Source of the DNA: an uncultured Bdellovibrionales bacterium
Lineage (GTDB): Bacteria > Patescibacteriota > Minisyncoccia > Moranbacterales > UBA1568
Direction: 5' to 3'
NCBI GenBank assembly: GCA_964579335.1
Contig: CAZOFS010000001.1
Coordinates: 11,196-75,195 of the forward strand
Length of the DNA: 64,000 bases
The notes beneath the pieces were generated by a model, which saw only the letters and a program-made list of their open reading frames with translations, made no database searches and was not told where the DNA came from. This document shows positions 1-64,000 of this stretch, piece after piece. Numbering within the stretch: the first letter of the stretch is position 1; every line of letters begins with the position of its first letter. Both the position numbers and the translations under genes were made by a program.

Positions 1-782
1 TGTCCGTGGCTGACCACCTCTCCCTGGCCAACCCAATGAATCCTGATCAGGCCTATCCTCGGGCTAGTCTTTTCCCTAATCTTTTCTGGAGCGCTCTTTA
101 TAATGCCAAACATTTTGATCAGTTCGCCCTCTTTGAATATGGCAGCGTTTTCTCTCAGGGGAAAACAGAACCAAACGAAGAAAAACATATTGGAGTGCTG
201 GTATTTGAACGTGAAACCCAATCAATCGAAGTTGCTTTCCTCGCTTTCAAGGCCAAATTGGAGAGCCTCTTCCACATGAGTCGTCTCGAACCAGTCTGGG
301 AAAGCGTTGCTACTAATGCCCCGGCTCATTTCCATCCTACCAGGGTGGCTCATCTCAGTCTCATGGGAGAGTCACTGGGTTTTGTGGGTGCAGTCCATCC
401 TCAATACACTGAACGCCTTGGTAAGAAAGCAGTGCTTTTGTACGCCGAAATTCCTGTGAGGACGTGGCAAGCGCTTGGAAGTAGTGAGAAAATTTTCAAA
501 GGTATTTCACGCTTCCCTATAGCTCTCCGCGATATCTCACTTGTTGGTCCCAAGGATGTCAGCTTTGCTCGACTCAAGCAGGTGATCGAGGAAGCTGGGG
601 CGCCGCTTCTCCTCAAGAGTGAATTGTTTGATGTCTATACAACTGGTGAAGAAAAGAGTTTCGCACTTCATCTTGGCTTTGGTTCTCCTGAGCGGACGCT
701 TTCGAGTAGTGAAATGGATGAGAAATTTGACAGTATAGTCCGCGAAGCGGGAGAGCATCTAAATATGAAATTAAAGCTTTAA
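1..782 (+). CDS. pheT: Phenylalanine--tRNA ligase beta subunit, C-terminal fragment (gene starts upstream of the window)
   Basis: The ORF is open from the window edge. Its C-terminal segment (SELFDVYTTGEEKSFALHLGFGSPERTLSSSEMD) matches the conserved FDX-ACB domain at the end of PheT (family motif FDVY...S.A..L.FQ..ERTL). Confidence 0.65.
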   Translation, partial: SVADHLSLANPMNPDQAYPRASLFPNLFWSALYNAKHFDQFALFEYGSVFSQGKTEPNEEKHIGVLVFERETQSIEVAFLAFKAKLESLFHMSRLEPVWESVATNAPAHFHPTRVAHLSLMGESLGFVGAVHPQYTERLGKKAVLLYAEIPVRTWQALGSSEKIFKGISRFPIALRDISLVGPKDVSFARLKQVIEEAGAPLLLKSELFDVYTTGEEKSFALHLGFGSPERTLSSSEMDEKFDSIVREAGEHLNMKLKL

Positions 783-820
783 ATAAGCCATTATTTTGAT
801 TTTTTGATTGCTTTGATTTA

Positions 821-849
821 TTGACAAATAGTACAAAGCGTGATAGACT
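821..849 (+). promoter_or_regulatory. Sigma70-like promoter for rnpB: -35 TTGACA (821-826), 17-nt spacer, -10 TAGACT (844-849)
   Basis: Perfect -35 hexamer, canonical 17-nt spacing and a 4/6 -10 match, about 20 nt upstream of the RNase P RNA P1 stem. Confidence 0.4.
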
Positions 850-870
850 CTTGCAGTGAGGAGATCCTTT

Positions 871-1290
871 ACAAAACAGATCAGACTACCGCGCTACGGC
901 GAGGAAAGTCCGGACACTTAGCCCTCTTTCGAGAGGGTCAGGGTAATGGGTAATTCCCATACGTTGTGAAACGCTAGGTGCGAGCAGAGACGCCTTTCTC
1001 TGAAAGGAGAAGGTATCCAGCAATGGATAAGTCTTCGTATAAACTTGGAATGCTTCTGGCGCAAGTCGGGAGTTTACTCTGAGCGAAGTCGAAGAGTGAA
1101 ACGGCTAAATCCTTACTCGAGTGCAAGGTCGTGTCCTTCGCACCGCACGGTGTCTACTCTTTGGAGTGGGTATAGTGCGGTGTGAGGGAAGAACCGCAAA
1201 GATCCCTGGAGTAATCCAGGGGCAAGAGAAATGGTAGTCACCCTACGAGTAATCGTGGGGACAGAATCCGGCTTATCGATCTGTTTTGTA
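871..1290 (+). ncRNA. rnpB: RNase P RNA (bacterial type A)
   Basis: Universal P4 strands are present: GAGGAAAGTCCGGAC at 901-915 and ACAGAATCCGGCTTATCG at 1261-1278 (compare E. coli ACAGAACCCGGCTTATCG). The P1 helix pairs 871-882 (ACAAAACAGATC) with 1277-1288 (GATCTGTTTTGT). Size is about 420 nt and there is no long ORF. Confidence 0.85.
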
Positions 1291-1331
1291 CAGGGTTTCT
1301 TGAGAAAGAATTTATTTTTGAATATTCTTTT

Positions 1332-2747
1332 GTGAAACGTTCAGAAATTTACTTCAGTACGCTTCAGGTTCCAGTTGACTTTGCTATGATCCTACTGGCC
1401 GCTATTTCGGCTTATTTTTTGCGTGGCTTGGATATATTCCAGCCCTATGTTTCACGAGTGTTTAACCTCGCACTCAGTGACTATATGCAGTTTGCACTCA
1501 CCGTTGCCCCTTTCTTTATTCTCATCTTGGCGATTGAAGGGCTCTACCGTATGCGGGTCACGCGACGTTTGTGGCAGGAACTCTACTTTGTGACTCGGTC
1601 CATCACTATTGTCCTCATTATCTTGATGATTGCGGTATTTCTCCAGCGAGAATGTTTTTCTTCACGTTTCGTTATCCTCGTCGCCTGGGCTCTGGCCGTC
1701 CTCTATGTCGTCGTAGCTCGAATTATTATTCAACGTATCCAGAAATGGTACCTCGTCAATCGCGGAGTGGGAGTATACCGTATCCTCCTCATCGGGACCA
1801 ATCAGCGTATGTATGCCCTCAAGCGGCTTCTCACCAAGCAGAAGGAATTGGGTTATCAGGTGGTAGATCAGATCGATACGGCGAGCGTGACTCGGATCAA
1901 AGAGATTCGCGAGAAGAGAGGTATTGATGAGATTGTGGTGGGTGACCCGAGCTTTACTGATGATGAGCAAGAGAAACTCTTTGACTACTGTCAGATTAAT
2001 AACATCACCTACAAGTACTTTCCGACCATGCTCCAGACCCCACGCTTTTCGATGCAGATTTTTAATGGTGAGCCGATTATTGAGTTTCAACATACGCCAC
2101 TTGATGGCTGGGGCAAAGTTTTGAAACGAGGTTTTGATATCGTAGCTGGTTTTGGGCTCACGCTGCTCTTTTCTCCGATCATGCTGATTATCGCGCTTCT
2201 CATCAAGCTCGAGGATCCGGATGGGCCAATCATCTATACCAATGAACGGGTAGGGGAAAATGGTGAGAAAATTCCCGTGTTTAAATTTCGCTACATGCAA
2301 TGGAAATGGTGTATCAACAAAGCCAACCCCAACTTCGAGCAGGCTCTTGCGTATGAAAAGCAGTTGATCGCTGAACGCAGTGTCCGTGAAGGACCGCTCT
2401 ACAAAATCAAAGATGATCCTCGGAAGACCAGGGTCGGCGCTTTTATTGAACGCTCCTCACTCGATGAACTCCCTCAATTCTTCAATGTGTTGCGAGGTGA
2501 GATGAGTTTGGTCGGTCCACGGCCGCATCAGAAACGCGAGGTAGAAAAATACAATGAGTATCATCGCCGACTACTTACTATCCGTCCTGGTATTACTGGG
2601 ATGGCGCAGGTGTCGGGTCGCTCCGATCTCAACTTCGAGGACGAGTACCGCCTTGATGTCTTCTATATCGAAAACTGGTCCCTGTGGCTCGATATCCTCA
2701 TTTGTTTCAAAACAGCTGGCTCGCTCCTCCGCCGCCGAAGGAATTAA
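1332..2747 (+). CDS. Polyprenyl-phosphate hexose-1-phosphate transferase (WbaP/WcaJ-type large phosphoglycosyltransferase; initiating enzyme)
   Basis: N-terminal TM helices with a C-terminal bacterial sugar transferase domain: FDIVAGFGLTLLFSPIMLIIALLIKLEDPDGPIIY...PVFKFRYM...DELPQFFNVLRGEMSLVGPRP...RPGITGMAQVSGR...ENWSLWLDI. GTG start. Confidence 0.85.
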   Translation: MKRSEIYFSTLQVPVDFAMILLAAISAYFLRGLDIFQPYVSRVFNLALSDYMQFALTVAPFFILILAIEGLYRMRVTRRLWQELYFVTRSITIVLIILMIAVFLQRECFSSRFVILVAWALAVLYVVVARIIIQRIQKWYLVNRGVGVYRILLIGTNQRMYALKRLLTKQKELGYQVVDQIDTASVTRIKEIREKRGIDEIVVGDPSFTDDEQEKLFDYCQINNITYKYFPTMLQTPRFSMQIFNGEPIIEFQHTPLDGWGKVLKRGFDIVAGFGLTLLFSPIMLIIALLIKLEDPDGPIIYTNERVGENGEKIPVFKFRYMQWKWCINKANPNFEQALAYEKQLIAERSVREGPLYKIKDDPRKTRVGAFIERSSLDELPQFFNVLRGEMSLVGPRPHQKREVEKYNEYHRRLLTIRPGITGMAQVSGRSDLNFEDEYRLDVFYIENWSLWLDILICFKTAGSLLRRRRN

Positions 2748-2791
2748 CTTCTCTTGTGGTATACTGAGGGAAATTACTTTAAGTTATACGT

Positions 2792-3139
2792 ATGCGACTC
2801 TTACTACGTTGGGCTTTGGGAGCGGGGGCATTTTGGCTCGTGGCGCACTTTGTACCAGGGATTACTATCGCCAGTTGGGTGACGGCACTCGTCTTGGCGC
2901 TCCTCTGGGGGCTGATTGGTTTTACCGTGAAGCCTATCTTGGTATTGCTTACTCTCCCGATTAATCTCATTACCTTTGGACTCTTCACACTCGTTATCAA
3001 TGGTTTCCTTCTCTGGCTTTTGGGCGGAATTATCAAGGGTTTCGAAGTCGATACTTTCCTTCATGCGTTTCTCGGAGCGCTCCTTCTCTCGCTCCTTATG
3101 GGCGTGATCAATTGGGTTTTGGATCAGAAGGAAGATTAG
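2792..3139 (+). CDS. Small 4-TM membrane protein (phage-holin-IV-like / DUF membrane protein family)
   Basis: 115 aa with four hydrophobic helices. GITIASWVTALVLALLWGLIGFTVKPIL resembles the PF04020-type holin-like family. Confidence 0.45.
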   Translation: MRLLLRWALGAGAFWLVAHFVPGITIASWVTALVLALLWGLIGFTVKPILVLLTLPINLITFGLFTLVINGFLLWLLGGIIKGFEVDTFLHAFLGALLLSLLMGVINWVLDQKED

Positions 3140-3164
3140 TTCCTAAATATAAATATACCGATTT

Positions 3165-3194
3165 TTAAAAAACAGGGGATAGCCCCTGTTTTTC
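3165..3194. terminator. Bidirectional rho-independent terminator between convergent genes
   Basis: AAAAAACAGGGGatagCCCCTGTTTTTC: an 8-bp GC-rich stem with a 4-nt loop, flanked by an A-run 5' and a T-run 3'. Confidence 0.65.
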
Positions 3195-3211
3195 TTGTGT
3201 CTACCGAGAAG

Positions 3212-3901
3212 TTACCGAGTGTCTTTTTGTTTGAAAATAAGGAGTAAGAGGAAGGCGAGGGTGCTACCGATAAAGATAAGTGTTACCAAGGTCAGGAAAC
3301 CGTCTTTCAAAAACCACGGCTTGTACTGGGAGATGCGGTCGTTGAGTTCATCCAGGTTTTGACTGAGTGTCGGGTAGATGTAGGTGGGTCGCATGGCGAG
3401 TGAGCGCTCGGGTTGAGGTATTCCCGCCAGTGTAAGATCGAGGAATGACGCAGGCTTGGATTCGTGGGTGAAGAAGCGTAGGAATTCTGACTGAGGCTTT
3501 GTTTTATCAAAGCTGAGCATGACGCAGAGTGGCTCGCTGGAAGAGGTAGGGAGTGGTTCAAAACGAGCCACAAAGAGATTGTCTGAGTCGAGGTATCCAG
3601 GCTCGAGGGTGCTTTCGCGGATCGGGTTTTGACACGTAATATCAGCGAGGGTGATAGTTACTCGATCACTTGGTTTGGGCTCTGGATTACGGACGAGGAA
3701 TTCAAGTTTGGCGAGCGTACCCGACTTTGGCAGGAAGGTCTGGGTGATGGTTTCACCCGGAAGGATCTTCACCGGCTCGCCCTTGGTGAGAATGAGAGAG
3801 GAGTCACGAAAGGAAAGCTCGTGACCAAGGCGCCAACCAATGCCGAGGAGGGTAAGTCCAAGGAGTACAATGAGGAGTATTTTGGGTGAAGGGAGTGACA
3901 T
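3212..3901 (-). CDS. Hypothetical protein with an N-terminal membrane anchor
   Basis: ORF only. N-terminal hydrophobic segment (KILLIVLLGLTLLGIGW) followed by a soluble domain, plus a C-terminal TM segment. No recognisable motif. Confidence 0.4.
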   Translation of the reverse strand: MSLPSPKILLIVLLGLTLLGIGWRLGHELSFRDSSLILTKGEPVKILPGETITQTFLPKSGTLAKLEFLVRNPEPKPSDRVTITLADITCQNPIRESTLEPGYLDSDNLFVARFEPLPTSSSEPLCVMLSFDKTKPQSEFLRFFTHESKPASFLDLTLAGIPQPERSLAMRPTYIYPTLSQNLDELNDRISQYKPWFLKDGFLTLVTLIFIGSTLAFLLLLIFKQKDTR

Positions 3902-3905
3902 AGGA

Positions 3906-5393
3906 CTAAAAATAGTAACGGAAGATAATTACATTGAATATGGTGTGGAGCATGAGTCCGGTCATGAGGATCAGCAGGCCCAAGAGGATGGGGTTGAAAT
4001 ATCGTTCCTGTTTGAAGTAAGCGAGGAGAGCGCCGAGGCCACTCGTGATGAGGAGGATATGCGCGAGGAGGGCGGGGAGGAAGTAGCGACCAGGTGTGCC
4101 GAGACTCATAGACATTTTTTCATCCAGGCTGACGTAGATGTTCCAATCGGCGAAGCGGACACCAATCTGGAGCACAGCCATCATTATGGCGAGAAACAGG
4201 AGTTGTTTTTTGGCGGGCAAGAAAGAAGGATAACTTTCTTTTAATCGTTGGGCAAAGAAGAGGAGAACGAGCCCAGCAATAGCCGCCCATTCGAGGATAA
4301 AGATGAGTGTGGTTGTATACTGAATCACCCCGCTGTTGGTCCAGCCGAGCATGCCCCAGTAGGTTTCGGAAGGCCAGACAACTTTGTTCCAGGTGAGGGT
4401 TTTGGAGAGATACGTAGGGAGGGAGGAGAGTTTTTGGGCTAGACTATTTTCAGCCCCAAAGAAATGCTGATACAGGAAGACAAGGCTCCCAAGGCTCACG
4501 AAGAGCAATAGTCCTATGAGACCAGCGCGGAGGCGTCGACTGTGGAGCTTGGTAAACCTCGGGTAGGCCCAAGAGAGAATGAGAGCTAGGAGGACCACGG
4601 AGAGGAGGGAGCCAGTGGCTTTGGTGAGGATAGCGGGTACTATGGTGCCTACGAGGAGTATGAGGTTGGTCGGAGTAAAGCCATCTCTCACCACGCGAGC
4701 AGTGGCATACGTAAAGAGGAAGAAAAGGGGAATGAGGAGGGTGTCATAGTTGATCTGGCTGGAATAGAGGGAGAATTTTGGCTGAAATACGATGAGAGCG
4801 GTTGTGATGAGGCTCGTGGTGGATGAAAAACCAATGGTTCGAGCGGTGAGGTAAGCGAGGAGGATGGCGAGGGTACCAAGGAGCGCGGAAAAGATACGAA
4901 TGAGATAAAAGCGGGTGAAAATGCTCTCATCCGAAAAGACTTGTTCGATCACTGAGGCGAGCTGATGATAGAGAATAGAACTACGTACGGCATCAGGTGG
5001 GTAGTAGAGATTGTTGGTTGGCCATGGTTTGGCGTCGACCCTTGATTCCTGGAGACCGACAGAAGTATCGGAAAAGCGCATGGTATTGAAATCATCAGCC
5101 CGGAGGAGGTGATTGTTGGTAGCTCGGGCAGTTTCGCGGATTTCCTCAGAGAAGCGGTAGGTCGAGAGGTCGTCTTTGTCCTGTCTTTCAATCGGTAGAC
5201 GAGATTCTTCTGGAGGAATAGGGCTTGGTGTGATGATCAGCTGGATAGAGTTATAGTGTCGCGCCTCGTCTTGGCCGGTAAAGATCGGCTGAATAACAGT
5301 TAAAAAAACACCCTTAGAGAAAAAGACGACCAAGAGGAGAGCAAGTAAAAAAGTGGGGCGGGTCAGGATTGTAGGAAGCCTATTTCGAAACAT
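3906..5393 (-). CDS. Polytopic integral membrane protein, putative GT-C-type glycosyltransferase
   Basis: 495 aa with about 11 predicted TM helices and loops between them. The architecture matches GT-C membrane glycosyltransferases found in this locus. No catalytic motif confirmed. Confidence 0.4.
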   Translation of the reverse strand: MFRNRLPTILTRPTFLLALLLVVFFSKGVFLTVIQPIFTGQDEARHYNSIQLIITPSPIPPEESRLPIERQDKDDLSTYRFSEEIRETARATNNHLLRADDFNTMRFSDTSVGLQESRVDAKPWPTNNLYYPPDAVRSSILYHQLASVIEQVFSDESIFTRFYLIRIFSALLGTLAILLAYLTARTIGFSSTTSLITTALIVFQPKFSLYSSQINYDTLLIPLFFLFTYATARVVRDGFTPTNLILLVGTIVPAILTKATGSLLSVVLLALILSWAYPRFTKLHSRRLRAGLIGLLLFVSLGSLVFLYQHFFGAENSLAQKLSSLPTYLSKTLTWNKVVWPSETYWGMLGWTNSGVIQYTTTLIFILEWAAIAGLVLLFFAQRLKESYPSFLPAKKQLLFLAIMMAVLQIGVRFADWNIYVSLDEKMSMSLGTPGRYFLPALLAHILLITSGLGALLAYFKQERYFNPILLGLLILMTGLMLHTIFNVIIFRYYF

Positions 5394-5448
5394 ATCATTA
5401 GTGTATCACGTGAAAGTTGAGTGGTATTGTCTTCCTGTTACGACCACA

Positions 5449-5463
5449 GTATACTATAAAAAA
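5449..5463 (+). promoter_or_regulatory. GTATACTATAAAAAA promoter-like element (-10 TATACT) upstream of the epimerase/dehydratase operon
   Basis: The same GTATACTATA core recurs twice at 22272-22296. The -10-like hexamer lies in an intergenic, AT-rich region. Confidence 0.35.
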
Positions 5464-5553
5464 TGGCTCTAATAAAGGATTTCTTGGGTGAGGTAAGTGG
5501 AAAAAGGGAGCTCATTAATACGGATTCGTATGAAAGAGAAAAGAGGAATAATA

Positions 5554-6408
5554 ATGAATCAAGGTAGAAGACAAGTCCTCCTTTTGGGAGGAGAGGGGTT
5601 TGTTGGTAGAAACATTGCCACGCTCTTTTCCAGTGAATGGGATTGTTTTTCTGTGGGAGAACAGCAGTCTCCTTTTCTCGAGCGAGCGGATACGTTCATT
5701 CAGGCCAACCCGTATCAGGAGGTAATCCCAAATACATATGAGGCTATCGTACATCTCATCGATCTCAAATTCTCTCCTCCTGAACTTATACAACAGGAAC
5801 AGAAATTGATAGAGAATCTTGGGATCAACGAAAGAAACCATTTGATAGTGTTTTCATCAGCGGTGGTGTATGCCAATCCGGATTCTCCTTATGGACTGCG
5901 CAAAAGAGCGCTTGAAAAGTTTTATCACACATTTTGTAAGGAAAAGAATATTCGACTTACTCTTGTGCGACCATTTAATCTCTATGGGCCTTTCCAAATA
6001 CCTTGTCGGCAAGGAAGTCTCGTAGCAAATCTTATCTATAACCACCTCACTGCGACGCCGACGGAGATCAATGATATGGAGGCGAAGCGAGACTTCCTTT
6101 TTGTTGGCGATTTGGCTCGTATGGTGAGGTATCTTCTTAAAGAACGACAGGAGGGAATCTATGATGTAGGTTCAGGCAAGTTTACAAGTATACGAGAACT
6201 TGTCGCCATTCTAGAGGAGAAGGTTTTCAAAGAAAAAATGCAGATCATCCAAAAAAATAGTAAAGATCTGAGTAAAGACCGAGTGGCAGAGGGGGATGTG
6301 TTGGAGAGGATATCTATGCTAAGCTTGGAGGAAGGTTTGACATCGACTCTTGACTTTTACAAGAAAAATATTTCCCTTATAAAGGACTGCATTACATCAG
6401 GAAAGTAG
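5554..6408 (+). CDS. NAD-dependent epimerase/dehydratase (extended SDR), likely NDP-4-keto-sugar reductase/epimerase
   Basis: Rossmann motif LLLGGEGFVGRN near the N-terminus. Start placed at ATG 5554 (MNQGRR), which has an AGAGGA Shine-Dalgarno 6 nt upstream. The ORF is open from 5497. Confidence 0.7.
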   Translation: MNQGRRQVLLLGGEGFVGRNIATLFSSEWDCFSVGEQQSPFLERADTFIQANPYQEVIPNTYEAIVHLIDLKFSPPELIQQEQKLIENLGINERNHLIVFSSAVVYANPDSPYGLRKRALEKFYHTFCKEKNIRLTLVRPFNLYGPFQIPCRQGSLVANLIYNHLTATPTEINDMEAKRDFLFVGDLARMVRYLLKERQEGIYDVGSGKFTSIRELVAILEEKVFKEKMQIIQKNSKDLSKDRVAEGDVLERISMLSLEEGLTSTLDFYKKNISLIKDCITSGK

Positions 6409-6417
6409 GATACGGCT

Positions 6418-7824
6418 ATGGAAGTAAAGAATATTCTTATCATCGGAGCGGGAAGAGCGGGGAGGCTTTTGGCAAAGGACATTGCCATAAACCATTTGGA
6501 ATGTCGGGTGGTTGGTTTTGTTGATGACCAGGGGGATAAAGGTAAACAATCTGTTTTAGGGAGTATTGAGGATATTCCCAAATTGCTCGACTTGTACCAA
6601 GTGGATGAAATGGTTATTGCTATCCCCTCAGCGGACGGGGCGCTGATACGTCGGATTTTGCTTACCAATGTCCTCAACCGTATCCCTTTCAAAATCGTGC
6701 CACGCGACCAGCGGATCATTCGTGAGAGTGATGTGCGCTATAGCGAGGTGAAGGCTATCGAACCAGAGGATTTTCTTGGTCGCCCTTTTGTTCGCCATCA
6801 TGTCGATCAGCTCTCAAGCTTTTATAAAGGAAAGGTAGTGTTTGTGACGGGCGGAGCGGGTTCAATTGGTTCAGAAATTGTGCGCCAACTCCTCGATCTT
6901 AAGGTCAAGAAGGTAGTAGTCTACGATAATTCAGAATATTTGGTCTTTCTCCTTGAGCAGCAGCTCAAGGAACGAGGACTCCGGGAGCGATGCGAGCTTA
7001 TCGTGGGAGGAATCCTCCATGATCGTAAGCTCAGAACTCTGTTTGTTCGAATCAAACCGGATATCGTCTTCCATGCAGCTGCCTACAAACACGTACATCT
7101 CATGCAGGACAATATCGATGAGGCTATTTATAACAATGTAATTGGCACCAAACGGGTGGTAGACGTAGCGGTCGAACACAAAGTGCCGTTGATGACTTTT
7201 ATCTCAACGGATAAGGTAGTGAACCCCACAAGCATCATGGGGGCGACGAAGAAGCTGTGCGAGTACTACATCCAGCATCTCAAGAAGGGTAAGACCAGGT
7301 TTAATATCGTTCGATTTGGCAATGTGATTAATTCTCGGGGTTCGGCTTTGCCGCTCTTTGAACGGCAGATGGAACTGCACAAGTACATTACGGTAACTCA
7401 CAAGAAGATGCAGCGCTTCTTCATGTCGATCCGTGAAGCGGCCCAGCTGGTGATTGAAAGTACCGCCGAGGGAAAGCCCAATATGATCCATATTCTTAAT
7501 ATGGGGGAGCTCATCAATATCTATGAAGTGGCGAAGTGCTTGATTCGTTCCAAGAACCTTATTCCTGAAAAAGACATCGAGATCCGGATTATGGGCCTTC
7601 GCAAGGGCGAAAAAATGATTGAAGAGCTCTATACGGAAAGAGAGAAAGGAAAAATGACCAAAAAAAAATCAGGACGGATGTTCTTGCTCCGTAGTGAGGA
7701 GGTTTGCCCCGTAGATATTGACGTGGCGCTGGCTGAATTTGAAGAACTTGTCAAAACCAACCAGGACCAAGCGCTGCTACAAAAGAAATTGCGAGGCATC
7801 TTCCCGTCGCTCAAGAAACACTAA
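6418..7824 (+). CDS. CapD/PglF/WbpM-family nucleoside-diphosphate-sugar 4,6-dehydratase (soluble form; Polysacc_synt_2)
   Basis: VFVTGGAGSIGSEIVRQLL, FHAAAYKHVHLMQDN, ISTDKVVNPTSIMGATKKLCE and FNIVRFGNVINSRGSALPLF are hallmarks of the CapD-like family. N-terminal CoA-binding-like domain without TM helices. Confidence 0.8.
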   Translation: MEVKNILIIGAGRAGRLLAKDIAINHLECRVVGFVDDQGDKGKQSVLGSIEDIPKLLDLYQVDEMVIAIPSADGALIRRILLTNVLNRIPFKIVPRDQRIIRESDVRYSEVKAIEPEDFLGRPFVRHHVDQLSSFYKGKVVFVTGGAGSIGSEIVRQLLDLKVKKVVVYDNSEYLVFLLEQQLKERGLRERCELIVGGILHDRKLRTLFVRIKPDIVFHAAAYKHVHLMQDNIDEAIYNNVIGTKRVVDVAVEHKVPLMTFISTDKVVNPTSIMGATKKLCEYYIQHLKKGKTRFNIVRFGNVINSRGSALPLFERQMELHKYITVTHKKMQRFFMSIREAAQLVIESTAEGKPNMIHILNMGELINIYEVAKCLIRSKNLIPEKDIEIRIMGLRKGEKMIEELYTEREKGKMTKKKSGRMFLLRSEEVCPVDIDVALAEFEELVKTNQDQALLQKKLRGIFPSLKKH

Positions 7825-7848
7825 AAAAGACTTTAACAAGTTCTCAAT

Positions 7849-8754
7849 TTAATATTTCTCTTTGAAAAAGACCCCTGCAGCTGCTCCGAGGAGGGAGACG
7901 TCGTCCCCGAGTTTGGTTATTTGAATATCTGGGAGAGGGAGATAGTCGTCGGTATGACGGAGGAGAGGTGGGAGGAGTAGATCTTGATTGTGGACGAAAA
8001 CGCTGCCGCCGAAAATGATTCGTTCCGGATCATAGGCCACGATAGCATCCGAAAGGCCACGGCCGTTGATGCGGCCTAGTTCTTCCATAAAGACTACGGC
8101 ATGAAGATTTCCTTCCCGGGCTGCGGCAAAAATGTCTCTGGCATGACGATGGGTGCACTCAATGCTTTGTCGTTTGCAAAAGTTCTTAAAGGTCGAAAGG
8201 AGAAAGGTTCCGGAAGCGCAGCTATTCCAAAAATAAGGTTCATCGAAAACAAAAAAACGGCCAATTTCACCAGCATTGCCATTGCGACCGATGATAAGGT
8301 GATTGTTCGCGATGACTCCGCCGCCAATGCCGGTAGAAATAGTGATATAGACAAGGTTGGCTACGTCGTGGCCACTGCCGAAAAACTTTTCTCCAAGCAC
8401 CCCGGCGTGAGTATCTTTAAAGAGAAAAACAGGACAATGAAATGCTTCCTCGAGGGGAGCGACAAGAGGCACGACGCCGAGTGGGATATTGGGACAATGA
8501 TCGATACATCCTTGGGCGAGATCGAGCGGGCCGGCGCTACTTATGCTTATGGCAGCAATATTTCCTTCGGGTTGGATGGTGTGAATGAGCCGGGTAATTT
8601 CCCGTGTAATAACAAAGCTGTCATTTCCAAATTTCGGGGTGTTGGTAGTTTGTTTGGTGGTGACGGTGCCGTCTCGCTTTACCCTTGCTACCCGCAAATT
8701 GGTGCCGCCAATATCGACACAAATGACCTCGTTGAATACTTTTTTTTGACCCAT
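7849..8754 (-). CDS. ROK family sugar kinase / glucokinase
   Basis: N-terminal ICVDIGGTNLRVARV ATPase motif with ROK-type glycine-rich segments (ISTGIGGGVIANN). Confidence 0.7.
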   Translation of the reverse strand: MGQKKVFNEVICVDIGGTNLRVARVKRDGTVTTKQTTNTPKFGNDSFVITREITRLIHTIQPEGNIAAISISSAGPLDLAQGCIDHCPNIPLGVVPLVAPLEEAFHCPVFLFKDTHAGVLGEKFFGSGHDVANLVYITISTGIGGGVIANNHLIIGRNGNAGEIGRFFVFDEPYFWNSCASGTFLLSTFKNFCKRQSIECTHRHARDIFAAAREGNLHAVVFMEELGRINGRGLSDAIVAYDPERIIFGGSVFVHNQDLLLPPLLRHTDDYLPLPDIQITKLGDDVSLLGAAAGVFFKEKY

Positions 8755-8819
8755 AGACTTTTAATTTTTCCAAGTATAGCATGACTCAGCCTATGATTAG
8801 AGGCGTAACTTTTATAAGG

Positions 8820-8852
8820 GAAGAAAAAACCGCTGGGCGCTACCATGCGGTT
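8820..8852 (-). terminator. Rho-independent terminator (minus strand) downstream of the NUDIX-like gene
   Basis: On the minus strand: AACCGCatggtagcgcccaGCGGTT followed by TTTTTTCTTCC. Confidence 0.45.
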
Positions 8853-8944
8853 GGAAGGTGATTTTTATGTCACCACGGAATATGGCGTCTGTATCAGAGA
8901 GCGTCTGGAGGTCATGGATGGCCGAAACATCACTCGCCTTGGTT

Positions 8945-9709
8945 CTAGCGATGAATTTCGAGGACATACCGGCCGGGTCCACGGAAGAGGATCTGAGGGG
9001 TTGGATTCTGGAATGCCTGCAGACAGTCAAAGGTCATTTCCCAGTAGAGATGATGGGGATTTTGACCTTCCTCAGCGATGAGGTCCCCCAGGGTGATCCA
9101 GCGGGCACCCTCGGTTGACTTCAGGTATCCACCTTGACCAAGCTCACACTGGTCCGAGACAATGGCCACAAAGAGTGTTGCCTGGAAAGGGGTTTGCTCG
9201 GCCTGAATCTCGGAGACGTTGAGTATCAATTCGGAGTCGGTCATCTCCACAGTGCTTTGGTAGAGCCAAGGACCGATAATACCTGCAAACTGCAGGTCGA
9301 TTTCCAAGGCACTCCAGCCTAACGTTTCCTGAAGCGTCCGCTGCATGGCATGAATCGGACTCGGGTCGGAGGGCTTGGTATAACCACCCCACTTTGACTG
9401 GAGCTTGCCAAGGCAGTCAGGTGCGCCAGAAATGCGTTTGGCAACGAGGACTTCTGTCGATAGAAGATCGCAAGGGTCCATTGAACGCTGGCGCATCACC
9501 ACGGCCTCGGCTGTGCAGTAGGTGAGGGCGGAATAGCCTGGTTTCCAGCCACGCGCCGCCTCGATCTCTCGTTGGGCTTCCAAGGTGAAACCTTCGAACA
9601 TGATGAGGCTCACTTTCTCTAGGGAGTTGAACAAAAAGAACGCGACTACAGTATGAATAAAAATGTAATAAATGTCAAGGGTATTCATCTGAAAATTTAG
9701 AGGTGACAA
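8945..9709 (-). CDS. NUDIX-like hydrolase with a degenerate Nudix box (start uncertain; alternative start at 9601)
   Basis: WGGYTKPSDPSPIHAMQRTLQETLGW fits the G-x5-E-x7-REUxEExGU spacing but carries D, QR and QE substitutions. Local GC is higher than the flanks. Confidence 0.4.
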   Translation of the reverse strand: MSPLNFQMNTLDIYYIFIHTVVAFFLFNSLEKVSLIMFEGFTLEAQREIEAARGWKPGYSALTYCTAEAVVMRQRSMDPCDLLSTEVLVAKRISGAPDCLGKLQSKWGGYTKPSDPSPIHAMQRTLQETLGWSALEIDLQFAGIIGPWLYQSTVEMTDSELILNVSEIQAEQTPFQATLFVAIVSDQCELGQGGYLKSTEGARWITLGDLIAEEGQNPHHLYWEMTFDCLQAFQNPTPQILFRGPGRYVLEIHR

Positions 9710-9777
9710 AGGGTGAGGGGTGTGATAAATTGGAGGAGCTTATAGGGGGAACATAACTGGAGGATTGAAAAGAAATT

Positions 9778-10596
9778 ATGATTGATAAGGAAACAATTGT
9801 CTGTATTTCACTCGCGGAAAAACCAGGCAACTTGGGAGCGACCATCTTTAATACGGCATTCCAAGAACTGGGCATGAATTATATTTACAAGCCGTTTTTG
9901 GTGCGGAGTGAAGATTTGCAAAATGCCATTTTGGGAGTTCGGGCACTTGGTATTCGTGGCTGTGGCGTCTCGATGCCGCACAAAGTAGTTGTGATGCAGT
10001 ACCTTGATGAGGTTGATTCAGTGGCCAAAGAAATTGGTGCCGTAAATACCATTGTGAATCGCGGCGGAAAATTGACTGGATACAATACGGACTTTGAAGG
10101 TGTGCGAGTCATTACTCGAGATGATTATCGAGTTAAAGGAAAGAAAGTGCTTTTGGTGGGGGCAGGGGGTGCAGCCCGAGCTATTATTTGCGCTCTCAAA
10201 GAAAACCAAGTGGGTGAAATTGCTATTACTAATCGAAATGATGAACGAGCTCGGCAATTGGCAGAACAGTTTCATCTACGCTTTGTCCCTTGGAATGAAT
10301 GTGCTCGAGAAGAGGCCGAGTTCCTTATTAATGCCACTCCGGTCGGTATGAATCAGGAGCAGGCTTGTGTTTTCTCGGACGCAATGATCCAAAAGGCCGA
10401 GGCGGTTCTTGATGTAGTAGTGAGTTCTACGGATACGCTTCTTATCTCAAAGGCCAAACAGTATGGCAAAGTAGCGCTTCCCGGTATCCGCATGTCAGTC
10501 ATTCAGGGCATGGCTCAATTCAAGCTCTATACTACACCGGACGTGTCGGAGAAGATCATAAAGAAGGGGATAGCTACTTTCTTTGAAAATAATTAA
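9778..10596 (+). CDS. aroE: Shikimate/quinate 5-dehydrogenase family protein (AroE-like)
   Basis: Family motifs GVSMPHK and NTDFEGV, plus the NAD(P) site LLVGAGGAARAI. Only 14 nt upstream of the next gene. Confidence 0.75.
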   Translation: MIDKETIVCISLAEKPGNLGATIFNTAFQELGMNYIYKPFLVRSEDLQNAILGVRALGIRGCGVSMPHKVVVMQYLDEVDSVAKEIGAVNTIVNRGGKLTGYNTDFEGVRVITRDDYRVKGKKVLLVGAGGAARAIICALKENQVGEIAITNRNDERARQLAEQFHLRFVPWNECAREEAEFLINATPVGMNQEQACVFSDAMIQKAEAVLDVVVSSTDTLLISKAKQYGKVALPGIRMSVIQGMAQFKLYTTPDVSEKIIKKGIATFFENN

Positions 10597-10610
10597 TTCT
10601 GGATGGTCGT

Positions 10611-12197
10611 ATGAAATACAAGGTCTGTATCTTGGCAGCTGGAGCGGGGACACGTATGGGGGAATCGTCCAATCATATCAATAAGGCGGTCTTGCCGGTT
10701 AATATGAAGGCTGTTATCTCACATATTGTCGAGAAATTTCCCACAGATGTGGAAATAGTGGTAGCGGTCGGGCATAAAAAAGAAACCGTTATTGATTACT
10801 TGACGCTGGCTTATCCCGAGCGCCGTTTTACCTTCGTCGAGGTAGACCAGATCGTTGGGCCCGGGACAGGTCCTGGCTACTCGCTCCTCCAGTGTAAGTC
10901 GCATCTCCAGTGTCCATTTGTTTTTTCGGCAGCTGATACGATCGTGCTTGAGCAGGTTCCAGTGCCTGACCATAACTGGTTCGGTATTTCACCAGTGAAG
11001 GAAACAGAGCGTTACTGTACAGTCAAAATCAAGAACAATCTCATCTATCAGTTGGATGACAAGACCAAGAATGACAACAAATTTGCCTTTATCGGTCTGG
11101 CGGGCGTGAAGCATTACGAAGCCTTTTTTGATTCATTGGAGAAGAACAAGGTAGTAGCCAATGGTGAGATCCAGGTATCCAATGGCTTCAAAGCTTTGAT
11201 TGAGCAGAAATTAGTACCGATTGGTTTTACCTGGTTTGATACCGGATCTGAATTGAGTTATGCCGAAACGAATAAGAATCTCAGCGGCGCCAAAACCAAA
11301 TTTGACTTTAGCAAGGGGGACGAATATTTCTATTTCGTCAATGACCGGGTGATCAAGTTTTTTTCTGATGTTACTATCGCCAAAAACCGTTATGAACGGG
11401 CAGTGAATAGCCTCGCTGGCCTCTGTCCCAAGATTGAAGGTTATCGTGGTAATTTTTACTCCTACAAGAAAGTCCCAGGCCAGACACTCTACACTGTCCT
11501 CAATGCCAAGACGGTAAAGGATTTTCTTGGCTGGACCAAGATGAATTTGTGGAAAAAGATGGAGATTACGCCGGAGGAGGAAAGCCAGTTCAAGCAGGCT
11601 TGCCGTGATTTCTACCATGCCAAAACTATGAAACGGTTGGACATGTTCTTCAAGAAGTCCGAAATCGAAGACGGAGAGAATATTATTAATGGGGTGACAG
11701 TGTCTCCTTTGAATGATCTTTTGGCTAAGATTGACTGGGATTATCTTATCAATGGTACGCCATCAAACTTCCATGGTGACCTCCAATTTGATAATATTAT
11801 TGTAACCCGCGATCCGGTGAGTAATCTGGAAAAGTTTGTCTTAATTGACTGGCGGCAGGATTTTGGTGGATCAACCAAAATCGGAGATTTGTATTACGAC
11901 CTTGCCAAACTTTACGGTGGGACAACTCTTTCGTATCAGCTCATCAAAGAGGGAATGTTTACCTTTGATATGAGTGGTTCGAGCGTTTACTACAATTTCT
12001 ACCTGACCAATGAACTTGTGGAGGCCAAGAACGAATATGAGACGTTTATCCTGAAAAATGGTTATGACCTTAAGAAGGTAAAGCTTCTCACAGCGCTTAT
12101 TTTCCTGAATATGTCGCCCATGCATAATCATCCTTTTGATCTCATGTTGTATTACCTTGGTAAGAGTACGCTCAACAGGCTATTGAATAACGCATAA
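10611..12197 (+). CDS. Bifunctional protein: N-terminal sugar-phosphate nucleotidyltransferase (LicC/GlmU-N-like) fused to a C-terminal APH/choline-kinase-family kinase
   Basis: N-terminus ILAAGAGTRMG (G-x-G-T-R nucleotidyltransferase signature). The C-terminus has the Brenner motif HGDLQFDNIIV and the IDWRQDFGG...GDLYYDLAKL motif of APH/ChoK/anomeric sugar kinases. Confidence 0.7.
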   Translation: MKYKVCILAAGAGTRMGESSNHINKAVLPVNMKAVISHIVEKFPTDVEIVVAVGHKKETVIDYLTLAYPERRFTFVEVDQIVGPGTGPGYSLLQCKSHLQCPFVFSAADTIVLEQVPVPDHNWFGISPVKETERYCTVKIKNNLIYQLDDKTKNDNKFAFIGLAGVKHYEAFFDSLEKNKVVANGEIQVSNGFKALIEQKLVPIGFTWFDTGSELSYAETNKNLSGAKTKFDFSKGDEYFYFVNDRVIKFFSDVTIAKNRYERAVNSLAGLCPKIEGYRGNFYSYKKVPGQTLYTVLNAKTVKDFLGWTKMNLWKKMEITPEEESQFKQACRDFYHAKTMKRLDMFFKKSEIEDGENIINGVTVSPLNDLLAKIDWDYLINGTPSNFHGDLQFDNIIVTRDPVSNLEKFVLIDWRQDFGGSTKIGDLYYDLAKLYGGTTLSYQLIKEGMFTFDMSGSSVYYNFYLTNELVEAKNEYETFILKNGYDLKKVKLLTALIFLNMSPMHNHPFDLMLYYLGKSTLNRLLNNA

Positions 12198-12204
12198 AAG
12201 AAGT

Positions 12205-13224
12205 ATGGAAGAAACACTCGTTCATGGGAAAATTCGCGCTGACCTCGGGATTGGCCCCATGAGTACGGAGGCGATCGAAGCGACGTTTCGTTACTCACAC
12301 TATCACCGGAAACAGCTCATGCTGATTCCATCGAAGAACCAAATTGATGCCAAGGGTGGTTATGTGAATGGCTGGACCACAAAACAGTTTATGGAACATG
12401 TCCGAGAGCTGCGGAATACCTATGAGCATAGTGATGTCCTTATTTGTCGGGACCATTGTGGACCTGGTTTCAATGGTAATCATGACCTCGCCGATACCCA
12501 CAATACGATTCGAGACGATATAGAGAATGGATTTGACCTAATCCATATAGACTTTTGCCATTTTAAGGGAACCAAGGATGAGGCGCTGGAGGAATCCAAA
12601 AAAGCAGTAGAGCTTGCACTTGGTCTGAATCCCAATATCATGCTCGAGATTGGCACGGACGAAAATATGGGTTCCAATTATAACTTGCCTAACTTAGGAG
12701 AAATTGAACGAGAAATTGATTATTTCAAAGCAATCTGCAATCCCGAGTTTTACGTGGTTCAGACCGGAAGTTTGGTCAAGGAAATTAATCAAGTTGGGAA
12801 CTTTAATAAGGAATTTACCGAACAAATTGCTGAAGTTTTGCACCGAAAAGGGATCAAGCTCAAGGAGCACAATGACGACTATCTCAATAAGAGTGAAATT
12901 GAAATGAGAAAGGGGATTATTGATGCGAGAAATATTGCTCCGCAGTTGGGTGTGGTCCAAACGCAGCTTGTTCTGACGAAATGTCTTACTTATGGAGTAG
13001 ATTTCCAGGATTTTATCAATGATGTCTACCAGAGCGAGAAGTGGAAGAAATGGATGCATACCAATACCCCAGAGAACAAACTTCTTTGTGCCGTCATCGC
13101 TGGTCACTACTGTTTCAATTCAGACAGCTACAAGAAAATTATTGACCAGCTTTCACAATGCGAAGATATTCATGAGTCCATCACTAATTCATTAATGGAA
13201 ATTATAGAACATTATGAACAATGA
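12205..13224 (+). CDS. GatZ/KbaZ-family TIM-barrel protein (tagatose-bisphosphate aldolase subunit / tagatose-6-phosphate 4-epimerase family)
   Basis: Blockwise similarity to GatZ: [12 protein letters not shown] vs [38 protein letters not shown] vs [30 protein letters not shown] vs [18 protein letters not shown] vs KIHLDASM. Confidence 0.6.
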   Translation: [339 protein letters not shown]

Positions 13225-13597
13225 GTACCCAAAAACAGTGACTAAACCATGGGGACGAGAGATTTGGCTGGAGCTCAATGACCGCTATTGCTACAAGCGC
13301 TTGTACATTAACGCTGGCCATCGAACGAGTTTCCAGTACCACGAAAAGAAGCGCGAAACTAATTACATCATTGCTGGCGAAGCAGAGATATGGCTTGAGA
13401 ATGAACAAGGGGTCGTGGAAAAGAAACGTATGAAAGCTGATGATTTCTTTAATGTCATTCCGCCACGGAAGCATCGAGTAATTGCGATTACGGACCTTGT
13501 TTTGCAAGAGGTTTCTACTCCAGAGGTAGATGATGTGGTTCGTCTTGAAGATGATGCCCATCGCGGCGATGGTCGGATTGAATCAGAGCATCAGTAG
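13214..13597 (+). CDS. Cupin-domain protein (phosphomannose-isomerase type II-like cupin)
   Basis: 127 aa with KPWGREIWLE and HRTSFQYHEKKRETNYIIAGEAEIWLE (two-His cupin motifs). Overlaps the upstream gene by 11 nt. Confidence 0.6.
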   Translation: MNNEYPKTVTKPWGREIWLELNDRYCYKRLYINAGHRTSFQYHEKKRETNYIIAGEAEIWLENEQGVVEKKRMKADDFFNVIPPRKHRVIAITDLVLQEVSTPEVDDVVRLEDDAHRGDGRIESEHQ

Positions 13598-13606
13598 TAA
13601 TAAGGT

Positions 13607-14137
13607 ATGGCTAAGTCGGTGATCAAAAACCTCATCTTGGATGTGGACGGCGTTTTTACCGACGGCAAGTATTACTATACAACCGAAGGAAAAGTAATGA
13701 AGAAATTTGGTCCAGAGGATAATGATGCATTAGATCTCCTGAAGGGGAGGCTTTATATCCATGCGGTTTCGGGTGATAAACGCGGTTTTGCCATTACCAA
13801 GAAACGAATAGTGGAGGATATGGGTTTGCCGCTTGATTTAGTGAGTACTTTTGACCGGGCAGCATGGATCAAGGAGCGGTTTAATCCTCAAGAGACTATC
13901 TACATGGGCGATGGGATATTTGATCCGTTGGTATTCCGGGAGGTGTCGTACGGTATTGCTCCGGCCAATGCTTTTTACAAGACTAAGGAAGCAGCTAACT
14001 TTGTGACAAATGCCCGTGGCAGTGAAGGAGCGGTAGCCGAAGCATGCCTCCACATCTTAGAGAAGTTTTTTGAGCCCTTTGACCTTTTTACTCATGATTT
14101 CAGCAAGGGAGTAGGTGTATGGAATAAAAAGAAATAA
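13607..14137 (+). CDS. HAD-IIIA phosphatase of the KdsC family (3-deoxy-sugar-acid phosphate phosphatase-like)
   Basis: LILDVDGVFTDGKYYYTTEGKVMKKFGPEDNDALDLL matches the KdsC signature LILDVDGVLTDGKLYY...G...K.F...DG. Confidence 0.7.
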   Translation: MAKSVIKNLILDVDGVFTDGKYYYTTEGKVMKKFGPEDNDALDLLKGRLYIHAVSGDKRGFAITKKRIVEDMGLPLDLVSTFDRAAWIKERFNPQETIYMGDGIFDPLVFREVSYGIAPANAFYKTKEAANFVTNARGSEGAVAEACLHILEKFFEPFDLFTHDFSKGVGVWNKKK

Positions 14138-15268
14138 ATGGAATACATTATCCGAGATAAAAGTTTATTGACGGGAAAAAAGAACCTTGAAACGTTGCAT
14201 GTTTTCAAGGATTTTCCCGTCTTCATGGGCTGTACTGATCAAGCGGAGAGTAAAGACCTAAAAGCAGATATGAGCTTTGCTATCTGTCCTGAAACGGGGA
14301 TGATCCAGCTCGATAAGTTGCTTCCTTTAGAGCTGGTTTATCTAGCTCAGCATAATGATGGAGTGGGAAAAATATGGCAGGAACATTACCAGGCCTTTGC
14401 ATCATTTCTTAATCGTTTTTTCCCTAAGAAGGTTCTTGAAATCGGTGGTTCACATGATGAGATATTTAAATCGGCTTTTAAAACAAATAAGAGTCTTGAT
14501 TGGACAGTGGTTGAACCGCACCCTCTTTTTGAGGGATACGGCAATATCAGGGTCATTCCTCAGTGGTTTGATGAAAATTTTACTTCTGAAGAAGTATATG
14601 ACACAGTAGTTCATTCCCATGTACTAGAACATACGTATGATCCTCCTACTTTCCTATCTCATATTGGAAAATATTTAGAACCGGGGAAAAAACATATCTT
14701 TACTTTTCCAAATCTCATCGAGTTTCTGAAAAAAAAATATACTAATGGCTTAAATTTTGAGCACACTTGCCTCTTAGCCGAACCATTTGTAGATTACCTA
14801 CTAGCAAAAAATGGTTTTCGTGTTCTAGAAAAGGAATATTTTCATGATCATAGCATTTTTTATGCTACTGAAAGAGTAACACAACCTACCGCAGAGAATA
14901 CGCCTCCTTATTGTTATACGGAGTATAGATCTCTTTTCATGGATTTTATTAATTACCATGAAACACTTGTACAATCTCTTAATGAAAAGATTAAGAGTCA
15001 TTCTGGTGAGATATATTTATTTGGGGCACATATTTTTTCCCAATACTTGATTGCTTTTGGGCTAGATATAAGTCGTATTCGTATCGTACTTGATAATTCT
15101 GACCTTAAAAATAAGCAAAGACTCTACGGAACTCATCTATTAGTAGAAAAGCCGGAGCAAATTCGTAATGAAATAAATCCTGCTGTGATTGTTAAGATTG
15201 CTAATTATCGTGATGAAGTAGTGGAGCAACTGATGAAGATTAATCCTCGGGTTACCATTTTCGAATAA
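14138..15268 (+). CDS. Class I SAM-dependent methyltransferase of the NDP-sugar C-methyltransferase family (TylCIII-like; Zn-finger, MT and C-terminal domains)
   Basis: N-terminal putative Zn-binding domain FPVFMGC...FAICPETGMIQL (the C..CGLVQL signature), a central SAM fold (VLEIGGSHDE), and a C-terminal domain of about 120 aa typical of PF08484. Confidence 0.6.
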   Translation: MEYIIRDKSLLTGKKNLETLHVFKDFPVFMGCTDQAESKDLKADMSFAICPETGMIQLDKLLPLELVYLAQHNDGVGKIWQEHYQAFASFLNRFFPKKVLEIGGSHDEIFKSAFKTNKSLDWTVVEPHPLFEGYGNIRVIPQWFDENFTSEEVYDTVVHSHVLEHTYDPPTFLSHIGKYLEPGKKHIFTFPNLIEFLKKKYTNGLNFEHTCLLAEPFVDYLLAKNGFRVLEKEYFHDHSIFYATERVTQPTAENTPPYCYTEYRSLFMDFINYHETLVQSLNEKIKSHSGEIYLFGAHIFSQYLIAFGLDISRIRIVLDNSDLKNKQRLYGTHLLVEKPEQIRNEINPAVIVKIANYRDEVVEQLMKINPRVTIFE

Positions 15269-15270
15269 CT

Positions 15271-16545
15271 ATGAGACTTGTCTTAGTAAATCCTCATTAC
15301 TATATTTACGGAAAAACGGTAATAAATATTTTATTACGTCGGAAACACTTCATGAAATATGATTATTTCATTGATTATTATTTAAAAGATAAAAGTAAAC
15401 AAACAGCAATCTATATTGATGGGACTAAGACTTCCTTGGCAGCTATAAAAGTTCGATTTCTATTTTTTCCAAAGTTTTTTTCTTATTTAGAGCTTTTAGT
15501 ATGGATGATTAGTAATGGCCTTAATCCTTTTAAAGTAAAAGTTTATTTTGAGATCGGACAGCTAGATCCACAAAAAGATGTAATGATTGATTTTGTTCGT
15601 TCTCTGAAACTGTCGGAACTTAAGTATACTGGCTATACAAAATTTTCAGGACTAGTTTTATTTTTTTGCACCCATTACTTTCTTCGTATTAGGGAAGTAG
15701 TTGAGTATCTGAAGCAGGTTCCTCATTACCTTCTTATAGCAGAGCATAATCTTGCCCAAGAGGCTTTCTTTCATAATTTTTTCCCCAATGTAGCAGAAGT
15801 GTATCAGCTACCTTATGCCTTTGGTGAGCGTTTCAACCAAAAAAAGAATTTTGAAGAGCGCACAAATAAATGCTTAGCCCTTGGGTCTGTTGCACCTATT
15901 GAAAGGAATAATAAAGAGTTCTTTGATTTTTTCCATATCGAGGTTCTTCAGCCAATGCGTCAGTTGCTTCTCGACAAAGCGTCACAATATACACCGGAAA
16001 TTGATACGGTAATAAGACGTTTTGAAAATTCTTCTTTTCTCCAGACTGGTGTGCCTGATGAGAATTGGGTAAATCGTATGATACGACGTTGGGCACCTCC
16101 TTTTATTATGAAGATAGTTTTTTCTTATCCTCATAATAAATATTATCAATTTGACATAGTGCAAAAATATAATCAGTATCGAATGTTTATTTCTGGAGAG
16201 GAAATTGTTGGGTTACCCCCAATTAATGCTTTTGAAGGTATGGCTTGTGGGGCAGCGTATATTGGTATAGATCATCCGATGTATACTCGAATTGGTCTTA
16301 TCCCGGGGGTTAATTATGTTGGATACAAAGAAGGAGATTTAGATGATCTTATCAGTAAGGTACGTTATTACCAGACTCATCCAGTGGAGTTAAAAAAGAT
16401 CGCTGAGGCAGGAAAAGTATTCGTGAGAGATCATTTTAATAGAAAGAAGATTGCAGAGACCTTTTGGAAAGATATAGAAACAATCTCAAAAGAGTTCTCT
16501 GAATCACAATCTTTGAACATAGTTTGCTCTTTTCGCAAGCCTTAA
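15271..16545 (+). CDS. Glycosyltransferase-like protein with a C-terminal GT-B (GT1/GT4) domain
   Basis: C-terminal EGMACGAAYIGIDHPMYTRIG...VGY resembles the E-x7-E/EAMA-G-PVI donor-binding region of GT4 enzymes. The N-terminal half is unrecognised. Confidence 0.45.
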   Translation: MRLVLVNPHYYIYGKTVINILLRRKHFMKYDYFIDYYLKDKSKQTAIYIDGTKTSLAAIKVRFLFFPKFFSYLELLVWMISNGLNPFKVKVYFEIGQLDPQKDVMIDFVRSLKLSELKYTGYTKFSGLVLFFCTHYFLRIREVVEYLKQVPHYLLIAEHNLAQEAFFHNFFPNVAEVYQLPYAFGERFNQKKNFEERTNKCLALGSVAPIERNNKEFFDFFHIEVLQPMRQLLLDKASQYTPEIDTVIRRFENSSFLQTGVPDENWVNRMIRRWAPPFIMKIVFSYPHNKYYQFDIVQKYNQYRMFISGEEIVGLPPINAFEGMACGAAYIGIDHPMYTRIGLIPGVNYVGYKEGDLDDLISKVRYYQTHPVELKKIAEAGKVFVRDHFNRKKIAETFWKDIETISKEFSESQSLNIVCSFRKP

Positions 16546-17216
16546 TATTTTGCTGCAACGAGTATGATCTCATTGTAGAGTGCCGGGGGTAGAAATTTAA
16601 CAATGAAGCTAGTCTGTGGTAAGACGAGAATCTTTTTAGTTTCTTGTCGTTTAAGAGTTGCTTGCTCGAGCATAAAATCCATTAAGTGAAGTGTAAAAAA
16701 GGTATGATGTTTATAGTATCCAGATCGACGATACATATGTTCTTGATAGGAAATACCAAATATCATGCGGATTATATTATTTAATCCTACATCGCTAGGA
16801 ATACTTACTATAAGAACACCTCCCTTTTTTAGAACACGGTTAATTTCTTTAAGTAAACCTATGGGGTCAAAAACATGCTCTATTATATCTCCGGCCCATA
16901 CAACATCGAATCGCTCGTTATCTTCAGGAATACCCTCATCAAGATTGCATTGTTTTGCTTCAATGCCATTTTTGAGAGCTTTACTTACTGCCTCACAAGA
17001 AAAGTCCAAACCTTTTACAATGTACCCAAGCTCTTGAATTTTCTTTGTAACTAGTCCGCTCCCGCATCCAATATCGAGTATATGCACTTCTTGGGGCGGT
17101 TTGTTTAATGTCTGAGTGTATTTACTCAGCATTTCAAACATTGTTTTTTCTTCAAGTTCGATCCGGCAATGGTCGGAAATTTGGTAGCGTTTATCTTCTG
17201 CTTGATCTGGTCGCAT
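16542..17216 (-). CDS. Class I SAM-dependent methyltransferase (paralog of 19985-20659)
   Basis: Motif I ILDIGCGSGLVTKKI, motif post-I LDFS, and DVVWAGDIIEHV. About 60% aa identity to the 19985-20659 product. Confidence 0.75.
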   Translation of the reverse strand: MRPDQAEDKRYQISDHCRIELEEKTMFEMLSKYTQTLNKPPQEVHILDIGCGSGLVTKKIQELGYIVKGLDFSCEAVSKALKNGIEAKQCNLDEGIPEDNERFDVVWAGDIIEHVFDPIGLLKEINRVLKKGGVLIVSIPSDVGLNNIIRMIFGISYQEHMYRRSGYYKHHTFFTLHLMDFMLEQATLKRQETKKILVLPQTSFIVKFLPPALYNEIILVAAKY

Positions 17217-17349
17217 AGCATTTTTCTCTCTGGAAAGAGTTCAATATATGTGTAAATTACCTATATTATAGCAAAAAATACTCAAAATATCAGCTTTAAA
17301 AAAGATGAATTTGGCTGTATGTGCTTGTCAGAAAGGGACAAATATAAGC

Positions 17350-17358
17350 TGTTATAAT
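17350..17358 (+). promoter_or_regulatory. Extended -10 promoter element TGtTATAAT for the flippase gene
   Basis: Perfect TATAAT at 17353-17358 preceded by TG at 17350-17351, about 70 nt upstream of the ATG at 17430, in a 213-bp AT-rich divergent intergenic region. Confidence 0.4.
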
Positions 17359-17429
17359 AGATTAATAGATGTCCATAAAAACGCTTGCCCCCATCTCTCT
17401 AAGAAAGTGCACCAGGATAAGATCTGTTT

Positions 17430-18686
17430 ATGTTAGGAAAAAAGGTACGTTATTTAGATTGGTTAGGAAAAAAAATAGGCTTAGATTTGGCACGTCATTT
17501 TAATAATGGTCAGTGGATTTTTCTAAAATTTGGAGTGATAGCAGTAGGGGGGTGGTTAATATCACTTCTTTTTGCCAGACTTGGAACCAAAGAAGTTCTT
17601 GGTCAATACCAATACGTACTTTCATGTATTACAATCGTTTCTCTTTTATCCCTACCAGGTTTGAATACTGCAGCCCTTGAAGCTGTGGCGCATGGTCGAG
17701 AGGCGGGGGTTATTAAAGCAGTACGATGGAGCTTTTTTTTGAGTCTAATGGCATTGGTGGCACTGGTGGGATTGGGGTTTTATAGCATTTTTTTTCGAAA
17801 CCAATTTTTGGTGGGGGAAACGCTTATTTTAGCAGGGCTTCTAGCACCTTTTTATTATGCGTTTAATACCTGGAATATCTATTATGATGGGAAATCTCTT
17901 TTCAAAGAAAGCTCTCTTCGTACCGTACTTCTCTATATCTCTCTTCATCTTTCACTGGCTGTAGGTCTTTTATTAGAATTTAATGTATTAGGACTTGTGC
18001 TTACCTATCTTTTTGTTCATATTTTTCTTTTTGGCTATTTCTTTTTCGAGCTCTTAAAAAAAATAAAGGACCGAACAAACGATTATATTGATTTTAAATT
18101 TGGTGTTAATTCTTCGATTCAGCGTTTTGTTTTCGGTTTATCAAACAATGTCCCACCTCTCGCTATCTCTGCCTTGTTTGGTCTTGAGGCGGTTGCTATT
18201 TATTATATCGGTTATTTTATTGTCAATGCTGGCTCATCTCTTATGGGTATGCTCGGGTATCTCTATATTCCCGCCCTCTTCCGTGGGGTGAAAATTGCTT
18301 ACAAAAAAGTAATGCTGCAAAACCTGGTTGTAGGCATTATTTTTTGGGTCGCCTTTCTTATTTTTATCAAATTTCTTTTTATCCCTATGTATGGAGTGGG
18401 ATATTTAGAAAGTCAGAGATTAGCCTTCTTCTTCTCTATCTTGATGATTTTTGTACCACTTAAGATTTTTATGATGAATTTCTTTATGACCAGAAAGAAA
18501 AATTGGACAATCATTTCAATAATTGGTCTTGCTAATATAGTTTCGCTAGGAATTTTGTACTTACTAAAAAACCACGGTTTTTCGATTAGTATGGTAACTT
18601 ACATTTATGCCCTTGAGCTAATGACCATCTTACCTTTAGCGTATATATATCTTCAAGAAAATAGAAAATCTCTATACTCTAAATAA
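17430..18686 (+). CDS. Polysaccharide flippase (Wzx/MOP superfamily-like) membrane protein
   Basis: 418 aa with about 12 predicted TM helices and a size and topology typical of oligosaccharide-unit flippases. No soluble domain. Confidence 0.55.
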   Translation: MLGKKVRYLDWLGKKIGLDLARHFNNGQWIFLKFGVIAVGGWLISLLFARLGTKEVLGQYQYVLSCITIVSLLSLPGLNTAALEAVAHGREAGVIKAVRWSFFLSLMALVALVGLGFYSIFFRNQFLVGETLILAGLLAPFYYAFNTWNIYYDGKSLFKESSLRTVLLYISLHLSLAVGLLLEFNVLGLVLTYLFVHIFLFGYFFFELLKKIKDRTNDYIDFKFGVNSSIQRFVFGLSNNVPPLAISALFGLEAVAIYYIGYFIVNAGSSLMGMLGYLYIPALFRGVKIAYKKVMLQNLVVGIIFWVAFLIFIKFLFIPMYGVGYLESQRLAFFFSILMIFVPLKIFMMNFFMTRKKNWTIISIIGLANIVSLGILYLLKNHGFSISMVTYIYALELMTILPLAYIYLQENRKSLYSK

Positions 18687-18769
18687 GTTGAAAAGTAGCA
18701 TATAAAGCCATCTCCTTAGGTATTCTTTTCCAAGATTTTCTTGATTGCTAAGAGTGTTTGTAGTCAAAA

Positions 18770-19978
18770 TTATTCTCTTCCTTTCTTTAGACATCCAAGA
18801 AAAACCTTATCAATCTGTTCGGATATGTGACTTTGATTAAACTTTAAATTATATAGATTGAGTGCTTGTGTTGAAAATTTTTCTAGAAGAGTTTGATCTA
18901 GTAAAAAGCATTCAATTGAGTTATAAAGAAAATTTTCAATTGGCTTTAATTTTCCATTTTTTTGGAAATCGAAAAGATCTTTATAGAAATCTCGGGGATT
19001 ATAGTATTTCCCTAAAAGCTGATAGGTTTTTGGGTCATAATCCTGCAAGGGGTGATTATGAAAAACAAAGCCACTTCTATCTTCAACAACCATCTCAGTG
19101 GTGGCGTATTGATCAGTAATAATAAGAGGCATGCCGTGCGCGATCGCTTCGATTAGGACTAGGCCAAAACCATCCCGATAGGTAGGAAGACAGAAAACGT
19201 GATGATCTCGATAAAGTTGGCGCATTTCTTCAGCGCCGAGAACAGCATCGTGAAGATTGATGCCAGGTTGTGACAGGAGGCTGTCGGCATCTTCTTTTTT
19301 AAGAGCTACAATAGGAGTGATAATAGTAAGAGAAATGTTACTGTATTGCTTTCTTAAATTTAAGAAAGCGTTTACCAGTTCCCGGCCTCCTTTCATATAA
19401 AACTGTCCTACGAATAACAAGCGAAGTGTCCCAGACCATTTTTTTGGTAAGCATTTTTGGTTATCTACCAAGGGGACGGGATAGATTACTACCATTTTTT
19501 TAGTAAGAATATTTCTGACTATTTTTGGATAATATGCTGATGTAAAAAAACTCTTTTTTGATGCCTCGCTCAGGAAAATAAGTTTATGGCAATTCTTGCG
19601 GGTTGCTAGATACATAACAATGAGGCGGGCGAATGGATTTCTGGCTATTCCTAAATCATAATTGTAAGGTGATAAGCCAGTTTCGAGATAGACACAATAG
19701 GGTTTGTTGGTGATGAGAAGTGTTCCATACGTAAAAAGAATATCACCACTTGTTTCGTATCTAAAACGGACATTCGGTATTCCAATAATTCTTCGCAGCC
19801 AATGTTGCCAGGTGGTCTTTACTCGCACTATCTCTTTATCAAACGAGGGAAGTAATTTGTAGAGCATTCTCTTTGGTTTGAGATGAGCAACAAACACTCC
19901 ATGCTTGAGAATTTTTCCAAAATTAAGCACAAATTGCCGAAGATAAGGCTGGAAAAGAACAACTTGATATTTTTCCAT
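18770..19978 (-). CDS. Glycosyltransferase family 4 (GT-B)
   Basis: C-terminal donor-binding motif GFGLVLIEAIAHGMPLIITDQYATTEMVVEDRSGFVF (the E-x7-E region). Confidence 0.7.
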   Translation of the reverse strand: MEKYQVVLFQPYLRQFVLNFGKILKHGVFVAHLKPKRMLYKLLPSFDKEIVRVKTTWQHWLRRIIGIPNVRFRYETSGDILFTYGTLLITNKPYCVYLETGLSPYNYDLGIARNPFARLIVMYLATRKNCHKLIFLSEASKKSFFTSAYYPKIVRNILTKKMVVIYPVPLVDNQKCLPKKWSGTLRLLFVGQFYMKGGRELVNAFLNLRKQYSNISLTIITPIVALKKEDADSLLSQPGINLHDAVLGAEEMRQLYRDHHVFCLPTYRDGFGLVLIEAIAHGMPLIITDQYATTEMVVEDRSGFVFHNHPLQDYDPKTYQLLGKYYNPRDFYKDLFDFQKNGKLKPIENFLYNSIECFLLDQTLLEKFSTQALNLYNLKFNQSHISEQIDKVFLGCLKKGRE

Positions 19979-19984
19979 AAGGGG

Positions 19985-20659
19985 TTATTTCTTCCTTGCT
20001 TCAATAATCATTTCATTAAAAAAGGCTGATGGGAGAAAATTTGTTTCGTAGCGATTTTTACTCAGTATAAGAATCTTCTTGAAAGTATATATATGTAACC
20101 CAGCTTTTTGAAGCATGAATTTTATTAGGCGTGGAGTAAAGAAAGTATGATGTTTATAGAATCCAGAAGAATAGTACATTTGTTCTTGATAGGAAATCCC
20201 AAAGAGCATTTTAATTCGAGAAATTAATCCGACATCACTTGGAATAGTAATAAGCATGGCTCCGTCTATTTTGAGAACGCGCTGTGACTCTTTGAGTAGT
20301 CCAATGGGATCAAAAACATGCTCTACTATATCTCCAGCCCAAACAATATCGTATGCTTCTGAGCTTTCTGGAATACCTTCATCAAGATTAGTTTTTTTGG
20401 CGTTTACTCCTTGCGCTAGAGCCTTCTTGATAGCTTCCTCAGAAAAATCGAGGCCAACCACTTGATAGCCTTTTTTCATAAGTTCTTTTGAAATTCTTCC
20501 GCTGCCACAACCAATATCAAGGATCCTTAGATTGGAAGTGGGCACTTTTTTTTCTTGCGTATATCGATCAAGTAACTTGAACATCATCTGCTCTTCTTTG
20601 CTAATAGGGCAGTAATCTTCCGTGGCGTATCGTTGATCTTCTCTTTCTTCTGGTTTCAT
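19985..20659 (-). CDS. Class I SAM-dependent methyltransferase (paralog of 16542-17216)
   Basis: ILDIGCGSGRISKEL, GLDFS, DIVWAGDIVEHVFDPIGLLKE. Nucleotide-level similarity to 16542-17216 is evident; compare 20301-20420 with 16861-16980. Confidence 0.75.
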   Translation of the reverse strand: MKPEEREDQRYATEDYCPISKEEQMMFKLLDRYTQEKKVPTSNLRILDIGCGSGRISKELMKKGYQVVGLDFSEEAIKKALAQGVNAKKTNLDEGIPESSEAYDIVWAGDIVEHVFDPIGLLKESQRVLKIDGAMLITIPSDVGLISRIKMLFGISYQEQMYYSSGFYKHHTFFTPRLIKFMLQKAGLHIYTFKKILILSKNRYETNFLPSAFFNEMIIEARKK

Positions 20660-20710
20660 AGATTTTTCGTAAAAAATTACAAGTGACGCAGTCAGGAAAT
20701 AAATGAAGAA

Positions 20711-21505
20711 TTATTTTTTGCGCAAAACGAGCAGGATAGTATGACCAGAAACCGGGGCAAGGAGAGTTGAAAGGATATAGGCAATTCCCTGAGTGAGAAG
20801 ACTTTTGTTATTGTAGATAACCTGGAAGAACGGTTTCAGAGGACCAGATTCGTCTTTGAATCCCTTGAATCCTTCATAGGGTTTTTTCCTGATGAGTTCA
20901 AAACCCCAATTGGTAAAGTTTTGTACTGCTGATTCGCTTGAGAGAGCGAATTGGTAAAAATGTTCTCGATCAAATTTACTTGGATCATGTTTTGGGTAAA
21001 GGCCAAGTCTAGCCTTGAGTTGGCGTAAGGGAGACATATAGGGAAAGGTAAGGAAGAGATATCCTCCGGATTTAAGTACCCGGTGCATTTCCTGGCCGAT
21101 AGCCTCGTATCCTTCAGGGAAATGTTCGATAACACCAAGTGACCAGTAGCCATCAAAAGAGTTATTAGTAAAGTCGAGTTTGCGGACATCGCCGACCAAA
21201 AGATTGAGCTCTGGAATGACTGATTTCGCTTTCTCGACTACTTTGGGAGCGAAATCAATACCAGTTGCGTCGTAACCGCGGGCATGAAGCGAGTAGACGA
21301 ATTGACCTTTGCCGCATCCTCCTTCAAGGATCTTTGATCCTGGCTTTAGGTAATGACGGGTTATGGGATAAACAAAGCGCTCTTTGGCACCGGCGAGGAT
21401 GCTTTTCTTGAGTTTTTCATCCTCCCACTGACGGTCCCAAAATTCAGGAGTAGCATTTTCTTCGATGTATATCAAACGTTTTTGCTCTTGGTCAAAATAG
21501 CGCAT
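20711..21505 (-). CDS. Class I SAM-dependent methyltransferase (paralog of the N-terminal domain of 31172-32674)
   Basis: ILEGGCGKGQFVYSLHARGYDATGIDFAPK and DGYWSLGVIEHF...GGYLFLTFP, shared nearly verbatim with the N-terminal domain of the 31172-32674 product. Confidence 0.7.
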   Translation of the reverse strand: MRYFDQEQKRLIYIEENATPEFWDRQWEDEKLKKSILAGAKERFVYPITRHYLKPGSKILEGGCGKGQFVYSLHARGYDATGIDFAPKVVEKAKSVIPELNLLVGDVRKLDFTNNSFDGYWSLGVIEHFPEGYEAIGQEMHRVLKSGGYLFLTFPYMSPLRQLKARLGLYPKHDPSKFDREHFYQFALSSESAVQNFTNWGFELIRKKPYEGFKGFKDESGPLKPFFQVIYNNKSLLTQGIAYILSTLLAPVSGHTILLVLRKK

Positions 21506-21508
21506 ATT

Positions 21509-22243
21509 TTAGAGTTTTCTGGCGATAAGAATAATATTGAGGGCAAGGCCCCTCATGATGAGTTGGTCAAATTTTTTCGCTATCGGGAAAGGGAGCTTTC
21601 CGAGGGAGAAGAAAAACCAATCAAGGAACAGTCCGATAAGGTTATTGATAAAGTAGAAAGGAGCAAAGAGGATGCCGAGGCCAAAAGAAGCAAGAAAATA
21701 ATTCCACAGCTGGATTAGGGTAGTGAGATATGTATTGGACTCATCGAGTTTTTCAATGCGGAAGTTCTTGAAGAGGTAGGCGAGACCAAACTTGGTAAAA
21801 CGCCAATAGTCAACATTCCAAAAAGATAGTACGGTTGCATTGATGTTTTCAATTTTGGCCTCTTGGAGCGAAAGGGGAAGGCCGTGGTTGCGCATAGTCT
21901 GTGGAACCGTCACGAGCACGAGACCACCCGGCTTGAGTACCCGCTCGATTTCCCGGATAGTACCGACGGTATCAGAAATATGCTCAAGCGACTGGTTGAG
22001 AATTACCCCGTCCACAGAACTATCTGAGAGTCCAGAGTCCCAGGCGTCCCTTACGATATCAGCTTTGGTACCGGGATAGGGATCAAGGCCGATATACTGA
22101 CATGAAAAGAAGGAGGCATATGGTTTATTGCCGCAGCCAATATCAAGTACTTGCATCTCTTGGGTGAAGTGTTTGGCAAAATCCTGGACAGCTTTTTCTA
22201 CAGGTAGACGAGCAAGGTAATTGCTCGAAAAGAGGTGAATCAT
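21509..22243 (-). CDS. Class I SAM-dependent methyltransferase
   Basis: VLDIGCGNKPYASFF, GLDPYPG, and LEHISDTVGTIREIERVLKPGGLVLVTVP. Confidence 0.7.
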   Translation of the reverse strand: MIHLFSSNYLARLPVEKAVQDFAKHFTQEMQVLDIGCGNKPYASFFSCQYIGLDPYPGTKADIVRDAWDSGLSDSSVDGVILNQSLEHISDTVGTIREIERVLKPGGLVLVTVPQTMRNHGLPLSLQEAKIENINATVLSFWNVDYWRFTKFGLAYLFKNFRIEKLDESNTYLTTLIQLWNYFLASFGLGILFAPFYFINNLIGLFLDWFFFSLGKLPFPIAKKFDQLIMRGLALNIILIARKL

Positions 22244-22271
22244 GGCTACATTGGGCTTTTTTCTGGATCAG

Positions 22272-22296
22272 GTATACTATAAAAGTATACTATACC
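22272..22296. promoter_or_regulatory. Tandem GTATACTATA direct repeat in a divergent promoter region
   Basis: GTATACTATAaaaGTATACTATAcc. Each copy contains the palindrome GTATAC and a TATACT/TATAGT -10-like hexamer on either strand. It lies between a minus-strand methyltransferase operon and a plus-strand GT2 gene. Confidence 0.4.
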
Positions 22297-22383
22297 TTCT
22301 CTGAATCAAGGAGTATGAAAGGTTAATTGACAGGAGGGGTAGCTTATGTCTTTCTAAGAAAAAGAACGTACGTTTTACAGTCT

Positions 22384-23319
22384 ATGGAAATTACCACTAC
22401 CGGACGGCCTACTCTCGCAGTAGGGATACCTTGTTTTAACGAAGAATTGACGATTGCTCAGGTGATCCAAGATTTCCGCAAAGAATTGCCGGAAGCCGAA
22501 ATTTTCGTCTTTGATAATAATTCCAGAGACCAAACAGTAAGAATAGCAAAGGAAAACGGGGCTCAGGTTATTTATGAAAAGAAGCAAGGGAAGGGTTACG
22601 CCATGCAGCGCATGTTTCAAACCATGCAAGCCGACATACTTGTTATGGTAGACGGTGATGCCACGTATTTTGCTAAGGATGTGCATAAGCTTATCAAGCC
22701 TATCCTTGAAGATGATGCCGATATGGTAGTAGGCAACCGGCTACATCAGAATGACAAAGGGTTTTCTTTCGCCCATCGTTTTGGTAATGTACTTTTTAAA
22801 ATGCTTCTCAATTATCTCTTTAATACCCGGTATCAAGACATTCTTTCCGGATATCGGGCGATGAAGAAAGAATTCTACCAAGGTATCCCGCTTCTTGCTG
22901 GGGGGTTTGAGGTAGAAACAGAGCTGACACTGCAGTCCCTTGATCGGGGCTATTTCGTCCAAGAAGTACCGGTAGATTATACCAACCGACCAGTGGGAAG
23001 CCACTCAAAAATAAGCGAATTCAAGGACGGATCGAGGATTATTCTTACCATCATTTCACTCCTACGAGATTATCGACCAATGATATTTTTTTCCTACCTC
23101 GGTGGAGTTTTTATTGCTTTCGGACTTATCTTTGGAGGTGTGGTGGTAGTAGAATTCTACCAATCGGGTTTTATCACTCGAGTTCCTACTGCAATTCTCT
23201 CCATTGCCCTAGTTATTGTTGGAGTGAATGCTATTATTTCTGGTCTTATCCTGAGCGCAGTAGGACGACGCCAAAAGGAAACAGAACTTATTATGCGTCA
23301 AATTACGAAGAGGGGATAA
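22384..23319 (+). CDS. GT2 polyprenyl-phosphate glycosyltransferase (GtrB/DPM1/ArnC-like) with C-terminal TM helices
   Basis: LAVGIPCFNEELTIAQVIQDF...FVFDNNSRDQTVRIA...MVDGDATY, plus two C-terminal TM segments. Start placed at ATG 22384 (MEITTTG). The ORF is open from TTG 22327. Confidence 0.7.
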   Translation: MEITTTGRPTLAVGIPCFNEELTIAQVIQDFRKELPEAEIFVFDNNSRDQTVRIAKENGAQVIYEKKQGKGYAMQRMFQTMQADILVMVDGDATYFAKDVHKLIKPILEDDADMVVGNRLHQNDKGFSFAHRFGNVLFKMLLNYLFNTRYQDILSGYRAMKKEFYQGIPLLAGGFEVETELTLQSLDRGYFVQEVPVDYTNRPVGSHSKISEFKDGSRIILTIISLLRDYRPMIFFSYLGGVFIAFGLIFGGVVVVEFYQSGFITRVPTAILSIALVIVGVNAIISGLILSAVGRRQKETELIMRQITKRG

Positions 23320-24103
23320 GTTTCCTCTTAATGTTCTTAATGAAGTTGGGAGTCAGGATGACGATGAGCGGCTCAATCAGGTAGCGATAGTATAGCCAAC
23401 TATATCCATATCTGCGGATGTACTTGGTTTGGGTTTTGGCACATTGCCACATTTGCGCCCGTTGTTTTTCAATAGAAATTCCCTTCTCGATAGAACGGTA
23501 GCAGAGAAATTCAGGAAGATTGTAGAACTTCGTTTTTGGTGAGAGCCGAAGCCAGAGATCATAATCCTGGCCATAGCGGACAGATTCGTCATATTTCCCA
23601 ACTTCCTTGACGAGATAAGTCTTGAAGACGACACAGCTATGGGCAAAGGGATTTCTTTTGATAATGCTTTCTTTGATTTCTTCGTCACTCACCTTGAGGC
23701 TCACCGGGAATTCCTGGTTATGGGCAAGGTTAATGTAGTTGCAGCCGATCAGTCCGTACTCTCCGTGAGTCTCGAGAAAATTGAGTTGCTGTTCAAGCTT
23801 CTCAGGATGCCACCAATCGTCAGCATCAATGCGCGCAGTATAGGTTCCGGAGGCTTTATCGAGGCCCTTATTGAGGGATTTGGTCAGTCCAAGGCCAGGA
23901 GTATTTTCTATGAGGTGAAATCTTTCCTGGAAGATTGACTGCCATTTTTGGATGGCAGTGGCAGTAGTATCGGTGGAACCATCATTGATACAGACAATTT
24001 CAAAGTCCTGGAATGTCTGTTTTTGTATGCTCTCAAAACACTGGTCAAGCGTCGATGCCCCGTTGTGGATGGAAATAAGAATGGTGACTTTGGGTGAGTT
24101 CAT
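23303..24103 (-). CDS. Glycosyltransferase family 2
   Basis: VTILISIHNGASTLDQCFESIQKQTFQDFEIVCINDGSTD and ARIDADDWWHPEKL (DxD / catalytic-base region). Confidence 0.75.
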   Translation of the reverse strand: MNSPKVTILISIHNGASTLDQCFESIQKQTFQDFEIVCINDGSTDTTATAIQKWQSIFQERFHLIENTPGLGLTKSLNKGLDKASGTYTARIDADDWWHPEKLEQQLNFLETHGEYGLIGCNYINLAHNQEFPVSLKVSDEEIKESIIKRNPFAHSCVVFKTYLVKEVGKYDESVRYGQDYDLWLRLSPKTKFYNLPEFLCYRSIEKGISIEKQRAQMWQCAKTQTKYIRRYGYSWLYYRYLIEPLIVILTPNFIKNIKRKLIPSS

Positions 24104-25200
24104 GATCGTGTAAATCCAGTCAGTAGTTTATTCCAGTCATTGGCAATTTTTCTCAGAGAAAAATGTTCTTCCATGAATTTTTTGGCGGCCTGGCCAATGC
24201 GGGAACGAAGTGCTTCATCGGCCAAGAGTTTCTCGAGTGCGTCTGCGATGGCATCGCTATTTTTTACTGGGACAAGCATTCCGGTCGCTTTATCTTTTAC
24301 TAATTCTCGGTTTTCTTCGATGTCAGTCGTAATAACTGGCAGTCCGGCAGCCATCGCTTCCATGAGGGCGTTGCTCATGCCTTCAAAAAAAGTGGGCAAA
24401 ACAAAGATATGGGAAAGCTGCAGAATTTTGGGGACATCAGTTCTCTTGCCAAGAAAAAAAATATGTTCTCGAGAAACATACGAATCGATTTGCTTCTTCA
24501 GATTTGCTTTTTCTTCCCCATCGCCAATAAGGAAGAGCTTCGCACGGGGATGTCTTTGATGCACGTTTTCGAAAGCTTCCAAGAGGTAAGCATGTCCTTT
24601 ATTGGTATGCAGATTTGCTACGCAGACGATGACGGTTTCTCCCGGGGCGATGCCGAGAGACTCCTTGAGGGAGAGGTTGGCGAGAGCGGGGGTGGTATCA
24701 ATGCCATTTGGTAAAACTTGGATAGTATCCCTGACTATTCCTAAATGTTTTGCGTAGAAGCGTTTTACGGCCTCGGAGTTGGCGATGTATTGCTTCACGA
24801 GTGGCCGGGTAAGCCTCATGAGGAGGCGGGCGATAAAGTAGCGGGGATGGTTGTAGGTGGTGCGAAGGAAGGGGATGGGTGGGGCAGGAAGGATACCCCA
24901 AAGAATAAAACGAGTAACCATATCAGCATGGAAGAGATAGCTCAGGACAAGGTCGGGCTGCTCTTCTTTTACAAAGGTGCGAAGGCGGAGAAGTCCTGAA
25001 AAGTCAAAGAGGCCTCGGCAATGCACCGTCGCTACCCGGATATTGGCGGAAGCAAACCGGGGGGCGAGCTCCCCGAGTTCTTTGAGGGTGATAACGGTAT
25101 GCTCAAACTCGTCGAGGAGAGGAAGGGTACGAAGAAGCATATTCTCACAGCCGCCGTTATCGAGCGATTGGATAATGTGAAAAACCTTCTTTTTCCCCAT
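24100..25200 (-). CDS. Glycosyltransferase family 4
   Basis: FEGMSNALMEAMAAGLPVITTDIEENRELVKDKATGMLV. Start placed at MGKKKVFHII (25200). The ORF is open to 25224, which would overlap the upstream gene by 22 nt. Confidence 0.75.
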   Translation of the reverse strand: MGKKKVFHIIQSLDNGGCENMLLRTLPLLDEFEHTVITLKELGELAPRFASANIRVATVHCRGLFDFSGLLRLRTFVKEEQPDLVLSYLFHADMVTRFILWGILPAPPIPFLRTTYNHPRYFIARLLMRLTRPLVKQYIANSEAVKRFYAKHLGIVRDTIQVLPNGIDTTPALANLSLKESLGIAPGETVIVCVANLHTNKGHAYLLEAFENVHQRHPRAKLFLIGDGEEKANLKKQIDSYVSREHIFFLGKRTDVPKILQLSHIFVLPTFFEGMSNALMEAMAAGLPVITTDIEENRELVKDKATGMLVPVKNSDAIADALEKLLADEALRSRIGQAAKKFMEEHFSLRKIANDWNKLLTGFTRS

Positions 25201-25202
25201 TG

Positions 25203-26294
25203 TCATACCCGTGTGCCAATACACGTTATCCCTGCTTCAGGGTGCTCGTAGGCTTCAATTGCTTGCAAATGCGCATCAGTAAACCATTCTCGAATTTCTT
25301 CTACGTAGTAGTAGTTACTTTTGGGTGTGGCCAAAACATCAAAGGCATCATTGAGCTTCATGTTGAAGGGAAAATGGCGATAGTAAGCAAAGGGAAGCTT
25401 CTCTTCAAGTTTGGGAAACCCAATTTCACCGAGCCACTTTCCGAAGAGATTAATGCCATGGACGACTCCCCCGGGGATATAGCACAGCTTGAAAAGAAGG
25501 GGTTTTGGAAGTTTCTTGAGGAGGGAGCGCAGTGGTTCGTAGAAATAGAGCGCCCGGGCATTGTTGCGGCGGTTATACACCCAAATAAGCATCTTTCCGC
25601 CTATTTTGAGGACACTAGGAAGTTTACTGAAGCCCTGCTTGGGTTGGGGCAAATGATGAAGCACGCCAATAGAGTAAGCAATGTCAAAAATCTGATGGAA
25701 GGGCATGGCATAAATATCAGCCTGGACAATGCAGACATTAGGCAAATCTTTAGTCAGGCCATAGGCAACCTCAACCGTTTCTCCGAGATCGGTCCCAAAA
25801 GAAACTTCGGTTCCCGAAAGAGCTGCCCATTTGGTAAATCGCCCTGAACCACAGCCGATATCGAGGGTAGTTTTTCCTTTTAAATCCTGCTCTCTGAGAA
25901 AAGGGGAAAGAAAATGGAAAAAGTTATTTTTTTCATAATCGTTTTCTTTGTAGATATATTTCCATTCATAAGCGAAACTCTCAGCTGTTTTTTTCTGGTG
26001 CCTGAGGAATGCATCGAGGTCGGGAATATTATCGATGGCCCGCTGCCACTCGTTATGGGCGTTTTCAGGCAATTGATCTTTGTGTTGGTGAAAAAAGTCC
26101 TGGTGAGCTTGAAGGAGGTTTTCTTTGAGTTCACCGATGAGAATACGAGGAATCCCATTAATAATGGGGTACCAGCTTTGAGTAGTAGTGAGGAGGCCAG
26201 AAATCACATGCTCCCCCTCTTTTTGATAGGAGTGGAGTTCGAAGAGTTCATGGAAAAGAGGATCAGAAAGATGGGGAAGGAATTTTTCACGCAT
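25203..26294 (-). CDS. Trm112-like small domain fused to a class I SAM-dependent methyltransferase
   Basis: N-terminus SWYPIINGIPRIL (Trm112p-like zinc-ribbon-like motif). C-terminus TLDIGCGSGRFTKWAALSGTEVSFGTDL and GGKMLIWVYN. Confidence 0.6.
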   Translation of the reverse strand: MREKFLPHLSDPLFHELFELHSYQKEGEHVISGLLTTTQSWYPIINGIPRILIGELKENLLQAHQDFFHQHKDQLPENAHNEWQRAIDNIPDLDAFLRHQKKTAESFAYEWKYIYKENDYEKNNFFHFLSPFLREQDLKGKTTLDIGCGSGRFTKWAALSGTEVSFGTDLGETVEVAYGLTKDLPNVCIVQADIYAMPFHQIFDIAYSIGVLHHLPQPKQGFSKLPSVLKIGGKMLIWVYNRRNNARALYFYEPLRSLLKKLPKPLLFKLCYIPGGVVHGINLFGKWLGEIGFPKLEEKLPFAYYRHFPFNMKLNDAFDVLATPKSNYYYVEEIREWFTDAHLQAIEAYEHPEAGITCIGTRV

Positions 26295-26358
26295 AGAGGG
26301 TTTACAGTATTTATCCGTTAATTATAGACGATTTAGTACTTTCTTCAAGCAGGGAAAA

Positions 26359-27039
26359 TTAGGGCTTTTGGCAAATAATCGTGTAGTGAGGATACACCAA
26401 CATGCGCTTTTTAGTGAGGGAAGATGTTATAAAACCTATCTTCTTAAGTTCCTGCTCTGCTGTTTCGGCTACCATCTCATTGCCTATTTCTCCCGCGCAT
26501 ACAAAGTCATGAAGTTTGTTGAAACTTGTGAGAATGGGTTGTCCGGCATCAATGTCTTTTAGGACAAGTTTTGTACCAGGAGCCATTTTGTTGTAGATCT
26601 CCTGGAGAAAGGTAACCTGATCTTGTTTAGGGACGTGATGGAGTACATCAATGAGGAAGATATAGTTATACAAGCTGACTGTTTCAGGAATATCTTTCCC
26701 ATTGAAAGTGGTGAGGGTAGTAGAGATAGAGGTATTTTCTTGAAGCACTCTCTTGGCATTACTAATCAACGTGTCTGAAATTTCAATTCCTCCGAGGAGA
26801 TGGGGGTATTTGAATTTTGAGACTAAAGAAAGAAACATGCCATTACCACAACCGATATCGAAAACAGCAGCTTTCTCTGGGAGAATGTCGAGAAGATCAC
26901 CAAGAGGGCAGATATAAGGACGGTAAGCAATCTTAAGTTTATCAAGCAATTTTGCATCCTTTGGATCTCTTGATTGAAGGAACTGGGAAAGTTCACGGTT
27001 AGAAAATTTTTTCATAGTATTTGGTGAGGCCTGAAACAT
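26359..27039 (-). CDS. Class I SAM-dependent methyltransferase
   Basis: AAVFDIGCGNGMFLSLVSK, GGIEIS, and IFLIDVLHHVPKQD...GTKLVLKD. The annotated start overlaps the upstream gene by 41 nt; an alternative start is MKKF at 27015. Confidence 0.7.
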   Translation of the reverse strand: MFQASPNTMKKFSNRELSQFLQSRDPKDAKLLDKLKIAYRPYICPLGDLLDILPEKAAVFDIGCGNGMFLSLVSKFKYPHLLGGIEISDTLISNAKRVLQENTSISTTLTTFNGKDIPETVSLYNYIFLIDVLHHVPKQDQVTFLQEIYNKMAPGTKLVLKDIDAGQPILTSFNKLHDFVCAGEIGNEMVAETAEQELKKIGFITSSLTKKRMLVYPHYTIICQKP

Positions 27040-29209
27040 TTTTTTGAAACCAAGGACGGAGGAAGCTTAAGGTAGCTAGCTGATAGAGAAGAAGTTGGAT
27101 GTTTATTCCCAAGAGCAGGGTAATAAAGAAATCATAAATGGCAAGCATAGCTATGCCATTATGTTGTCCAAAAAATGAATTTTCAATAATAAGTGGAAGA
27201 AAAGAGAAGATAAACATAAAAAAAGGAAGGGAAAATTTCCAGGAACGTCTTTGAATAATAAAGAAAAGATTAATGAAAGAAAGGATGGTTACGGTAAACC
27301 ATAGCAGGGATCGAATAAAGGAAGTGTTAATAATATGACGATAGATGTTATTTGAAAGGAGTGATATAAGATCGAAGTAATTACCCTGGAAAGATTTTGT
27401 GATCCCGGTAAGGAACTTTATTGCGGAATGTTCGTGGTAGGTAATACTTTGACCCAAAGCAGTTTTAATTTCAGGGAGGAGGTTCACAAATCCGCTGGTG
27501 GGCATAATAATAAACGTCCCGGCTACGGTGAAATTGCGAAAACCAATAAAAATAGGAAAGAGTATGAACCCTATTACAAAAAAGAGGATGGTATATCTCC
27601 TTATAAATGCAAAGGGTGGTTCAAAAAACTTTACTCCTAAGAAGATGAAAACTCCTAAAAGGAGAGGGATCCAATCGGTTCGCATCATGCAGATAACTCC
27701 CCATAGAAGCCCTAGGAGAAAATAGTGAACCCAGGATGGGGTATTATTTTTGAGAAGGAAAAACATGTGCGCAAATGCGAGTACAACAAGAGGAAAAGCA
27801 ATAGCTTGTTGATATGGAGTGTGAAACAAAGCAAAAGGAGAAGTGGTAGGAAAAACCATGAGGAAAAAATAGCTCGCACCAAAGGTGAGTGCAACAGCTT
27901 TACCAAATTGTATGGCGAGAACAAAGACAAGAAAAAGAAAGGCTAAAGAAAATAGAAGGGTTTGGGCTACATATGGTCCCCACATTGGTTCGTCGAATAC
28001 CTTGTGAAAGGCAGCAAGAAAGAATCGGTGAAGTGGCTGATAGTAGTACGGCCCGTTCTTTTCGGTAGCTCGCAACATATCTTGGAAATTAGTGACTGAA
28101 AAAGTAGAGCGAGCAAATGACTCGTGGCCAAGCTCATCGCTGCCACCTTTAAAGAAAATGGTCTCTTTGGGTTGGGCATGTGCAGTAGCTAGGATAGATG
28201 CATTGCAAAAGAGTATGAGGAGGAGAAATGCAAGGATATTTCGTTTTGAATTCATTAGGTGAAGTATCCAGTAAAAAGAAGTGATGATAAAGATGCATGA
28301 GAAAAGAGAAAGTGAGAGCTTGAAGCTGAGGAAGTCTTGCTGGACGAGCCAAAAAAATCCAATAAGACTAAAGATAGTACTTAAAAGGAAATATTTCTCC
28401 TTCTTTTCTAATGCTTTTGTTTTCAGCAATAAACCCCAGAGAAAACAACCTAGTAAGAAAGTGAGCAGAAAAACGTTAATGAACTTGTAAATCTCTGTAA
28501 AGAGAATAACTACTGTCCCGGTTGGGAGAGTGTATAAGGGTGTTCCTGACACAGCAATTCGTAGGACACTTTTCTTTTTAATGGTGGCTTCATATTTTAT
28601 AGAGATCTGATTAAATTCATTGGGAACAAGATTGAAGGCCTCCCGCTTTTTCCCAGTTGTTTCAAGAGTTTTTCCGTTGATTGAAACCAATACTTTTTTG
28701 TCAGCGTGAACAATAATTTGATCGCCTGGCTTCGAGTAGAGAAAGGTGCTTGCCTCAAGGATATAGGGAAGAGTATCTCGTTTGGGTTGGTTCTCTTCGT
28801 AAAAGTTGAATGAAATATTATTAAAAAAATACAAAGGCATGTTCTTGCTATCAAAATCAACTTTTTCGTAAGTGTAGCCATTAATACCAGCTGGATCTTC
28901 AGCTGTAGGCTCGCAGCGAGACTGAAGTTTATTGATACCCACATCGCTCTTTATACATACTGACCACCCGTAGGGGAGGAAGTAATAAGATGTTATCTGT
29001 ATAACAAGGAGGAGAGTGAGAGAGGTTATTATTATTTTTTTGAGCCGAGGGGAGGTTTCCCAAGTGGTGGCTAAAATGAGCCAAAAACCAATGAAAGATC
29101 CAACCATCTCTTCGGCCGAAAGAGGTAATCCATCGAAAAACCCGGCTTTACTCCCCGGGAGGATACATATCAGAGTAAAAAGAATTGTGGCAAGGATTTT
29201 GAATCGCAT
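26999..29209 (-). CDS. Large membrane protein: N-terminal signal/anchor, about 230-aa extracytoplasmic domain, then about 12 TM helices (putative GT-C glycosyltransferase or polymerase)
   Basis: 736 aa. Signal-like N-terminus MRFKILATILFTLICILPGSKA. Long hydrophobic C-terminal two-thirds with short loops. Confidence 0.45.
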   Translation of the reverse strand: MRFKILATILFTLICILPGSKAGFFDGLPLSAEEMVGSFIGFWLILATTWETSPRLKKIIITSLTLLLVIQITSYYFLPYGWSVCIKSDVGINKLQSRCEPTAEDPAGINGYTYEKVDFDSKNMPLYFFNNISFNFYEENQPKRDTLPYILEASTFLYSKPGDQIIVHADKKVLVSINGKTLETTGKKREAFNLVPNEFNQISIKYEATIKKKSVLRIAVSGTPLYTLPTGTVVILFTEIYKFINVFLLTFLLGCFLWGLLLKTKALEKKEKYFLLSTIFSLIGFFWLVQQDFLSFKLSLSLFSCIFIITSFYWILHLMNSKRNILAFLLLILFCNASILATAHAQPKETIFFKGGSDELGHESFARSTFSVTNFQDMLRATEKNGPYYYQPLHRFFLAAFHKVFDEPMWGPYVAQTLLFSLAFLFLVFVLAIQFGKAVALTFGASYFFLMVFPTTSPFALFHTPYQQAIAFPLVVLAFAHMFFLLKNNTPSWVHYFLLGLLWGVICMMRTDWIPLLLGVFIFLGVKFFEPPFAFIRRYTILFFVIGFILFPIFIGFRNFTVAGTFIIMPTSGFVNLLPEIKTALGQSITYHEHSAIKFLTGITKSFQGNYFDLISLLSNNIYRHIINTSFIRSLLWFTVTILSFINLFFIIQRRSWKFSLPFFMFIFSFLPLIIENSFFGQHNGIAMLAIYDFFITLLLGINIQLLLYQLATLSFLRPWFQKNVSGLTKYYEKIF

Positions 29210-29213
29210 AGGC

Positions 29214-29870
29214 TTAGCCTATCTTATTTTGAAATTTCTTATATTTGGTAAGGAGATGGTAAATCAAAGAAGAAGATTTTTCTTGAAAATTTTTTCTGTC
29301 GAGGCTTTGGAGAAAGTTAGTGGCTGAAGTAAAATCAATATCACTCATGAGTGTTTTTCCATATTCACCAGCAAAGTGGGCATCGCTGGCGCATATAGGT
29401 GTTTTCCCATAGCGCTCAATGAACTGAGAAGCTTTTCGGTTATCAGACTGGAAGATATTGCGTGCATTAAAAACCTCAATAGCATCGATGAGATGGAGGT
29501 TTTTTTTCAGCTCAGCTGTTGTAAGTACGTGTTTCCGGAGCCGGTCAAAAGGATGGGGGACTATGGTAATGCCGCCTTGGCGCTTGATGGCCTCAAGGGT
29601 GGCTTGGGGAGTGAGTCCGGCTGGTATTTTTTCCTGAATAAATAAGCCGATAACTTCTCCAGCGGAAGTATTAATTTCTTCACCAACAATTACCGTCAGC
29701 CCAGAAGGGGCCATACTCCTGAGTCGGAGGGCGCCAGCTATTTCGTTGTGGTCAGTGATGGCAATGCCTGAAACTTGCTGAGTAATGCAACGCTGTATAA
29801 CATTCTCCAAACTTGCTCCTGCATCTTTGGAATACGGAGCAGTGTGGCAGTGGAATTCAAAATATGACAT
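29214..29870 (-). CDS. PHP-domain metal-dependent phosphoesterase
   Basis: PHP motifs FHCHT (HxH), ITDHN, IVPHPF and ASDAHF. 6 nt downstream of the UbiA-family gene. Confidence 0.7.
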   Translation of the reverse strand: MSYFEFHCHTAPYSKDAGASLENVIQRCITQQVSGIAITDHNEIAGALRLRSMAPSGLTVIVGEEINTSAGEVIGLFIQEKIPAGLTPQATLEAIKRQGGITIVPHPFDRLRKHVLTTAELKKNLHLIDAIEVFNARNIFQSDNRKASQFIERYGKTPICASDAHFAGEYGKTLMSDIDFTSATNFLQSLDRKNFQEKSSSLIYHLLTKYKKFQNKIG

Positions 29871-29876
29871 AGGTGT

Positions 29877-30755
29877 TTATAAATGAAAATGTATAATAGA
29901 AAAAAAGACCATTCCCCAAAGTGCAATATTGACAATCATAGGTCGATCGCTTGAGAAAATTTTGGTAGGATCATCACCTTTTGATTGGACATAAATAATT
30001 TGAAAATAGCGAAAGATGCCAAATACAACAAACGGTACAGTATAGAGTAGATGATGAGTTCCAAAGCGTTCCATGGTGTGATTGTCAATGGTATAAAGCG
30101 CATAGGTAATGATAGTGATTGCTGCTGTAGTACCAAGCAATTGGTTTAGAAATTCTGGATGGTATGAAGAAAGTACATTTCTTATCTGAGATGAATTTTC
30201 CTTAAGGATACCGATCTCACCTTTGCGTTTTCCAAAAGCGATGAAGAGAGCCCCAAAGAAAGTACAAAGGAGTATCCAGGGAGAAACGGAGACGGTAATA
30301 GCTGCAGCACCAGCTAAGATTCTTAGAACAAAACCGATAGCTACTACCATGACATCAAGAATAGGAATTCTCTTTAGATGCCATGAGTAAAGAATATTGA
30401 GAAGGAAATAGCCAGTAGTAATAGCGAAAACAGTAGGGGGTAATAATACAAGGATGATAGTAGTACCAGTAAGGAAAAGAGAGAGAAAGAAAACTAACCC
30501 TTGTTTTACACTGATAACCCTTGAGGCTATGGGGCGATATCGCTTGTGAAGATGTTTTCTATCAGATTCAACATCGGCAATATCATTGAATATATAAATT
30601 GCACTTGCTATTAATGAGAAGGCTGTAAAGGTGATAGTGACCTGTAAAATGTTATTTTGACTAAATTGAAGTGAGAAAACTAGGGGTGCAAAAATAAGTA
30701 CATTCTTAATGAGATGACTAATTCGCATGAGATGAAAATAAGCTTCCCATTTCAT
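29877..30755 (-). CDS. UbiA-superfamily polyprenyl-phosphate phosphoribosyltransferase-like protein (decaprenyl-phosphate 5-phosphoribosyltransferase family)
   Basis: NDIADVESDRKHLHKRYRPIASRVIS closely matches the DPPR-synthase signature NDVRDVEADRKHPTKRFRPIAAG. About 8 TM helices. Confidence 0.75.
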   Translation of the reverse strand: MKWEAYFHLMRISHLIKNVLIFAPLVFSLQFSQNNILQVTITFTAFSLIASAIYIFNDIADVESDRKHLHKRYRPIASRVISVKQGLVFFLSLFLTGTTIILVLLPPTVFAITTGYFLLNILYSWHLKRIPILDVMVVAIGFVLRILAGAAAITVSVSPWILLCTFFGALFIAFGKRKGEIGILKENSSQIRNVLSSYHPEFLNQLLGTTAAITIITYALYTIDNHTMERFGTHHLLYTVPFVVFGIFRYFQIIYVQSKGDDPTKIFSSDRPMIVNIALWGMVFFSIIHFHL

Positions 30756-31156
30756 AATATTTTTGGCTGGGTATCTGGTTTATAAAAAACCCAGTATTTA
30801 CTAGAAAAATAAGTAAAAAGAATAGCAAAAATAAGCGCGATGGTTTTCGAGATGTTGTAGTGAATTCCAAAGTTTATTGTGGCGAGATGAATAATAAATT
30901 CGGTAATGCCCAGAGCTATAAAGGTAACAAAAAGGTAATGGGAAATTTTTGAAAACTCTCGACCAGAAGTATTGTAACGAAAAGTCCATCTGCTATGAAG
31001 GATATAGCCTACTATCACACTTGTCGTAAATCCTAAAAGAACAGACCAGAAAAGGGTAAAATGAAGACCTAAATAGAGAATATTTAAAACAAAATAATCT
31101 ACTGAAATACTGAAAATTCCGACCAGGCTATAGCGTACCAATTGATACTCTATCAT
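30752..31156 (-). CDS. GtrA-family small membrane protein (lipid-linked sugar translocation accessory)
   Basis: 134 aa, 4 TM helices. VRYSLVGIFSISVDYFVLNILY...HSRWTFRY matches the GtrA-like family. 4-nt overlap with the UbiA-family gene. Confidence 0.7.
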   Translation of the reverse strand: MIEYQLVRYSLVGIFSISVDYFVLNILYLGLHFTLFWSVLLGFTTSVIVGYILHSRWTFRYNTSGREFSKISHYLFVTFIALGITEFIIHLATINFGIHYNISKTIALIFAILFTYFSSKYWVFYKPDTQPKIL

Positions 31157-31171
31157 ACGGGAGAAATTCGA

Positions 31172-32674
31172 TTATTGAGAGGTAACCGAAGCTATAACGT
31201 ATAATTCTCCAAATTTTATGGAGGAACTTTCGATTTTCAACCCTGCTTTTTCAAGTTCGGAGCGGAAATTTTCTTCAGTGTATTCTATAAAGTGAGTATC
31301 ATCGAGTTTGTAGCTAAAACCCTGATTCTTTTTGTAAACACTAAGCCAGTCACGAGTTATCATAGGAACTCGAATAAGAAATTTTGGAGCTAATCTCTTG
31401 ATGTTTTTTAAGAATTCTTTTCGTTTTTTTATGTGTTCTAGAACATTTGAAAGGACAATTATATCGAAAGTTTCCGTAAATTGATAATTCGTGGCATCAC
31501 CCTCAATAAATCGCATGTTATCAAGGCAGTATTCTTTTTTTGCAAGAACAATGTTTTTATTTATGATATCAATCCCGGTTACTTTTCGAGCTTTTTGGGC
31601 AATATGGTGGGCAACAAATCCGCTTCCATATCCGATATCAAGAACGGAATCACTTGGATGAACGTTTTCTACAAAAAATTTATGGTAGTCTGATATTTTA
31701 TGCTTTGGATGAATTCCACCATTATCTTTTATGGCAAGGAAACTAATAACCTTGTAAGAAAAATTATTGAGCCAGCAGAAAAAATGCATTACACCCCGAT
31801 TGATTGTTTTTAAAGGAAACTTTTCCCATAGAGTTTTATTTTTTTTCTTTTCTGATGATCCAACTTTTTTGAATACAAGCAAGATGGAGTGACTACTGAA
31901 AGGAGCTACGAGAAAAGAAATTCCATAGTTGAGAATTTTCACTAATAGGTTTTGACTGTCGTAAATTTTTTGTAACCAAGGTTTGAGAATAGAGGCTTCA
32001 TCTTTAAGTCCTTTCATTCCGGCATAGTGAGTTTTGCACACCAATCTAAATCCGTCATTAGTAAGTTCTTTGATGAGTTGATTGTGATCTAGAGCAAATT
32101 GGTAGAATTTGTCTTTCTGATCAATATGAGGATTAAAGAGGGGGTAACAGCCAAGCTTTATCTTCAACCTTCGTAAGAGTGAAAGATGAGGAAAGGTAAG
32201 AAAAAGATAACCCCCATCCTTCAGTACGCGTTTCATCTCATGGAGGATGGGCTGATAACCATCAAAAAAATGCTCAATAACTCCAATTGACCAATACCCA
32301 TCAAAATAAGCATCCGGGAATTCGAGGCTTCTTACATCTCCAGCACGAACATCAAGATAGGGAAAGGAAGCCTTTATTTTGTCGATGGTTTTTGGAGCAT
32401 AATCTACACCGTATGCATCGTAGCCGAGTTCATGAAAGGCATAAACAAACTGTCCATTACCACAGCCCCCCTCGATGATCTTTTTTGTTTTTTCTGGGGG
32501 GATAAATTTTTGGGTAGTTTTGGTTATCAGCCGATTATTAAGGCCATTCTTAACTACCTCTTCAAAATTGGTTACATCCCATTGGTTATCCCAATAGCTT
32601 GGAGAAGCTTCTTGTTCTATGAATACGATTCTATTTCCTTGGGGATCAAAATATTTTTTCATACAGTTCAGCAA
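31172..32674 (-). CDS. Tandem double SAM-dependent methyltransferase (two class I MT domains in one polypeptide)
   Basis: Domain 1 IIEGGCGNGQFVYAFHELGYDAYGVDYAPK is a paralog of 20711-21505. Domain 2 is VLDIGYGSGFVAHHIAQKARKVTGIDI...IIVLSNVLEHI. Confidence 0.7.
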   Translation of the reverse strand: MLNCMKKYFDPQGNRIVFIEQEASPSYWDNQWDVTNFEEVVKNGLNNRLITKTTQKFIPPEKTKKIIEGGCGNGQFVYAFHELGYDAYGVDYAPKTIDKIKASFPYLDVRAGDVRSLEFPDAYFDGYWSIGVIEHFFDGYQPILHEMKRVLKDGGYLFLTFPHLSLLRRLKIKLGCYPLFNPHIDQKDKFYQFALDHNQLIKELTNDGFRLVCKTHYAGMKGLKDEASILKPWLQKIYDSQNLLVKILNYGISFLVAPFSSHSILLVFKKVGSSEKKKNKTLWEKFPLKTINRGVMHFFCWLNNFSYKVISFLAIKDNGGIHPKHKISDYHKFFVENVHPSDSVLDIGYGSGFVAHHIAQKARKVTGIDIINKNIVLAKKEYCLDNMRFIEGDATNYQFTETFDIIVLSNVLEHIKKRKEFLKNIKRLAPKFLIRVPMITRDWLSVYKKNQGFSYKLDDTHFIEYTEENFRSELEKAGLKIESSSIKFGELYVIASVTSQ

Positions 32675-32686
32675 TCTGGTAAGCAG

Positions 32687-33682
32687 CTAAAAAATCTCGA
32701 TGTACTTCTGGGTCATAATGTCGAGTGAGAAGTTCTTTTCGGCAATAGCCCTGCTTTTTTCTGAGTAGGACACAAGGTTTTGTAAGATGGAATTGAGGTT
32801 ATCAGCAAACTGGTCGGTATTGTATGCCCGGCGTTTCCAAAAGGCATCCCCATCAGCGGGTATAAGGAGACTATTTTCTCCCGGGATAGTTAGTTCATTC
32901 ATAGATCCATCATTGACCCCACATATAGGCAAGCCGCAAGCCATGGCCTCAATGATGTTGTTGGGGCAAGGTGGGTTGAGATGAGTCATGAGAAAAACGT
33001 CGGCTGACCTTTGGTATTTTGGGAGATCCTCGTTTTTGATCTTACCAAGGAAATGAAGTTCCGTAAATTGAGAAAATTCCTGTGGCACAGTGGCCACTTC
33101 CCGGGTAAAATCACCGATGATAAGGAATTTAAAATTGTCGGTATATTTCTTTTTGTAAATTCTGAGAGCTTCAATGAGTGGGAGAATCTGGTCAGTGCGG
33201 CGAAATTTGGAAACAGTGATGAATAGTTTCTGTTCCGGATCGTCTCGCAGATTTTCAATCTTCTCTCCTCTTGGAGTAAAACGGTTGATATCTACTCCAT
33301 TGTAAATGATCGAGTAATTCTCATCTTTTCCTTTACCGAGAAACGTATCAGCGCAGTGCTTGCTGTATTTACTCTGGTATACAGTAAAATCAGCGAAAAA
33401 ACGATGAATGAAACTGGGTGGGAAATTGAGAAGGGGATATTTCCAACCAGCTACTGACCAGTAGTAGACTCCATCAAGGCGTTGAATAATTTTCTTTTTA
33501 TGGAATTTGGCATGCAGGAGGTAAAAGGGATTGCACTGTACCATTACAAACAGTACATCATAATCTTTGCGGAATGTGTAAAAAACTTCATGACCTGCTT
33601 TCTCAAGAGCTTGGCCGAACTTTTTTGCAAAAGTAGAAGTGCCTCCGGTATCTTGGATAGCGAAAGGAAGGAATATTTTCAT
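32687..33682 (-). CDS. Glycosyltransferase (GT-B, GT4-like)
   Basis: N-terminus KIFLPFAIQDTGGTSTFAKKFGQALEKAGHEV. C-terminus CPNNIIEAMACGLPICGVNDGSMNELT. Confidence 0.65.
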   Translation of the reverse strand: MKIFLPFAIQDTGGTSTFAKKFGQALEKAGHEVFYTFRKDYDVLFVMVQCNPFYLLHAKFHKKKIIQRLDGVYYWSVAGWKYPLLNFPPSFIHRFFADFTVYQSKYSKHCADTFLGKGKDENYSIIYNGVDINRFTPRGEKIENLRDDPEQKLFITVSKFRRTDQILPLIEALRIYKKKYTDNFKFLIIGDFTREVATVPQEFSQFTELHFLGKIKNEDLPKYQRSADVFLMTHLNPPCPNNIIEAMACGLPICGVNDGSMNELTIPGENSLLIPADGDAFWKRRAYNTDQFADNLNSILQNLVSYSEKSRAIAEKNFSLDIMTQKYIEIF

Positions 33683-34839
33683 AGAGTTTTGGATAAAGAA
33701 GATATTTTTTCAAGATACATGTTGATAGAATGATCCCAATTAAATTTCTGTTCTATTTCCTGACGAGCATTTTCTCCTAGTTCTTGTCGACGCAACTCGT
33801 TATCGAGAAGCTCTTCGAGGGATTTTTTGATAGCTTCTGTATCATGTGGTGGAATGATAATTCCTGATTGATTATGCGTAAGGATTTCTGGCGTCCCCCC
33901 AACATTGGTAGCGATCATAGCCCGACGACACGCTCCTGCTTCTAGGACTGATGTAGGGAGTCCTTCGTTGTAGCTTGGATTTATAAAGACATCAGTTACC
34001 TTGAGGAGGCTGATAACTTTACTAAAAGGTATATTTCCAAGAAATTTCGTTTGATTTGAAAGGCTATTTTCTCGGACGTATTGTTCAAGATGGATTCTTT
34101 CTGGGCCATCACCGACAATAACAAGCAGAATATCGGAACGCCTCAAAAAAGCTACCGCTTCCAAGAGATGTTTCACCCCTTTTCCATAGATAAGTCGTCC
34201 TACATAGGTAATGATCTTCTTTTCTCCCGCTTCACTTTGCAGGTTTTGATCGGGAAGAATAGCATCAATTTCGGCAAATGGCATACCTCGGTAAATCACA
34301 GTCGATTTTTTTCTTGAGAGTTTCTCTACGAATCGGGCAGCGGATCTGGAAGGGGTGATAATGAGATCGGCTCGGGAGAGCGTGAAGCGGCCGATGGTCA
34401 TGTCCACCAGTCGTGAGATGAGGGAAATAAGAAGGGTATTCTTGACGTAATCGCTGCAGTGTTCGATGTGAAGATAGGGGGTGCGGTGTCGTTTAGCGAA
34501 GTAGAGAGCGAAGAGAGGTTGGATAAAAAACCGAAGCGTGGAAATAGTAAGGTCGAATTCTTCTTGATTGATCTGCTTCCATTGGCGCCAAAAATCTTTG
34601 TTCCAAATTTTTGGCAAAGGATAATTGAAGATAATGTCAAAAGCGGGGTAGCGGAGAATACGGATATTCCCTTGAGTCTCTTCTTGAGGCGCAGAAAGAG
34701 GAAGACGGGGAGTGAAGATAGTAATATGATGGCCACGTTTAGCAAAATTTTCATGGAGTTCCTCGGAGTATTTCTCCATACCTCCGATATGAGGGGGGTA
34801 GTAAGGAGCGAAGTCGATAATTTTCATAAGACTTTCCAA
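33679..34839 (-). CDS. Glycosyltransferase family 4
   Basis: MKIIDFAPYYPPHIGGMEKYSEEL and NEGLPTSVLEAGACRRAMIATNVGGTPEIL. 4-nt overlap with the downstream gene. Confidence 0.75.
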   Translation of the reverse strand: MESLMKIIDFAPYYPPHIGGMEKYSEELHENFAKRGHHITIFTPRLPLSAPQEETQGNIRILRYPAFDIIFNYPLPKIWNKDFWRQWKQINQEEFDLTISTLRFFIQPLFALYFAKRHRTPYLHIEHCSDYVKNTLLISLISRLVDMTIGRFTLSRADLIITPSRSAARFVEKLSRKKSTVIYRGMPFAEIDAILPDQNLQSEAGEKKIITYVGRLIYGKGVKHLLEAVAFLRRSDILLVIVGDGPERIHLEQYVRENSLSNQTKFLGNIPFSKVISLLKVTDVFINPSYNEGLPTSVLEAGACRRAMIATNVGGTPEILTHNQSGIIIPPHDTEAIKKSLEELLDNELRRQELGENARQEIEQKFNWDHSINMYLEKISSLSKTL

Positions 34840-36881
34840 ATAATCACTTCGTCAAATTCATTCTCGATATGATATACTCGCTCAAATTTTTGAGGAAATT
34901 GGTCGAAAAGAAATTTTCCTTCTGGACAAGGCTCAATACCCCAAGACTTCATGCTATATGGACGATCACGGTAAGGATTTTTGGTGTGGACTTGCGAGTA
35001 GTAAACATAGAGGGATTTTTCTTTGAAAGAAGAAAGAGGGGTAAGGGTATAAATGTATTTATTGGAAATTGGCGCGCTAAGAGTGGGAATAGTTGAGAGA
35101 GGGGAAATGGTAAAAATTAGTTTGCTTGCCTCTAGTGTATTGACTGTTTTCTCAAATGATTGGTAGCTGGTTTCACAGTAAACTTGATTGGGAATATTTA
35201 CTACCGTACTTTTTGCATATACAGGAAGTAGTCCACGGTAACCATAAGATAAGAAGAGTCGGTTTTCGGGGAGAGTAGTCTGGATCCATTCAGCGCTCTG
35301 GAGTTGAAGGGGGGAAATGAGATAACGCTTCAAATAGTTGATGTAGAGAGTCCCACTTATGGTGATCACAAAGCACATCGTAAACAAAATAATTGCTTTA
35401 GAAGAGATTTTTGAAAAATACTGAAGGAGAATAAAGAGAAAAAAGTATCCAAAAATACCTGCGAACACCCAAGCGCGATCAGGGAGGAGAGCTAAACCAG
35501 GAAAACGAGGAAATACTTCAGCAATAACAAAAAAAGTAAGAAAGGAAAGAAAAATGATAGAGAGCGCTGGACTCCCGAAGAGTCTTTTTGAAGCAAAAGA
35601 ACGGAATTTTTTGTGGAACAAAAGAATGAGAAAAGCGAGAAGGATTAGCCCGAGCACTGGCCCGACATAGTAAGCATAAAATTTGATAATACCGCTCCAG
35701 GAGGTCCAGCCCATCAGATTGCGGTCAATGTTGGAGTATTGTGCGGGATAAAACCAGTTAAAGTGGGCTTTTTCTAAAAAAGAAGGAGCAAGCTTATAAA
35801 TCCAGTGTATGCCAAATTCATAGAGTGGTTTGAGGAACTGGATAGTGGAAATCACGATGAGAATAAGGAAGAGAGAGATTTTTTTGTTGCCATAGATAGC
35901 CTTTCGCTTAGCAATGATGACGGGCAGTACCCAAGCTGGAATCATGAGTAATGCTGTTTGATGGTAGAAAAAAGCCAAAAGTATGGTTAATCCAGAGATA
36001 TATAAGAAAAAGTCATCTTGCTTAAGATGAGAATAAATCAAGAAAAAGGTAATAAAATAACAGAGCACGATAAACGGCGCTTGCGGCATAGCAGTACCGG
36101 CATACAGGATGACATTAGGAATGCTAAATAGAAAAAGGAGGAAGATCCACTGACTGCTTTTGTTTGGAAATGTTTTGGCAATGAGCCAACCAGGAATAAG
36201 GGCCGTGAGAAGCAAAAAAGGAAGAAAGTATTTAAAGAACTCGGCTATAGTAATGCCAGTAAGAGTGGTTGCAGCAAAAATGAGCGAGCCAAAAAATGGC
36301 CGTTCAGCATAGTCAAGAAGATGGTTCTCAAACTGATAGGTGTATTTATACAGCCACTTGTAAGGGTCTAGGTCTGGAAGCGGGGAAAAAGAAAAAACTT
36401 GGAGTAGGAGGAAGATAATTCCAAAAACAAAAGAGAGGAAAAGAGGATGGAAATGGAAGTTGAGAACGGTGTGACAGGGTACGAAAGAAGGAAGGGTAGT
36501 TTTTTTGAAAAAGAGAAGGAGACTTGCTGGTATCAGAAGAAGAAAAATATTGATAATAGGATGCCAAACAGCAATGCTTTTGAGGAGGAAAAATTCTAGA
36601 TTCAAGATAAGAGGAGGGATAAGAAAGCTCATTAAGAAAGAAAGAGAAAGAAATTCCCAAGTACCGAAGGTCTTTTTAAAGAGCCATTGGAGAATGAGGG
36701 TGACGCAAGCCCCGGTGCCAAACAGAAAAAAGAGGCTGCCGCCAAGTAGTTGGGATAAGAAAAGGATGGGATGATCCCATGTCTGTCGAAGAAGAAGAAC
36801 ACTAATATATCCCCCAAGAATGAGGAAAAGGTAGAAAAAAGAGCCTTGAGATAAAAGGAGACGATTCAAAGAGGTGGCCAT
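34824..36881 (-). CDS. Large polytopic membrane protein with a C-terminal extracytoplasmic domain (putative GT-C glycosyltransferase / polymerase)
   Basis: 685 aa with at least 14 hydrophobic helices, then a soluble C-terminal domain of about 170 aa. No soluble enzymatic motif recognised. Confidence 0.45.
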   Translation of the reverse strand: MATSLNRLLLSQGSFFYLFLILGGYISVLLLRQTWDHPILFLSQLLGGSLFFLFGTGACVTLILQWLFKKTFGTWEFLSLSFLMSFLIPPLILNLEFFLLKSIAVWHPIINIFLLLIPASLLLFFKKTTLPSFVPCHTVLNFHFHPLFLSFVFGIIFLLLQVFSFSPLPDLDPYKWLYKYTYQFENHLLDYAERPFFGSLIFAATTLTGITIAEFFKYFLPFLLLTALIPGWLIAKTFPNKSSQWIFLLFLFSIPNVILYAGTAMPQAPFIVLCYFITFFLIYSHLKQDDFFLYISGLTILLAFFYHQTALLMIPAWVLPVIIAKRKAIYGNKKISLFLILIVISTIQFLKPLYEFGIHWIYKLAPSFLEKAHFNWFYPAQYSNIDRNLMGWTSWSGIIKFYAYYVGPVLGLILLAFLILLFHKKFRSFASKRLFGSPALSIIFLSFLTFFVIAEVFPRFPGLALLPDRAWVFAGIFGYFFLFILLQYFSKISSKAIILFTMCFVITISGTLYINYLKRYLISPLQLQSAEWIQTTLPENRLFLSYGYRGLLPVYAKSTVVNIPNQVYCETSYQSFEKTVNTLEASKLIFTISPLSTIPTLSAPISNKYIYTLTPLSSFKEKSLYVYYSQVHTKNPYRDRPYSMKSWGIEPCPEGKFLFDQFPQKFERVYHIENEFDEVIIWKVL

Positions 36882-36968
36882 ATATCTTCCAAATTATAGC
36901 CTATTCCACCCTCTTGCGTAAAGAATTTTCCCTTAAAAAAGCCATTATCATTCGATTGAGTTGGAGAC

Positions 36969-38567
36969 TTATGGCAATTTTTTATAAATAGTAAACATGC
37001 CAAATTCTCTATCATAGACATAGCCTGAGGGGGCAGTATAGGGCGTGGTTGATGAGTACGGGAGAGAAAGCTCCTTCCCTGATTTTTTGGTTATGCTTTG
37101 TATGAGATGGAAGATTTTGTTGGGTTTTTTTTGTGGGATTTTGTCAGTGATAGTGATGATGATAAAGTCGGCCTCTGGGTGGTAGGAAACGACTCTTTTT
37201 CTCAGGTCAGGGGAGTTGAACATCTCAGCTATGATCAATTCTCGTGATGCCATGATGATTTTATCTTCAGGTATTTCAGTGAGGATGTATTTAATAAGAC
37301 TTGATTCAATATGATAATTATTTCGAGTACTAAAATATTCATTGAAAATAATAGCGAAAATACTGTTTATGAAAAAGAAACATCCGATGGAAGCTATAAA
37401 GAACCAAAAGAAAATTTTTTTAAAATACCAATTTTTACTTTGATAGAATGTTTGGAGGAGATGCCAACTACTAAATGCGAAGATGAGGTAAGTGAGGGGC
37501 CAGAGAATAATGGCAGAACGATAACCAAATTGGTTGAGGAGAGTGGCAATAATAAAGAAAGTTAATGAAGCAAAATAGAGAGAAAGTAACTTTATATTTT
37601 TTTTAAATACAAGAACAAGAAGAGTTATGACTAAGGGAAAAATGAAAAACCAATGCGGAAGAAGCCAACGAAAGTAGGTATGATTGAGAGTTTGTATTTT
37701 TTCAAGCACTATTGGGTGCAATAAGGAAAAGGAGCCTGTAGTGGGAGAGAGAATAGAGGAATCTAATTCAAGATTTGATCTCGCTTCTTGGGCTACATGT
37801 GTGAGGCTATAGACTTTCTGAGTCGGAGCATTATTGGGAAGAATATGATGAGCAGTTAAAGAAAATGAAAATACAAGAATAACGATGAGAGAGGCTTTTT
37901 TCCAGGCTGCTAGTGGGAAAGTCCAAGTAAAAAATGAATAAAATAATAGGTAGAATGGAAGTATAAGTATACTAAATACGCTCATGGGATGAAGAAAGGT
38001 ATAGAAAAAAGTTAAAATAAAGAGACTCCAATAACGAAATTGAATGTCATCTCTAAGTAAGAAAAGAGTAAGGAGAAAGAAAAAAATAACGAAAAAAAAG
38101 CTTGGTACAATCCAAAAGAAACCATGGGTTTCACCAAATCCATGATAAAAACTTAAGAAAAATATTGACCAGGAGATAAGATCTTTATTTTGAGAAAAGG
38201 ATTTAAGAAATGGAACGAATATAAGAGTAAGTAGGATGATACCAAAGTAAAAACTGAAATGGTATATTTCTTGAATTGAAACATGTAGAATTTTTCCTAA
38301 TATACCAAAAAAAATACGGTAGGTAAGATAGTTAAACCCGGAACTATTTTGAAGAGTTATGTTTGTAGATGAACATGATTTGGATGTGCATTCTGCTATT
38401 GAGGCGATTTGGGTGAGATAATTATACGAATCATCTGGTTCAGGAGGAATATGACGATCCTCCCAGAGAATGCCGATGAGGAAAAACTTCCAAATAATGA
38501 AAAAAAGAATGGCAGCAATGAACCATTTATTTTCTTGCATCTTTTGGTTGATCTCACTCAGTTTCAT
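36969..38567 (-). CDS. Large polytopic membrane protein with a C-terminal soluble domain (putative GT-C-like)
   Basis: About 530 aa. Start placed at MKLSEINQ (38567) to avoid a 76-nt overlap with the upstream gene; the ORF is open to 38639. Confidence 0.4.
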   Translation of the reverse strand: MKLSEINQKMQENKWFIAAILFFIIWKFFLIGILWEDRHIPPEPDDSYNYLTQIASIAECTSKSCSSTNITLQNSSGFNYLTYRIFFGILGKILHVSIQEIYHFSFYFGIILLTLIFVPFLKSFSQNKDLISWSIFFLSFYHGFGETHGFFWIVPSFFFVIFFFLLTLFLLRDDIQFRYWSLFILTFFYTFLHPMSVFSILILPFYLLFYSFFTWTFPLAAWKKASLIVILVFSFSLTAHHILPNNAPTQKVYSLTHVAQEARSNLELDSSILSPTTGSFSLLHPIVLEKIQTLNHTYFRWLLPHWFFIFPLVITLLVLVFKKNIKLLSLYFASLTFFIIATLLNQFGYRSAIILWPLTYLIFAFSSWHLLQTFYQSKNWYFKKIFFWFFIASIGCFFFINSIFAIIFNEYFSTRNNYHIESSLIKYILTEIPEDKIIMASRELIIAEMFNSPDLRKRVVSYHPEADFIIITITDKIPQKKPNKIFHLIQSITKKSGKELSLPYSSTTPYTAPSGYVYDREFGMFTIYKKLP

Positions 38568-39595
38568 CGTCGCAACAGCTTCTGGAAAAAACGGGCGTAT
38601 CTTTCTTTGGTCACGGATGCTGAAAAATGTTCCCGACAATAAGCAACCCCTCCAATACCGAGGGCAGCCCGTTTGGCTGCCTCTCCGAGGAGGAAGTCTA
38701 GGTTATTATACCAATCCGCCTTATTTTTGCATAAAATAGCCGGCGAACCCACGTATGATGGTACTTCACTTGCTATGACTGGGAGGCCAATAGACATGGG
38801 ATAGCCGATTTTGGTAAAGCTATGCCCCAAATTATACGATTGCGTCAAGTCCCGAGGGGCGATAAAGATGTCTCCATCGAGCATCTGCTCATGGATGTGC
38901 TTTTGTTGATAAGGACGATAAGCAACATCTATCCCAGGTATGGAAAGGCGTGGATTTTTTTCACAAATGAGCAGTAGGCTAAAGTCATGTTTTTGCCGAA
39001 GCTTTTGGAGTACCTCTTGGATATCTAAAATTTCAGGCGCTTTAACGGCATAGCCGACATAGAGGAGTTTCAGGGGGCGATTAGCAAGAGCCATTTTTTT
39101 TACAGAAAAGAACGTGTCACTGATGTTTTCTGGGATACAAACAATCGGTTTTTCAGGAAAGAACCGTTTCGCATAGTCTTGAATGTAGTCTGTGCTCGTG
39201 ATGACTCCATCGGCTGTTTCCGTAAATCGGAGAATCTTTGGATGGTTGGCTGACTCATCTTGATTGAGGACTCCGAGGATCGTCTTATCGTAATAGTTGA
39301 CATTGATGTCGAGAATGATTTTAACACCCTGTTTTTTTAATTTTTTGGCAAGTTGCAAAGCTTGCTCATCAAATTTTTTCTGGAAAATGACAATATCGTA
39401 ATGCTTCCACGGCTTGTAGAGCTCTACAAAGTACTCATCGCTCGATTGGAAGTTATTGATGACGTCATAAGCCCTCAAACGTGTGGAAGCCATGATGCGG
39501 CCATAGTAGGGGGTAGGCCAAACGCTCAAAACAAATCCAATCCGTTTTTTGCGGCTAATAATAAACGATTTCAAAAATTCTCGAAGGAGAAACAT
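38564..39595 (-). CDS. Glycosyltransferase (GT-B fold, GT4-like)
   Basis: Architecture and C-terminal FIAPRDLTQSYNLGHSFTKIGYPMSIGLPVIASEVPSY donor-binding-like region. Start codon abuts the stop of the upstream GT2 gene. Confidence 0.5.
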   Translation of the reverse strand: MFLLREFLKSFIISRKKRIGFVLSVWPTPYYGRIMASTRLRAYDVINNFQSSDEYFVELYKPWKHYDIVIFQKKFDEQALQLAKKLKKQGVKIILDINVNYYDKTILGVLNQDESANHPKILRFTETADGVITSTDYIQDYAKRFFPEKPIVCIPENISDTFFSVKKMALANRPLKLLYVGYAVKAPEILDIQEVLQKLRQKHDFSLLLICEKNPRLSIPGIDVAYRPYQQKHIHEQMLDGDIFIAPRDLTQSYNLGHSFTKIGYPMSIGLPVIASEVPSYVGSPAILCKNKADWYNNLDFLLGEAAKRAALGIGGVAYCREHFSASVTKERYARFFQKLLRR

Positions 39596-40411
39596 TTACG
39601 TAAACTTACGAATACACTGCCATATTTTCTCTTCGAGGAAGTGGGGAATGAAGAAGAAATAAAAGGCGGCAGGGACGATTTTCCAAGCGTCAGTCAAGGG
39701 ATAGCCATAGCGAGAGAAGGCATGCCACCGGGCCTCGAGTCCATACCATTCCTGATTCTTTTTGGAGCGAGCCGAGATGCTTTTTCCATGAACACGATGA
39801 AGGGTAAGGAATTCAGGCAAGACGGCGACTGGATGCTTGGCGGAAACCTTGAGTAATAAATCGTAGTCCTGAGCTTTCTTTATCGCGGTGCTGTAATTAC
39901 CAAGACTGTGGACGATATCCCTTCGGAAAAAGAATGAAGAGTGGGTAAAGAAATTGTAGAAGAGTAATTTCTTTTTGATGTCCTGGTACCCGGTCGGGGA
40001 TTTTTTCTCTCCTGTTTTCTTACCATGTTCGTCGATCAATACTGCCCAGGTGCCGCAAAGGGCATGGCGAGGATTGGTTTCCATGAACTCGAACTGCTTT
40101 TTGAGCCGGTCTGGATGGGCGAGGTCGTCGCTATCCAGGCGAGCGATATATTTTCCAGTAGCCAATCCGAGTGCAGTATTAAGTGACTTGGTCAGACCGA
40201 GATTGGTTTCATTGGTATGGACACTGATTCGGGTATCTTGTGTTTCATATTGAGTCAGAATATCTTTTACATGAGAAAATTCTGGGCCATCATCCATGAT
40301 AATAAACTCAAAGTCTCGGAAAGACTGGGAGAGGATACTCTCAATGGATTGTCGGAGATATGTCTCGTCTTCATTGTAGACAGACATGATGACAGAAATT
40401 GGTTTTTCCAT
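39596..40411 (-). CDS. Glycosyltransferase family 2
   Basis: ISVIMSVYNEDETYLRQSIESILSQSFRDFEFIIMDDGP and ARLDSDDLAHPDRLKKQ. Confidence 0.75.
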   Translation of the reverse strand: MEKPISVIMSVYNEDETYLRQSIESILSQSFRDFEFIIMDDGPEFSHVKDILTQYETQDTRISVHTNETNLGLTKSLNTALGLATGKYIARLDSDDLAHPDRLKKQFEFMETNPRHALCGTWAVLIDEHGKKTGEKKSPTGYQDIKKKLLFYNFFTHSSFFFRRDIVHSLGNYSTAIKKAQDYDLLLKVSAKHPVAVLPEFLTLHRVHGKSISARSKKNQEWYGLEARWHAFSRYGYPLTDAWKIVPAAFYFFFIPHFLEEKIWQCIRKFT

Positions 40412-40413
40412 AA

Positions 40414-42309
40414 TTACTCATTCGGAAAATATTCCTCAAACCAAAGCTCGAGAGTGAGGAGAGCCCAAATATGAGGGGAAAAGTTAATCTGGGTTGTGGT
40501 GTGAGTATGAAGAATATCTTCGATGGCTTCTTTTTTACATAAACCTTGTGAGACCAGGTGGCCCTGGAGGAGTTTTTGCTCAGCATATTCACGGAGCTCA
40601 CCTCGAAACCAGACATCGATAGGGACGCCAAAACCCATTTTGGGGCGATGAAGGATAGTGTGAGGCAGGATGTGGGCAAGAGCTTTTTTCAAAATATACT
40701 TTTTGTGATTGAGGCCTCGGAGCTTGAGGTCAAAGGGAATCTGAGCGGTGAGTTCGAGGAATTCATGATCGAGAAACGGGGAGCGGCCCTCGAGTGAGAC
40801 GGCCATGCTGGCTATATCTACCTTGACGAGAAGGTCTTCGGGGAGATAGAGCGCGAAGTCAGCATAGACGGCTTGCTCAGTTTTATTCTTGGATCCGGAT
40901 TTCATGAATTGCTCTGCGACCAGACTATAGGTATTAGCCCCAGCAATCTTTTTCTTAAACGTATCAGTATAGAGTTTCTCCTTTTGCTCATTGGTGAAAT
41001 ACGATGTAAAGCCCATATAGCGCTCACGGTAATCAATCGCGAGGCTTTGGGTAAAGCGGTACACACGGTCAAATAAGGTCGTAGGAAATATATTTTTCAG
41101 GAGACGAGTAACCGGTGCACCGATAGTGGTAGCGAGCCACGCAAAGCGTTCCAAGAAAATCGAGGCTTGGAAAGCACTGTAACGAGAGTAGCCGGCAAAA
41201 TTCTCATCACCACCATCGCCATTGAGGGCGACTGTCACATGCTCACGAGTGAGTTTGCTCACATAGTAGGTCGGGAGGGCACTCGAGTCGGCAAAGGGCT
41301 CTTCATATTGGTGGACGAGCGTGGGGAGGAGATCAATAGCCTGAGGTTCAACGATGAACTCAGTGTGATCAGTTTTGAATTGCTCCGCGATCATGCGGGC
41401 ATAGGGGAGTTCATTATATTTGGCTTCCTTGAACCCAATCGAGAAGGTCTTGACTGGTTTGGATGAGTGCTTGGTCATCATGGCAACCACAGCACTCGAG
41501 TCAACTCCACCCGAGAGAAAGGCTCCAAGTGGTACATCGGAGATCATTCGGAGTTTGACTGATTCTTCGAGTTTGGCGAGGATACGTTTTTGCCACTCGG
41601 CTTCGGAAAGGTTAAGTTTTTTCGAATAGTCGAGCTTCCAGTAGCGTTCTTTCTGGAGTTCATTCGTCTTAAGATTAAGCCAGAGGTAATGAGCTGGTTC
41701 GAGTTTCTGAATACCCTTGAAGCCAGTCATGGGCGCTGGCACATACTGAAGCGTGAGGTAGTGGTGAATGGCCTCGTAGTCTACTTCTCTCTTGTACTCA
41801 GGCTGAGTGAGGATAGCCTTGAGTTCAGAGCCAAAGAGAAACACATTGTCATCAAAATAATACTTGAAGGGTTTTTTTCCAACTCGGTCCCGAGCGCAAA
41901 ACAACACCTGCTCTTGTTCATCGTAAATAGCAAGAGCAAACATGCCTCGCAGATGATCGACACAGTTCTCTCGGTACTTATCGTAAAGAGCGAGGATTAC
42001 TTCGGTGTCGGAGTGCGAAGCGAACGTATAGCCTTCTTTTTCGAGGGCAGCTCGTTTCTCTTGAAAGTTGTAAATTTCTCCATTGAATACGATTTCATAC
42101 CGATCCAGGTAACGCATGGGCTGATGACCAAGCGGTGAGAGATCGATGATAGCGAGGCGGCGGTGGCCCAAACCAACCTTGTGATCAGGTGAGATATAGA
42201 CGCCGCTATCGTCTGGTCCACGGTGGCGGATAGCGTTACACATGGCTTCTACCTCAGGGGCTGAAACACACTGCTCTCTTAGTGAGATTTTACCAGCGAT
42301 GCCACACAT
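40414..42309 (-). CDS. asnB: Asparagine synthase (glutamine-hydrolysing) family amidotransferase
   Basis: N-terminal MCGIAG (Ntn Cys2), the PP-loop SGGVDSS, and a length of 631 aa. Confidence 0.85.
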   Translation of the reverse strand: MCGIAGKISLREQCVSAPEVEAMCNAIRHRGPDDSGVYISPDHKVGLGHRRLAIIDLSPLGHQPMRYLDRYEIVFNGEIYNFQEKRAALEKEGYTFASHSDTEVILALYDKYRENCVDHLRGMFALAIYDEQEQVLFCARDRVGKKPFKYYFDDNVFLFGSELKAILTQPEYKREVDYEAIHHYLTLQYVPAPMTGFKGIQKLEPAHYLWLNLKTNELQKERYWKLDYSKKLNLSEAEWQKRILAKLEESVKLRMISDVPLGAFLSGGVDSSAVVAMMTKHSSKPVKTFSIGFKEAKYNELPYARMIAEQFKTDHTEFIVEPQAIDLLPTLVHQYEEPFADSSALPTYYVSKLTREHVTVALNGDGGDENFAGYSRYSAFQASIFLERFAWLATTIGAPVTRLLKNIFPTTLFDRVYRFTQSLAIDYRERYMGFTSYFTNEQKEKLYTDTFKKKIAGANTYSLVAEQFMKSGSKNKTEQAVYADFALYLPEDLLVKVDIASMAVSLEGRSPFLDHEFLELTAQIPFDLKLRGLNHKKYILKKALAHILPHTILHRPKMGFGVPIDVWFRGELREYAEQKLLQGHLVSQGLCKKEAIEDILHTHTTTQINFSPHIWALLTLELWFEEYFPNE

Positions 42310-42351
42310 AGGAAGAAGAATGAAGAATAGAGAATTTAGAAACCCAGTTCA

Positions 42352-43506
42352 TTATTGATTGAGCAATTGAGAAAATACCTTCAAGTATTGTTTGGTGGCG
42401 TGATGCCAGTCAAATTTGGTCTGGACATGGAGGAAGGCTTGTTCGCCGAATTTTTGGCGGAGCGAGGGATCCTGGATGAGGAGGGTGAGCTTCTTTTGGA
42501 GATCATCCATGTCATGTGGGGCGATGAGAAAGCCGTCGCCATTACCTGAAATAATTTCAGCCGTACCACCAACATCGGTAGCGATGATAGTCTTGTGGCA
42601 CAAAGCCGCTTCGATAACAGCGGTTGGGATGCCCTCAGTATAACTAGGATTGACGAAGATATCGAATGACTTTAGGAGGGCTATAGCCTCGGTAAAGGGT
42701 TTTTCACCGAGTAGTATGACTCTCTCCGAAAGCTTGTTTTCAGCAATAAACTTCTCCAATCGAGTTCGCTCAGGCCCATCACCGATGATGGCACAAATAC
42801 TAGTGTCGGTAGTAATCCTTGAGAAGGCTTGGAGCAGATCAAAAACGCCTTTGCCATCAATGAGACGGCCCACGAAACCGATCACTATTTTCCCTGGGAA
42901 ATGAGTCTCAAAAAACGAGTGAGGGGCCACCTGATGGATAGTTTCTTTGTCTACCCCTCGATAAATCACCGTACAGTTATCGCGTCCGGAAAGTTTTTTG
43001 ACAAAAGCAGCTGAGGCCTTGGAGTTGGCAACATTGACATCACTTTGGCGCAAGACAAAAGAACCAAGCGTGTAATCATACAGTTGACCGAGAATGGTCT
43101 TGATCCGGCCGTTAAACGTAGCAAAGTCTGACCCGTGCTCGATATGTACCCAAGGCAGAGCGTTTTTTTTCGCGTAGCGCCAAGTCATGAGCGAGGTAAA
43201 GAAAAAGCGAGTGCGAGAAAGTGTCACATTGTACTGTTCCTCAGTGAGTTTTTTCCAGACTATCCAAAACTCTTTTTGCCAGAACTTTGGAAAGGGATAA
43301 TTGGGAATGAGCTCGACTGCAGGAAAGCGGATGATTCGCACTCGTTCGTAACGGATCTCTTCGCCCACACTTGAAGCAGGTAGACGGGGAGTAAAGACGG
43401 TGATACGGGTACCAGTGGCTGCCAGATGACGATTGAACTCGTCACTGTGGCTCTCGAGTCCTCCAGTGTGAGGAGGGTAGTAGGGGGAGAAAACAAGCAA
43501 ATGCAT
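42352..43506 (-). CDS. Glycosyltransferase family 4
   Basis: MHLLVFSPYYPPHTGGLESHSDEF and TEGIPTAVIEAALCHKTIIATDVGGTAEII. Confidence 0.75.
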   Translation of the reverse strand: MHLLVFSPYYPPHTGGLESHSDEFNRHLAATGTRITVFTPRLPASSVGEEIRYERVRIIRFPAVELIPNYPFPKFWQKEFWIVWKKLTEEQYNVTLSRTRFFFTSLMTWRYAKKNALPWVHIEHGSDFATFNGRIKTILGQLYDYTLGSFVLRQSDVNVANSKASAAFVKKLSGRDNCTVIYRGVDKETIHQVAPHSFFETHFPGKIVIGFVGRLIDGKGVFDLLQAFSRITTDTSICAIIGDGPERTRLEKFIAENKLSERVILLGEKPFTEAIALLKSFDIFVNPSYTEGIPTAVIEAALCHKTIIATDVGGTAEIISGNGDGFLIAPHDMDDLQKKLTLLIQDPSLRQKFGEQAFLHVQTKFDWHHATKQYLKVFSQLLNQ

Positions 43507-43893
43507 TTATTTTTTTTGAGAAATTTCTTTGAGCGCATCCTGACGAGTAAGTACGGTCATTTGCTGCTCGAGGTACTCGATAGCTGACAATAGTTTGAAA
43601 ATAATGAGGAAAACAAGAATGAATCCAGTTAGAATAACTGCATTAAGGTTCCCTTCAATACCGATTATACGCGCTAATGTATTGGTAAGCCCAGGAAAAA
43701 CAACAATCGCTGCCATGCCGCCCCACACGACGATACGAACTCCAATCTTGAGGAGTGTTTGATGATCTTTGCCTTTAAAGAAATTACTCAGGCCTTGATA
43801 GATCATAGCCCCGGCAATGATGAGGATAATAACTTGGTAGAGCTGGAGATTCTCGAATTGCATACGAGTCGGATTTAAGAAATAATGTTCCAA
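43507..43893 (-). CDS. DUF2304-like small membrane protein (GT2-associated)
   Basis: About 120 aa with three TM helices. Immediately downstream of, and overlapping, a GT2 gene, the typical context for this family. Alternative start at MQFENL (43863). Confidence 0.5.
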   Translation of the reverse strand: MEHYFLNPTRMQFENLQLYQVIILIIAGAMIYQGLSNFFKGKDHQTLLKIGVRIVVWGGMAAIVVFPGLTNTLARIIGIEGNLNAVILTGFILVFLIIFKLLSAIEYLEQQMTVLTRQDALKEISQKK

Positions 43894-44588
43894 ATAATCT
43901 TATAGAGTGTTTTGAGGCCATTCACAAACCCTTGTTTTTGAATCTTTCCCATAGAATATTCAGTATAGCGTACCTCGATGGGTACCTCAGCATAACGCAG
44001 TCGGTATTGATAAATCTCACGGATCACCTCGCTGTCATATTCATAGCGATCTGTCTTGGTATTGATCCGATCAACCGCAGAGCGAGCATAGGCGCGAAAG
44101 CCGGATTGGCTGTCAGAGACGTAGAGTCCATAGAAGTACCAAGTAATAACATTGCCAATCTTGTTGGCGATAATTTTATACCATGGCATACCCTCAGGAT
44201 TGATAAGGCGAGTACCAAGCGTTACTTCGCATTGTTTTTTCTGGATGGGCTCAATAAGTTTGGCAATATCCCTCGGGTTGTGTTGCCCGTCGCTATCCAT
44301 GGTAATGATCACTTCTGCTCCCAGCAACTTCGCGGCTTCGATACCAGTTTTGGTAGCTGCTCCTTTGCCACGGTTGAGCCGATGGCGGAGGGTCATGACC
44401 CCAGTTTTTTGAGCCACAGCAAAAGTATCGTCTCGGCTTCCATCGTCTACCACAATGATATTGTGGTACCCAGCCGTATGAATTTCTCGTATGACACTCT
44501 CAAGTACCTTGGCTTCATTGTAAGCAGGGAGGACAACATATAGCAATGGCTGTTGGGGAGAAGTTGGCTCCATAGCGTTAGTGAGCAA
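43875..44588 (-). CDS. Glycosyltransferase family 2 (polyprenyl-phosphate sugar synthase-like soluble domain)
   Basis: LYVVLPAYNEAKVLESVIREIHTAGYHNIIVVDDGSRDDT and TMDSDGQHNP. Confidence 0.75.
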   Translation of the reverse strand: MLTNAMEPTSPQQPLLYVVLPAYNEAKVLESVIREIHTAGYHNIIVVDDGSRDDTFAVAQKTGVMTLRHRLNRGKGAATKTGIEAAKLLGAEVIITMDSDGQHNPRDIAKLIEPIQKKQCEVTLGTRLINPEGMPWYKIIANKIGNVITWYFYGLYVSDSQSGFRAYARSAVDRINTKTDRYEYDSEVIREIYQYRLRYAEVPIEVRYTEYSMGKIQKQGFVNGLKTLYKIIWNIIS

Positions 44589-44675
44589 GGTTCTCTAAAA
44601 AAGGCTCAATCAAAGCAAAATATGCCATTAGTGTAGCATATGAACCGAGTCCTTCCAAGACTTGTTGTGGGGTAC

Positions 44676-45614
44676 CTACGATTCTTCTCGTAGTCTCGCT
44701 TTAAACCACGTCACTGTAGCCGTGATACCTTCCGAGATAGCTACTTCAGGTTTCCATCCAAGGAGGGTGGTGGCTTTGGTCGAGTCGAGGGCGCTTCGCT
44801 TGACTTCGCCTGGCTTGGCCGGCCCATGACTCGCTTCAAAGGCTTTGCCAAATTGCCAGTTAACCAAACGGAAAATTTCATTCACGTTTGTTTCTTGGCT
44901 CGTACCAATATGGAAGATCCCCTCAGTGAGTTCTGAATCAAGGGCTGCGAGGTTGGCTTTGACGACATCGCTCACATACACGTAGTCCCGAGTCTGTTCG
45001 CCGTCACCATTGATGATCGGAGCTCGACCCTCGAGCATAGCACTAGTAAAAATAGCGATCACCCCAGCCTCACCGTGTGGGTTTTGACGTGGGCCATAGA
45101 CATTGCCGTAGCGGAGCACGATGTAGGGGAGCGAGCGTTCGCGGTGGTAAAACTTGAGGTATTCCTCAACCCCGGCCTTGGCCAGACCATAGGGTGAGAG
45201 GGGGGTCATAGACTCCTCTTCAGTGGCTGGGTAGTGGGCTTCATCACCAAACATAGCGCCACCGGTGGAAGAAAAGATAAACTTCTTAACCCCGGCTTTG
45301 GCGGCCATGTCCATGAGTCGCAGGCTGCCAAGGATATTGCACTCAGCATCGATAATAGGATTCTCAACCGAGGCGCGGACATTGATTTGCCCTGCAAGGT
45401 GAAAAATAGCCTCGGGCTCTACACGCTTGAAGACGCTTTCGAGCTTCTTTTGATTGGCAACATCGCCTTTGATGAATTTGGCCCGGCGATTGAGATTCTC
45501 CTCTTGGCCCGAAGAAAGATCGTCGAGCACGGTCACTCGATGTCCTCGATCGATTAACGCATCTACAATGTGGGATCCAATAAATCCTGCCCCACCAGTA
45601 ACGAGTATACGCAT
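44676..45614 (-). CDS. NAD-dependent epimerase/dehydratase (GalE/UXS-like extended SDR)
   Basis: MRILVTGGAGFIGSHIVDAL, YGLAK, and RYGNVYGPRQ. Start placed at MRILV (45614); the ORF is open to 45629. Confidence 0.75.
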   Translation of the reverse strand: MRILVTGGAGFIGSHIVDALIDRGHRVTVLDDLSSGQEENLNRRAKFIKGDVANQKKLESVFKRVEPEAIFHLAGQINVRASVENPIIDAECNILGSLRLMDMAAKAGVKKFIFSSTGGAMFGDEAHYPATEEESMTPLSPYGLAKAGVEEYLKFYHRERSLPYIVLRYGNVYGPRQNPHGEAGVIAIFTSAMLEGRAPIINGDGEQTRDYVYVSDVVKANLAALDSELTEGIFHIGTSQETNVNEIFRLVNWQFGKAFEASHGPAKPGEVKRSALDSTKATTLLGWKPEVAISEGITATVTWFKARLREES

Positions 45615-45640
45615 AGATTGATAGCTCAATAATACCCATT

Positions 45641-45669
45641 ACTTTACCCTAAAAATATAAATCTGTCAA
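45641..45669 (-). promoter_or_regulatory. Candidate minus-strand promoter for the 22-kb minus-strand gene array
   Basis: On the minus strand: TTGACA (complement of 45664-45669), 17-nt spacer, TAAAGT (complement of 45641-45646). Confidence 0.35.
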
Positions 45670-45737
45670 TCAGAGAAAGGGTGCTTTGTCAAGAGTGACT
45701 ATTTGCTTCAGATAAGCCATGAGGGTACAATGAATCT

Positions 45738-46679
45738 ATGAATAACGAACAACCGTGGCTTTCTGTTGTTGTCCCGCTGTATAACGAAGAGGGCAATGTG
45801 GTTGAGCTACACCAAAAAATTCTTACCGCTCTCGAGAAGCTTGGACGGCCGTTTGAAATTATTTTTGTGGACGATGGTTCTCGAGATGGGACGCTCGAGC
45901 AAGCGCGTAGCCTGACGCCTCTGAAGCTTATCGTCTTTCGGAAAAATTTTGGTCAGACAGCTGCTTTTGACGCGGGGATTAAAGCTGCTCTCGGTGAAGT
46001 TATTATTACCCTCGACGGCGATCTTCAAAATGATCCCAATGATATCCCACTCCTTCTCGCCAAAATGGATGAGGGCTACGATGTGGTTTCGGGTTGGCGC
46101 CACAAACGTCAGGATCCGTGGAGTAAGAAGATTCCTTCACGCATCGCTAACCTTCTCCGCAAATTCCTCATTCACGACGATATTCACGACTCTGGCTGTA
46201 GTCTCAAAGCGTACAAACGCGAATGCTTCAAAGATGTAGATCTCTTTGGTGAGATGCACCGTTTTATCCCAGCCATTTTGCAACTTGAGGGCTATCGGGT
46301 AGGGGAAGTCAAAGTGTCGCATCACCCGCGCCTCCATGGGGTCACCAAATACAATTGGAAACGCGGTTTCAAGGGACTTGTCGATATGATTTCCATTTGG
46401 TTTTGGCGTAAATATTCGCATCGGCCACTCCATCTCTTTGGGGCGAGTGGTGTAGTATTGTCTCTTCTCGGAGGCGCAATTCTTCTGTGGATGGTAGTCG
46501 AAAAGTTCTACTTTGACGCTTCCATCGCTGATCGCATCTGGCCCCTGGTTGGAATCTTCTTTACTCTTATCGGGGTGCAGCTTTTCATTTCAGGGCTCCT
46601 CGCCGATATTGCGGTCAGAAACTACTATCAGAATCGCCATCGGATGAATTACAATATCCGGGAAGTGCGGGAGCAGTAG
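45738..46679 (+). CDS. GT2 polyprenyl-phosphate glycosyltransferase (GtrB/DPM1-like) with C-terminal TM helices
   Basis: LSVVVPLYNEEGNVVELHQKI...EIIFVDDGSRDGT, LDGDLQNDP, and two C-terminal TM segments. Confidence 0.75.
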   Translation: MNNEQPWLSVVVPLYNEEGNVVELHQKILTALEKLGRPFEIIFVDDGSRDGTLEQARSLTPLKLIVFRKNFGQTAAFDAGIKAALGEVIITLDGDLQNDPNDIPLLLAKMDEGYDVVSGWRHKRQDPWSKKIPSRIANLLRKFLIHDDIHDSGCSLKAYKRECFKDVDLFGEMHRFIPAILQLEGYRVGEVKVSHHPRLHGVTKYNWKRGFKGLVDMISIWFWRKYSHRPLHLFGASGVVLSLLGGAILLWMVVEKFYFDASIADRIWPLVGIFFTLIGVQLFISGLLADIAVRNYYQNRHRMNYNIREVREQ

Positions 46680-46686
46680 CGTCTGG

Positions 46687-46728
46687 AGTATTAAGTATTA
46701 AGTATTGGGTATAGAGTATCGGGATATT
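46687..46728. repeat. Degenerate tandem heptamer repeat, six units of AGTATTA-like sequence
   Basis: AGTATTA AGTATTA AGTATTG GGTATAG AGTATCG GGATATT, read directly from the sequence. Intergenic, about 60 nt upstream of ugd. Confidence 0.6.
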
Positions 46729-46790
46729 TGCCGGTATGATTTTGTTCTCGTACAAGATACATACTACGAGATACTGTATATAAATTTATT

Positions 46791-48101
46791 ATGAAACTTT
46801 CTTTTCTCGGGACAGGCTATGTGGGACTGGTGTCGGGGGCGTGTATGGCCGAGATCGGGCATGAGGTGATTTGTGCTGATGTGGATAAAGACAAAATCGC
46901 CAAACTGAAAAAAGGGGTCATCCCGATTTATGAAATTGGGCTTGAGGAAATTGTCGAGCGCAATGTGCGGGAGGGACGACTGCGGTTCACCACTGACCTC
47001 AAGGAAGCGGTCCAGACATCGGAGGTAGTCTTTATGGCAGTCGGGACGCCCGAGGACAAGCTTACCGGCCAAGCGGATCTCCAGTATGTGTTTTCAGCTG
47101 CGGAAGTATTTGGCAAGCACTTGAATGGTTACAAAATCTTCGTCGATAAATCCACAGTGCCAGTAGGGACTGCGGAGAAGGTAGAGACTATTATTAAGCA
47201 AGCTTCCAAGGGTAAACATCCATTTGAAGTGGTTTCCAATCCTGAGTTTTTGCGTGAAGGAGCAGCGGTCAAAGATTTCCTCAATCCTGATCGGGTAGTG
47301 GTTGGGGCGACTTCTGCCAAGGCCAAAAAAATCATGGAGCAGATTTATCGACCGATTGCTCGGGCGGGGCGGCCAGTAGTGTTTACCGATGTGCGGAGTG
47401 CGGAGATCATCAAATATGCGGCCAATGCTTTCCTTGCTATGAAGATTACTTTCATCAATGAGGTGGCTAATTTCTGTGATGTAGCTGGTGGCAATGTCAA
47501 AGAAGTGGCTCGAGGTATTGGTTGCGACAATCGGATCGGTTCACGTTTCCTCTACGCCGGTATCGGTTATGGTGGATCATGTTTCCCCAAAGACGTGAAA
47601 GCTCTGATTGAAACGGGTCGTGAGTATGATGCCCACTTCCATATTATTGAAACGGTGAGTGAGGTCAACGAAGCCCAACGCATCAAACCATTTATCAAAC
47701 TCAAGAACGTGTTTGGTGATTCGCTCAAAGGGAAGACGGTTGCTGTCTGGGGTCTTGCTTTCAAGCCACGGACTGACGATATCCGAGAGGCACCTGGGAT
47801 TGAGAATATTAAACTCTTGCTTGAAGCAGGCGCTCGGGTCAAGACCTTTGATCCGGTAGCGATGCCCAACACTCAAAAAGTACTGCAGCATAAGAATCTC
47901 ATCTATACCAAAAAAGCCCTCGATGCCCTCAAGGGAGCTGATGCGCTCATTATCTGTACCGAGTGGGACGAGTTCCGGGTGGTAGACTACAAGGACCTAC
48001 GAAAGCTTATGAAGGGCACGCTCATCTATGATGGTCGCAATGTCCTCGAACGTTCCGAGGCCGAGGCTGCCGGTTTTACGTACTTTGGGATTGGAGTCTA
48101 A
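46791..48101 (+). CDS. ugd: UDP-glucose 6-dehydrogenase
   Basis: N-terminal FLGTGYVGLVSGACMAEIGHEV, the catalytic region GGSCFPKDV, and a length of 436 aa. Confidence 0.85.
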   Translation: MKLSFLGTGYVGLVSGACMAEIGHEVICADVDKDKIAKLKKGVIPIYEIGLEEIVERNVREGRLRFTTDLKEAVQTSEVVFMAVGTPEDKLTGQADLQYVFSAAEVFGKHLNGYKIFVDKSTVPVGTAEKVETIIKQASKGKHPFEVVSNPEFLREGAAVKDFLNPDRVVVGATSAKAKKIMEQIYRPIARAGRPVVFTDVRSAEIIKYAANAFLAMKITFINEVANFCDVAGGNVKEVARGIGCDNRIGSRFLYAGIGYGGSCFPKDVKALIETGREYDAHFHIIETVSEVNEAQRIKPFIKLKNVFGDSLKGKTVAVWGLAFKPRTDDIREAPGIENIKLLLEAGARVKTFDPVAMPNTQKVLQHKNLIYTKKALDALKGADALIICTEWDEFRVVDYKDLRKLMKGTLIYDGRNVLERSEAEAAGFTYFGIGV

Positions 48102-48190
48102 GACAATAATCAGTTATCAATTAGCAATCGACGAAGAGAGAATTATTTCAGGTTTTGTTAACTGCTTATTGTTTATTGATATTTGTTCCA

Positions 48191-49353
48191 TGAAGATTTT
48201 ATTTTTGAACTACGAATACCCGCCTTTGGGGGGCGGGGCGGCCAATGCCACGGCTCAGCTCCTGGCGGAATGGTCGCGGGACAGTGATCTCGAGGTGCAT
48301 CTCATTACCTCGAGTATTACGGCACATCTCGAACATGAGCGAGTCGGAGGCAAAGTGTATGTGCATCGTTTACCTATCGGAAAAGATTCAAAACGTCTTC
48401 ATCATCAGTCTATCAAAGACATTGTGCTTTATAGCGTCAAAGCCTGGTGGTTTGGGCGGAAACTTTTACGTGAACAAGCGCCTTTTGACGTGACCCTCGC
48501 TTTTTTTGGCGTGCCCTCCGGTTTTATCGCCTGGCTTTTTCGACAGAGCTTTGGCATTCCGTATGTCGTTGCTCTCCGCGGGTCCGATGTCCCTGGCTAT
48601 AGTCGCAAATTTACCTGGTTGTACCCACTGCTTCGCCCAGTCATTCGTCTCATTTGGAGAGGAGCAGGAGCGGTGGTACCCAATAGCGAGGGACTCGCGG
48701 CCTTGGCCCGCCAAACCGATCCACGACAAGTTTTTACCATTATCGAAAACGGAGTCGACACGAGGCAATTTATGCCTGACCCAACCAAGCGCCCAGTGGG
48801 GGAATGTATCATTACCCCCGGAGCTTCACGCGTGACAGAACGCAAAGGACTCAAGTATCTGATCGAGGCGGTAGCCGAGCTCATACCGCATTACCCGGAA
48901 CTCCGGCTCAAGATCATGGGAGATGGTGAGGCACGCCCAAGTTTGGAAGCGCTTGTGAAAGAATTGAAGCTTGAGGCTCATGTCACTTTTCTCGGGCGTG
49001 TCCCGAGAGAAGAGACGGCCCCACATTATCAGGAAGCCTCGCTCTTTGTCCTTCCATCACTCAATGAAGGGATGAGTAATGCTATGCTTGAGGCGCTCGC
49101 CTCGGGACTCCCTATCATTGCCACACCGACCGGTGGTACGGCTGAGCTTGTGACTGAAGGCAAAAATGGTCTGATTGTTCCAGAGAAGTCAGCTGATGCT
49201 TTGGCTCAGGCTATCGAAGTATTCCTCAAAAACAAACATCTTATCACCGAGTATGGCGTTGCGAGCCGGGCCAAAGCCGAGGCACAGGGCTGGGATAAAA
49301 CTGCCCAAGCTTTTTATCGTGTACTTGAAAGCGTAATCACCAAAACAGCTTAA
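48191..49353 (+). CDS. Glycosyltransferase family 4
   Basis: MKILFLNYEYPPLGGGAANA and NEGMSNAMLEALASGLPIIATPTGGTAELV. The ORF is open from 48028 but would overlap ugd, so the start is placed at 48191. Confidence 0.7.
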
Positions 49354-50333
49354 TGTCCTTAACTTTGAAACAGATACTTAAGTGGGGGATAGCTGGACTT
49401 CTTGTCTGGTGGCTTATTGGACATGTTGACTGGATTACGGTTCTTGGGATTCTCAAGCAGGTTTCGTTGCCGCTTATTGGACTCTACTGCGTGCTCCAAC
49501 TCGTAGGCAATCTTCTCTCGGCGGCCAAATGGCAAATGATTGCCAAGACCCAAGGCTTCACCTTCTCGCTTCGGGATGGATTTTTCAGCTATCTTTCGGG
49601 AGCCTTTATTAATAATTTCCTCCCATCGACGATCGGTGGAGATACGTACCGGACTCTGTGGATGAGCGAGCCCGGGAAACGTTTTGAAGCCTTTACCGTC
49701 GTTCTCTTTGATCGCCTGAGTGGACTCCTTGCTCTCTTTCTCTCAGCAGCGGTAGGACTCTTCTTATTGCCGTGGCAAGCGTTTATCGCTGATCCAATTC
49801 TCATCATTATTGGGCTCGTCATTATCAGTATGACGGTGTGTATTCTTATATCGCTTTTTTGGTTTACGGGCCTCTTTGAACTAGTCCTCCTCATTGTTGA
49901 TTGGGTACCGTTTGCGATCTTTGAACGTATCAAACAAATGATCGAGCGCTTCCGGCCCTTAATTGAGATCGATCTCTATCTGAAGTCGCTTCTCTACTCA
50001 CTCGTCTTTCTTGGGATTGGCGTTGGGCTGTCCAACCTTTTTCTCTGGCAGGCGCTCGGGGCCCCGTTCCCACTCCTTACTTTCTTTGGCTGTATCTTTC
50101 TCGCGACCCTCATTGCCAATATTCCTATCTCGGTCAACAATATCGGTGTCAAAGAATGGTCGTATATCCTCGTTTTTGGTCTGGTCGGTGCCTCGCCTGA
50201 GCTTGCGGTAACCGCAGCCCTCCTCTCCCGTCTCCTCCAGATGCTCCTCTCATTCATCGCCGTCCCAGCGTATCTACGATTCAAAAGAGTTGCTAATAAA
50301 CAGGCGCTTAGTTTATCTCAAGTTATTGAATAG
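49353..50333 (+). CDS. Lysylphosphatidylglycerol-synthase-TM-domain (UPF0104) family membrane protein, flippase-like accessory
   Basis: 326 aa with about 8 TM helices. KWQMIAKTQGFTFSLRDGFFSYLSGAFINNFLPSTIGGDTYR resembles the LPG_synthase_TM family. Start overlaps the GT4 stop by 1 nt. Confidence 0.55.
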   Translation: MSLTLKQILKWGIAGLLVWWLIGHVDWITVLGILKQVSLPLIGLYCVLQLVGNLLSAAKWQMIAKTQGFTFSLRDGFFSYLSGAFINNFLPSTIGGDTYRTLWMSEPGKRFEAFTVVLFDRLSGLLALFLSAAVGLFLLPWQAFIADPILIIIGLVIISMTVCILISLFWFTGLFELVLLIVDWVPFAIFERIKQMIERFRPLIEIDLYLKSLLYSLVFLGIGVGLSNLFLWQALGAPFPLLTFFGCIFLATLIANIPISVNNIGVKEWSYILVFGLVGASPELAVTAALLSRLLQMLLSFIAVPAYLRFKRVANKQALSLSQVIE

Positions 50334-50508
50334 GACTCGTCGGTTTGTACTCGAAATTTCTAGATCGCGTGGTACGAACGAGTCAGTTGGATTTAACGAG
50401 ACTACGAGGCAGTATTACTACTAGTTCTTTTTGGGCTGGCTACAATAGAAATTCCTGCGTTCAAACCTACTCACCCACTCGTCCTTTGCCCCTCATTCTT
50501 AGTAGTGA

Positions 50509-52413
50509 TCACTCCTTCTCAAACCGGACGATGTTGACGAAGTTGTCTGGGCGACCGTTGATGAGGAGTTCCCAATCGGGACGGTTTTGGACCTTATCTA
50601 CGTAGTAAGCGGTATCACGTTTGGGCCAGGGGTTGTTTTTGAGCACGGGCTGATTGCGGACTTTGATGACCCCGCGTTTGGACATGACGAAGTAATCGGG
50701 AGTAACTTGGGCGAGATCGATTTGGCGTGACTGGAGACACTTGCCAACGAAGAAACGGCAGACGGTATTACTATTGGACCAGATGATGAGGTTCTTCGCA
50801 TCGGGGAGCGTGTTGAGATATTCGGCTGCCTCATAGAAGCCATGGCCCCAGGAGTCATGGATGGATTGTTCGTTTGGCAGAAGGAAGTTGGTATAGCTGA
50901 AATAAAATGGTCGGAGCTGCCACAAGGTAATGGCACCGAGGATGAGGAAGAAGAGAGCGAGAGCGATCCAGGCTTTCTCGTGAAGTTTTGCTGGTACCAA
51001 GCGACGCACCCATTCATCGATGGTGAGGGCTCCGGCGAGGGCTAAGAGTGGGAAGAGGAAAATCATATAGCGGGCATTGGTCACTACCTTGGCAAAATAG
51101 GTCGCTACGAGATACAAGATAACGAATGAAAATACCGCTAGCAGTACGGTCTTGGTGCGAGGACTGAAGATATCGCGCCAGAGGCCAATCAAGCCAAGGA
51201 GGAGGGCGAGGAATACGATGGGAGTGAGTGAAAACACTAAGGGTGAGATTTCCATGATGCCAATTGCAAACCACTTTTCCCAAAATGGGGCCGTCTTGAG
51301 GAGTACGGGTTTGAAGTTGAAGGCCTGGGGTTCATTGGCATAAGCCGCATCTTTGAGAGCTTCGACTGGAACCAAAGCCTGACCAGTCCAGGCGTTAACG
51401 ATGGTTATGAGAAACACCGTACTAAAGAGGATGACTACAGTTTTGGTAATGACTGATTGGAAATTTCTGATCCAAACCTGGAATTTCGCCAACCGATCAT
51501 CAGTGCACCATTTCCAAGCGAGAAAACTGGTGATGCTACCGAGGACGAGTAGAGCTACCCAGTAGGGTACATGTTTGGCGGTAAAAAATTGTGAAGCTCC
51601 TTTGAAGAAGAGGCTGGGGTCGAGAAAGGTGGCTGGGAGTACTATGAAAAAAGTTAGGGTAGCTAGGCCAAAAATCTTGAGGAGGGCGAGGAAGTGTTTC
51701 CAGGTATTATGACGAGTGAGCGTAGCCTTGGCTTCATCGGTAGCAAACAGCGCATAGCCCAAGAGCAAGAGTCCGAAGAGAGGAAAGAGGAGGAAAGCCG
51801 TGTATTTGGAGAGGAGCGCGAAGCCAGTCATGAGACCAGTCACGAGGAGCAGGCGGGGATGACCACGAAAGAGGAAGCCGAGGTACGAGAGTACCGAGAG
51901 GAAACCGAAGATCCAGAAAAAGCTGTCAGGGTTGATCACCTGGGCGATCCCCACGAGGATAGGATTGAGACCGATGAGGATGGTAGCGAGGAGTGCGATG
52001 GTGGTTGATTGGAAGATAGAGTGGATGAAAAAGAAAAAGGCGATGAGGGCGATGGTACTGACGACAAGAATGGGGAGACGGAAGCGAATATTGACGAGTT
52101 CGGTCTGATCTTCCCGGTAGTCCTCAAAAAATTTGGCCTCCTCGGGTGGGAGGGCGACGAGTTCGCTTCGTTCGGGATGAGCGTCGGGGATGAGGCCGAT
52201 GCCAGAAAAGATAGCGACGGTGATGCCGGGTTTGTCATTGATGTAGGTTTTCTCGAGTTTCCAGTCGCGCCAGCCTTCCCAGTAGTCGCCGATGCGTTTG
52301 TATTTCCAGAGATGTTCATCGGTGGTCTCAAATTTTCCGAGATGGTACCAGCCAAAACTGGCGAAGAGAAACGCGGTAAGGAAGGCGAGACTAATGGCAG
52401 CTGAACGTGACAT
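50509..52413 (-). CDS. GT-C family membrane glycosyltransferase (ArnT/PMT_2-like), paralog of 52425-54788
   Basis: 634 aa with about 13 TM helices. First-loop motif TDEHLWKYKRIGDYWEG...DKPGIT is shared with the neighbouring paralog. C-terminal soluble domain. Confidence 0.55.
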   Translation of the reverse strand: MSRSAAISLAFLTAFLFASFGWYHLGKFETTDEHLWKYKRIGDYWEGWRDWKLEKTYINDKPGITVAIFSGIGLIPDAHPERSELVALPPEEAKFFEDYREDQTELVNIRFRLPILVVSTIALIAFFFFIHSIFQSTTIALLATILIGLNPILVGIAQVINPDSFFWIFGFLSVLSYLGFLFRGHPRLLLVTGLMTGFALLSKYTAFLLFPLFGLLLLGYALFATDEAKATLTRHNTWKHFLALLKIFGLATLTFFIVLPATFLDPSLFFKGASQFFTAKHVPYWVALLVLGSITSFLAWKWCTDDRLAKFQVWIRNFQSVITKTVVILFSTVFLITIVNAWTGQALVPVEALKDAAYANEPQAFNFKPVLLKTAPFWEKWFAIGIMEISPLVFSLTPIVFLALLLGLIGLWRDIFSPRTKTVLLAVFSFVILYLVATYFAKVVTNARYMIFLFPLLALAGALTIDEWVRRLVPAKLHEKAWIALALFFLILGAITLWQLRPFYFSYTNFLLPNEQSIHDSWGHGFYEAAEYLNTLPDAKNLIIWSNSNTVCRFFVGKCLQSRQIDLAQVTPDYFVMSKRGVIKVRNQPVLKNNPWPKRDTAYYVDKVQNRPDWELLINGRPDNFVNIVRFEKE

Positions 52414-52424
52414 AGGGAGAAGGA

Positions 52425-54788
52425 TTAGGGATTGAGATGAAATACTTTGACCGTTTGGCCTGAACGACCATTGATGTTAATGGTATAGAAAGCATCATCA
52501 CGCTGATAATAGCTATCGAGATGGGTGAAATCTTGAACATGAGTTTCGGATGGAGCATCAATAGGATTCACTCGATTACGAATGCGAGATTCACGACCAG
52601 AAGAGAGTACAAGGTAGCGCACGGAATACCCTTCAATTTTTTTGAAGTTGAAACCATCAAAACAGGGACCAATATAGAATTTGCATACACCGCTCTTGTC
52701 AGTCCAGATAGCAGTGACGTGTGCGTTTGGGAGTCTGTTGAGGTATTCGGCTGCTTCATAACTGCCTGCCCCCATATCTTTGACATCGACCGACAGAGTG
52801 TTGGGGAGCAAGGATGAATTGTAGGAAAGGGGGAATGGAGTGGTGAGTGGTGAGAATACCAGGAGGAGGACGAGAGTTAGCAAGGTTGGGTGCCAGAGAG
52901 AAGGAGTATCGAGAGATCGGTGAAAGCGCTCCAAGAGCGTCTTGAGGCCCCAGGTGAGGCCAATACCACTGAGTATGGCAAGGAGAGGATAGAGCATGAT
53001 TTGATAGCGGTTGATGAGGGCTACTTCATTGATCGTAGAGCCGAGATAGAAGAGGAGGATAAAGAGGAGAAGTATGAGTACGAGGCGTTCGGTGACTCCT
53101 CGCCCAGCGGGGCTCGTGCGCCAGGTTTTGACGATAGCGATGAGGCTTCCGAGAACAATGAGGGGGACAGAGCCAAAGAGGAGTGGATAGCCGTGTGCAA
53201 GAAAGATAGACACGAGGCCATAGAATTTGGAAATACTTTTGGGTGAGGTGAGAATTTCAGTGAAGTTGAGCCAAGGCATACCAGTTATCCCATTGATAAA
53301 GACAAAGGCAAAGAGGAGGCTAAATGTCGTGAGGATGAGGATGGTAATCACTTGAGCTGAGCATTCCAGCCAATGAATAACTTTGGTGCTGAAACGACTC
53401 TTGAAGAGGAGTTGATCCAAAAAGACGATGAGAATAATGGTGATGAAGAGCCAAGCTACTTTCTCAAATGCTTGGCTGAAAATAGTGCTCGTGAGGAGAC
53501 GGGCTGGGTTGACCCAAAAGGCGGGGACCGCCACATAAAGGACGCTGAGGCCAATGCCGAGCCAAATAAAAAAAGCCTGAAGGGAATGTTTGAGCGTCTT
53601 GGGCGTGGCATGACCTTTCCAAATTGGGTAGAGGAAGACGAGGCCAAACAAGAAGACAACCAAAAAGTTCGCCACGTATTTGGTGAGGAGAGCTAGTCCA
53701 AAAAGAACACCCGAGAGCACGAGGAAGCGCCAAACCTTTTTTTCAATGAAGACGAGATAGGCGAGGAGTGAGAGGGGGGCAAATATCCAGAGGAGTGAAT
53801 CAGGATTAACGATTTTACTGATCCCAATGAGTATTGGGGCGAGCGTGATCCCAGCATAGCTTATGAGAGCCGCCTTGGGTCCGATGAGAGGGAAGAGAAG
53901 GAGATAAAAGAGGGGAAGTAAGCAAGTGATGACGATAAGGAGTGGTAGGCGAAAGGCGAGATAAAAATGCTCGATTTTGAGCGCAGGGTTTTTGGCCTGA
54001 TATTCGTAGCGAGTGTCGCGATAGTGGCTCGGATCTACTACGAGGAGTGCTGGGCCAGTGCTCCAAACGATAGTGATGCCTGGTTTATCGCTCACGAGAG
54101 TTCTCTCCATAGCCTGGGCCGAGAGGTGTTTCCAAAATTTACCAATTCGACCATCGAGCCAGAGTGGTTCATCGACGGCAGCAAAACGGGCCAGGTTCTG
54201 GAGGCCAAAGAGGAGAAAGACCAGTGTCAGTCCCGTTATCCACAAGAGTGCCCAGCGGCTTCCGTGGTCGTGCCAGGAGAGAGGAGAGAGAATAGTGGTT
54301 GGTTCAGTATCATTTGATTCGTGCTTTTCGCGTACAATGAAGTTTCTCGCCCAGTAAGTAAATATTCCTATGACATAGAGTCCGACAGAGAGATCAACGA
54401 GATAATGGAACTCTCGAGCTAATATGAGACCAATACTGAGTATGAATGCTACGGGGAAAAAAGAAATGAGAAGACTGCGGCACAAAAGAGTATCAATATG
54501 ACGGCTGTGTTGCCAGGTGATCCAAGTAGTCATGATACTGAGGATGGGAAACGTCACATAGAAGCAATCATTACTCAAAAACCAACTCAATCTAGCTAAG
54601 GGTAGCCAGGGTTGGGCAACAAAGAGAAGGGTAATGAGAGTGAGGAGTGATCGGAGGATGAAAAGAGGAGTGGGTCGTAACATAAAAAAACGTAGACAAG
54701 CGCCAAAAACGGCGTAAAATAAAGAGGTCAGGGGACTCAAAACAGCCTCAGTATAGCGTAATTTCTTCCAAAAAGGAATCACATGCAT
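52425..54788 (-). CDS. GT-C family membrane glycosyltransferase (ArnT/PMT_2-like) with an N-terminal TM extension
   Basis: 787 aa. AVDEPLWLDGRIGKFW...DKPGIT aligns with the DE..LW...RIG..W...DKPGIT motif of the 50509-52413 product. C-terminal beta-rich soluble domain. Confidence 0.55.
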   Translation of the reverse strand: MHVIPFWKKLRYTEAVLSPLTSLFYAVFGACLRFFMLRPTPLFILRSLLTLITLLFVAQPWLPLARLSWFLSNDCFYVTFPILSIMTTWITWQHSRHIDTLLCRSLLISFFPVAFILSIGLILAREFHYLVDLSVGLYVIGIFTYWARNFIVREKHESNDTEPTTILSPLSWHDHGSRWALLWITGLTLVFLLFGLQNLARFAAVDEPLWLDGRIGKFWKHLSAQAMERTLVSDKPGITIVWSTGPALLVVDPSHYRDTRYEYQAKNPALKIEHFYLAFRLPLLIVITCLLPLFYLLLFPLIGPKAALISYAGITLAPILIGISKIVNPDSLLWIFAPLSLLAYLVFIEKKVWRFLVLSGVLFGLALLTKYVANFLVVFLFGLVFLYPIWKGHATPKTLKHSLQAFFIWLGIGLSVLYVAVPAFWVNPARLLTSTIFSQAFEKVAWLFITIILIVFLDQLLFKSRFSTKVIHWLECSAQVITILILTTFSLLFAFVFINGITGMPWLNFTEILTSPKSISKFYGLVSIFLAHGYPLLFGSVPLIVLGSLIAIVKTWRTSPAGRGVTERLVLILLLFILLFYLGSTINEVALINRYQIMLYPLLAILSGIGLTWGLKTLLERFHRSLDTPSLWHPTLLTLVLLLVFSPLTTPFPLSYNSSLLPNTLSVDVKDMGAGSYEAAEYLNRLPNAHVTAIWTDKSGVCKFYIGPCFDGFNFKKIEGYSVRYLVLSSGRESRIRNRVNPIDAPSETHVQDFTHLDSYYQRDDAFYTININGRSGQTVKVFHLNP

Positions 54789-56561
54789 TGGTCAAAAAAG
54801 CAAGTAGTGTGGGGAATGATTTTTCTCATCGTAGGACTTGGTGCTTGGCTTCGGGTGTATCACCTCGATGATTGGCTTCACTTCGAACTCGATCAGGCTC
54901 GAGACGTGCGGGTGATCGATATCGCTCTCGAGGGCGATCTAGCTGATCTCCCGCTTTTGGGTCCTCGGGCTGGCGGGACTTTCCTCCGTCTCGGCCCAGG
55001 TTTCTACTGGCTCGAATACCTTGGCTCACTCTTGCTGGGTGACTCGGTAGTGGGGAGTGCAGCCATGGTAGCCTTCTTTTCCATTCTCTCTCTACCTTTG
55101 TTTTATCTTTTGGCCCGGCGATTTTTCCCCGTGCCGCTTGCTTTGGGACTCCTCGGACTCATGGCAGTCTCTACTTTTATGGTTATGTATGGTCGCTTTG
55201 CTTGGAATCCTAACCTCGTGCCGTTTTTCTCACTCCTCGGTTTCTATGCTTTGCTTCGCGCGGTAGATGATGAGGAATCACATCGGGGCCGGTGGCTCCT
55301 TCTCTCTGGATTCGCGCTTGCTTTGGCGACCCATATGCACTTCCTCGCCTTCCTCGCCCTTCCGACCATCGCCGTGCTTCTCCTCCTCATCAAACGTCCG
55401 CGTATCGCTCTCAAGTTTTGGGTGGGGGCGTTTGGTATTGTAGCCCTCCTGTATCTTCCAATGATGTTGAATGAAATAGCCACGGGTGGTGACAATGCCC
55501 GTGAGTTTGTGGCAGCTCTTACGGAAAAGTCTGAGAAAGAAGATCATCCACTGATTGAAAAGGCAGTACGGAATGTGAGCGAGTTTGGTCTCCATAGTGT
55601 AGTCATTCTTACCGGTTTTGAGGGGGCGACTTTCCCCTCGATTATCCTCTCCGACGGTGTGATTGGTTCGGTCTGTGATGCCAAGTGTGATCGAGGGAAA
55701 TGGTATGGGGTAGCAGCTATTATCCTCTTGGGTTTGGCACTCCTCTCGCTAACCTATCTCTGGTGGCGGGAGACAGAAACAAAGAAGAAGGACCTCTTAC
55801 TCTTGGCCCTTCTCTGGTTTGGGGTTACTTTTGTGCTTTACCTCCCTCTCTCCTATGGCATTGCTCCTCGTTTTTTTCTCCCAAATGCCCCGCTCTTTTT
55901 CTTGCTTTTGGGTTGTTTCATTCTTGTTTTACAAAGACTTTTTTTCTCAGTCCGACTGGGGAGAGCACTCATGGGAGGGGTAATAGGATTTTTTATCTTC
56001 ACCAATCTCCATTTTCTCCTCGCTCGTTTTGATGAATTATCACGGGCTGGGACCGAAGCAGTCGTCAGTGCCCCTGATCGCATCCTCAAAGAGCCGACTC
56101 GGGTGACGCTCGAGCAACAAAAAGCCATTGCGGACTTCCTCGCACGGCGCTCACAGGAGAGTAGCCTACCGATTTATATGGCGAGTGAGTCGCATTATGA
56201 ACGAGCGCTCAAGTATCACCTCGATCAGCGTAGGCTAGAGAGTGATGGTCTCGGTATAACTCATATTTACCGAGAAGGCCTCTATTTCCTCATCATTCGG
56301 GCTACCTCAGACCATACTGACGCACTCGAGAAGTATCTGCCGCATTATACGGTCGGTGAAACCATTTCTTTTGGAACGCTGGTGGCGATCGAACTTGTAC
56401 CCAAGCAAGAATCAATTACAGCCGAGCGCCAGGATTTCTTCGCTCCCGAAAAGCCAATTCGTTCCCGTGTGGCCCCACGCTATACGCTGCGTGAGTTCCT
56501 TTCTCGGGAAGAACCAAACAAAGACAGTGATGATCCAGCCGAGGATGTACAGGATGAGTGA
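54783..56561 (+). CDS. Polytopic membrane protein, GT-C-like (ArnT/PMT_2-type), with a C-terminal soluble domain
   Basis: 592 aa. The first loop HFELDQARDVRVIDIALEGDL has a DQ-AR acidic motif, followed by about 11 TM helices. Divergent from the previous gene, with abutting start codons. Confidence 0.45.
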   Translation: MHWSKKQVVWGMIFLIVGLGAWLRVYHLDDWLHFELDQARDVRVIDIALEGDLADLPLLGPRAGGTFLRLGPGFYWLEYLGSLLLGDSVVGSAAMVAFFSILSLPLFYLLARRFFPVPLALGLLGLMAVSTFMVMYGRFAWNPNLVPFFSLLGFYALLRAVDDEESHRGRWLLLSGFALALATHMHFLAFLALPTIAVLLLLIKRPRIALKFWVGAFGIVALLYLPMMLNEIATGGDNAREFVAALTEKSEKEDHPLIEKAVRNVSEFGLHSVVILTGFEGATFPSIILSDGVIGSVCDAKCDRGKWYGVAAIILLGLALLSLTYLWWRETETKKKDLLLLALLWFGVTFVLYLPLSYGIAPRFFLPNAPLFFLLLGCFILVLQRLFFSVRLGRALMGGVIGFFIFTNLHFLLARFDELSRAGTEAVVSAPDRILKEPTRVTLEQQKAIADFLARRSQESSLPIYMASESHYERALKYHLDQRRLESDGLGITHIYREGLYFLIIRATSDHTDALEKYLPHYTVGETISFGTLVAIELVPKQESITAERQDFFAPEKPIRSRVAPRYTLREFLSREEPNKDSDDPAEDVQDE

Positions 56562-58860
56562 TATGATGTATCGATCTTTACTCAAGCGTTTCTTTGCGCC
56601 CCAATGTTTCTTGGGTCTGCTTGCTCTAGGTTTTCTCCTTGCAGCTTACCCCTCCACCGTACAAGGAGCGAGTTATGACTACTACGTCAAAGAGGGCGAG
56701 AATGGTGATGGAGGAGAAGATGATCCGTTTGGCTCAATCAAAGACGCCATCGAAGCGATTGATGATGATCGAGGAAAAAAGGTTTATGTAGCTTCCGGGA
56801 GCTATGGCGGAGAGGTGACCATACCCAAAGATACCACCATCGTCGGGAGCGATCCCAAACAAGTTACCATCACGGGTGATATGATTTTGGCGGATGGAGT
56901 TGAGCTCAAAAAGCTGGGTTTCAGTGGGGCTGGAGACGTGTTGGTGACCAAAAACGCTCGTGTCGTACTCGAAAATCTGCGGTTCAAGGATATCAGCCGG
57001 ACTGCTATCAAAACCGAGCCGGGGAACACGGTCTTGGTGTTGCGGGATTCGATGATTGAAAAGGCAGGTAAGGGCATGTACCTCCAGGCTGGGACGAGGG
57101 TCGAGATTGAAGGAGTAGAAGTGGTGGGCGGTCGCGAAGAGGGTATCGACATTCGCGAAAACGTGAGTGGCTATATCAAAAAGAGTAATTTCCGCAACAA
57201 TGCCGAATCAGGCATAGAGATTATTCTCGGGAGTGCTGAGATGGCCATTACCGACAATACGTTTTCGGGGAATGGGGCTAGTGGAGTAGCGGCCCAGTTT
57301 TTTGATGGAGCCAAGAAACTCGGTAATGTCCGCGTGGAAGGCAATACCTTTTCCAAAAATGATTGGGGAGTAGAGTGCAAGGCTCCTAAGGGACGGCTTG
57401 ACTCAAGTTTTTATTATCTCAATTCACTCAAAATTCTGAACAATGTGTATCAGAACAATAAGTCAGGTGAGATTGCTCCTGCCTGTAAAATTTTGACTGA
57501 TGAAGAGCGCTTGGCTTTTGAAAAAGAAGCAGCGGAGCAGGAAGCTCTCATCGCTGAGCGCAAAGCGACCCTCAATCTGAGTGAAGCCGTACTCGCTGAT
57601 CGCCTGAGTAAATCGATCGAATTTCGTACAACAAAAGTAGCACAGTATGCCACTGAAGAACGAACGAGGCTTGAGCCATTGTTTCAGACACTCAATCAAC
57701 TGACTGAGAATGGGAAACAAGAAGTAACTTCTCTCGCAGCCAAGCGCTCGGCTTGGACCTGCTATCTTTTGGGTGTCGAAGGGGATGTGGCCGAGCTCAA
57801 TCGAACCCTGGAAGCACTTGATAGGCTCCGTACTGAGCTGGGTCAAGCCAAAGGCACTCTCTATGAACCCAATCAGCTTACGCTTACCGCTCAGCTATCC
57901 GAGCTTGAGGCGCTGCAACAAAAAATCCGTGAGACGCTCGCCTCACCCATGTGCCGTTTCTCACTCCTTGGCTGGACCAGTCGCTTCTGGCCCCAACCTG
58001 ATATGGGGAAACTCTTTGGATTAGAACTCGAGACTTTGCAATGGCCAGAGGTCCAAGGTGAAGCCAAAGCTCTATTCCTCGGTCACTTGGGTTACTACCC
58101 ACGGGTGCGCGAAGTCGCGGTCCGCTCAGGAGATGAACGTCTTGTCGCGGGGCTCCTCGAAAGAGCCATGAGCTATGCGGCTATCATCGGCGATCTTCGC
58201 TACCCTCTCGGTGGGGCCGAGGATCCCTTGCCTCCTCCTCAGATGACGAGCGAGTATTCTTTCCCCGTGCGCTTTGGTAATATTTTCGCTGGCGCCAATA
58301 TCCGCGCGCTTCATGTGAGTGCTAGTCCAGCTCAAATACAAATTAATCCCGATGCCTTCAAAAAAACTGGGGCTAATTTGGCCTATGCCAATATTCAAAC
58401 CATCGGAGCGGTGTCGGGCGGGGTGAGGATTGCTGAGACACAGCTGGGTGAGAGAGTACTCCATTGGGTAGATTATCGTGAGGGCGAGAATCTCGACGTC
58501 CTCCGCCAGGCGATCACTCCTTTCACGTCAAACAATGAGCCGGTGGTGGTACTTCTCTCTTGGGATGAGAAACAAGGGAAGGTGATGACTCCCAAGCGAG
58601 AAGCGCTGGTGCGTGATTTGGTTCAAGCTGGAGTATCGCTCGTGATTGGTACTGGTGTTATGGCTCCATTTGAACAAAAGCTGGTTGACGGTGTCCCATT
58701 TTATTTCTCGCTTGGCTCAGCCTTTGAAAAGTTCCAAACGGGTGACGCGAGCAAAAAATCAGTGGCTCTCGAAATGCAAATTTCTCTTGAAGGCAAACTT
58801 GAAGTAGCCGAAAAGAATCTTAACTTCACCGCCGAAAAAGGTTTGGAAATCTTGCCATAA
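56554..58860 (+). CDS. Secreted multidomain protein: signal peptide, right-handed parallel beta-helix, coiled coil, and a CapA/PGA_cap-like C-terminal domain
   Basis: Signal peptide ...GLLALGFLLAAYPSTVQG/AS. PbH1-type repeats (VLENLRFKDISRTAIK, IEIILGSAEMAITDNTFSGNGASGVAAQF, VEGNTFSKNDWGVECKA). Heptad-rich region at 57480-57950. C-terminal AGVSLVIGTGVMAPFEQKLVDGVPFYFSLG resembles the CapA C-terminus. Start at ATG 56554; the ORF is open from 56356 but would overlap the upstream gene. Confidence 0.55.
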   Translation: MSDMMYRSLLKRFFAPQCFLGLLALGFLLAAYPSTVQGASYDYYVKEGENGDGGEDDPFGSIKDAIEAIDDDRGKKVYVASGSYGGEVTIPKDTTIVGSDPKQVTITGDMILADGVELKKLGFSGAGDVLVTKNARVVLENLRFKDISRTAIKTEPGNTVLVLRDSMIEKAGKGMYLQAGTRVEIEGVEVVGGREEGIDIRENVSGYIKKSNFRNNAESGIEIILGSAEMAITDNTFSGNGASGVAAQFFDGAKKLGNVRVEGNTFSKNDWGVECKAPKGRLDSSFYYLNSLKILNNVYQNNKSGEIAPACKILTDEERLAFEKEAAEQEALIAERKATLNLSEAVLADRLSKSIEFRTTKVAQYATEERTRLEPLFQTLNQLTENGKQEVTSLAAKRSAWTCYLLGVEGDVAELNRTLEALDRLRTELGQAKGTLYEPNQLTLTAQLSELEALQQKIRETLASPMCRFSLLGWTSRFWPQPDMGKLFGLELETLQWPEVQGEAKALFLGHLGYYPRVREVAVRSGDERLVAGLLERAMSYAAIIGDLRYPLGGAEDPLPPPQMTSEYSFPVRFGNIFAGANIRALHVSASPAQIQINPDAFKKTGANLAYANIQTIGAVSGGVRIAETQLGERVLHWVDYREGENLDVLRQAITPFTSNNEPVVVLLSWDEKQGKVMTPKREALVRDLVQAGVSLVIGTGVMAPFEQKLVDGVPFYFSLGSAFEKFQTGDASKKSVALEMQISLEGKLEVAEKNLNFTAEKGLEILP

Positions 58861-58866
58861 AAAAGA

Positions 58867-58900
58867 CGAGCCCCGAGTACCGTGAGACGGTTCGGGGTCG
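58867..58900 (-). terminator. Putative rho-independent terminator (minus strand) for the GC-rich orphan gene
   Basis: CCCCGA(14-nt loop)TCGGGG stem at 58871-58896. On the minus strand it is followed by TTTTTT (complement of 58859-58864). Confidence 0.4.
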
Positions 58901-58939
58901 TTACAGCTCCTTTAGAGCGGCTGTGGATGTACGGCGCGG

Positions 58940-59293
58940 TCAGGCGCCTGTCATATAGCGCTCGGCCCAGTCGGCATCTTGTTCAGCGGAGTCGTACCAG
59001 ACGATCTCGTCTTCCGATTTGACCCAGCGAACCCTGTTGGCACGCAACGGAAAGTGGTTCGAGTTCTCGAGTCTGGGTTGGTGGATCTTCCCCGCGTGGT
59101 AGAGCTCGAGAGCGATCCGCACGCCTTCTCCCGGAGCCTTTCTCCAGTAGGCCTTGGCGTAATCCGCCAACACCCCTTGGAACACTTCCAGGTTGCCCGC
59201 GCACGTGCCGGAGACGATGTATTCGATGTCGCTTTGAACGACCTCGCCGTCCAGCACGTCTGCGATGCAAAGGGACAGGGAGAGACCGATCAT
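58940..59293 (-). CDS. Hypothetical protein encoded in a GC-rich island (orphan; function unknown)
   Basis: Longest ORF in the island. Start placed at MIGLSLSL (59293), which has an AAAGG Shine-Dalgarno 9 nt upstream; the ORF is open to 59344. GC content is markedly higher than the flanks. Confidence 0.35.
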   Translation of the reverse strand: MIGLSLSLCIADVLDGEVVQSDIEYIVSGTCAGNLEVFQGVLADYAKAYWRKAPGEGVRIALELYHAGKIHQPRLENSNHFPLRANRVRWVKSEDEIVWYDSAEQDADWAERYMTGA

Positions 59294-59365
59294 CTTAGTA
59301 CCTTTCGGTGGTTTGCCGCGAATTGCGACATTATATAATAGCATACTTTTAATATCTTGTCTATA

Positions 59366-59396
59366 CTAAAAAGAGGCTTGGGTAAGCCACTTTTTG
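59366..59396. terminator. Weak bidirectional terminator-like hairpin
   Basis: CTAAAAAGAGGCTTgggtAAGCCACTTTTTG: a 5-bp stem flanked by A- and T-runs, downstream of the flippase gene that ends at 59418. Confidence 0.35.
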
Positions 59397-59417
59397 AGAG
59401 AATATTGCTCTTTTTGA

Positions 59418-60902
59418 CTAAGTTGAGCGTTTGAAGAGCTGGAGGGCGGGGGCGATATCGTCCTTGGTCATGGCGCGGGTGAGGTAGAGAAAGCCGAGGT
59501 AGAGGAACCCAAGGAGGAGGGAGGAGAGGATAAACCAGTGGCCGGCGGGGAGGAAGTGACTTAGTAGGACAATGAGAATGGCACCGAGCGCGGCGAAGAG
59601 AGCTGTGCGCCAGGGGAAGTCAAGCTCAAAGTGGGTGAAGACTTTACCAAGGATACCAAGCATGAGGAGGATGGAGACGGTGGTAACGGCCATAGCCGCC
59701 CCAATGAGTCCGTAGAGTGGGATGAGGACTAGATTAAGTATGAGGCCGAGTACTACTCCACCGATAGCGAGCACGAGCGGGAAACGCAGCAGCCCCGCGC
59801 CATTCAGGGCAAAGGTAAAGACATAGAAAACGGTGAGCGCCCCGACGCCGACTGCGAGGATCGTCATAGGAAGGGCTGCCTGGAAGAAGGCCTGACCGTA
59901 GAAGAGATGAAGCGTCTCAGGCGCATAGAGCGCGAGGAGTGTCACGAGTGGCACGAGGAGAAAGAGCATAAGGCGAAGCGACTGCTGGAGAAGTTTCTTG
60001 GTAGCGGCGGTGTCGCGGTGGGCTTCGGTTTTGGCGATCGTGGGGAGGAGTGCGAGGGCGAGCGCGTAGAAGAGATAGTACGGGATGCGGCCGACGGTTA
60101 CTGCAGCGTTGTAAAGCCCAGTAAGGTGATCGTCAGCCAAGAGGATTTTGACCAGAAAGAGATCGATAGTAAGGATAAGTTCGTAGAAGAGGAGGAAGAG
60201 GGTGAGCGGGAGTGCATGTGAGATGATGTCACGCCAAGGGAAGTGGGGTGTGGTGGCTTTGGCATGGACGGCTTCGGGGTAAAAACGCCGCATGAGCCAG
60301 GGTTCGAGGGCAAGGCCGACGAGGAAGACTGTGAGGGGGGCGAGGATATTGCCGGTTACGGCGCCGGTCACCCCGCTCGTGAGCGCTAAACCAGCGATAA
60401 AAATGACACGGGCGAACGAACGCAAGATTTTGAGAAAAGCCTGGACGCGGAAGAAATGAAGACCAATAAAGAAGTAGAGATTGAACGAAGCAGCAGCGAA
60501 GGTGGGAATGATGAGACTGGAAAGTTTAAGCAGGGGTGTGAGGCTTTCATCACGTAGGAGCGCTGCGATGAGCGGTGCGGCGAAGTAAAAGAGGAGGGTG
60601 AGACCACCGATGAGGACGACCTGGAGGTGCATGGCGCTTTGTCGGATCCCATAAATTTTTCCTGGCTCTTTTTCGGATATGCCCGAGAGGTATTTGGACA
60701 TGGCGGTCGGGATACCATTTCCCACCAGGACGATGAGCATGGTGGTGAGAGTGATGACGATTCCATAACGGCCATACTCGGCTGGTCCGAGAAAGCGGCC
60801 CGTCAAAGCGTGCACGACGTACCCCGAGAGATTGTAGACAATCTCAGCGATCGAAAGCCAGACGACAGCTTTGGCAAAAGAGTGTTTCATAACATTATCC
60901 AA
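59418..60902 (-). CDS. Polysaccharide biosynthesis protein / oligosaccharide flippase (MOP superfamily, Wzx/MurJ-like)
   Basis: 494 aa with 12-14 TM helices. Size and topology are typical of Polysacc_synt-family flippases. Confidence 0.6.
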   Translation of the reverse strand: MDNVMKHSFAKAVVWLSIAEIVYNLSGYVVHALTGRFLGPAEYGRYGIVITLTTMLIVLVGNGIPTAMSKYLSGISEKEPGKIYGIRQSAMHLQVVLIGGLTLLFYFAAPLIAALLRDESLTPLLKLSSLIIPTFAAASFNLYFFIGLHFFRVQAFLKILRSFARVIFIAGLALTSGVTGAVTGNILAPLTVFLVGLALEPWLMRRFYPEAVHAKATTPHFPWRDIISHALPLTLFLLFYELILTIDLFLVKILLADDHLTGLYNAAVTVGRIPYYLFYALALALLPTIAKTEAHRDTAATKKLLQQSLRLMLFLLVPLVTLLALYAPETLHLFYGQAFFQAALPMTILAVGVGALTVFYVFTFALNGAGLLRFPLVLAIGGVVLGLILNLVLIPLYGLIGAAMAVTTVSILLMLGILGKVFTHFELDFPWRTALFAALGAILIVLLSHFLPAGHWFILSSLLLGFLYLGFLYLTRAMTKDDIAPALQLFKRST

Positions 60903-61488
60903 CCTGTATCTGATTGGTTATCTCATCCATAGATTGATCGGCATCGAGGGTAATGAAGTGCCAGCTCTCTCTAGCTTGGTCAAAGAGACGAGTTTTGTCT
61001 TTGAGGTACTGGAGGCCTTGCTCAGGCGCACGTTCCCGCTCCATGACTTTCTCAGGCGTGACTCGGAGGTAAAAGGCTTGGGTAGGCTTAGGGGTATGTT
61101 TGGCGATGAAGCGCATAAAGGGAGTATCGAGACCCGTCGTATCGAGGTAAGCGATATTGACGAGCGTGTCATAGAAATAGCGATCAGAGAGGAGGTATTC
61201 GGTCCCCAGCTTTTCCAGTCGTTTTACGAAACGCCGGAAACGCCAGAGGTCGATGAAGAGCACTATTTTGCGTAGCCCAATTCCGATGAGGCTACTCTTG
61301 ACCCCTGCCTTGGCTGTGCCCACCGCTCTCGATCCAAAGAGTTTGGTACGCAGTGTCTCGGGTAGGCTAAAGGCTACCGCATGAAAGTAGGCTACTTGCT
61401 TCCCTTGAGACATGAGTTTGGTGCGCAGCCTTTCGAGCTGGGTGCTCTTGCCGCTCCCGTCAACACCAGAGAAAGTGATGATTCTCAT
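60895..61488 (-). CDS. P-loop nucleoside-monophosphate kinase, thymidylate-kinase-like
   Basis: ITFSGVDGSGKSTQ (Walker A, as in Tmk FITFEG.DGAGKST), and LLSDRYFYDTLVNIAY (the DR-Y...AYQ region). Confidence 0.5.
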   Translation of the reverse strand: MRIITFSGVDGSGKSTQLERLRTKLMSQGKQVAYFHAVAFSLPETLRTKLFGSRAVGTAKAGVKSSLIGIGLRKIVLFIDLWRFRRFVKRLEKLGTEYLLSDRYFYDTLVNIAYLDTTGLDTPFMRFIAKHTPKPTQAFYLRVTPEKVMERERAPEQGLQYLKDKTRLFDQARESWHFITLDADQSMDEITNQIQVG

Positions 61489-61579
61489 AAAGCTTATAAC
61501 TTAAAACATAAAGCTTGACGCAAACCAACTGCTAGACAATTTGGATGTTCCAAGTTATATGGTACAAGCTTTAAGGAAG

Positions 61580-63085
61580 CTAGTACATTATCACCGAAAT
61601 AGGCTGGAGCTTGACGACGGGTTTGACGACATCATTTGCGACGACGCTTTCGATGACATCCTCGGCCCGTTTGTAGTGAGACGAATCCTGTTCAATGACT
61701 TTGGATGAACGACCATTGTAGAGTTTTACACCCTTTGTTTTGAGTTTCTCGTGAAGCTCCTCTTTGCTTTCTGGAACAAGATCCTCAGTTTTTTTGGCCG
61801 ATTTCCCGGCGCCATGATTGCACGAAAAGAAGCTCGTGACATTGCCGTCTTGGCCAACGCAGAGGTAGGCCTCGGTCGACATAGAGGTCGGGATAAAGGC
61901 TGGCTCACCCGTTTCTTTGAAAAGAGGGTGATCGGCCATGCGCTCACGGCCGTAGGCTCGGCTGGTACCATTCCTGTGCACCCACATACGTTTCCCGTAA
62001 TGCTCCTCCTCCGAGACAAGGATATGGGGCATATCATAGAGGAGATCGGCTTCAACTGTGCGACCCAGGATCTTCTCAGCGGTGGTGACGAAGTTGTGAG
62101 TGATAGTGGCGCGATTGGCATGGGCGAAATTGGAGCAAGCTTTGCGCACCTCCATATAGAGGTGACCATCTTTGCCATTGCCATCAAAGGTAATAAGAGG
62201 CTCTTTTTTACCAAAGTCTGAGGTGCGAATCTTTTCTGCGATAGTTTGAATTGTTCGCTTGAAAGGGGTAAGCCACAAGAAGCGTCCGAGATTCATGAGG
62301 ATAGCGGTCGAGAGGTGCTCGCGCTTTTTGGCGGTGTACATGTACATATTGTACTGACCGAGGATCCCCGAGCCGCAGTGGACCATGAGGAGATACTGAC
62401 CCTTCCGAAGGTTAAACTTGGTGGCCACCTCAGGATCGACGATATCGGTTACCTTCATGAGATCAAGGAAGTGATTACCAGCGGCGCCGATAATCCCAGA
62501 GCGGAATTGAGCAAAGAAGAGAAAGAGCGGTGGAATGATATTCAGGATGTGTCGGCGTGAAGGCGGAGTTTCAAAAAAGTTGCCACGATCGATACTATTT
62601 TGGGCTTCGTTCTTGGTCTTGATCCCGAGATAGTCGATCAATGGTTGGATGCCAAGACGACAGATATCGACAATGACGCGGAAGGGAAGGACGGTGCCAA
62701 CGTACTTTTTGGTTGGTACGGTTTTGGTAGCGGCCTGGAATACCCGATCAATTTCCTCAGGGGTGATATTGCTCTCATCGAGATTGAGCCGGACGAGGCG
62801 CATCCCACAAGCCGGATCGGAGTCGTTCACCTGAGGAAGGATGTATTTTTCGGAAACGACTGTGGTGCCGGTGGCATTTTTGCGACCAGGTTTACTGTGC
62901 ACATCGGCCATGGCAGCGATATGTTGTGAGACAGAGTCGTTCCCAGCGACGCTTTCGAGCTGAGCGAGGGTCGATTCATTGGGCATGAGTTTTTCGCCAA
63001 TGTGAAAAATGACAGGGACTTTCATTTTCTCCGTCTTCATCTCACTCTTATGTTCTGAAATTTTTTTAAACGCTCCTTCGTACAT
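61580..63085 (-). CDS. rtcB: RtcB-family RNA 3'-phosphate/5'-hydroxyl ligase
   Basis: MADVHSKPG (as RtcB ALPDVH), DSDPACGMRLV (as DIGCGMR), VHCGSGILG (as HSGSRGLG), and CNHGAGKS (as NHGAGR). Confidence 0.75.
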   Translation of the reverse strand: MYEGAFKKISEHKSEMKTEKMKVPVIFHIGEKLMPNESTLAQLESVAGNDSVSQHIAAMADVHSKPGRKNATGTTVVSEKYILPQVNDSDPACGMRLVRLNLDESNITPEEIDRVFQAATKTVPTKKYVGTVLPFRVIVDICRLGIQPLIDYLGIKTKNEAQNSIDRGNFFETPPSRRHILNIIPPLFLFFAQFRSGIIGAAGNHFLDLMKVTDIVDPEVATKFNLRKGQYLLMVHCGSGILGQYNMYMYTAKKREHLSTAILMNLGRFLWLTPFKRTIQTIAEKIRTSDFGKKEPLITFDGNGKDGHLYMEVRKACSNFAHANRATITHNFVTTAEKILGRTVEADLLYDMPHILVSEEEHYGKRMWVHRNGTSRAYGRERMADHPLFKETGEPAFIPTSMSTEAYLCVGQDGNVTSFFSCNHGAGKSAKKTEDLVPESKEELHEKLKTKGVKLYNGRSSKVIEQDSSHYKRAEDVIESVVANDVVKPVVKLQPISVIMY

Positions 63086-63097
63086 GGCAGTGTGAGG

Positions 63098-63583
63098 TTA
63101 TTGTGTATCGCCGAAAGCTTCGAGGGTACGATTTGGACGAATCAGAAAACGTAGTGAGTAACCAGCCCCATTTTCTTCTTTATGAAGAAACTTGGCGAGT
63201 TCTGATTGGAATTTCTCCAAAGGAGCCCAAGAACATTCTTGATCTCTCTTTTCTGGACGGAGCTTTGAACCGTAGGGGGATTCTATCCCGGCACTACTGT
63301 GGAGATTTATTCGGTATACGCCAGCTGGCCACCATGATACATCGAGGGTGTAGAAACCATCACGGGAAACCAGCGGTTTCATCCCGTTCTCTTCCTTGTT
63401 ACCTACCCACATACCACAGGGAACATGAGGATAGTATTTTTCCATGAGGTCGCGGGTTTCTTTTACGCGAGTATCATCATTGTCGAGTGGGCTATAGGCC
63501 GAACCAACCCAAACCCAGGCCTCATCGGACCCGAGTAAGGATGCTGAAAGTTGGATTTGGTTAGGTGAAATTTGAATCAACAT
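63098..63583 (-). CDS. Hypothetical protein
   Basis: 161-aa ORF immediately downstream of rtcB on the same strand. No recognisable motif; it is not archease-like. Confidence 0.35.
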   Translation of the reverse strand: MLIQISPNQIQLSASLLGSDEAWVWVGSAYSPLDNDDTRVKETRDLMEKYYPHVPCGMWVGNKEENGMKPLVSRDGFYTLDVSWWPAGVYRINLHSSAGIESPYGSKLRPEKRDQECSWAPLEKFQSELAKFLHKEENGAGYSLRFLIRPNRTLEAFGDTQ

Positions 63584-63597
63584 AACAACGCAAAATC

Positions 63598-64000
63598 TTA
63601 CAGTGATGCGTAGAGTTCCTCGTACTGCTGGGCAGTGTTTTTGAGGTCAAAGTGTTCTTGGACGAAACGCCGAGCATTGGCTCCGAGGCGCTCACACTCA
63701 GCCTTATTTTGGCTTAGATTAGCCACGGATTCGATGAGTTTGGTCCCTGAATCCTTGGGGATAGTAACACAAATATCGTGATTTGTAAATTCAGCAAACT
63801 GGGGGAGGTCGGAGAGGATGACTGGTTTACCACAGGCATAGGCCTCGATAATGATAAGGGGAACATCGAATTTGCCACGGAGATTCTCGACTGGAAAGAG
63901 GACGACATCGGCTGTATTGTAGAGAGCGGCCATGTTGGTTGTGGCATGTTCGGCCTGGAAGAGGATGTGACGTTCGAGATCAAGTTGTTTTACTTTTGCT
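63598..64000 (-). CDS. Glycosyltransferase family 4, C-terminal part (gene continues beyond the window end)
   Basis: LIIIEAYACGKPVILSDLPQFAEF is the GT4 donor-binding region, which normally lies about 80 aa from the C-terminus. Confidence 0.55.
   Translation of the reverse strand, partial: AKVKQLDLERHILFQAEHATTNMAALYNTADVVLFPVENLRGKFDVPLIIIEAYACGKPVILSDLPQFAEFTNHDICVTIPKDSGTKLIESVANLSQNKAECERLGANARRFVQEHFDLKNTAQQYEELYASL

Follow-up and report, generated by a model that had tools for sequence, protein, structure and literature searches.

A probable modular surface-glycan locus with several predicted three-component branches in Candidatus Moraniibacteriota

Results

Gene content of the locus

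The window analyzed here, a 64-kb stretch of DNA from a Candidatus Moraniibacteriota (CPR) host, is almost entirely taken up by a glycan-assembly locus (Table 1). Nearly all of the ∼50 larger ORFs called are glycan-related, and the locus holds at least six GT-C enzymes and four candidate polyprenyl-phosphate-sugar synthases, namely three GT2 genes, all matched by the Pfam model PF00535, and one UbiA-family gene. An earlier note had described three modules here, each consisting of a small membrane accessory protein and a polyprenyl-phosphate GT2. All features that it named, including ugd and the GT4 gene, are present where it had placed them and score above the Pfam gathering thresholds, and the three accessory proteins match their family models (PF04138 GtrA, PF10066 DUF2304 and PF03706 LPG_synthase_TM).

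The G+C content ranges from 0.34 to 0.50 across the window, and cassettes are gained and lost between the loci of relatives, making the locus a mosaic. Both this and the density of glycan genes would fit an incidental co-location, in which a small CPR genome gathers envelope-glycan genes and the accessory trio adds no information. We consider this quite improbable, since every accessory gene directly adjoins a cognate synthase or GT-C in an operon and two of these contacts are kept down to 31–40% identity. Of the three proposed linkages, two are conserved in relatives at 31–57% identity.

Table 1. Features of the locus (window positions).
Feature	Position	Strand	Basis or remark
Glycan-assembly locus	64-kb window		Almost all of window
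AglJ/GtrB-like GT2, two C-terminal hydrophobic helices	22327/22384..23319	+	PF00535, 84 bits
SAM methyltransferase	26359..27039	-	Methyltransf_23/11/12 matches; cassette end
PMT_2-type GT-C, 736 aa, ∼12 membrane helices	26999..29209	-	Predicted pentofuranose transferase
PHP-family metal phosphoesterase	29214..29870	-	PF02811, 43 bits
UbiA-family polyprenyl-phosphate 5-phosphoribosyltransferase (DPPRS/PPPRS type)	29877..30755	-	NCBIfam, solved structure
GtrA-family small membrane protein	30752..31156	-	PF04138; heads pentofuranose cassette
GT-C without Pfam match, 685 aa	34824..36881	-	Predicted fold and synteny
Polytopic membrane protein	36969..38639	-	No Pfam match
DUF2304 (GacJ/Rv3632-type), small, three-helix membrane protein	43507..43893	-	PF10066
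GacI/PpgS-like GT2, 237 aa	43875..44588	-	PF00535, 85 bits
GalE-type UDP-hexose/HexNAc 4-epimerase	44676..45629	-	Solved GalE 4zrm, E 3e-98
ArnC/GtrB-type membrane-anchored polyprenyl-phosphate glycosyltransferase (GT2)	45738..46679	+	PF00535, solved structures
UDP-glucose 6-dehydrogenase (Ugd)	46791..48101	+	All three UDPG_MGDP_dh domains
GT4 (GT-B fold)	48028..49353	+	Glycos_transf_1, 129 bits
Stand-alone MprF-flippase-domain (UPF0104/PplT) protein	49353..50333	+	PF03706
PMT/PMT_2 GT-C	50509..52413	-	PF02366, 34 bits; PF13231, 32 bits
PMT_2 GT-C, 787 aa	52425..54788	-	PF13231, 36 bits; conserved UPF0104 neighbor
PMT_2/TMEM260-like GT-C, 592 aa	54783..56561	+	PF13231, 38.9 bits

A predicted pentofuranose cassette headed by GtrA

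The GtrA protein covers the full PF04138 model (70 bits, cut-off 26.1), with a 4-nt overlap between its stop codon and the UbiA start. Throughout this cassette the genes overlap or lie 4–6 nt apart, and the nearest GT2 gene is several kb off. The UbiA protein scores above the cut-offs of two NCBIfam models for decaprenyl-phosphate phosphoribosyltransferase, NF008977 (equivalog; 276 bits, cut-off 234) and NF008978 (209.6 bits, cut-off 207), and its only solved-structure matches are to Rv3806c (8j8j, E 3.7e-33), in which the catalytic motifs NDxxDxxxDR and GKR line up. As proposed, all three accessory genes are tightly linked in operons to a gene for the synthesis of a polyprenyl-phosphate-linked monosaccharide, but the synthase beside GtrA is a PRPP-dependent UbiA-type enzyme, as the note's own text had it, and the description as three GT2 modules is inexact. 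Homologs of ∼40% identity in Anaerolineae have as neighbors a GHMP kinase, another UbiA and a gene of the amino-acid-kinase family, a setting that resembles isoprenoid metabolism more than a glycan context and would suit an ordinary prenyltransferase (e.g., of isoprenoid-lipid or quinone metabolism), which would take the GtrA module out of glycosylation. The model and structure matches make this very unlikely, as does the flanking of UbiA by a phosphatase, GtrA and a GT-C within a glycan locus, which is the published three-component layout (PMC11127046).

The PHP protein shows HxH, DH, E, H and DxH motifs. Its gene adjoins UbiA in six other loci (L008–L011, L092 and L100); among homologs of 37–45% identity, UbiA is adjacent in 2 of 80 metagenome loci, 33 of which extend 1 kb or more to either side of the gene. 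As PHP is rarely found beside UbiA, its assignment as the phosphatase depends on a small and mainly CPR subclade. Directly downstream (gap 4 nt) follows the 736-aa GT-C, which scores 23.5 bits against PMT_2, under the threshold of 26.1. Its homologs carry PMT_2 in 35 of the 66 scanned (best E 2e-19) and a PA14 carbohydrate-binding domain in nine. No match was found among PDB sequences, nor any profile similarity to the other GT-Cs of the window. In L008 the orthologs of this GT-C and of the methyltransferase form a single 980-aa ORF, and relatives of 943–977 aa were found as well.

One related locus (L091) is colinear with window positions 24100–42309 minus exactly 26359–31156, L008 carries UbiA-PHP-GT-C(+methyltransferase) in a different context, and the cassette is absent from L090. 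The cassette behaves as one insertion/deletion unit.

Within it, GtrA is the least conserved member and is not present in L008, the closest cassette-bearing relative; a word-indexed search returned GtrA matches of 93–100% identity only. The protein may not be required, or it may work for several branches. In three genomes from the same UbiA scan (L009–L011; a Berkelbacteria, a Saccharibacteria and a third genome) a UPF0104 gene directly follows the UbiA ortholog, where the window has GtrA, and in Clostridium and Sarcina loci the slot beside UbiA holds pairs of small EamA (ArnE/F-like) genes. The replacement of GtrA by UPF0104 in other CPR genomes suggests that the two are functionally equivalent.

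A DUF2304 protein beside a helix-free GT2

The DUF2304 protein scores 53.8 bits against PF10066 (cut-off 25.5). The reported overlap with the GT2 gene, 19 nt long, exists only if translation begins with the TTG at 43893. The alternative ATG (43863), 11 nt past the GT2 stop codon, removes it and gives a protein of 118 aa, in good agreement with the 119–123 aa of the orthologs, and is likely the true start; the two genes are adjacent whichever start is used. The GT2 has a DSD motif, no predicted membrane helix and no hydrophobic segment. Its best NCBIfam model is PpgS (157 bits, under the cut-off of 370), and we predict it to be a candidate polyprenyl-P-HexNAc synthase. Directly upstream on the same strand lies the GalE-type gene, whose product scores far lower (∼135–140 bits) against UDP-GlcA 4-epimerase and UDP-xylose synthase structures than against GalE.

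The 685-aa protein at 34824–36881 has ∼13 membrane helices followed by a C-terminal extracytoplasmic domain, and no match to Pfam or to PDB sequences. Its AlphaFold model (pLDDT 89, pTM 0.91) was compared with the PDB using Foldseek, and the best 22 matches are all GT-C enzymes (PglB, E 9e-6; STT3, ALG9, AftA and ArnT). The motif P169-D170-x-D172-P173 is invariant. In L005 and L090 the GT2-DUF2304-GT-C orthologs are contiguous, with the GT-C right after DUF2304. Fold model and synteny thus point to this protein as the predicted partner GT-C of the GT2/DUF2304 pair. The neighboring polytopic protein (36969–38639) possibly represents another GT-C: it carries PPEPDDSYNY after its first membrane helix, and hhalign relates helix 1 and the next loop weakly to the PMT_2-type family (probability 52%, E 1.5e-4).

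A conserved cassette with UPF0104 and GT-C genes

The ArnC/GtrB-type GT2 aligns over its full length with ArnC (9hwj, E 2e-49) and GtrB (5ekp, E 1e-32), has two helices at its C-terminus and scores 179 against the ArnC equivalog (under the cut-off of 529). The order GT2-ugd-GT4...UPF0104-GT-C-GT-C is kept in six loci (L002–L007) at 40–52% identity, with orthologs of the GT2 and of the 787-aa and 592-aa GT-Cs (the latter at E 1e-190 to 1e-216) and with ugd in the same position. The GT-C at 50509–52413 is an extra paralog of the 787-aa enzyme, not present in the relatives examined; their single GT-C matches the 787-aa enzyme at E 1e-150 and the paralog at 1e-65. The UPF0104 protein scores 116 bits against PF03706 (cut-off 33.4) and 46.5 against NCBIfam TIGR00374 "flippase-like domain" (cut-off 43.2). 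Its AlphaFold model (pLDDT 89.9) gave six best Foldseek matches, all MprF structures (TM-score 0.59–0.63), and nothing else significant. It is a predicted flippase for the lipid-linked donor.

The earlier note had paired UPF0104 with the GtrB-like GT2. Both belong to the same conserved cassette, but ugd and GT4 lie between them, with four more genes in some relatives, and the invariant neighbor of UPF0104 is a GT-C, even where four genes are inserted after GT4. Alternatively, UPF0104 could pair with the GT4 immediately upstream (and Ugd) and flip a glycolipid made by them, as in GpgS/GpgF or HexS/HexF, exporting a glycosylated, perhaps glucuronosylated, membrane lipid instead of a polyprenyl-P-sugar. 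In that case this branch would no longer count as an accessory-plus-GT2 module. The GT4 stop and UPF0104 start share one base, GT4+UPF0104 operons of P. aeruginosa make GlcN-phosphatidylglycerol, Chloroflexi, Actinobacteria and Acidobacteria are reported to have GT-B-PplT fusions, and P. aeruginosa MprF has been called a promiscuous lipid scramblase. The GT4 itself is nearest to generic GT4 structures (e.g., PimB and MshA), and its start probably lies ∼50 codons past that of the longest ORF because its orthologs have 381–388 aa. We regard this pairing as unlikely: in L002 and L004 the four genes separating GT4 from UPF0104 are unrelated, and UPF0104 still lies beside the GT-C pair; GT-C enzymes use polyprenyl-P-linked donors, which are products of the ArnC-like GT2 but not of a GT4; in L009–L011 UPF0104 follows the polyprenyl-P-pentose synthase with no intervening GT4; and archaeal AglD is a UPF0104-GT2 fusion.

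An orphan GT2 and the number of donors

The fourth candidate synthase, the further GtrB-like GT2 with membrane anchors, was confirmed by PF00535 and two C-terminal helices (hydrophobic segments at residues 257–275 and 290–308, counted from the ORF start at 22327). It has a DGD motif and is closest to NCBIfam TIGR04182 AglJ (254 bits, under the cut-off of 325). We consider it a candidate polyprenyl-P-hexose synthase; no accessory gene lies next to it.

Two of the four synthases, this one and the GacI-like GT2 with its activator-type partner, have no identifiable private flippase. This fits a reading in which accessories do not match donors one-to-one and GtrA acts for several branches, including that of the orphan GT2, as a common flippase or as a scaffold/hub; the count of accessory types would then say nothing on the number of donors. 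Listeria GtcA serves both the C55-P-GlcNAc and C55-P-Gal pathways, for Rv3789 and PA7_6247 a hub function has been put forward in place of flipping, and L008 has the cassette without GtrA. A shared GtrA is possible but somewhat doubtful, as GtrA overlaps the UbiA start codon, is absent together with the whole cassette in L091, and is replaced by a different flippase-like protein in the same slot of other CPR genomes examined. The donors can moreover be counted from the synthases, and with four of these it was reasonable of the earlier note to infer three or more distinct donors of lipid-linked monosaccharides.

Discussion

Taken together, we think it fairly likely that this is a modular surface-glycan locus in which a backbone is combined with several independent three-component branches that decorate it outside the membrane. 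A polyprenyl-diphosphate carrier would hold the backbone during its cytoplasmic assembly, for which the locus has genes for a Bac_transf initiating transferase, Wzx-like flippases, methyltransferases and many enzymes of the GT2 and GT4 families. The branches would each comprise a synthase that puts one sugar on polyprenyl phosphate, a membrane protein that aids the making or flipping of the lipid-linked sugar, and a GT-C that transfers it. The pairing of synthases with GT-Cs and all flipping or activating roles are predictions, and the sugars are guessed from neighboring genes.

In the first branch the UbiA-type enzyme would load polyprenyl-P with ribose-5-P taken from PRPP, the PHP phosphatase would strip the 5-phosphate, GtrA would scaffold or flip the lipid-linked pentose, and the PMT_2-type GT-C would add the pentofuranose, which the methyltransferase might modify. 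In the second, the GalE-like epimerase may supply the UDP-sugar, DUF2304 may anchor and activate the helix-free GT2 so that the pair makes polyprenyl-P-HexNAc (or hexose), and the Pfam-less GT-C would transfer it. In the third, the ArnC/GtrB-like GT2 would make a polyprenyl-P-sugar, possibly of a uronic acid because ugd is embedded in the cassette, which the MprF-like protein would flip for use by two or three PMT_2 GT-Cs. The orphan GT2 may supply another GT-C, e.g., that at 3906–5393.

The overall interpretation of the earlier note is thus partly supported. It had also ascribed translocation to all three accessory families, an error in the case of DUF2304. The characterized DUF2304 members, GacJ and Rv3632, form complexes with their GT2s, GacI and PpgS, and stimulate them, and by analogy we predict the DUF2304 protein to be an activator of this type, not a known flippase. 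Translocation by GtrA is disputed, the alternative being a scaffold role, and we propose GtrA as a polyprenyl-P-pentose flippase or scaffold; for stand-alone UPF0104 proteins, flippase activity is a prediction in the literature.

With its three or four separate modules of known kinds, the locus is mostly a new combination, with new variants, of systems already known. The GtrA/UbiA/PHP/GT-C/methyltransferase cassette represents a variant form of the three-component pentofuranose system described in the literature and follows the same logic as its prototype, which consists of a polyprenyl phosphoribose synthase with a phosphatase, a flippase and a GT-C (PMC11127046). In the prototype, whether an SDR epimerase is present decides between Xylf and Ribf (PMC11127046), and as there is no epimerase here the predicted sugar is ribofuranose. 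In P. aeruginosa PA7, too, a GtrA-like gene adjoins that of DPPR synthase. In the GacI/GacJ system the proposed flippase is GacK, a Wzx protein, and the second branch is therefore without an identified flippase here. For the third branch, an archaeal UPF0104/AglD-GT2/PMT-like neighborhood has been described.

Content of the locus and number of lipid-linked donors

Pfam scans of about 50 open reading frames (ORFs), including all large ones, showed that nearly the entire 64 kb is one glycan-assembly locus; genes were called as the longest ORFs. Besides an initiating sugar transferase and two Wzx-like flippases, the locus encodes many GT2 and GT4 enzymes, nucleotide-sugar enzymes, an AsnB-type amidotransferase and at least six GT-C enzymes. 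Membrane helices were located with a simple Kyte-Doolittle hydropathy scan, a crude method used in place of a topology predictor. The window belongs to an uncultured Candidatus Moraniibacteriota bacterium (Patescibacteria/CPR). Wherever homologues of the UPF0104 protein carry a name, it is Moranbacteria. The best genome match of the UbiA protein is a Moraniibacteriota MAG (66% identity), and a 7.9-kb piece of the window has an identical copy in a Logan assembly. The samples used for synteny are small: six loci for Branch 3, four for Branch 2 and four to six for Branch 1.

Genes for SAM-dependent methyltransferases are scattered across the locus, with about nine domains in eight to nine genes (one gene encodes two domains and one a C-methyltransferase C-terminal domain), which suggests a heavily methylated glycan. 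The G+C content is 0.34–0.41 in the blocks at 14–20 kb and 27–39 kb, versus 0.47–0.50 in the flanks. Dips of this sort are typical for variable regions of polysaccharide loci, and the two blocks coincide with those stretches of the locus in which relatives diverge, the UbiA cassette included. No tRNA genes were found in the window.

The gene for the AsnB-type glutamine amidotransferase is a conserved anchor, with 72–74% identity in the related loci L008, L090 and L091, and the enzyme, acting with ugd, could convert a uronic acid of the glycan to its amide. A short distance downstream of the gene for the initiating sugar transferase is a four-helix holin-family gene (Phage_holin_4_2). An operon for a MobA-like nucleotidyltransferase, a GatZ/KbaZ-like protein, a cupin, a HAD phosphatase and a C-methyltransferase-like protein may specify a pathway to an unusual nucleotide-activated sugar. 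The GT-C cassette of Branch 3 is followed by a gene for an 834-aa protein with right-handed beta-helix/NosD repeats and a weak C-terminal PGA_cap-like region, which could be a secreted glycan-binding or glycan-processing protein.

The earlier note had counted at least three lipid-linked monosaccharide donors from three small membrane accessory proteins, each assigned in its title to a GT2 module and thought to assist translocation. The named genes are present, and the GtrA, DUF2304 and LPG_synthase_TM domains all score above their curated HMM thresholds. The locus has genes for one UbiA-type enzyme and three GT2s as candidate polyprenyl-P-monosaccharide synthases, four in all, which makes the count itself reasonable. 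It is better drawn from the synthases than from the accessory genes. All three GT2s are of the polyprenyl-phosphate glycosyltransferase type; the one outside the three branches is AglJ-like and has a C-terminal membrane hairpin like that of the Branch 3 GT2. The number of GT-C enzymes is six to seven. Throughout, we infer the sugars, the pairing of synthases with GT-C enzymes and the flipping from homology and gene order.

Features of the glycan-assembly locus and of related loci. L numbers are handles for related genome or metagenome loci; all other positions are window positions.
Feature	Position	Group or basis
Bac_transf initiating transferase	1332-2747	Pfam
Holin-family gene	2792-3139	
Possible nucleotide-sugar operon	10611-15268	
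SAM-dependent methyltransferases	14138-15268, 16542-17216, 19985-20659, 20711-21505, 21509-22243, 25203-26294, 26359-27039, 31172-32674	26359-27039 in Branch 1
Low-G+C blocks	14000-20000, 27000-39000	
Wzx-like flippases	17430-18686, 59418-60902	Pfam
AglJ-like GT2	22384-23319	
GT-C, PMT_2-like	26999-29209	Branch 1
PHP-family phosphoesterase	29214-29870	Branch 1
UbiA phosphoribosyltransferase	29877-30755	Branch 1
GtrA	30752-31156	Branch 1
Predicted GT-C without Pfam match	34824-36881	Branch 2
Polytopic protein, 556 aa	36969-38639	
AsnB-type amidotransferase	40414-42309	
DUF2304	43507-43893	Branch 2
GT2, PpgS/GacI-like	43875-44588	Branch 2
GalE-type epimerase	44676-45629	Branch 2
GT2, ArnC-like	45738-46679	Branch 3
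ugd	46791-48101	Branch 3
GT4	48028-49353	Branch 3
UPF0104	49353-50333	Branch 3
GT-C paralogues	50509-52413, 52425-54788	Branch 3
Beta-helix protein, 834 aa	56356-58860	
bAvd/23S_rRNA_IVP-family gene	L004 1786-2145, L005 5118-5477	
SDR epimerase, about 350 aa	L009 11887-12966, L010 11868-12929, L011 2658-3710	
UPF0104 and PHP pair	L098 5889-7666, L101 1004-2709	
Flavoprotein-DUF2298-PHP-UbiA	L100 3458-8608	

The GtrA gene is part of a UbiA cassette

The GtrA protein (134 aa) matches PF04138 with 70 bits against a threshold of 26.1, over model positions 1–117 of 117. Three of its segments exceed the Kyte-Doolittle threshold of 1.6, with one more hydrophobic stretch around residues 100–120. Its assignment to a GT2 module did not hold: the neighbouring gene encodes a UbiA phosphoribosyltransferase and there is no GT2 within 7 kb. 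The classical gtrABX layout, with a GtrB-type GT2 and a Gtr* GT-C beside GtrA, is thus not found in the window. Flipping of polyprenyl-P-sugars by GtrA is unproven and disputed even for characterised members.

The UbiA protein passes the cut-offs of two NCBIfam equivalog models of decaprenyl-phosphate phosphoribosyltransferase, NF008977 (276 bits versus 234) and NF008978 (209.6 versus 207). Its only relatives of solved structure are those of Mycobacterium tuberculosis Rv3806c (8j8j, E 3.7e-33), and in the alignment with 8j8j the catalytic motifs NDxxDxxxDRxHxxKRxRPIA and GKR line up. The GtrA, UbiA, PHP and GT-C genes are contiguous with gaps of at most 6 nt, and a methyltransferase gene lies downstream of the GT-C. 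The metal-binding motifs of the PHP-family phosphoesterase are intact. The GT-C (736 aa, about 12 membrane helices) falls just below the PMT_2 threshold and matches neither the PDB, by sequence or by profile, nor the other GT-Cs of the window in hhalign comparisons. Its assignment is transitive, through library homologues, of which 35 of 66 match PMT_2 (best E 2e-19) and 9 of 66 carry a PA14 carbohydrate-binding domain.

In relatives the five-gene cassette is present or absent together and behaves as one unit. Locus L091 is colinear with window positions 24100-42309 at 45–73% identity and lacks exactly 26359-31156, and L090 is also without the cassette. In L008, UbiA, PHP and a GT-C with the methyltransferase fused to it directly follow AsnB, and GtrA is absent.

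No FAD_binding_4/ALO-type protein, and hence no DprE1/DprE2 pair of the mycobacterial decaprenyl-P-arabinose pathway, was found among the Pfam-scanned ORFs of the 64-kb window, which cover all large ones. Since the cassette contains neither DprE1/DprE2 nor an epimerase of its own, the donor predicted by analogy with known pathways is polyprenyl-P-ribofuranose.

Taken as a whole, the PHP family does not mark this pathway. In a reverse metagenome scan of 80 PHP homologues at 37–45% identity, UbiA was adjacent in 2 of 80, and UPF0104 was adjacent without UbiA in 2 of 80. The assignment of PHP to the pathway is therefore specific to a closer subclade, mostly from CPR genomes. On the metagenome contigs L098 and L101, a UPF0104 gene abuts or overlaps a PHP gene, with no UbiA nearby; the neighbours of the L098 pair are MurJ and TatD. 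Locus L100 has the order FAD amine-oxidase-like protein, DUF2298 membrane protein (718 aa), PHP and UbiA. It may be another pentofuranose cassette, in which the flavoprotein could replace DprE1.

The DUF2304 protein is predicted to stimulate its GT2

The DUF2304 protein has three hydrophobic segments and matches PF10066 with 53.8 bits against a threshold of 25.5. The PpgS/GacI-like GT2 next to it has 237 aa and no hydrophobic segment; its best NCBIfam model is PpgS, below the cut-off. Depending on the start codon, the two genes are separated by 11 nt or overlap by 19 nt. Their adjacency is therefore as noted earlier, while the overlap probably results from a TTG start placed too far upstream. 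Orthologues of both genes form a pair in loci L005 and L090 (56–67% identity).

In the related pairs GacI/GacJ and PpgS/Rv3632, the small protein binds and stimulates the synthase (shown for GacJ, reported for Rv3632), and in the GacI/GacJ paradigm a Wzx protein is the proposed flippase and a GT-C the transferase. For this reason DUF2304 should not be counted as a translocation accessory. By analogy with these relatives, it is predicted to bind and stimulate the adjacent GT2.

In L005 and L090, the orthologous GT2 and DUF2304 genes are directly followed by an orthologue of a large membrane protein of the window, where five inserted genes split the trio. This protein has no Pfam match and no PDB sequence match. 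Its AlphaFold model, built from 24 homologues, is confident (pLDDT 89, pTM 0.91), and the best 22 Foldseek matches are all GT-C enzymes, including PglB, STT3, ALG9, AftA and ArnT. An invariant PDxDP at residues 169–173 was counted as the acidic motif of a putative extracytoplasmic loop. With the modelled fold and this motif, the protein is a predicted member of the GT-C superfamily, and at least one GT-C family of the locus would thus be invisible to Pfam. In another polytopic protein without Pfam match (556 aa), the first membrane helix is followed by a conserved PPEPDDSYNY motif. In hhalign this protein aligns weakly (probability 52%) with the catalytic-loop region of PMT_2-type GT-Cs and, judged by this match, may be the seventh GT-C of the locus.

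Directly upstream of the GT2 lies a gene for a GalE-type 4-epimerase (E 3e-98 to solved GalE), which is compatible with UDP-GalNAc or UDP-Gal as the Branch 2 donor. We rejected a role of this enzyme in acting with ugd as a UDP-GlcA decarboxylase or 4-epimerase: its similarity to GalE is much greater, and its gene has the same orientation as the GacI-like GT2.

The UPF0104 gene stays beside a pair of GT-C genes

The UPF0104 protein (326 aa) scores 116 bits with PF03706 (threshold 33.4) and 46.5 with TIGR00374 (threshold 43.2). Its AlphaFold model has a pLDDT of 89.9. The six best Foldseek matches in the PDB are all MprF (probability 1.00, TM-score 0.59–0.63), and the next match has an E above 0.4. 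PF03706 is its only domain, and the C-terminal DUF2156 domain (aminoacyl-phosphatidylglycerol synthase) is absent. It is thus a stand-alone flippase-like protein and not MprF proper.

The Branch 3 GT2 aligns end to end with solved ArnC (E 2e-49) and GtrB (E 1e-32) and shares fold and architecture with ArnC over its full length, including the C-terminal membrane hairpin. It scores 179 bits against the ArnC orthologue cut-off of 529. No formyltransferase, aminotransferase or deformylase was found in the window, and the absence of genes for ArnA, ArnB and ArnD excludes Ara4N as the donor. The embedded ugd points to the use of a uronic acid by some enzyme of the Branch 3 cassette. The GT4 probably starts later than its longest ORF.

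The order GT2-ugd-GT4 ... UPF0104-GT-C(-)-GT-C(+) is kept in six relative loci at 40–52% identity. In L002 and L004 four genes are inserted between GT4 and UPF0104, so that UPF0104 stays beside the GT-C pair. This conserved adjacency favours a role of UPF0104 in supplying the GT-Cs with the polyprenyl-P-sugar made by the ArnC-like GT2. Archaeal GT2/UPF0104/PMT-like neighbourhoods and the AglD fusion are consistent with such a role. The main alternative is that GT4 and UPF0104 form a glycolipid synthase/flippase pair, as in GpgSDF. UPF0104 shares its transmembrane fold with MprF, and the GT4 lies directly upstream as in gpgS-gpgF; unlike in MprF, GpgSDF and HexSDF, however, there is no DUF2156 and no deacetylase, and the invariant neighbour is a GT-C. 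We consider this pairing unlikely and prefer a role in GT-C supply.

Within the GT-C cassette, two paralogues lie side by side where relatives have one gene, which looks like a local duplication or an acquired extra transferase. The additional copy, at 50509-52413, has no counterpart in the relatives. In L004 and L005 a small gene of the bAvd/23S_rRNA_IVP family lies between the ArnC-like GT2 and ugd; genes of this type are often associated with diversity-generating retroelements.

Flippase-like families replace one another beside UbiA

GtrA is the least conserved part of the UbiA cassette. A word-indexed search returned only GtrA homologues of 93–100% identity, and among small membrane proteins encoded near 80 UbiA homologues, selected with a crude hydropathy filter that may miss some, PF04138 matched the window's own protein only. 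In L009 (Berkelbacteria), in L010 and in L011 (Saccharibacteria), UbiA is directly followed, with a gap of at most 4 nt, by a UPF0104 gene (PF03706, 153–177 bits), and then by genes for an SDR epimerase and a PHP phosphatase. By analogy with C. youngae ORF13, the epimerase in these cassettes would yield another pentofuranose (e.g., Xylf) than that of the window. At the corresponding place, loci of Clostridium perfringens and Sarcina carry genes for a HAD phosphatase and for two small EamA (ArnE/F-like) proteins. Three unrelated flippase-like families, GtrA, UPF0104 and EamA pairs, thus share one position beside UbiA. Published genetics agrees with this, as Rv3789 is replaceable by ArnE/F.

This exchange, seen in three CPR loci and a handful of others, is the strongest support we found that the accessories do the same kind of job. 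The proposal that they assist translocation gains support for the families that swap at this position and fails for DUF2304, whose characterised relatives bind and stimulate the GT2. A tentative extension, which we regard as possible and somewhat doubtful, is that GtrA, stand-alone UPF0104 and ArnE/F-like EamA pairs truly replace one another in function, in which case UPF0104/PplT proteins would flip polyprenyl-phosphate-monosaccharides. If so, the UPF0104-GT-C adjacency and the swapping would give a testable identity to a flippase class of three-component glycosylation, and a PHP-family enzyme would be a third, non-orthologous solution to the polyprenyl-P-ribose-5-P phosphatase step.

An apparent association of UPF0104 with UbiA in about 12 Chloroflexota (Anaerolineae-type) loci, 2.5–4.7 kb apart, was rejected, because LepA, an MFS transporter and FtsJ intervene and UbiA stands there in an isoprenoid rather than a glycan context, next to a GHMP kinase, a second UbiA and an amino-acid-kinase-family gene.

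Significance

Much of the antigenic diversity of bacterial surface glycans comes from three-component systems, which combine a polyprenyl-P-sugar synthase with a flippase and a GT-C; flipping is the least understood part of these systems. To our knowledge, no GtrA, ArnE/F, MATE or UPF0104 protein has been biochemically shown to flip a polyprenyl-P-monosaccharide. Here one organism holds three candidate accessory families, and relatives show one replacing another at the same gene position, which makes a cheap complementation test feasible. Small genomes and a reduced metabolism are usually ascribed to the CPR lineage; despite this, at least 60 kb is devoted to a surface glycan that is elaborate, modular and apparently heavily methylated. 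A literature search on CPR glycosylation gave nothing relevant. If the module assignments are wrong, there is no general consequence and a routine polysaccharide gene cluster remains.

Comparison with known systems

Branch 1 is in its layout a variant of the three-component pentofuranose system of Citrobacter youngae O1/O2, which comprises ORF15 (PPPRS-PRP), ORF14 (MATE flippase) and ORF12 (GT-C/GT136), with or without the epimerase ORF13 (Kelly et al., 2024; PMC11127046). That system was shown experimentally, and its optional SDR epimerase turns undP-Ribf into undP-Xylf (PMC11127046). In both, a UbiA-type PRPP:polyprenyl-P phosphoribosyltransferase, a 5-phosphatase, a candidate flippase and a GT-C occur together in one portable cassette, and the GT-C has a carbohydrate-binding module (here PA14, in relatives). 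As in C. youngae, the epimerase-free cassette predicts Ribf, and other CPR cassettes resemble O2 in including an SDR epimerase. The component families differ from the prototype. The phosphatase is a PHP protein, in contrast to the fused HAD domain of ORF15, PAP2 (Rv3807c) and the PA7 phosphatase; the flippase candidate is GtrA (UPF0104 in other CPR genomes examined) instead of MATE; and the GT-C, GT136 in the prototype, is PMT_2-like here by the Pfam matches of its homologues. With these families, Branch 1 would work like the prototype with non-orthologous parts. Unlike in C. youngae, the GT-C is accompanied by or fused with a methyltransferase, and unlike in the mycobacterial DPA pathway, there is no DprE1/DprE2 and the host is a CPR bacterium. 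A GtrA-like gene beside a DPPR synthase is also found in Pseudomonas aeruginosa PA7 (6246/6247).

Branch 2 resembles GacI/GacJ/GacL of Streptococcus pyogenes and PpgS/Rv3632/Rv3630 of M. tuberculosis in having a helix-free GT2 of about 230 aa followed by a three-helix DUF2304 protein of about 120 aa, and in L005 and L090 the GT-C follows DUF2304 as in GacI/GacJ/GacL. In the window, unlike in that system, the GT-C is five genes away and Pfam-less, there is no adjacent Wzx (GacK) equivalent, and a GalE-like epimerase lies upstream. Branch 3 is like the AglD-type/arCOG00899, ArnC-ArnE/F-ArnT and GtrB-GtrA-Gtr* systems, in which a membrane-anchored GT2, a membrane protein and GT-Cs synthesise, flip and transfer outside. 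Its UPF0104 is a separate protein, whereas archaeal AglD fuses UPF0104 to the GT2, and it stands in place of ArnE/F or GtrA, with ugd and GT4 between it and the GT2.

Taken together, each module belongs to a kind already described. New are the combination of these modules in one CPR locus; the substitution, in the pentofuranose system, of a PHP phosphatase for the HAD or PAP2 enzyme and of GtrA or UPF0104 for the MATE flippase; a GT-C family without Pfam match; and the replacement of accessory families by one another at one position.

Follow-up and report, generated by a model that had tools for sequence, protein, structure and literature searches.

A GtrA–UbiA–PHP–GT-C–methyltransferase operon of an uncultured bacterium as a probable variant of the extracytoplasmic pentofuranose glycosylation pathway

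In a 64-kb stretch of DNA from an uncultured bacterium (hereafter the window) we identified an operon encoding a GtrA-family protein, a UbiA-superfamily enzyme, a PHP-domain phosphoesterase, a GT-C glycosyltransferase and a methyltransferase, which probably represents a variant form of extracytoplasmic pentofuranose glycosylation. Its most likely role is to convert PRPP into a lipid-linked ribose donor whose sugar is then attached outside the cell. Family and fold assignments, conserved catalytic residues and gene order with its conservation were observed directly, and from these we infer every substrate and reaction. This applies most of all to what the PHP protein acts on, which pentose is involved and what the methyltransferase modifies. 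An earlier note on this DNA had likened the GtrA/UbiA/PHP triad to the mycobacterial decaprenyl-phospho-ribose module; it is partly supported, with its mechanism largely right and its novelty overstated.

The ORF listing and the sequence itself place the three ORFs exactly where the earlier note had them, co-oriented on the minus strand (Table 1). As read from the sequence, the GtrA stop and the UbiA start overlap by 4 nt (ATGA), a 6-nt gap (ACACCT) separates the UbiA stop from the PHP start, and the PHP stop is followed after 4 nt by the next gene, which encodes the 736-aa GT-C. The setting is a tightly packed operon inside a surface-polysaccharide locus. Domains were scanned in 57 ORFs of the window (every selected ORF of at least 90 aa plus the 343-aa ORF at 38564..39595, setting aside one 161-aa ORF without NCBIfam coverage). 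None of the 57 carries a DprE1/DprE2-type domain (FAD_binding_4/ALO), in agreement with the earlier note, and none carries a PAP2 or BY-kinase domain; the sole HAD-like ORF of the window is 16 kb from the module, within a sugar-nucleotide block.

Table 1. Genes of the operon and other features of the window, with positions in the 64-kb stretch.
Feature	Position	Strand	Assignment or remark
GtrA-family small membrane protein, 134 aa	30752..31156	-	PF04138; candidate flippase/escort for polyprenyl-phosphate sugar
Rv3806c-type polyprenyl-phosphate 5-phosphoribosyltransferase, UbiA superfamily, 292 aa	29877..30755	-	Assigned from NF008977, NF008978, PDB matches and PRPP contacts
Soluble stand-alone PHP-domain metallophosphoesterase, 218 aa	29214..29870	-	PF02811 and PF13263; candidate polyprenyl-P-ribose-5-phosphate 5-phosphatase
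GT-C-fold membrane glycosyltransferase with PA14-like beta-sandwich, 736 aa	26999..29209	-	Candidate lipid-linked pentofuranose transferase
SAM-dependent methyltransferase, 226 aa	26359..27039	-	Methyltransf_23/31/12/25/11; tied functionally to the GT-C
Methyltransferase, 363 aa	25203..26294	-	Pfam; after the module
GT4 glycosyltransferase	24100..25224	-	Pfam; after the 363-aa methyltransferase
GT-C proteins above the Pfam PMT/PMT_2 threshold	3906..5393; 50509..52413; 52425..54788
SDR epimerases	5497..6408; 6418..7824; 44676..45629		Nucleotide-sugar-like blocks, at least 15 kb from the module
MatE/Polysacc_synt proteins	17430..18686; 59418..60902		Wzx flippase-like; far from the module
Membrane protein, 685 aa	34824..36881		No Pfam or NCBIfam match
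Membrane protein, 556 aa	36969..38639		No Pfam or NCBIfam match

The UbiA protein had been read as an Rv3806c-like enzyme that uses PRPP, and both family scores and active-site contacts bear this out. It matches PF01040 (UbiA; 98.9 bits, cutoff 34.2), passes the equivalog cutoff of NCBIfam NF008977 (276 bits, cutoff 234) and also passes NF008978 (209.6 bits, cutoff 207), while the top non-DPPRS (quinone/haem) model reaches 50.9 bits against a cutoff above 200. Its only PDB matches are to Rv3806c (8j8j/8j8k; E 3.7e-33 over 262 residues). UbiA is the only domain in the 292-aa protein, which lacks a fused HAD; NF006088, a model of the HAD-UbiA fusion, aligns through its UbiA part only (profile 191–477; 195 bits, below the cutoff of 351). 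The motif NDIADVESDRKHLHKRYRPIASRVIS, quoted previously as a DPPRS signature, is indeed present at residues 57–82, but most of it is the general Mg/diphosphate motif of the UbiA superfamily, and the phosphoribose-specific evidence is found in K17, Y54, N120 and F142.

Contacts were mapped with reference to the Rv3806c structure, where the PRPP/Mg contacts engage the ribose, 5-phosphate and diphosphate groups (PMC10994848). The Mg2+/diphosphate ligands N73, D77, R22, K87, R90, K143 and Y138 of Rv3806c correspond to N57, D61, R11, K71, R74, K128 and Y123 here, and N57, D61, K71, R74, K128 and Y123 are invariant across 90 loci. In the 11-locus sample of the window's UbiA subclade, 10 of the 11 mapped contacts (R11, K17, Y54, N57, D61, K71, R74, N120, Y123, K128 and F142) are invariant, and R11, which is outside the scored alignment, is nearly so. 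Among the phosphoribose-specific contacts K28 and Y70 are identical (K17 and Y54), Q135 is replaced by N120 with the amide retained, and Y157 is replaced by F142, a Phe also found at this position in some mycobacteria; these four Rv3806c residues are reported not to be conserved among UbiA prenyltransferases (PMC10994848). K208 of Rv3806c is lost (N193 here), and the neighbouring R192 is invariant. An ordinary aromatic prenyltransferase of the quinone, haem or chlorophyll type, in a cluster unrelated to PRPP, would have the fold and NDxxDxxxD motif common to the whole UbiA superfamily, and would agree with the JGI annotation of the relatives as 4-hydroxybenzoate polyprenyltransferase. The family scores contradict such a reading, which also sits poorly with the retained K28 and Y70 equivalents and with the PRPP synthetase gene found within the homologous operon of two relatives (L083 and L170), and we consider it highly improbable. 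By its sequence, the protein falls in the branch of Rv3806c-type phosphoribosyltransferases, outside the quinone prenyltransferases.

The wider distribution of this enzyme cautions against reading too much into a family score. Our scan of genome contigs returned no relative above 46% identity, and 80 loci with UbiA proteins 37–46% identical keep the PRPP contacts in unrelated gene contexts, so the NCBIfam threshold alone tells little of biological role. The commonest neighbours of the relatives at ~40% identity are DUF362, methylmalonyl-CoA mutase and epimerases, and not the DprE1/E2, PAP2 or GtrA that might be expected. Linkage to PHP is restricted to a narrower group: a PHP gene is co-oriented with UbiA, adjacent or within ~2.6 kb, at 11/11 loci of the window's UbiA subclade and at 1/80 more distant loci (Fisher p 2.5e-13, for loci that are not phylogenetically independent). 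The linkage spans two different operon layouts, one shared by six loci (the window, L082, L083, L084, L170 and L171) and a sister layout in five (L085–L087, L168 and L169). Sampled from the PHP side, 80 homologues of 35–44% identity occur in housekeeping contexts, with UbiA nearby in none (0/80). The UbiA-linked PHPs form one clade in 252 of 300 bootstraps (84%), with a branching pattern similar to that of the UbiA tree; the PHP-linked UbiA proteins group as monophyletic with weak support (176/300, 59%), and one point estimate missed the grouping. Single-sequence phmmer searches of 80 genome loci with PHP, GtrA and three large membrane proteins gave almost no matches, suggesting that the triad is a one-off, a view countered by the clade-restricted linkage seen in the contexts of closer relatives. 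The PHP gene thus appears to be a clade-specific, co-inherited partner of the UbiA enzyme, which fits the phosphatase role proposed for it in the earlier note. The triad itself did not hold up as a unit, with GtrA present in 2/6 loci of the window layout; the conserved unit is UbiA–PHP together with the GT-C and the methyltransferase. Downstream of the module, the order of a 363–365-aa methyltransferase followed by GT4 is also found in L082 and L171.

The PHP protein matches PF02811 (PHP; 43.4 bits, cutoff 26.4) and PF13263 (PHP_C; 26.2 bits, cutoff 21.3), and its AF2 model has a pLDDT of 97.2. Residues H7, H9, D16, D40/H41, E65, H106, D163 and H165 are invariant in 37 sequences, and alignment and model indicate that the metal site of the PHP barrel, with its His/Asp/Glu ligands, is intact. 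A PDB sequence search with the protein alone gave no match, whereas profile and fold searches did. The top Foldseek matches of the model are RNase AM (7ug9, E 4.2e-12) and TM0559 (2anu, E 5.7e-12), and Cv1693 (2yb1) is matched at E 4.1e-7. Since no TM segment or signal peptide is predicted, the protein would be cytoplasmic, where the 5-phosphate intermediate arises. CpsB/YwqE also has the PHP fold and the locus is a polysaccharide cluster, as would suit a tyrosine phosphatase of the CpsB/Wzh type that controls a capsule-assembly BY-kinase and stands beside UbiA incidentally. This reading is hardly credible, being contradicted by fold rank (3qy6 is 46th, E 2.6e-3, TM 0.43, far behind the TrpH-type PHPs), by a PDB search with a profile of the PHP family (no CpsB at E ≤ 1e-3) and by the missing BY-kinase in all scanned ORFs of the window; the conserved linkage to UbiA speaks against it as well. 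The earlier note had itself raised both this grouping, with a BY-kinase nearby, and a quinone-type UbiA protein without PRPP residues, and neither was found.

Sequence and model together place the PHP protein as a soluble, TrpH/RNase AM-like metallophosphoesterase that is not CpsB-like. It has the PHP barrel and His/Asp/Glu ligands in common with TrpH/YciV-type phosphoesterases (RNase AM 7ug9/9etk, Cv1693 2yb1, TM0559 2anu), which are its best fold and profile matches and whose substrates carry phosphorylated ribose. The nearest structures, RNase AM and Cv1693, act on phosphorylated ribose or nucleotide substrates, with Cv1693 being a 3′,5′-nucleotide bisphosphate phosphatase. The window protein is shorter than these enzymes (218 versus ~280–290 aa), just 16–24% identical to them and, unlike them, falls in a distinct clade co-inherited with a membrane phosphoribosyltransferase. 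No lipid-linked sugar phosphate is known as a PHP-enzyme substrate in the literature within reach of our search. The wider PHP family is housekeeping-like and has no known lipid-linked substrate, an observation that weighs against a phosphatase role in this pathway.

In the pathway we propose, the UbiA enzyme would begin synthesis of the lipid-linked ribose donor from PRPP, and the soluble cytoplasmic PHP would strip the 5-phosphate to give polyprenyl-P-Ribf. The lipid carrier is presumably undecaprenyl rather than decaprenyl, and und-P-Ribf as donor draws on pathway logic and biochemical precedent (PMC11127046). The PHP protein may then be a new functional class, a polyprenyl-phospho-ribose-5-phosphate phosphatase, in a four-gene module (synthase, PHP, PA14-GT-C and methyltransferase) that puts pentofuranose on the surface glycans of uncultured bacteria, maybe O-methylated at the lipid-linked stage; we give this reading an even chance. 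Phosphatase-dead ORF15 (D18A), from the Citrobacter system discussed below, still showed residual dephosphorylation both in vitro and in vivo, pointing to background activity in cells (PMC11127046), so a dedicated phosphatase may be dispensable and PHP could have another job. It is conceivable, if unlikely, that a polyprenyl-P-pentofuranose donor is made and loses its 5-phosphate to a housekeeping phosphatase, with PHP in another pathway role; it might act on a different glycan or by-product phosphoester, or on a phosphorylated sugar feeding PRPP synthesis. Such a division of labour would suit the housekeeping contexts of the wider family and the closest solved relatives, which are nucleases or nucleotide phosphatases and not lipid phosphatases. 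It is harder to reconcile with the clade-specific co-inheritance of PHP and phosphoribosyltransferase at every locus of the subclade and across both layouts, with a core module that holds no other phosphatase candidate, and with a pathway in which exactly one phosphoester step otherwise lacks an enzyme.

The GtrA protein scores 70 bits against PF04138 (GtrA_DPMS_TM, cutoff 26.1), and the single PDB entry matched by its sequence is the P. furiosus Dol-P-Man synthase (5mlz, E 0.02), through the GtrA-like TM domain. It would aid passage of the lipid-linked sugar to the outer face. A 64% identical orthologue occupies the same position in L171, and no GtrA was found in the flanks of L082, L083, L084 and L170. 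That GtrA is missing from most related loci counts against the pathway reading.

GT-C enzymes do lie near the triad, as the earlier note had pointed out, and the 736-aa protein encoded directly downstream of PHP has a supported GT-C fold, with a PA14-like domain at about residues 82–221. Confidence in its model is moderate (pLDDT 75.9), and with Foldseek alone nothing matched it at E ≤ 0.001. E34 is invariant after the first helix, and D358/E363 are in a conserved GGxDELGHE loop, making these acidic residues candidates for catalysis. The PMT_2-like core suggests a GT-C family other than GT136. The 226-aa methyltransferase is 54–60% identical to the C-terminal domain of fused GT-C-methyltransferases (P0249, P0250 and P0253), and a methyltransferase of 215–220 aa is found inside the module of L083, L084, L170 and L171. 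We propose that the GT-C would transfer the pentofuranose to the polysaccharide that the surrounding locus makes, that its PA14-like domain would bind the acceptor glycan, and that the cytoplasmic SAM methyltransferase, C-terminally fused to the GT-C in relatives, would methylate the lipid-linked sugar or the glycan. From sequence and model, this small GT-C/PA14/methyltransferase family appears to be new, with a function that we infer.

The pentose is taken to be ribose by default because the core module has no epimerase, and arabinose is not expected, since the window has no DprE1/DprE2. DprE1/E2 (FAD_binding_4/ALO) are likewise absent from the 10 related loci, as judged from their precomputed Pfam lists. 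As a point against ribose, an epimerase for the lipid-linked sugar could be encoded elsewhere, and three SDR epimerases are noted in the window. Every locus of the sister layout has an SDR epimerase gene a short way downstream of UbiA, and where PHP is called as a separate gene the epimerase gene lies upstream of it. This resembles ORF13, the enzyme that turns und-P-Ribf into und-P-Xylf (PMC11127046). The pentofuranose finally transferred could be epimeric (arabino- or xylofuranose) or O-methylated; its source would be an SDR epimerase, DprE1/E2 genes located elsewhere, or the module methyltransferase working on the lipid-linked sugar. The methyltransferase-GT-C fusion in relatives and the three SDR genes elsewhere in the window's locus lend this some weight, and for epimerase and DprE1/E2 our view of the genome spans 64 kb only. 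We nevertheless find it doubtful, as the core module neither contains nor adjoins an epimerase or DprE1/E2, whether in the window or in the five other same-layout loci, and the window's SDR genes sit in their distant nucleotide-sugar-like blocks. Ribofuranose remains our preferred donor.

Lipid-linked ribofuranose donors outside Actinobacteria are already established, so the operon does not represent a new kind of envelope chemistry; the earlier description of such donors as rarely documented there is outdated by the Citrobacter system (PMC11127046) and by the P. aeruginosa cluster described in a preprint (bioRxiv 10.1101/2020.04.19.049825). The novelty lies in the PHP phosphatase candidate and the small GT-C/PA14/methyltransferase family, the function of both being predicted. 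A new fold at the phosphatase step had been claimed; the PHP candidate is new there, but PAP2 (Rv3807c) and the fused HAD (ORF15) already differ from each other, and PHP, if the proposal is true, would be the third unrelated fold at this step. It would also be the first PHP enzyme on a lipid-linked sugar-phosphate substrate, extending the substrate range of the family, and a clean example of non-orthologous displacement at one defined step in a pathway for glycan decoration that was recognised only recently. Kelly et al. used ORF15, a HAD-fused synthase, as their probe for such systems (PMC11127046); the PHP-linked loci carry no fused HAD domain, which would make PHP a new marker for them. The GT-C family with its PA14 domain and partnered methyltransferase could serve glycoengineering of pentofuranose-bearing glycans.

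Three known systems invite comparison. The mycobacterial decaprenyl-phospho-arabinose pathway (Rv3806c, Rv3807c, DprE1/DprE2, Rv3789, Emb/Aft) has in common with the window, at family level (PF04138), a small GtrA-family membrane protein (Rv3789-like). Its 5-phosphate phosphatase step is assigned to Rv3807c of the PAP2 superfamily (PMC3229680), whereas the window has neither PAP2 nor DprE1/DprE2, and it builds cell-wall arabinan where the window product would decorate a polysaccharide. The pilin D-arabinofuranose cluster of Pseudomonas (para)aeruginosa (PA7/Pa5196; PsPA7_6245-6249) has contiguous phosphatase, DPPR synthase and GtrA-like genes, as in the window, followed by DprE1 and DprE2. According to the preprint (bioRxiv 10.1101/2020.04.19.049825, citing Harvey et al. 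2011), the host is Gram-negative, the GT-C TfpW is the consumer, the phosphatase is an Rv3807c homologue, and DprE1/E2 are essential for D-Araf, while the window has none. The acceptor is pilin there and would be a polysaccharide here. In the three-component system of Citrobacter youngae O1/O2, described as widespread (ORF15 PPPRS-PRP, ORF14 MATE flippase and ORF12 GT-C/GT136), und-P-Ribf synthesis and GT-C transfer were shown biochemically (Kelly et al. 2024, PMC11127046). Its logic is the one we propose for the window: PRPP supplies the ribose-5-P that an Rv3806c-like UbiA-superfamily enzyme loads onto polyprenyl phosphate, and after loss of the 5-phosphate and flipping of the lipid-linked sugar, a GT-C bearing a carbohydrate-binding module adds the sugar to a polysaccharide. 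Each system lies in an O-antigen-like locus and lacks DprE1/E2, as in the Ribf type. They differ in the phosphatase, a separate PHP-fold protein in the window and an N-terminal HAD fused to the synthase in ORF15; in the flippase candidate, GtrA in the window (optional across relatives) and MATE in Citrobacter; and in the GT-C, which, compared by description, is PMT_2-like with a PA14 insert in the window and EpsG-family in ORF12 (supplement, PMC11127046). Furthermore, unlike the Citrobacter system, the window module has an integral and at times fused SAM methyltransferase, and some of its relatives carry their own PRPP synthetase.

The three open reading frames that the earlier note described as a GtrA, UbiA and PHP phosphatase triad are real, lie at the positions it gave, all on the minus strand in the ORF listing, and pass the curated Pfam cutoffs for their families. 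Reading the junctions from the sequence, we found an ATGA stop/start overlap between the GtrA and UbiA genes and spacers of 6 nt between UbiA and PHP and 4 nt between PHP and the next gene, the tight packing that a single operon would show. The genes belong to a co-oriented run from ~42.3 kb down to 23.3 kb, within a very large surface-polysaccharide region that encodes an initiating Bac_transf enzyme, two Wzx-like flippases, many GT2 and GT4 enzymes, AsnB and three GT-C proteins passing the PMT/PMT_2 threshold. SAM methyltransferases are unusually numerous in the locus (at least eight), suggesting a heavily methylated glycan. G+C content is 35-41% across 14-40 kb of the window (14000..40000) and 45-54% in the flanks, a low-GC island of the type common where O-antigen or capsule loci are exchanged horizontally. 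Two polytopic membrane proteins of the same gene run, of 685 and 556 aa, had no Pfam or NCBIfam match; they could be additional GT-C enzymes, or polymerases.

Features of the polysaccharide region and of two related operons (L083, L170)
Feature	Length (aa)	Position	Strand	Domain match or context
GtrA-family protein	134	30752..31156	-	Pfam GtrA_DPMS_TM, 70 bits
UbiA-family protein	292	29877..30755	-	Pfam UbiA, 98.9 bits
PHP protein	218	29214..29870	-	Pfam PHP, 43.4 bits; PHP_C, 26.2 bits
GT-C protein	736	26999..29209	-	overlaps methyltransferase gene at 26999..27039
Methyltransferase	226	26359..27039	-	downstream of GT-C gene
Tandem methyltransferase	500	31172..32674	-	two SAM-methyltransferase domains; directly upstream of GtrA
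Membrane protein	685	34824..36881	-
Membrane protein	556	36969..38639	-
GT2 and DUF2304 pair	237 and 128	43507..44588	-	resembles polyprenyl-phosphate hexose synthase and small membrane partner
"Mycobacterial 4 TMS phage holin" family protein	115	2792..3139	+	PF04020, 100.8 bits; directly after Bac_transf initiating glycosyltransferase
PRPP synthetase paralogue	279-288	L083:3287-4153; L170:8165-9004		Pribosyltran_N/Pribosyl_synth; inside UbiA-PHP-methyltransferase-GT-C operon

Both NCBIfam equivalog models for decaprenyl-phosphate phosphoribosyltransferase accept the UbiA protein (NF008977, 276 bits with a cutoff of 234; NF008978, 209.6 bits with a cutoff of 207), while no quinone, haem or chlorophyll prenyltransferase model scored above 51 bits, and Rv3806c is its sole PDB match (8j8j, E 3.7e-33, 262 residues). 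The PRPP contacts reported for Rv3806c (PMC10994848) were mapped using the pairwise alignment from this PDB match and a 91-sequence alignment. The Mg2+ contacts N73, which also touches the ribose, and D77 correspond to N57 and D61, the other ribose contact Q135 to N120 (Gln to Asn), and the 5-phosphate contacts K28, Y70 and Y157 to K17, Y54 and F142, this Tyr to Phe change also being found in some mycobacteria (PMC10994848). Diphosphate contacts R22, K87, R90, K143 and Y138 are matched by R11, K71, R74, K128 and Y123, leaving K208 as the sole contact lost (N193, adjoining the invariant R192). Because true UbiA prenyltransferases do not conserve the sites that bind phosphoribose (PMC10994848), K28 and Y70 weigh most. 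The motif on which the earlier note based its Rv3806c-like assignment is present but consists mostly of the Mg/diphosphate motif common to UbiA proteins in general, so the conclusion was right and its support comes from other residues. A PRPP synthetase paralogue lies between the methyltransferase and GT-C genes in two related operons (L083, L170), in effect giving a glycan pathway its own source of PRPP, and lends independent support to PRPP as the UbiA-protein substrate.

The family name calls for caution, with more than 5,000 proteins from many phyla matching the UbiA protein at E < 1e-10. In 80 reference-genome loci (L002-L081; for example L006, L012, L016, L046, L048 and L063) whose UbiA-family proteins are 37-46% identical to ours, the PRPP-contact residues are kept, yet the commonest co-oriented neighbours are DUF362 (20/98), methylmalonyl-CoA mutase (10), SDR epimerases (6) and GHMP kinases (4), with no GtrA, PHP, PAP2 or DprE1 among them. 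A score above the equivalog cutoff is therefore a poor guide to biological role, and the proposed glycan role rests on local gene context. A layout recurring in Bacteroidota, Ignavibacteria and Chlorobi places an ORF of ~555 aa before UbiA and ORFs of ~370 and ~300 aa after it.

The gene neighbourhoods of UbiA relatives at 47-67% identity, all metagenomic, showed a co-oriented PHP gene within ~2.6 kb of UbiA at 11/11 subclade loci (10/10 by PHP profile, plus L171), compared with a single weak profile match at the 80 more distant loci (Fisher p 2.5e-13, a value that overstates the evidence since these loci share ancestry). Layout A, found in the window (L001), L171, L082, L083, L084 and L170, is (GtrA)-UbiA-PHP and then a methyltransferase and a GT-C, whose order varies and which can be fused; a PRPP synthetase is present in some of these loci. 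Layout B (L086, L087, L168 and L169) runs UbiA, LPG_synthase_TM, SDR epimerase, PHP; L085 also has a PHP-like segment, which shares an open reading frame with a called 652-aa membrane-protein gene and lies just upstream of it. LPG_synthase_TM (PF03706, the MprF flippase-domain family) directly follows UbiA in all five, and this order suggests an MprF-type flippase for the lipid-linked pentose together with an epimerase like ORF13 of the Citrobacter system. The UbiA-linked PHPs form one clade in a neighbour-joining tree (252/300 bootstraps; layout A 298/300, layout B 272/300) whose branching is similar to that in the UbiA tree, although monophyly of the PHP-linked UbiA proteins is weaker, being recovered with BLOSUM62 distances and in 176/300 bootstraps with Kimura distances. 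Judged from these comparisons, PHP is a real partner of the synthase, within one clade.

Conversely, at 80 metagenomic loci with PHP homologues (L088-L167, 35-44% identity) no UbiA was present (0/80); these homologues have housekeeping neighbours (formyltransferase, EF-P, PrsW, UDG), commonly in the order EF-P, PHP, formyltransferase-domain protein. myo-Inositol-1-phosphate synthase is also among the neighbours (6/99), a hint that members of the wider family may act as sugar-phosphate monoesterases. In sum, the synthase recruited a single branch of a housekeeping PHP family, and the two have remained linked through operon rearrangements.

The 5-phosphate is removed by the PAP2 enzyme Rv3807c in mycobacteria (PMC3229680), of which P. 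aeruginosa has a homologue (bioRxiv 10.1101/2020.04.19.049825), and in Citrobacter by the HAD domain of the fusion synthase ORF15 (PMC11127046). Our UbiA protein has no HAD domain, the window has no PAP2, and PHP is the sole hydrolase in the conserved core; since the synthase product carries a 5-phosphate that has to come off before the sugar can be used, pathway logic and co-inheritance make PHP the candidate phosphatase. It has no transmembrane segment or signal peptide and is cytoplasmic, the same compartment as the intermediate. AlphaFold models it with very high confidence (pLDDT 97.2), and the expected PHP metal-ligand set (H7, H9, D16, D40/H41, E65, H106, D163, H165) is invariant in a 37-sequence alignment. 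The closest structural matches are TrpH-type PHP enzymes, led by RNase AM (7ug9, E 4.2e-12) and including TM0559, BVU_3505, BAD_1165 and Cv1693, a nucleotide bisphosphate phosphatase. The competing assignment named in the earlier note, a CpsB/Wzh-type protein with a nearby BY-kinase, was not borne out: YwqE/CpsB ranks 46th in the structural search (E 2.6e-3, TM 0.43) and is missing from the PDB profile search, and the window has no BY-kinase. Phosphatase-dead ORF15 still gave residual dephosphorylation (PMC11127046), showing that background phosphatases exist; these might act at this step and leave PHP with a different job, against which stand the co-inheritance and the lack of another hydrolase in the core.

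With PHP as the candidate phosphatase, the UbiA enzyme would make polyprenyl-P-Ribf-5-P from PRPP and polyprenyl-P, PHP would dephosphorylate it to polyprenyl-P-Ribf, GtrA, where present, would translocate the lipid-linked sugar, the PA14-bearing GT-C would transfer it to the polysaccharide of the locus, and the partnered methyltransferase would contribute a methylation, either to the lipid-linked sugar or to the glycan. Ribose is the default sugar because there is no epimerase in the layout A core and no DprE1/E2 in the window, though an epimer or a methylated pentose could take its place. Layout B, with its conserved SDR epimerase, resembles the Xylf-type variant described by Kelly et al., in which ORF13 is an SDR epimerase (PMC11127046). 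The GT2 and DUF2304 pair of the window recurs in L170 and L083, where it directly adjoins the UbiA-PHP module, so these loci probably rely on at least two lipid-linked monosaccharide donors. The GT-C and methyltransferase genes overlap by 41 nt in different frames, and relatives have a single fused ORF of 943-952 aa; because the 89%-identical relative P0248, likewise 736 aa, shares the split, this is probably genuine rather than a frameshift introduced by sequencing.

Pathways of this type are already established by three systems taken together: the mycobacterial DPA route, the Pseudomonas pilin D-Araf cluster and the Citrobacter system published in 2024. In the second, a Gram-negative bacterium already has the phosphatase, synthase and GtrA-like genes side by side; work on the third proved that und-P-Ribf is synthesised and transferred by a GT-C, and described the strategy as widespread (PMC11127046). 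The earlier note's remark that such chemistry has seldom been documented outside Actinobacteria is therefore out of date. Our results overturn nothing but should interest bacterial glycobiologists and PHP-enzyme researchers. We found no report in the searchable literature of a PHP enzyme at the 5-phosphate removal step. As far as we can tell, three features are new: the PHP-fold candidate in the phosphatase slot, for which the comparative evidence is strong; a small GT-C family, not annotated before, whose members have a PA14 domain and are paired with an obligate methyltransferase; and the operon-encoded PRPP synthetase of some members.

Follow-up and report, generated by a model that had tools for sequence, protein, structure and literature searches.

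What do three large membrane proteins encoded side by side in an ultra-small bacterium do, and on what do they act? The genes, called A, B and C here, lie in a 64-kb window (the whole stretch of DNA analysed) from an uncultured member of the Moranbacteria, within the Patescibacteria or candidate phyla radiation (CPR). A first-pass annotation of the window had read all three as GT-C-like membrane glycosyltransferases.

Family, fold and first loop of A, B and C

All three ORFs were present where the first-pass annotation had placed them: A at 50509-52413 (minus strand, 634 aa), B 11 bp upstream of it at 52425-54683 (minus strand, 752 aa; the mechanical ORF runs to 54788) and C at 54783-56561 (plus strand, 592 aa). 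Each passed Pfam PMT_2 (PF13231, which covers GT39/GT83-like enzymes; gathering threshold 26.1 bits), with 31.9, 36.0 and 38.9 bits, respectively. The companion family PMT (PF02366; threshold 22.7 bits), proposed as a second check, was passed by A at 34.3 bits and was not reported for B or C; precomputed annotation places it in most B homologs. C represents another PMT_2 subfamily: it also passed the TMEM260-like Pfam model (25.4 bits, above cut-off), matched ArnT and Agl23 weakly in NCBIfam and showed no similarity to A or B by BLASTP. A and B are tandem paralogs, as had been proposed, aligning end to end at 28% identity (E 2e-51), with residue 2 of the shorter A paired to residue 177 of the 787-aa B ORF. 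More than 200 homologs of A, of about 630 aa, carry the source names GT39, ArnT family or phospholipid carrier-dependent glycosyltransferase.

The start of B needed correction. Its closest homologs begin at the residue aligned with M36 of the 787-aa ORF, the ATG at 54683; to judge from these homologs, that ATG is probably the true start of a 752-aa protein and the first 35 codons of the ORF are probably untranslated. With the start moved, a 6-bp head-to-head overlap with C disappears and a 99-bp divergent spacer remains (54684-54782). Inside it lies a promoter-like site, TAGACA-16-TAAAAT, at 54693-54720 on the plus strand, which is weak evidence for a promoter because the number of sites in the promoter and terminator scan as a whole did not exceed chance.

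An AF2 model of B (pLDDT 92, pTM 0.93) comprised 4+13 transmembrane (TM) helices followed by a C-terminal alpha/beta domain, and all of its strong structural matches were GT-C enzymes, upholding the earlier reading at the level of fold. A and B also share the first-loop motif that had been noted, in the form [TV]DE[HP]LW..(K/G)RIG.(Y/F)W...(N/S)DKPGIT. In B its acidic pair, D206-E207 (numbered on the 787-aa ORF, as are the B residues below; 54168-54173, minus strand), directly follows core TM1 in the model, where extracytoplasmic loop 1 begins, and is invariant in alignments of 32 and 117 sequences, as are N328-P329-D330 and K370-Y371. The pair in A is D32/E33 (nucleotides 52315-52320), and C has an acidic E35-L-D37 right after TM1. 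As for the side of the membrane, the density of Lys and Arg in B is twofold higher in the loops opposite the DE loop, which places that loop outside the cytoplasm as predicted; this positive-inside signal is weak as summed loop Lys and Arg (11.2 versus 6.4) and clear only as per-residue density. Neither the B family profile, A, C nor the C-terminal domains matched solved GT-C structures at the sequence level, so the putative catalytic residues are assigned from where they lie in the protein, not from an alignment residue by residue. That absence of sequence matches is what speaks for the three proteins being something other than glycosyltransferases, such as transporters, O-antigen ligases or polymerases, or inactive scaffolds. 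We regard this as extremely improbable.

The top Foldseek matches of the B model were the oligosaccharyltransferases STT3, AglB and PglB (GT66), over 600-700 columns, and the likeness extends to the layout, with 13 helices in the core and a globular domain at the C terminus. The domain in B (52428-52844, minus strand; about 139 aa) has an extracytoplasmic position, an invariant Cys pair and a fold that resembles the AglB-S2 core in structure only. Its WTDKxG segment presumably recalls WWDYG, the oligosaccharyltransferase motif of the C-terminal domain. We considered and rejected WTDKxG as a degenerate form of that motif: the TDK is not kept in A, which has WSNSN, and neither Pfam nor PDB sequence comparison supports it. 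In contrast to oligosaccharyltransferases, the proteins carry no WWDYG; Pfam gives no STT3 match, and the C-terminal domains show no similarity of sequence. It is very improbable that the three take a ready-made glycan from polyprenyl diphosphate and transfer it to protein or polymer. Instead, A, B and C are most likely PMT_2-type (GT39/GT83-like) enzymes of the GT-C fold that work on the extracytoplasmic face with polyprenyl-phosphate sugars.

The N-terminal extension of B

The first-pass annotation gave B about 170 extra N-terminal residues forming roughly four TM helices. The model bears out the four helices (model residues 4-21, 37-57, 63-86 and 92-120); the length falls to about 140 aa once the start is corrected (54264-54683, minus strand), a cytoplasmic linker included. 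Every B homolog of about 750 aa has the extension, with conserved F19, N36, F39, Y40, L70, P75, G83, S87, F90, H91, Y101 and W135 (model numbering).

Scanning 24 extensions at E values up to 10 returned only scattered noise and no Pfam family. A fused GtrA or DUF2304 protein was rejected after hhalign comparison with the GtrA and DUF2304 proteins of the window itself (probabilities below 1%). A profile search of 1.84 billion representative proteins recovered 41 clusters, all of them B-type fusions or fragments of such fusions; the short matches continue into the GT-C core, which speaks against a free-standing or widely reused module. The extension is a lineage-specific addition. The polar residues conserved in it sit close to the outer leaflet, and its inferred role is to assist binding of the lipid donor or of the acceptor.

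A bolder reading starts from a second protein of the window, of 685 aa (34824-36881, minus strand), in which four helices precede the helix before an invariant DLD (D170, D172). This polytopic protein matched no Pfam or NCBIfam family, and is placed among GT-C enzymes, as the first-pass annotation had it, by predicted structure only; hhalign of it and of a 556-aa protein against the B family gave nothing significant. The four-helix module would then define an undescribed 17-TM GT-C architecture, found in B and, independently in sequence, in the 685-aa protein. It would act as a built-in handler of lipid-linked donors, for instance a fused flippase or a donor-delivery channel replacing GtrA or ArnE/F, and the gene block described below would encode the core pathway to an envelope lipoglycan or glycoprotein coat specific to the CPR. 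We consider this combined proposal quite unlikely.

A recurrent gene block and the proposed donor pathway

Across Moranbacteria, the genes recur in a block that, drawn with B on the plus strand, reads C (-), B (+), A where it is present, then a flippase-like gene, a GT4 gene, a UDP-glucose dehydrogenase gene and an ArnC-like GT2 gene, these four all on the minus strand. Of 67 loci, 55 have C upstream of B in divergent orientation; the flippase-like gene follows B at a distance of up to 9 kb in 56 of 66. More than half of the loci have no A beside B, and the count of GT-C genes differs greatly, reaching seven tandem C-like matches at one locus (L083).

In the window, the block begins next to A with an LPG_synthase_TM or MprF-flippase-like membrane protein (49353-50333, plus strand; Pfam PF03706, 116 bits; TIGR00374 flippase-like domain above cut-off). 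Its family name makes it a candidate flippase, either of a lipid-linked sugar or of a glycolipid. Beside it are a cytoplasmic GT4 glycosyltransferase identified by family match (48028-49353, plus strand; syntenic in most loci), whose homolog matches begin at query residue 50-55 or so and whose true start is probably near 48190 on that comparison, and a TuaD-like UDP-glucose 6-dehydrogenase (46791-48101, plus strand; syntenic; NCBIfam NDP-sugar dehydrogenase 461 bits, TuaD E 2.4e-164). The next gene, also syntenic in most loci, encodes an ArnC/GtrB/PgfS-like GT2 with a C-terminal membrane part (45738-46679, plus strand), a putative polyprenyl-phosphate sugar synthase with full-length PDB matches to ArnC (E 2.3e-49), GtrB (sll0501; 2.5e-32) and DPMS (7e-20). 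Its NCBIfam scores, 179 bits on ArnC (cut-off 529) and 140 bits on PgfS (cut-off 500), are below the equivalog cut-offs. Divergent from it is a syntenic GalE-like NAD-dependent sugar epimerase or dehydratase (44676-45629, minus strand; NCBIfam GalE 203 bits, cut-off 262). The GT2 and GT-C genes are about 4 kb apart on opposite strands, so their functional link rests on conserved synteny only.

From this gene set we propose a pathway. In the cytoplasm, a nucleotide sugar would come from the UDP-glucose dehydrogenase, possibly assisted by the GalE-like epimerase; at the inner membrane face, the GT2 would place one sugar on polyprenyl phosphate; and the lipid-linked sugar would be flipped, with the adjacent MprF-flippase-like protein as the candidate. 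Outside, each GT-C enzyme would move the sugar to its acceptor by means of the loop-1 acidic pair (D206/E207 in B, D32/E33 in A), while the C-terminal extracytoplasmic domain probably helps to hold the acceptor. An old tandem duplication produced B and A, which probably differ in acceptor site or in sugar. GT2 and GT-C pairs studied experimentally in Gram-positive bacteria work along these lines (bioRxiv 10.1101/2024.05.05.592596). The sugar cannot be named, as the ArnT, ArnC, PgfS, PpgS and AglJ scores in the window are all below the curated equivalog cut-offs.

ArnT itself (GT83), the undecaprenyl-phosphate-L-Ara4N:lipid A transferase that is partnered by ArnC, is a distant relative with only 14% structural identity. 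Against its equivalog NF009784 (cut-off 567 bits), C scored 24 bits and A and B had no match, and B differs by its four additional N-terminal helices. Among the window ORFs scanned, ArnA, ArnB and ArnD families were absent and only the ArnC-like GT2 was found; lipid A is, to our knowledge, not expected in the Moranbacteria lineage. Three-component GtrA/GtrB/GT-C systems offer a parallel in that a synthase of the GtrB type is encoded with the GT-C genes (the sll0501 match above, in synteny). The window does encode a GtrA (30752-31156, minus strand; Pfam 70 bits), but in another operon about 20 kb away, and the PF03706 protein adjoins A and B instead.

That apparent operon (26999-31156, minus strand) also encodes a decaprenyl-phosphate phosphoribosyltransferase (29877-30755; NCBIfam NF008977, 276 bits, above the 234 cut-off), a PHP phosphoesterase recognized by its domain (29214-29870) and, at 26999-29209, a GT-C-like protein of 736 aa in which SDELGHE follows a TM helix. 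This last protein, already listed at first pass, has an N-terminal part of about 340 aa, and its PMT_2 score of 23.5 bits is just under threshold. A 495-aa protein (3906-5393, minus strand) with GQDEARH after TM1 passed both PMT_2 (38.4 bits) and PMT (30.0 bits) and is a GT-C glycosyltransferase, as called before. The polytopic protein at 36969-38567, also on the first-pass list, gained no family assignment. A further candidate polytopic protein at 40414-42309 was instead an asparagine-synthase-like amidotransferase. The three GT2 genes named in the first-pass annotation all had polyprenyl- or dolichyl-phosphate sugar synthases as their best family matches. Besides the GT2 of the block, they are a PpgS-like enzyme (43875-44588, minus strand; NCBIfam PpgS E 4.5e-46; PDB matches to DPMS and ArnC), followed by a small DUF2304 membrane protein (43507-43863, minus strand; Pfam 54 bits), and an AglJ-like enzyme of the dolichyl/polyprenyl-phosphate hexose synthase type (22327-23319, plus strand; NCBIfam AglJ E 1.3e-75, 254.6 bits, cut-off 325; dolichyl-phosphate hexose transferase 4.9e-29; PDB DPMS 1.5e-8). 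Beyond the A/B/C block, the window has three further polyprenyl-phosphate donor routes and GtrA.

Possible acceptors and what the locus means

As to the acceptor, we tentatively favour a cell-envelope glycopolymer or lipoglycan over proteins. On this reading the GT4 enzyme together with the flippase-like protein would produce a glycolipid anchor and export it, and outside the GT-C enzymes would lengthen or branch it, as builders or decorators comparable to mycobacterial Aft, Emb and Mpt, Gtr O-antigen modification or teichoic-acid glycosylation. The retention of GT4, UDP-glucose dehydrogenase and flippase-like genes beside the GT-C genes argues for it, as does the widely varying GT-C number, typical of variable surface glycans. 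So does the presence in the window of the phosphoribosyltransferase, GtrA and the PpgS-like GT2 with DUF2304, the donor toolkit of actinobacterial arabinogalactan and LAM assembly. The mycobacterial cell-wall set comprises the GT-C enzymes AftA/B/D, Emb and Rv3779 and the donor enzymes DPPR synthase (UbiA), PpgS/Rv3632 and the GtrA-like Rv3789. In comparison with that set, no DprE1/DprE2 epimerase was identified here, the phosphatase has a PHP domain instead of PAP2, and about 20 kb separates the phosphoribosyltransferase and GtrA-type genes from the genes for A, B and C.

It is possible, if somewhat unlikely, that the three are dedicated protein O-glycosyltransferases resembling actinobacterial PMT, streptococcal Pgf or GtrB/PgtC2, which would attach monosaccharides to Ser/Thr residues of secreted or membrane-anchored proteins such as pilins, S-layer proteins or a beta-helix neighbour. 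The PMT matches of A and of most B homologs point that way, as does the TMEM260-like match of C, to a family of protein O-mannosyltransferases; however, Pfam PMT and PMT_2 do not separate acceptor classes. The gene set, too, follows the logic of the S. mutans Pgf cluster (PgfS/PgfE/PgfM1/PgfM2) and of streptococcal GtrB/PgtC2: a GtrB/PgfS-like synthase with its 140-bit PgfS score, an epimerase beside it like PgfE in the Pgf cluster, and at least two extracytoplasmic GT-C enzymes; the family of PgfM1, PgfM2 and PgtC2 is YfhO and not PMT_2 (bioRxiv 10.1101/2024.05.05.592596). A secreted beta-helix protein (56554-58860) adjoins C in the closest relatives, but is gone from most loci. No ORF of the window has a Ser/Thr-rich stretch that might mark an acceptor, which is not decisive, and the rest of the window is typical of polysaccharide loci: it encodes an initiating phosphoglycosyl transferase, two flippases of the Wzx type, numerous GT2 and GT4 enzymes and at least nine methyltransferases.

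The proteins also depart from the GT39 protein O-mannosyltransferases (yeast Pmt1/2/4 and bacterial PMT) in having no MIR domains, a different type of C-terminal domain and, in more than half of the loci, no A beside B. Yeast Pmt enzymes have 11 helices, against 13 or 17 here.

In sum, A, B and C most likely attach lipid-carried sugars to something extracellular. Enzymes of this kind are already known, and for general glycobiology they are an expected extension of a known class and bring no new principle; the extra four-helix membrane module of B is unusual. Our literature searches turned up no publication about GT-C enzymes of Patescibacteria, and outside Saccharibacteria we know of almost nothing established by experiment about the cell envelope of this group. 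Here, Moranbacteria genomes share a conserved block in which GT-C enzymes occur together with a polyprenyl-phosphate sugar synthase, a UDP-glucose dehydrogenase and a flippase-like protein, and at least one Pfam-less family of hypothetical proteins in this lineage is predicted from structural models to be a GT-C enzyme. For expression and testing there are now specific residues (D206/E207), a model of high confidence and defined sets of genes.

Three neighbouring probable GT-C-type glycosyltransferases

ORF calling recovered all three genes that the first-pass annotation had placed in a cluster of GT-C-like membrane glycosyltransferases, namely A (50509-52413, minus strand, 634 aa), B (52425-54788, minus strand, a 787-aa ORF) and C (54783-56561, plus strand, 592 aa). 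For each, the Pfam PMT_2 score (A, 31.9 bits; B, 36.0 bits; C, 38.9 bits) lies above the 26.1-bit gathering threshold; A also passes Pfam PMT, and C also passes TMEM260-like. The adjacent A and B can be aligned across their full extent (E 2e-51, 28% identity), with residue 2 of A facing B-ORF residue 177, and the first-loop motif DE-x-LW...RIG..W...DKPGIT attributed to this pair is found in both (TDEHLW..KRIGDYW...NDKPGIT in A; VDEPLW..GRIGKFW...SDKPGIT in B). BLASTP detected no similarity of C to A or B, and hhalign matches C to the B-family profile (E 0.005) only in the neighbourhood of the conserved NPD/NPN segment.

We modelled residues 38-787 of B from a 117-sequence alignment (mean pLDDT 92.0, pTM 0.93). 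The model comprises four N-terminal helices, a linker, thirteen more membrane helices, the first loop of this core being 75 residues long, and a C-terminal alpha/beta domain. A Foldseek search of the PDB matched 31 GT-C chains at a probability close to 1, namely chains of STT3, AglB, PglB, ALG12, ALG9, Pmt4, Pmt1/2, AftA, ArnT, AftD and Emb; transporters stayed below 0.2, so that the model supports the GT-C fold predicted earlier over a transporter or O-antigen ligase fold. No PDB entry showed a detectable sequence relationship to A, to C or to the profile of the B family, which sets these families far apart from all GT-C enzymes of solved structure.

D206/E207 of B, directly after the first core helix, are invariant in 32- and 117-sequence alignments, as are N328-P329-D330, K370-Y371 and R594-Y595-Q596 (ORF numbering). 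Taking helix boundaries from the model and averaging over 116 family members, we found that short loops carry 0.18 K+R per residue where predicted to be cytoplasmic and 0.094 on the DE-loop side, a bias that puts the acidic DE loop outside the cytoplasm, where it had been expected. Twelve helices separate this loop from the C-terminal domain, which should thus lie on the same side; the domain carries an invariant cysteine pair across the B family.

A lineage-restricted extension within a conserved gene block

In the 32-sequence alignment, the N-termini of the closest homologs of B line up with M36 of the ORF, an ATG at 54683 that is probably the true start and would give a 752-aa protein. With this start, the 6-bp head-to-head overlap of B with C would disappear, a 99-bp divergent spacer would remain between them, and the extension of B relative to A would measure ~140 residues. 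Of the ~170 extra residues and roughly four membrane helices first ascribed to B, the model upholds the four helices, and the length shrinks. Inside the spacer falls the region's top-ranking promoter-like site (54693-54720), weak evidence given that the whole scan is at chance level.

Across the B family, F, N, FY, L, P, G, S, FH, Y and W of the extension are invariant or nearly so, and B-relative ORFs from 70 related loci have ~167-181 residues, with four or five hydrophobic segments, before the DE motif. The extension matched no Pfam family; an assignment as DUF2304- or GtrA-type was rejected, as it bears no resemblance to the DUF2304 and GtrA proteins encoded in the window. Its profile found only 41 clusters among 1.84 billion representative proteins, all of them the fused ~750-aa form or fragments running into the core. 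This lineage-restricted four-helix extension is a new result of the present analysis.

Homologs of B are ~750-aa proteins of Candidatus Moranbacteria/Moraniibacteriota (Parcubacteria group, Patescibacteria/CPR), named "glycosyltransferase family 39 protein" or "ArnT family glycosyltransferase" in their sources; those of A (~630 aa) come from the Moranbacteria lineage too and bear similar names. A scan of one genome per species yielded 228 stretches coding for a relative of B, almost all of them from Moranbacteria-type MAGs, and A, B and C genes also occur on metagenomic contigs. Many MAG records (loci L005-L082) are titled 'uncultured Bdellovibrionales bacterium' and show Moranbacteria-type gene order with proteins 40-90% identical; these titles are probably placeholders or wrong taxonomy.

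Searching 80 related loci with 20 window proteins (tblastn), we observed a conserved Moranbacteria gene block, likewise new here: RtcB, thymidylate kinase, a Wzx/MurJ-type flippase, a variable stretch, C (-), B (+), an optional A (+), an MprF-flippase-like PF03706 gene (-), GT4 (-), UDP-glucose dehydrogenase (-), an ArnC-like GT2 (-), a GalE-like epimerase (+) and a PpgS-like GT2 (+). Among the 67 loci with sufficient flanking sequence, 55 have C next to B on its upstream side, in divergent orientation. Directly after B comes A in 27/66 loci and the flippase-like gene in 26/66, the latter lying within 9 kb downstream in 56/66. In some Moranbacteria genomes, up to seven tandem C-like GT-C matches surround B (seven in L083, 462-13464), and long arrays in L079, L081, L063, L070 and L076 also suggest rapid family expansion. 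Only in the closest relatives does C adjoin a right-handed beta-helix gene (NosD/Beta_helix), here an 834-aa ORF (56356-58860, plus strand) overlapping C by ~200 bp. With its more likely start at M67 (56554, 768 aa), the product is a secreted-type protein with a signal-peptide-like segment.

Putative donor-sugar enzymes and further GT-C candidates

Three GT2 enzymes could supply lipid-linked donors. The GT2 at 45738-46679 matches ArnC (E 2.3e-49) and GtrB/sll0501 (2.5e-32) in the PDB from end to end, membrane part included, and scores 179 bits for ArnC and 140 bits for PgfS on NCBIfam, both under equivalog cut-offs. The PpgS-like GT2 (43875-44588, minus strand, E 4.5e-46) is followed on the same strand by a gene for a small DUF2304 membrane protein, an arrangement (43507-44588) that matches the pairing of M. 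tuberculosis Rv3631/Rv3632. The third is AglJ-like (22327-23319, plus strand, E 1.3e-75).

An apparent minus-strand operon missed at first reading (26999-31156) encodes a decaprenyl-phosphate phosphoribosyltransferase (276 bits versus an NCBIfam equivalog cut-off of 234), a PHP phosphoesterase, a GtrA-like flippase (30752-31156, minus strand, 70 bits) absent from the 180-aa ORF list, and a 736-aa GT-C-like protein with a ~340-aa N-terminal part and an SDELGHE loop motif. This set looks like a mycobacterial-type polyprenyl-phosphate-ribose (or arabinose) donor route in a CPR bacterium. The predicted structure of the 685-aa protein (34824-36881, minus strand) adds, as a further new result, a putative GT-C family without a Pfam entry. 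A 556-aa polytopic protein (36969-38639, minus strand) matched no family; its last hydrophobic segment is followed by a helix-LP/IP-strand pattern (SSLIKYILTEIPEDKIIMAS) resembling the start of the C-terminal domain in A, B, C and the 685-aa protein, and it may be another GT-C enzyme.

GC content is 0.35-0.38 in parts of the glycan locus (14001-20000, 30001-32000, 36001-38000) versus 0.45-0.54 elsewhere. Contigs otherwise ~100% identical to the window (L001/L002) are only 78% identical where the PpgS-like GT2 lies, and just beyond it their content is different; together, the GC dips and identity break suggest strain-variable, exchanged glycan cassettes. At least nine SAM-dependent methyltransferase genes, unusually many, lie among the glycosyltransferases (14138-26294, 31172-32674), suggesting a heavily methylated glycan. 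Two small genes outside the 180-aa ORF list, one for a KdsC-like HAD phosphatase and one for a cupin resembling the C-terminal type of mannose-6-phosphate isomerase, adjoin those for nucleotidyltransferase-domain and GatZ/KbaZ-like proteins, and these genes (13214-14137 and 10611-13224, both plus strand) may form an ulosonic or other unusual sugar pathway. A 115-aa four-TM Phage_holin_4_2 protein (2792-3139, plus strand, 100.8 bits) is encoded between the phosphoglycosyl transferase gene and the first GT-C gene. The pheT fragment is followed by a gap that contains bacterial RNase P RNA class A (873-1291, plus strand; Rfam RF00010, 108.9 bits), and no tRNA gene was detected by ARAGORN anywhere in the window.

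Proposed pathway and acceptor

The evidence on A, B and C fits a scheme in which a GT2 would load a sugar onto polyprenyl phosphate, the lipid-linked sugar would be flipped across the membrane, and a GT-C enzyme would pass the sugar on outside it. Such a scheme is well established, for instance in the Arn and Gtr systems and in the building of the mycobacterial cell wall. It has been shown by experiment in the streptococcal GtrB/PgtC2 and Pgf systems (bioRxiv 10.1101/2024.05.05.592596).

All specific ortholog models scored under their cut-offs, and no Ser/Thr-rich candidate acceptor was found encoded nearby. Protein glycosylation would make a protein the acceptor, a reading less favoured given that A, B and C sit in a large glycan locus with an initiating phosphoglycosyl transferase, Wzx-type flippases, many GT2/GT4 enzymes and numerous methyltransferases. 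No study of patescibacterial GT-C enzymes turned up in literature searches; proteins of the A, B and C type are already auto-annotated as GT39/ArnT-family enzymes, and our main finding is therefore an uncharacterised member of a known enzyme kind, whose glycan-locus setting tilts the acceptor towards a glycopolymer or lipoglycan.
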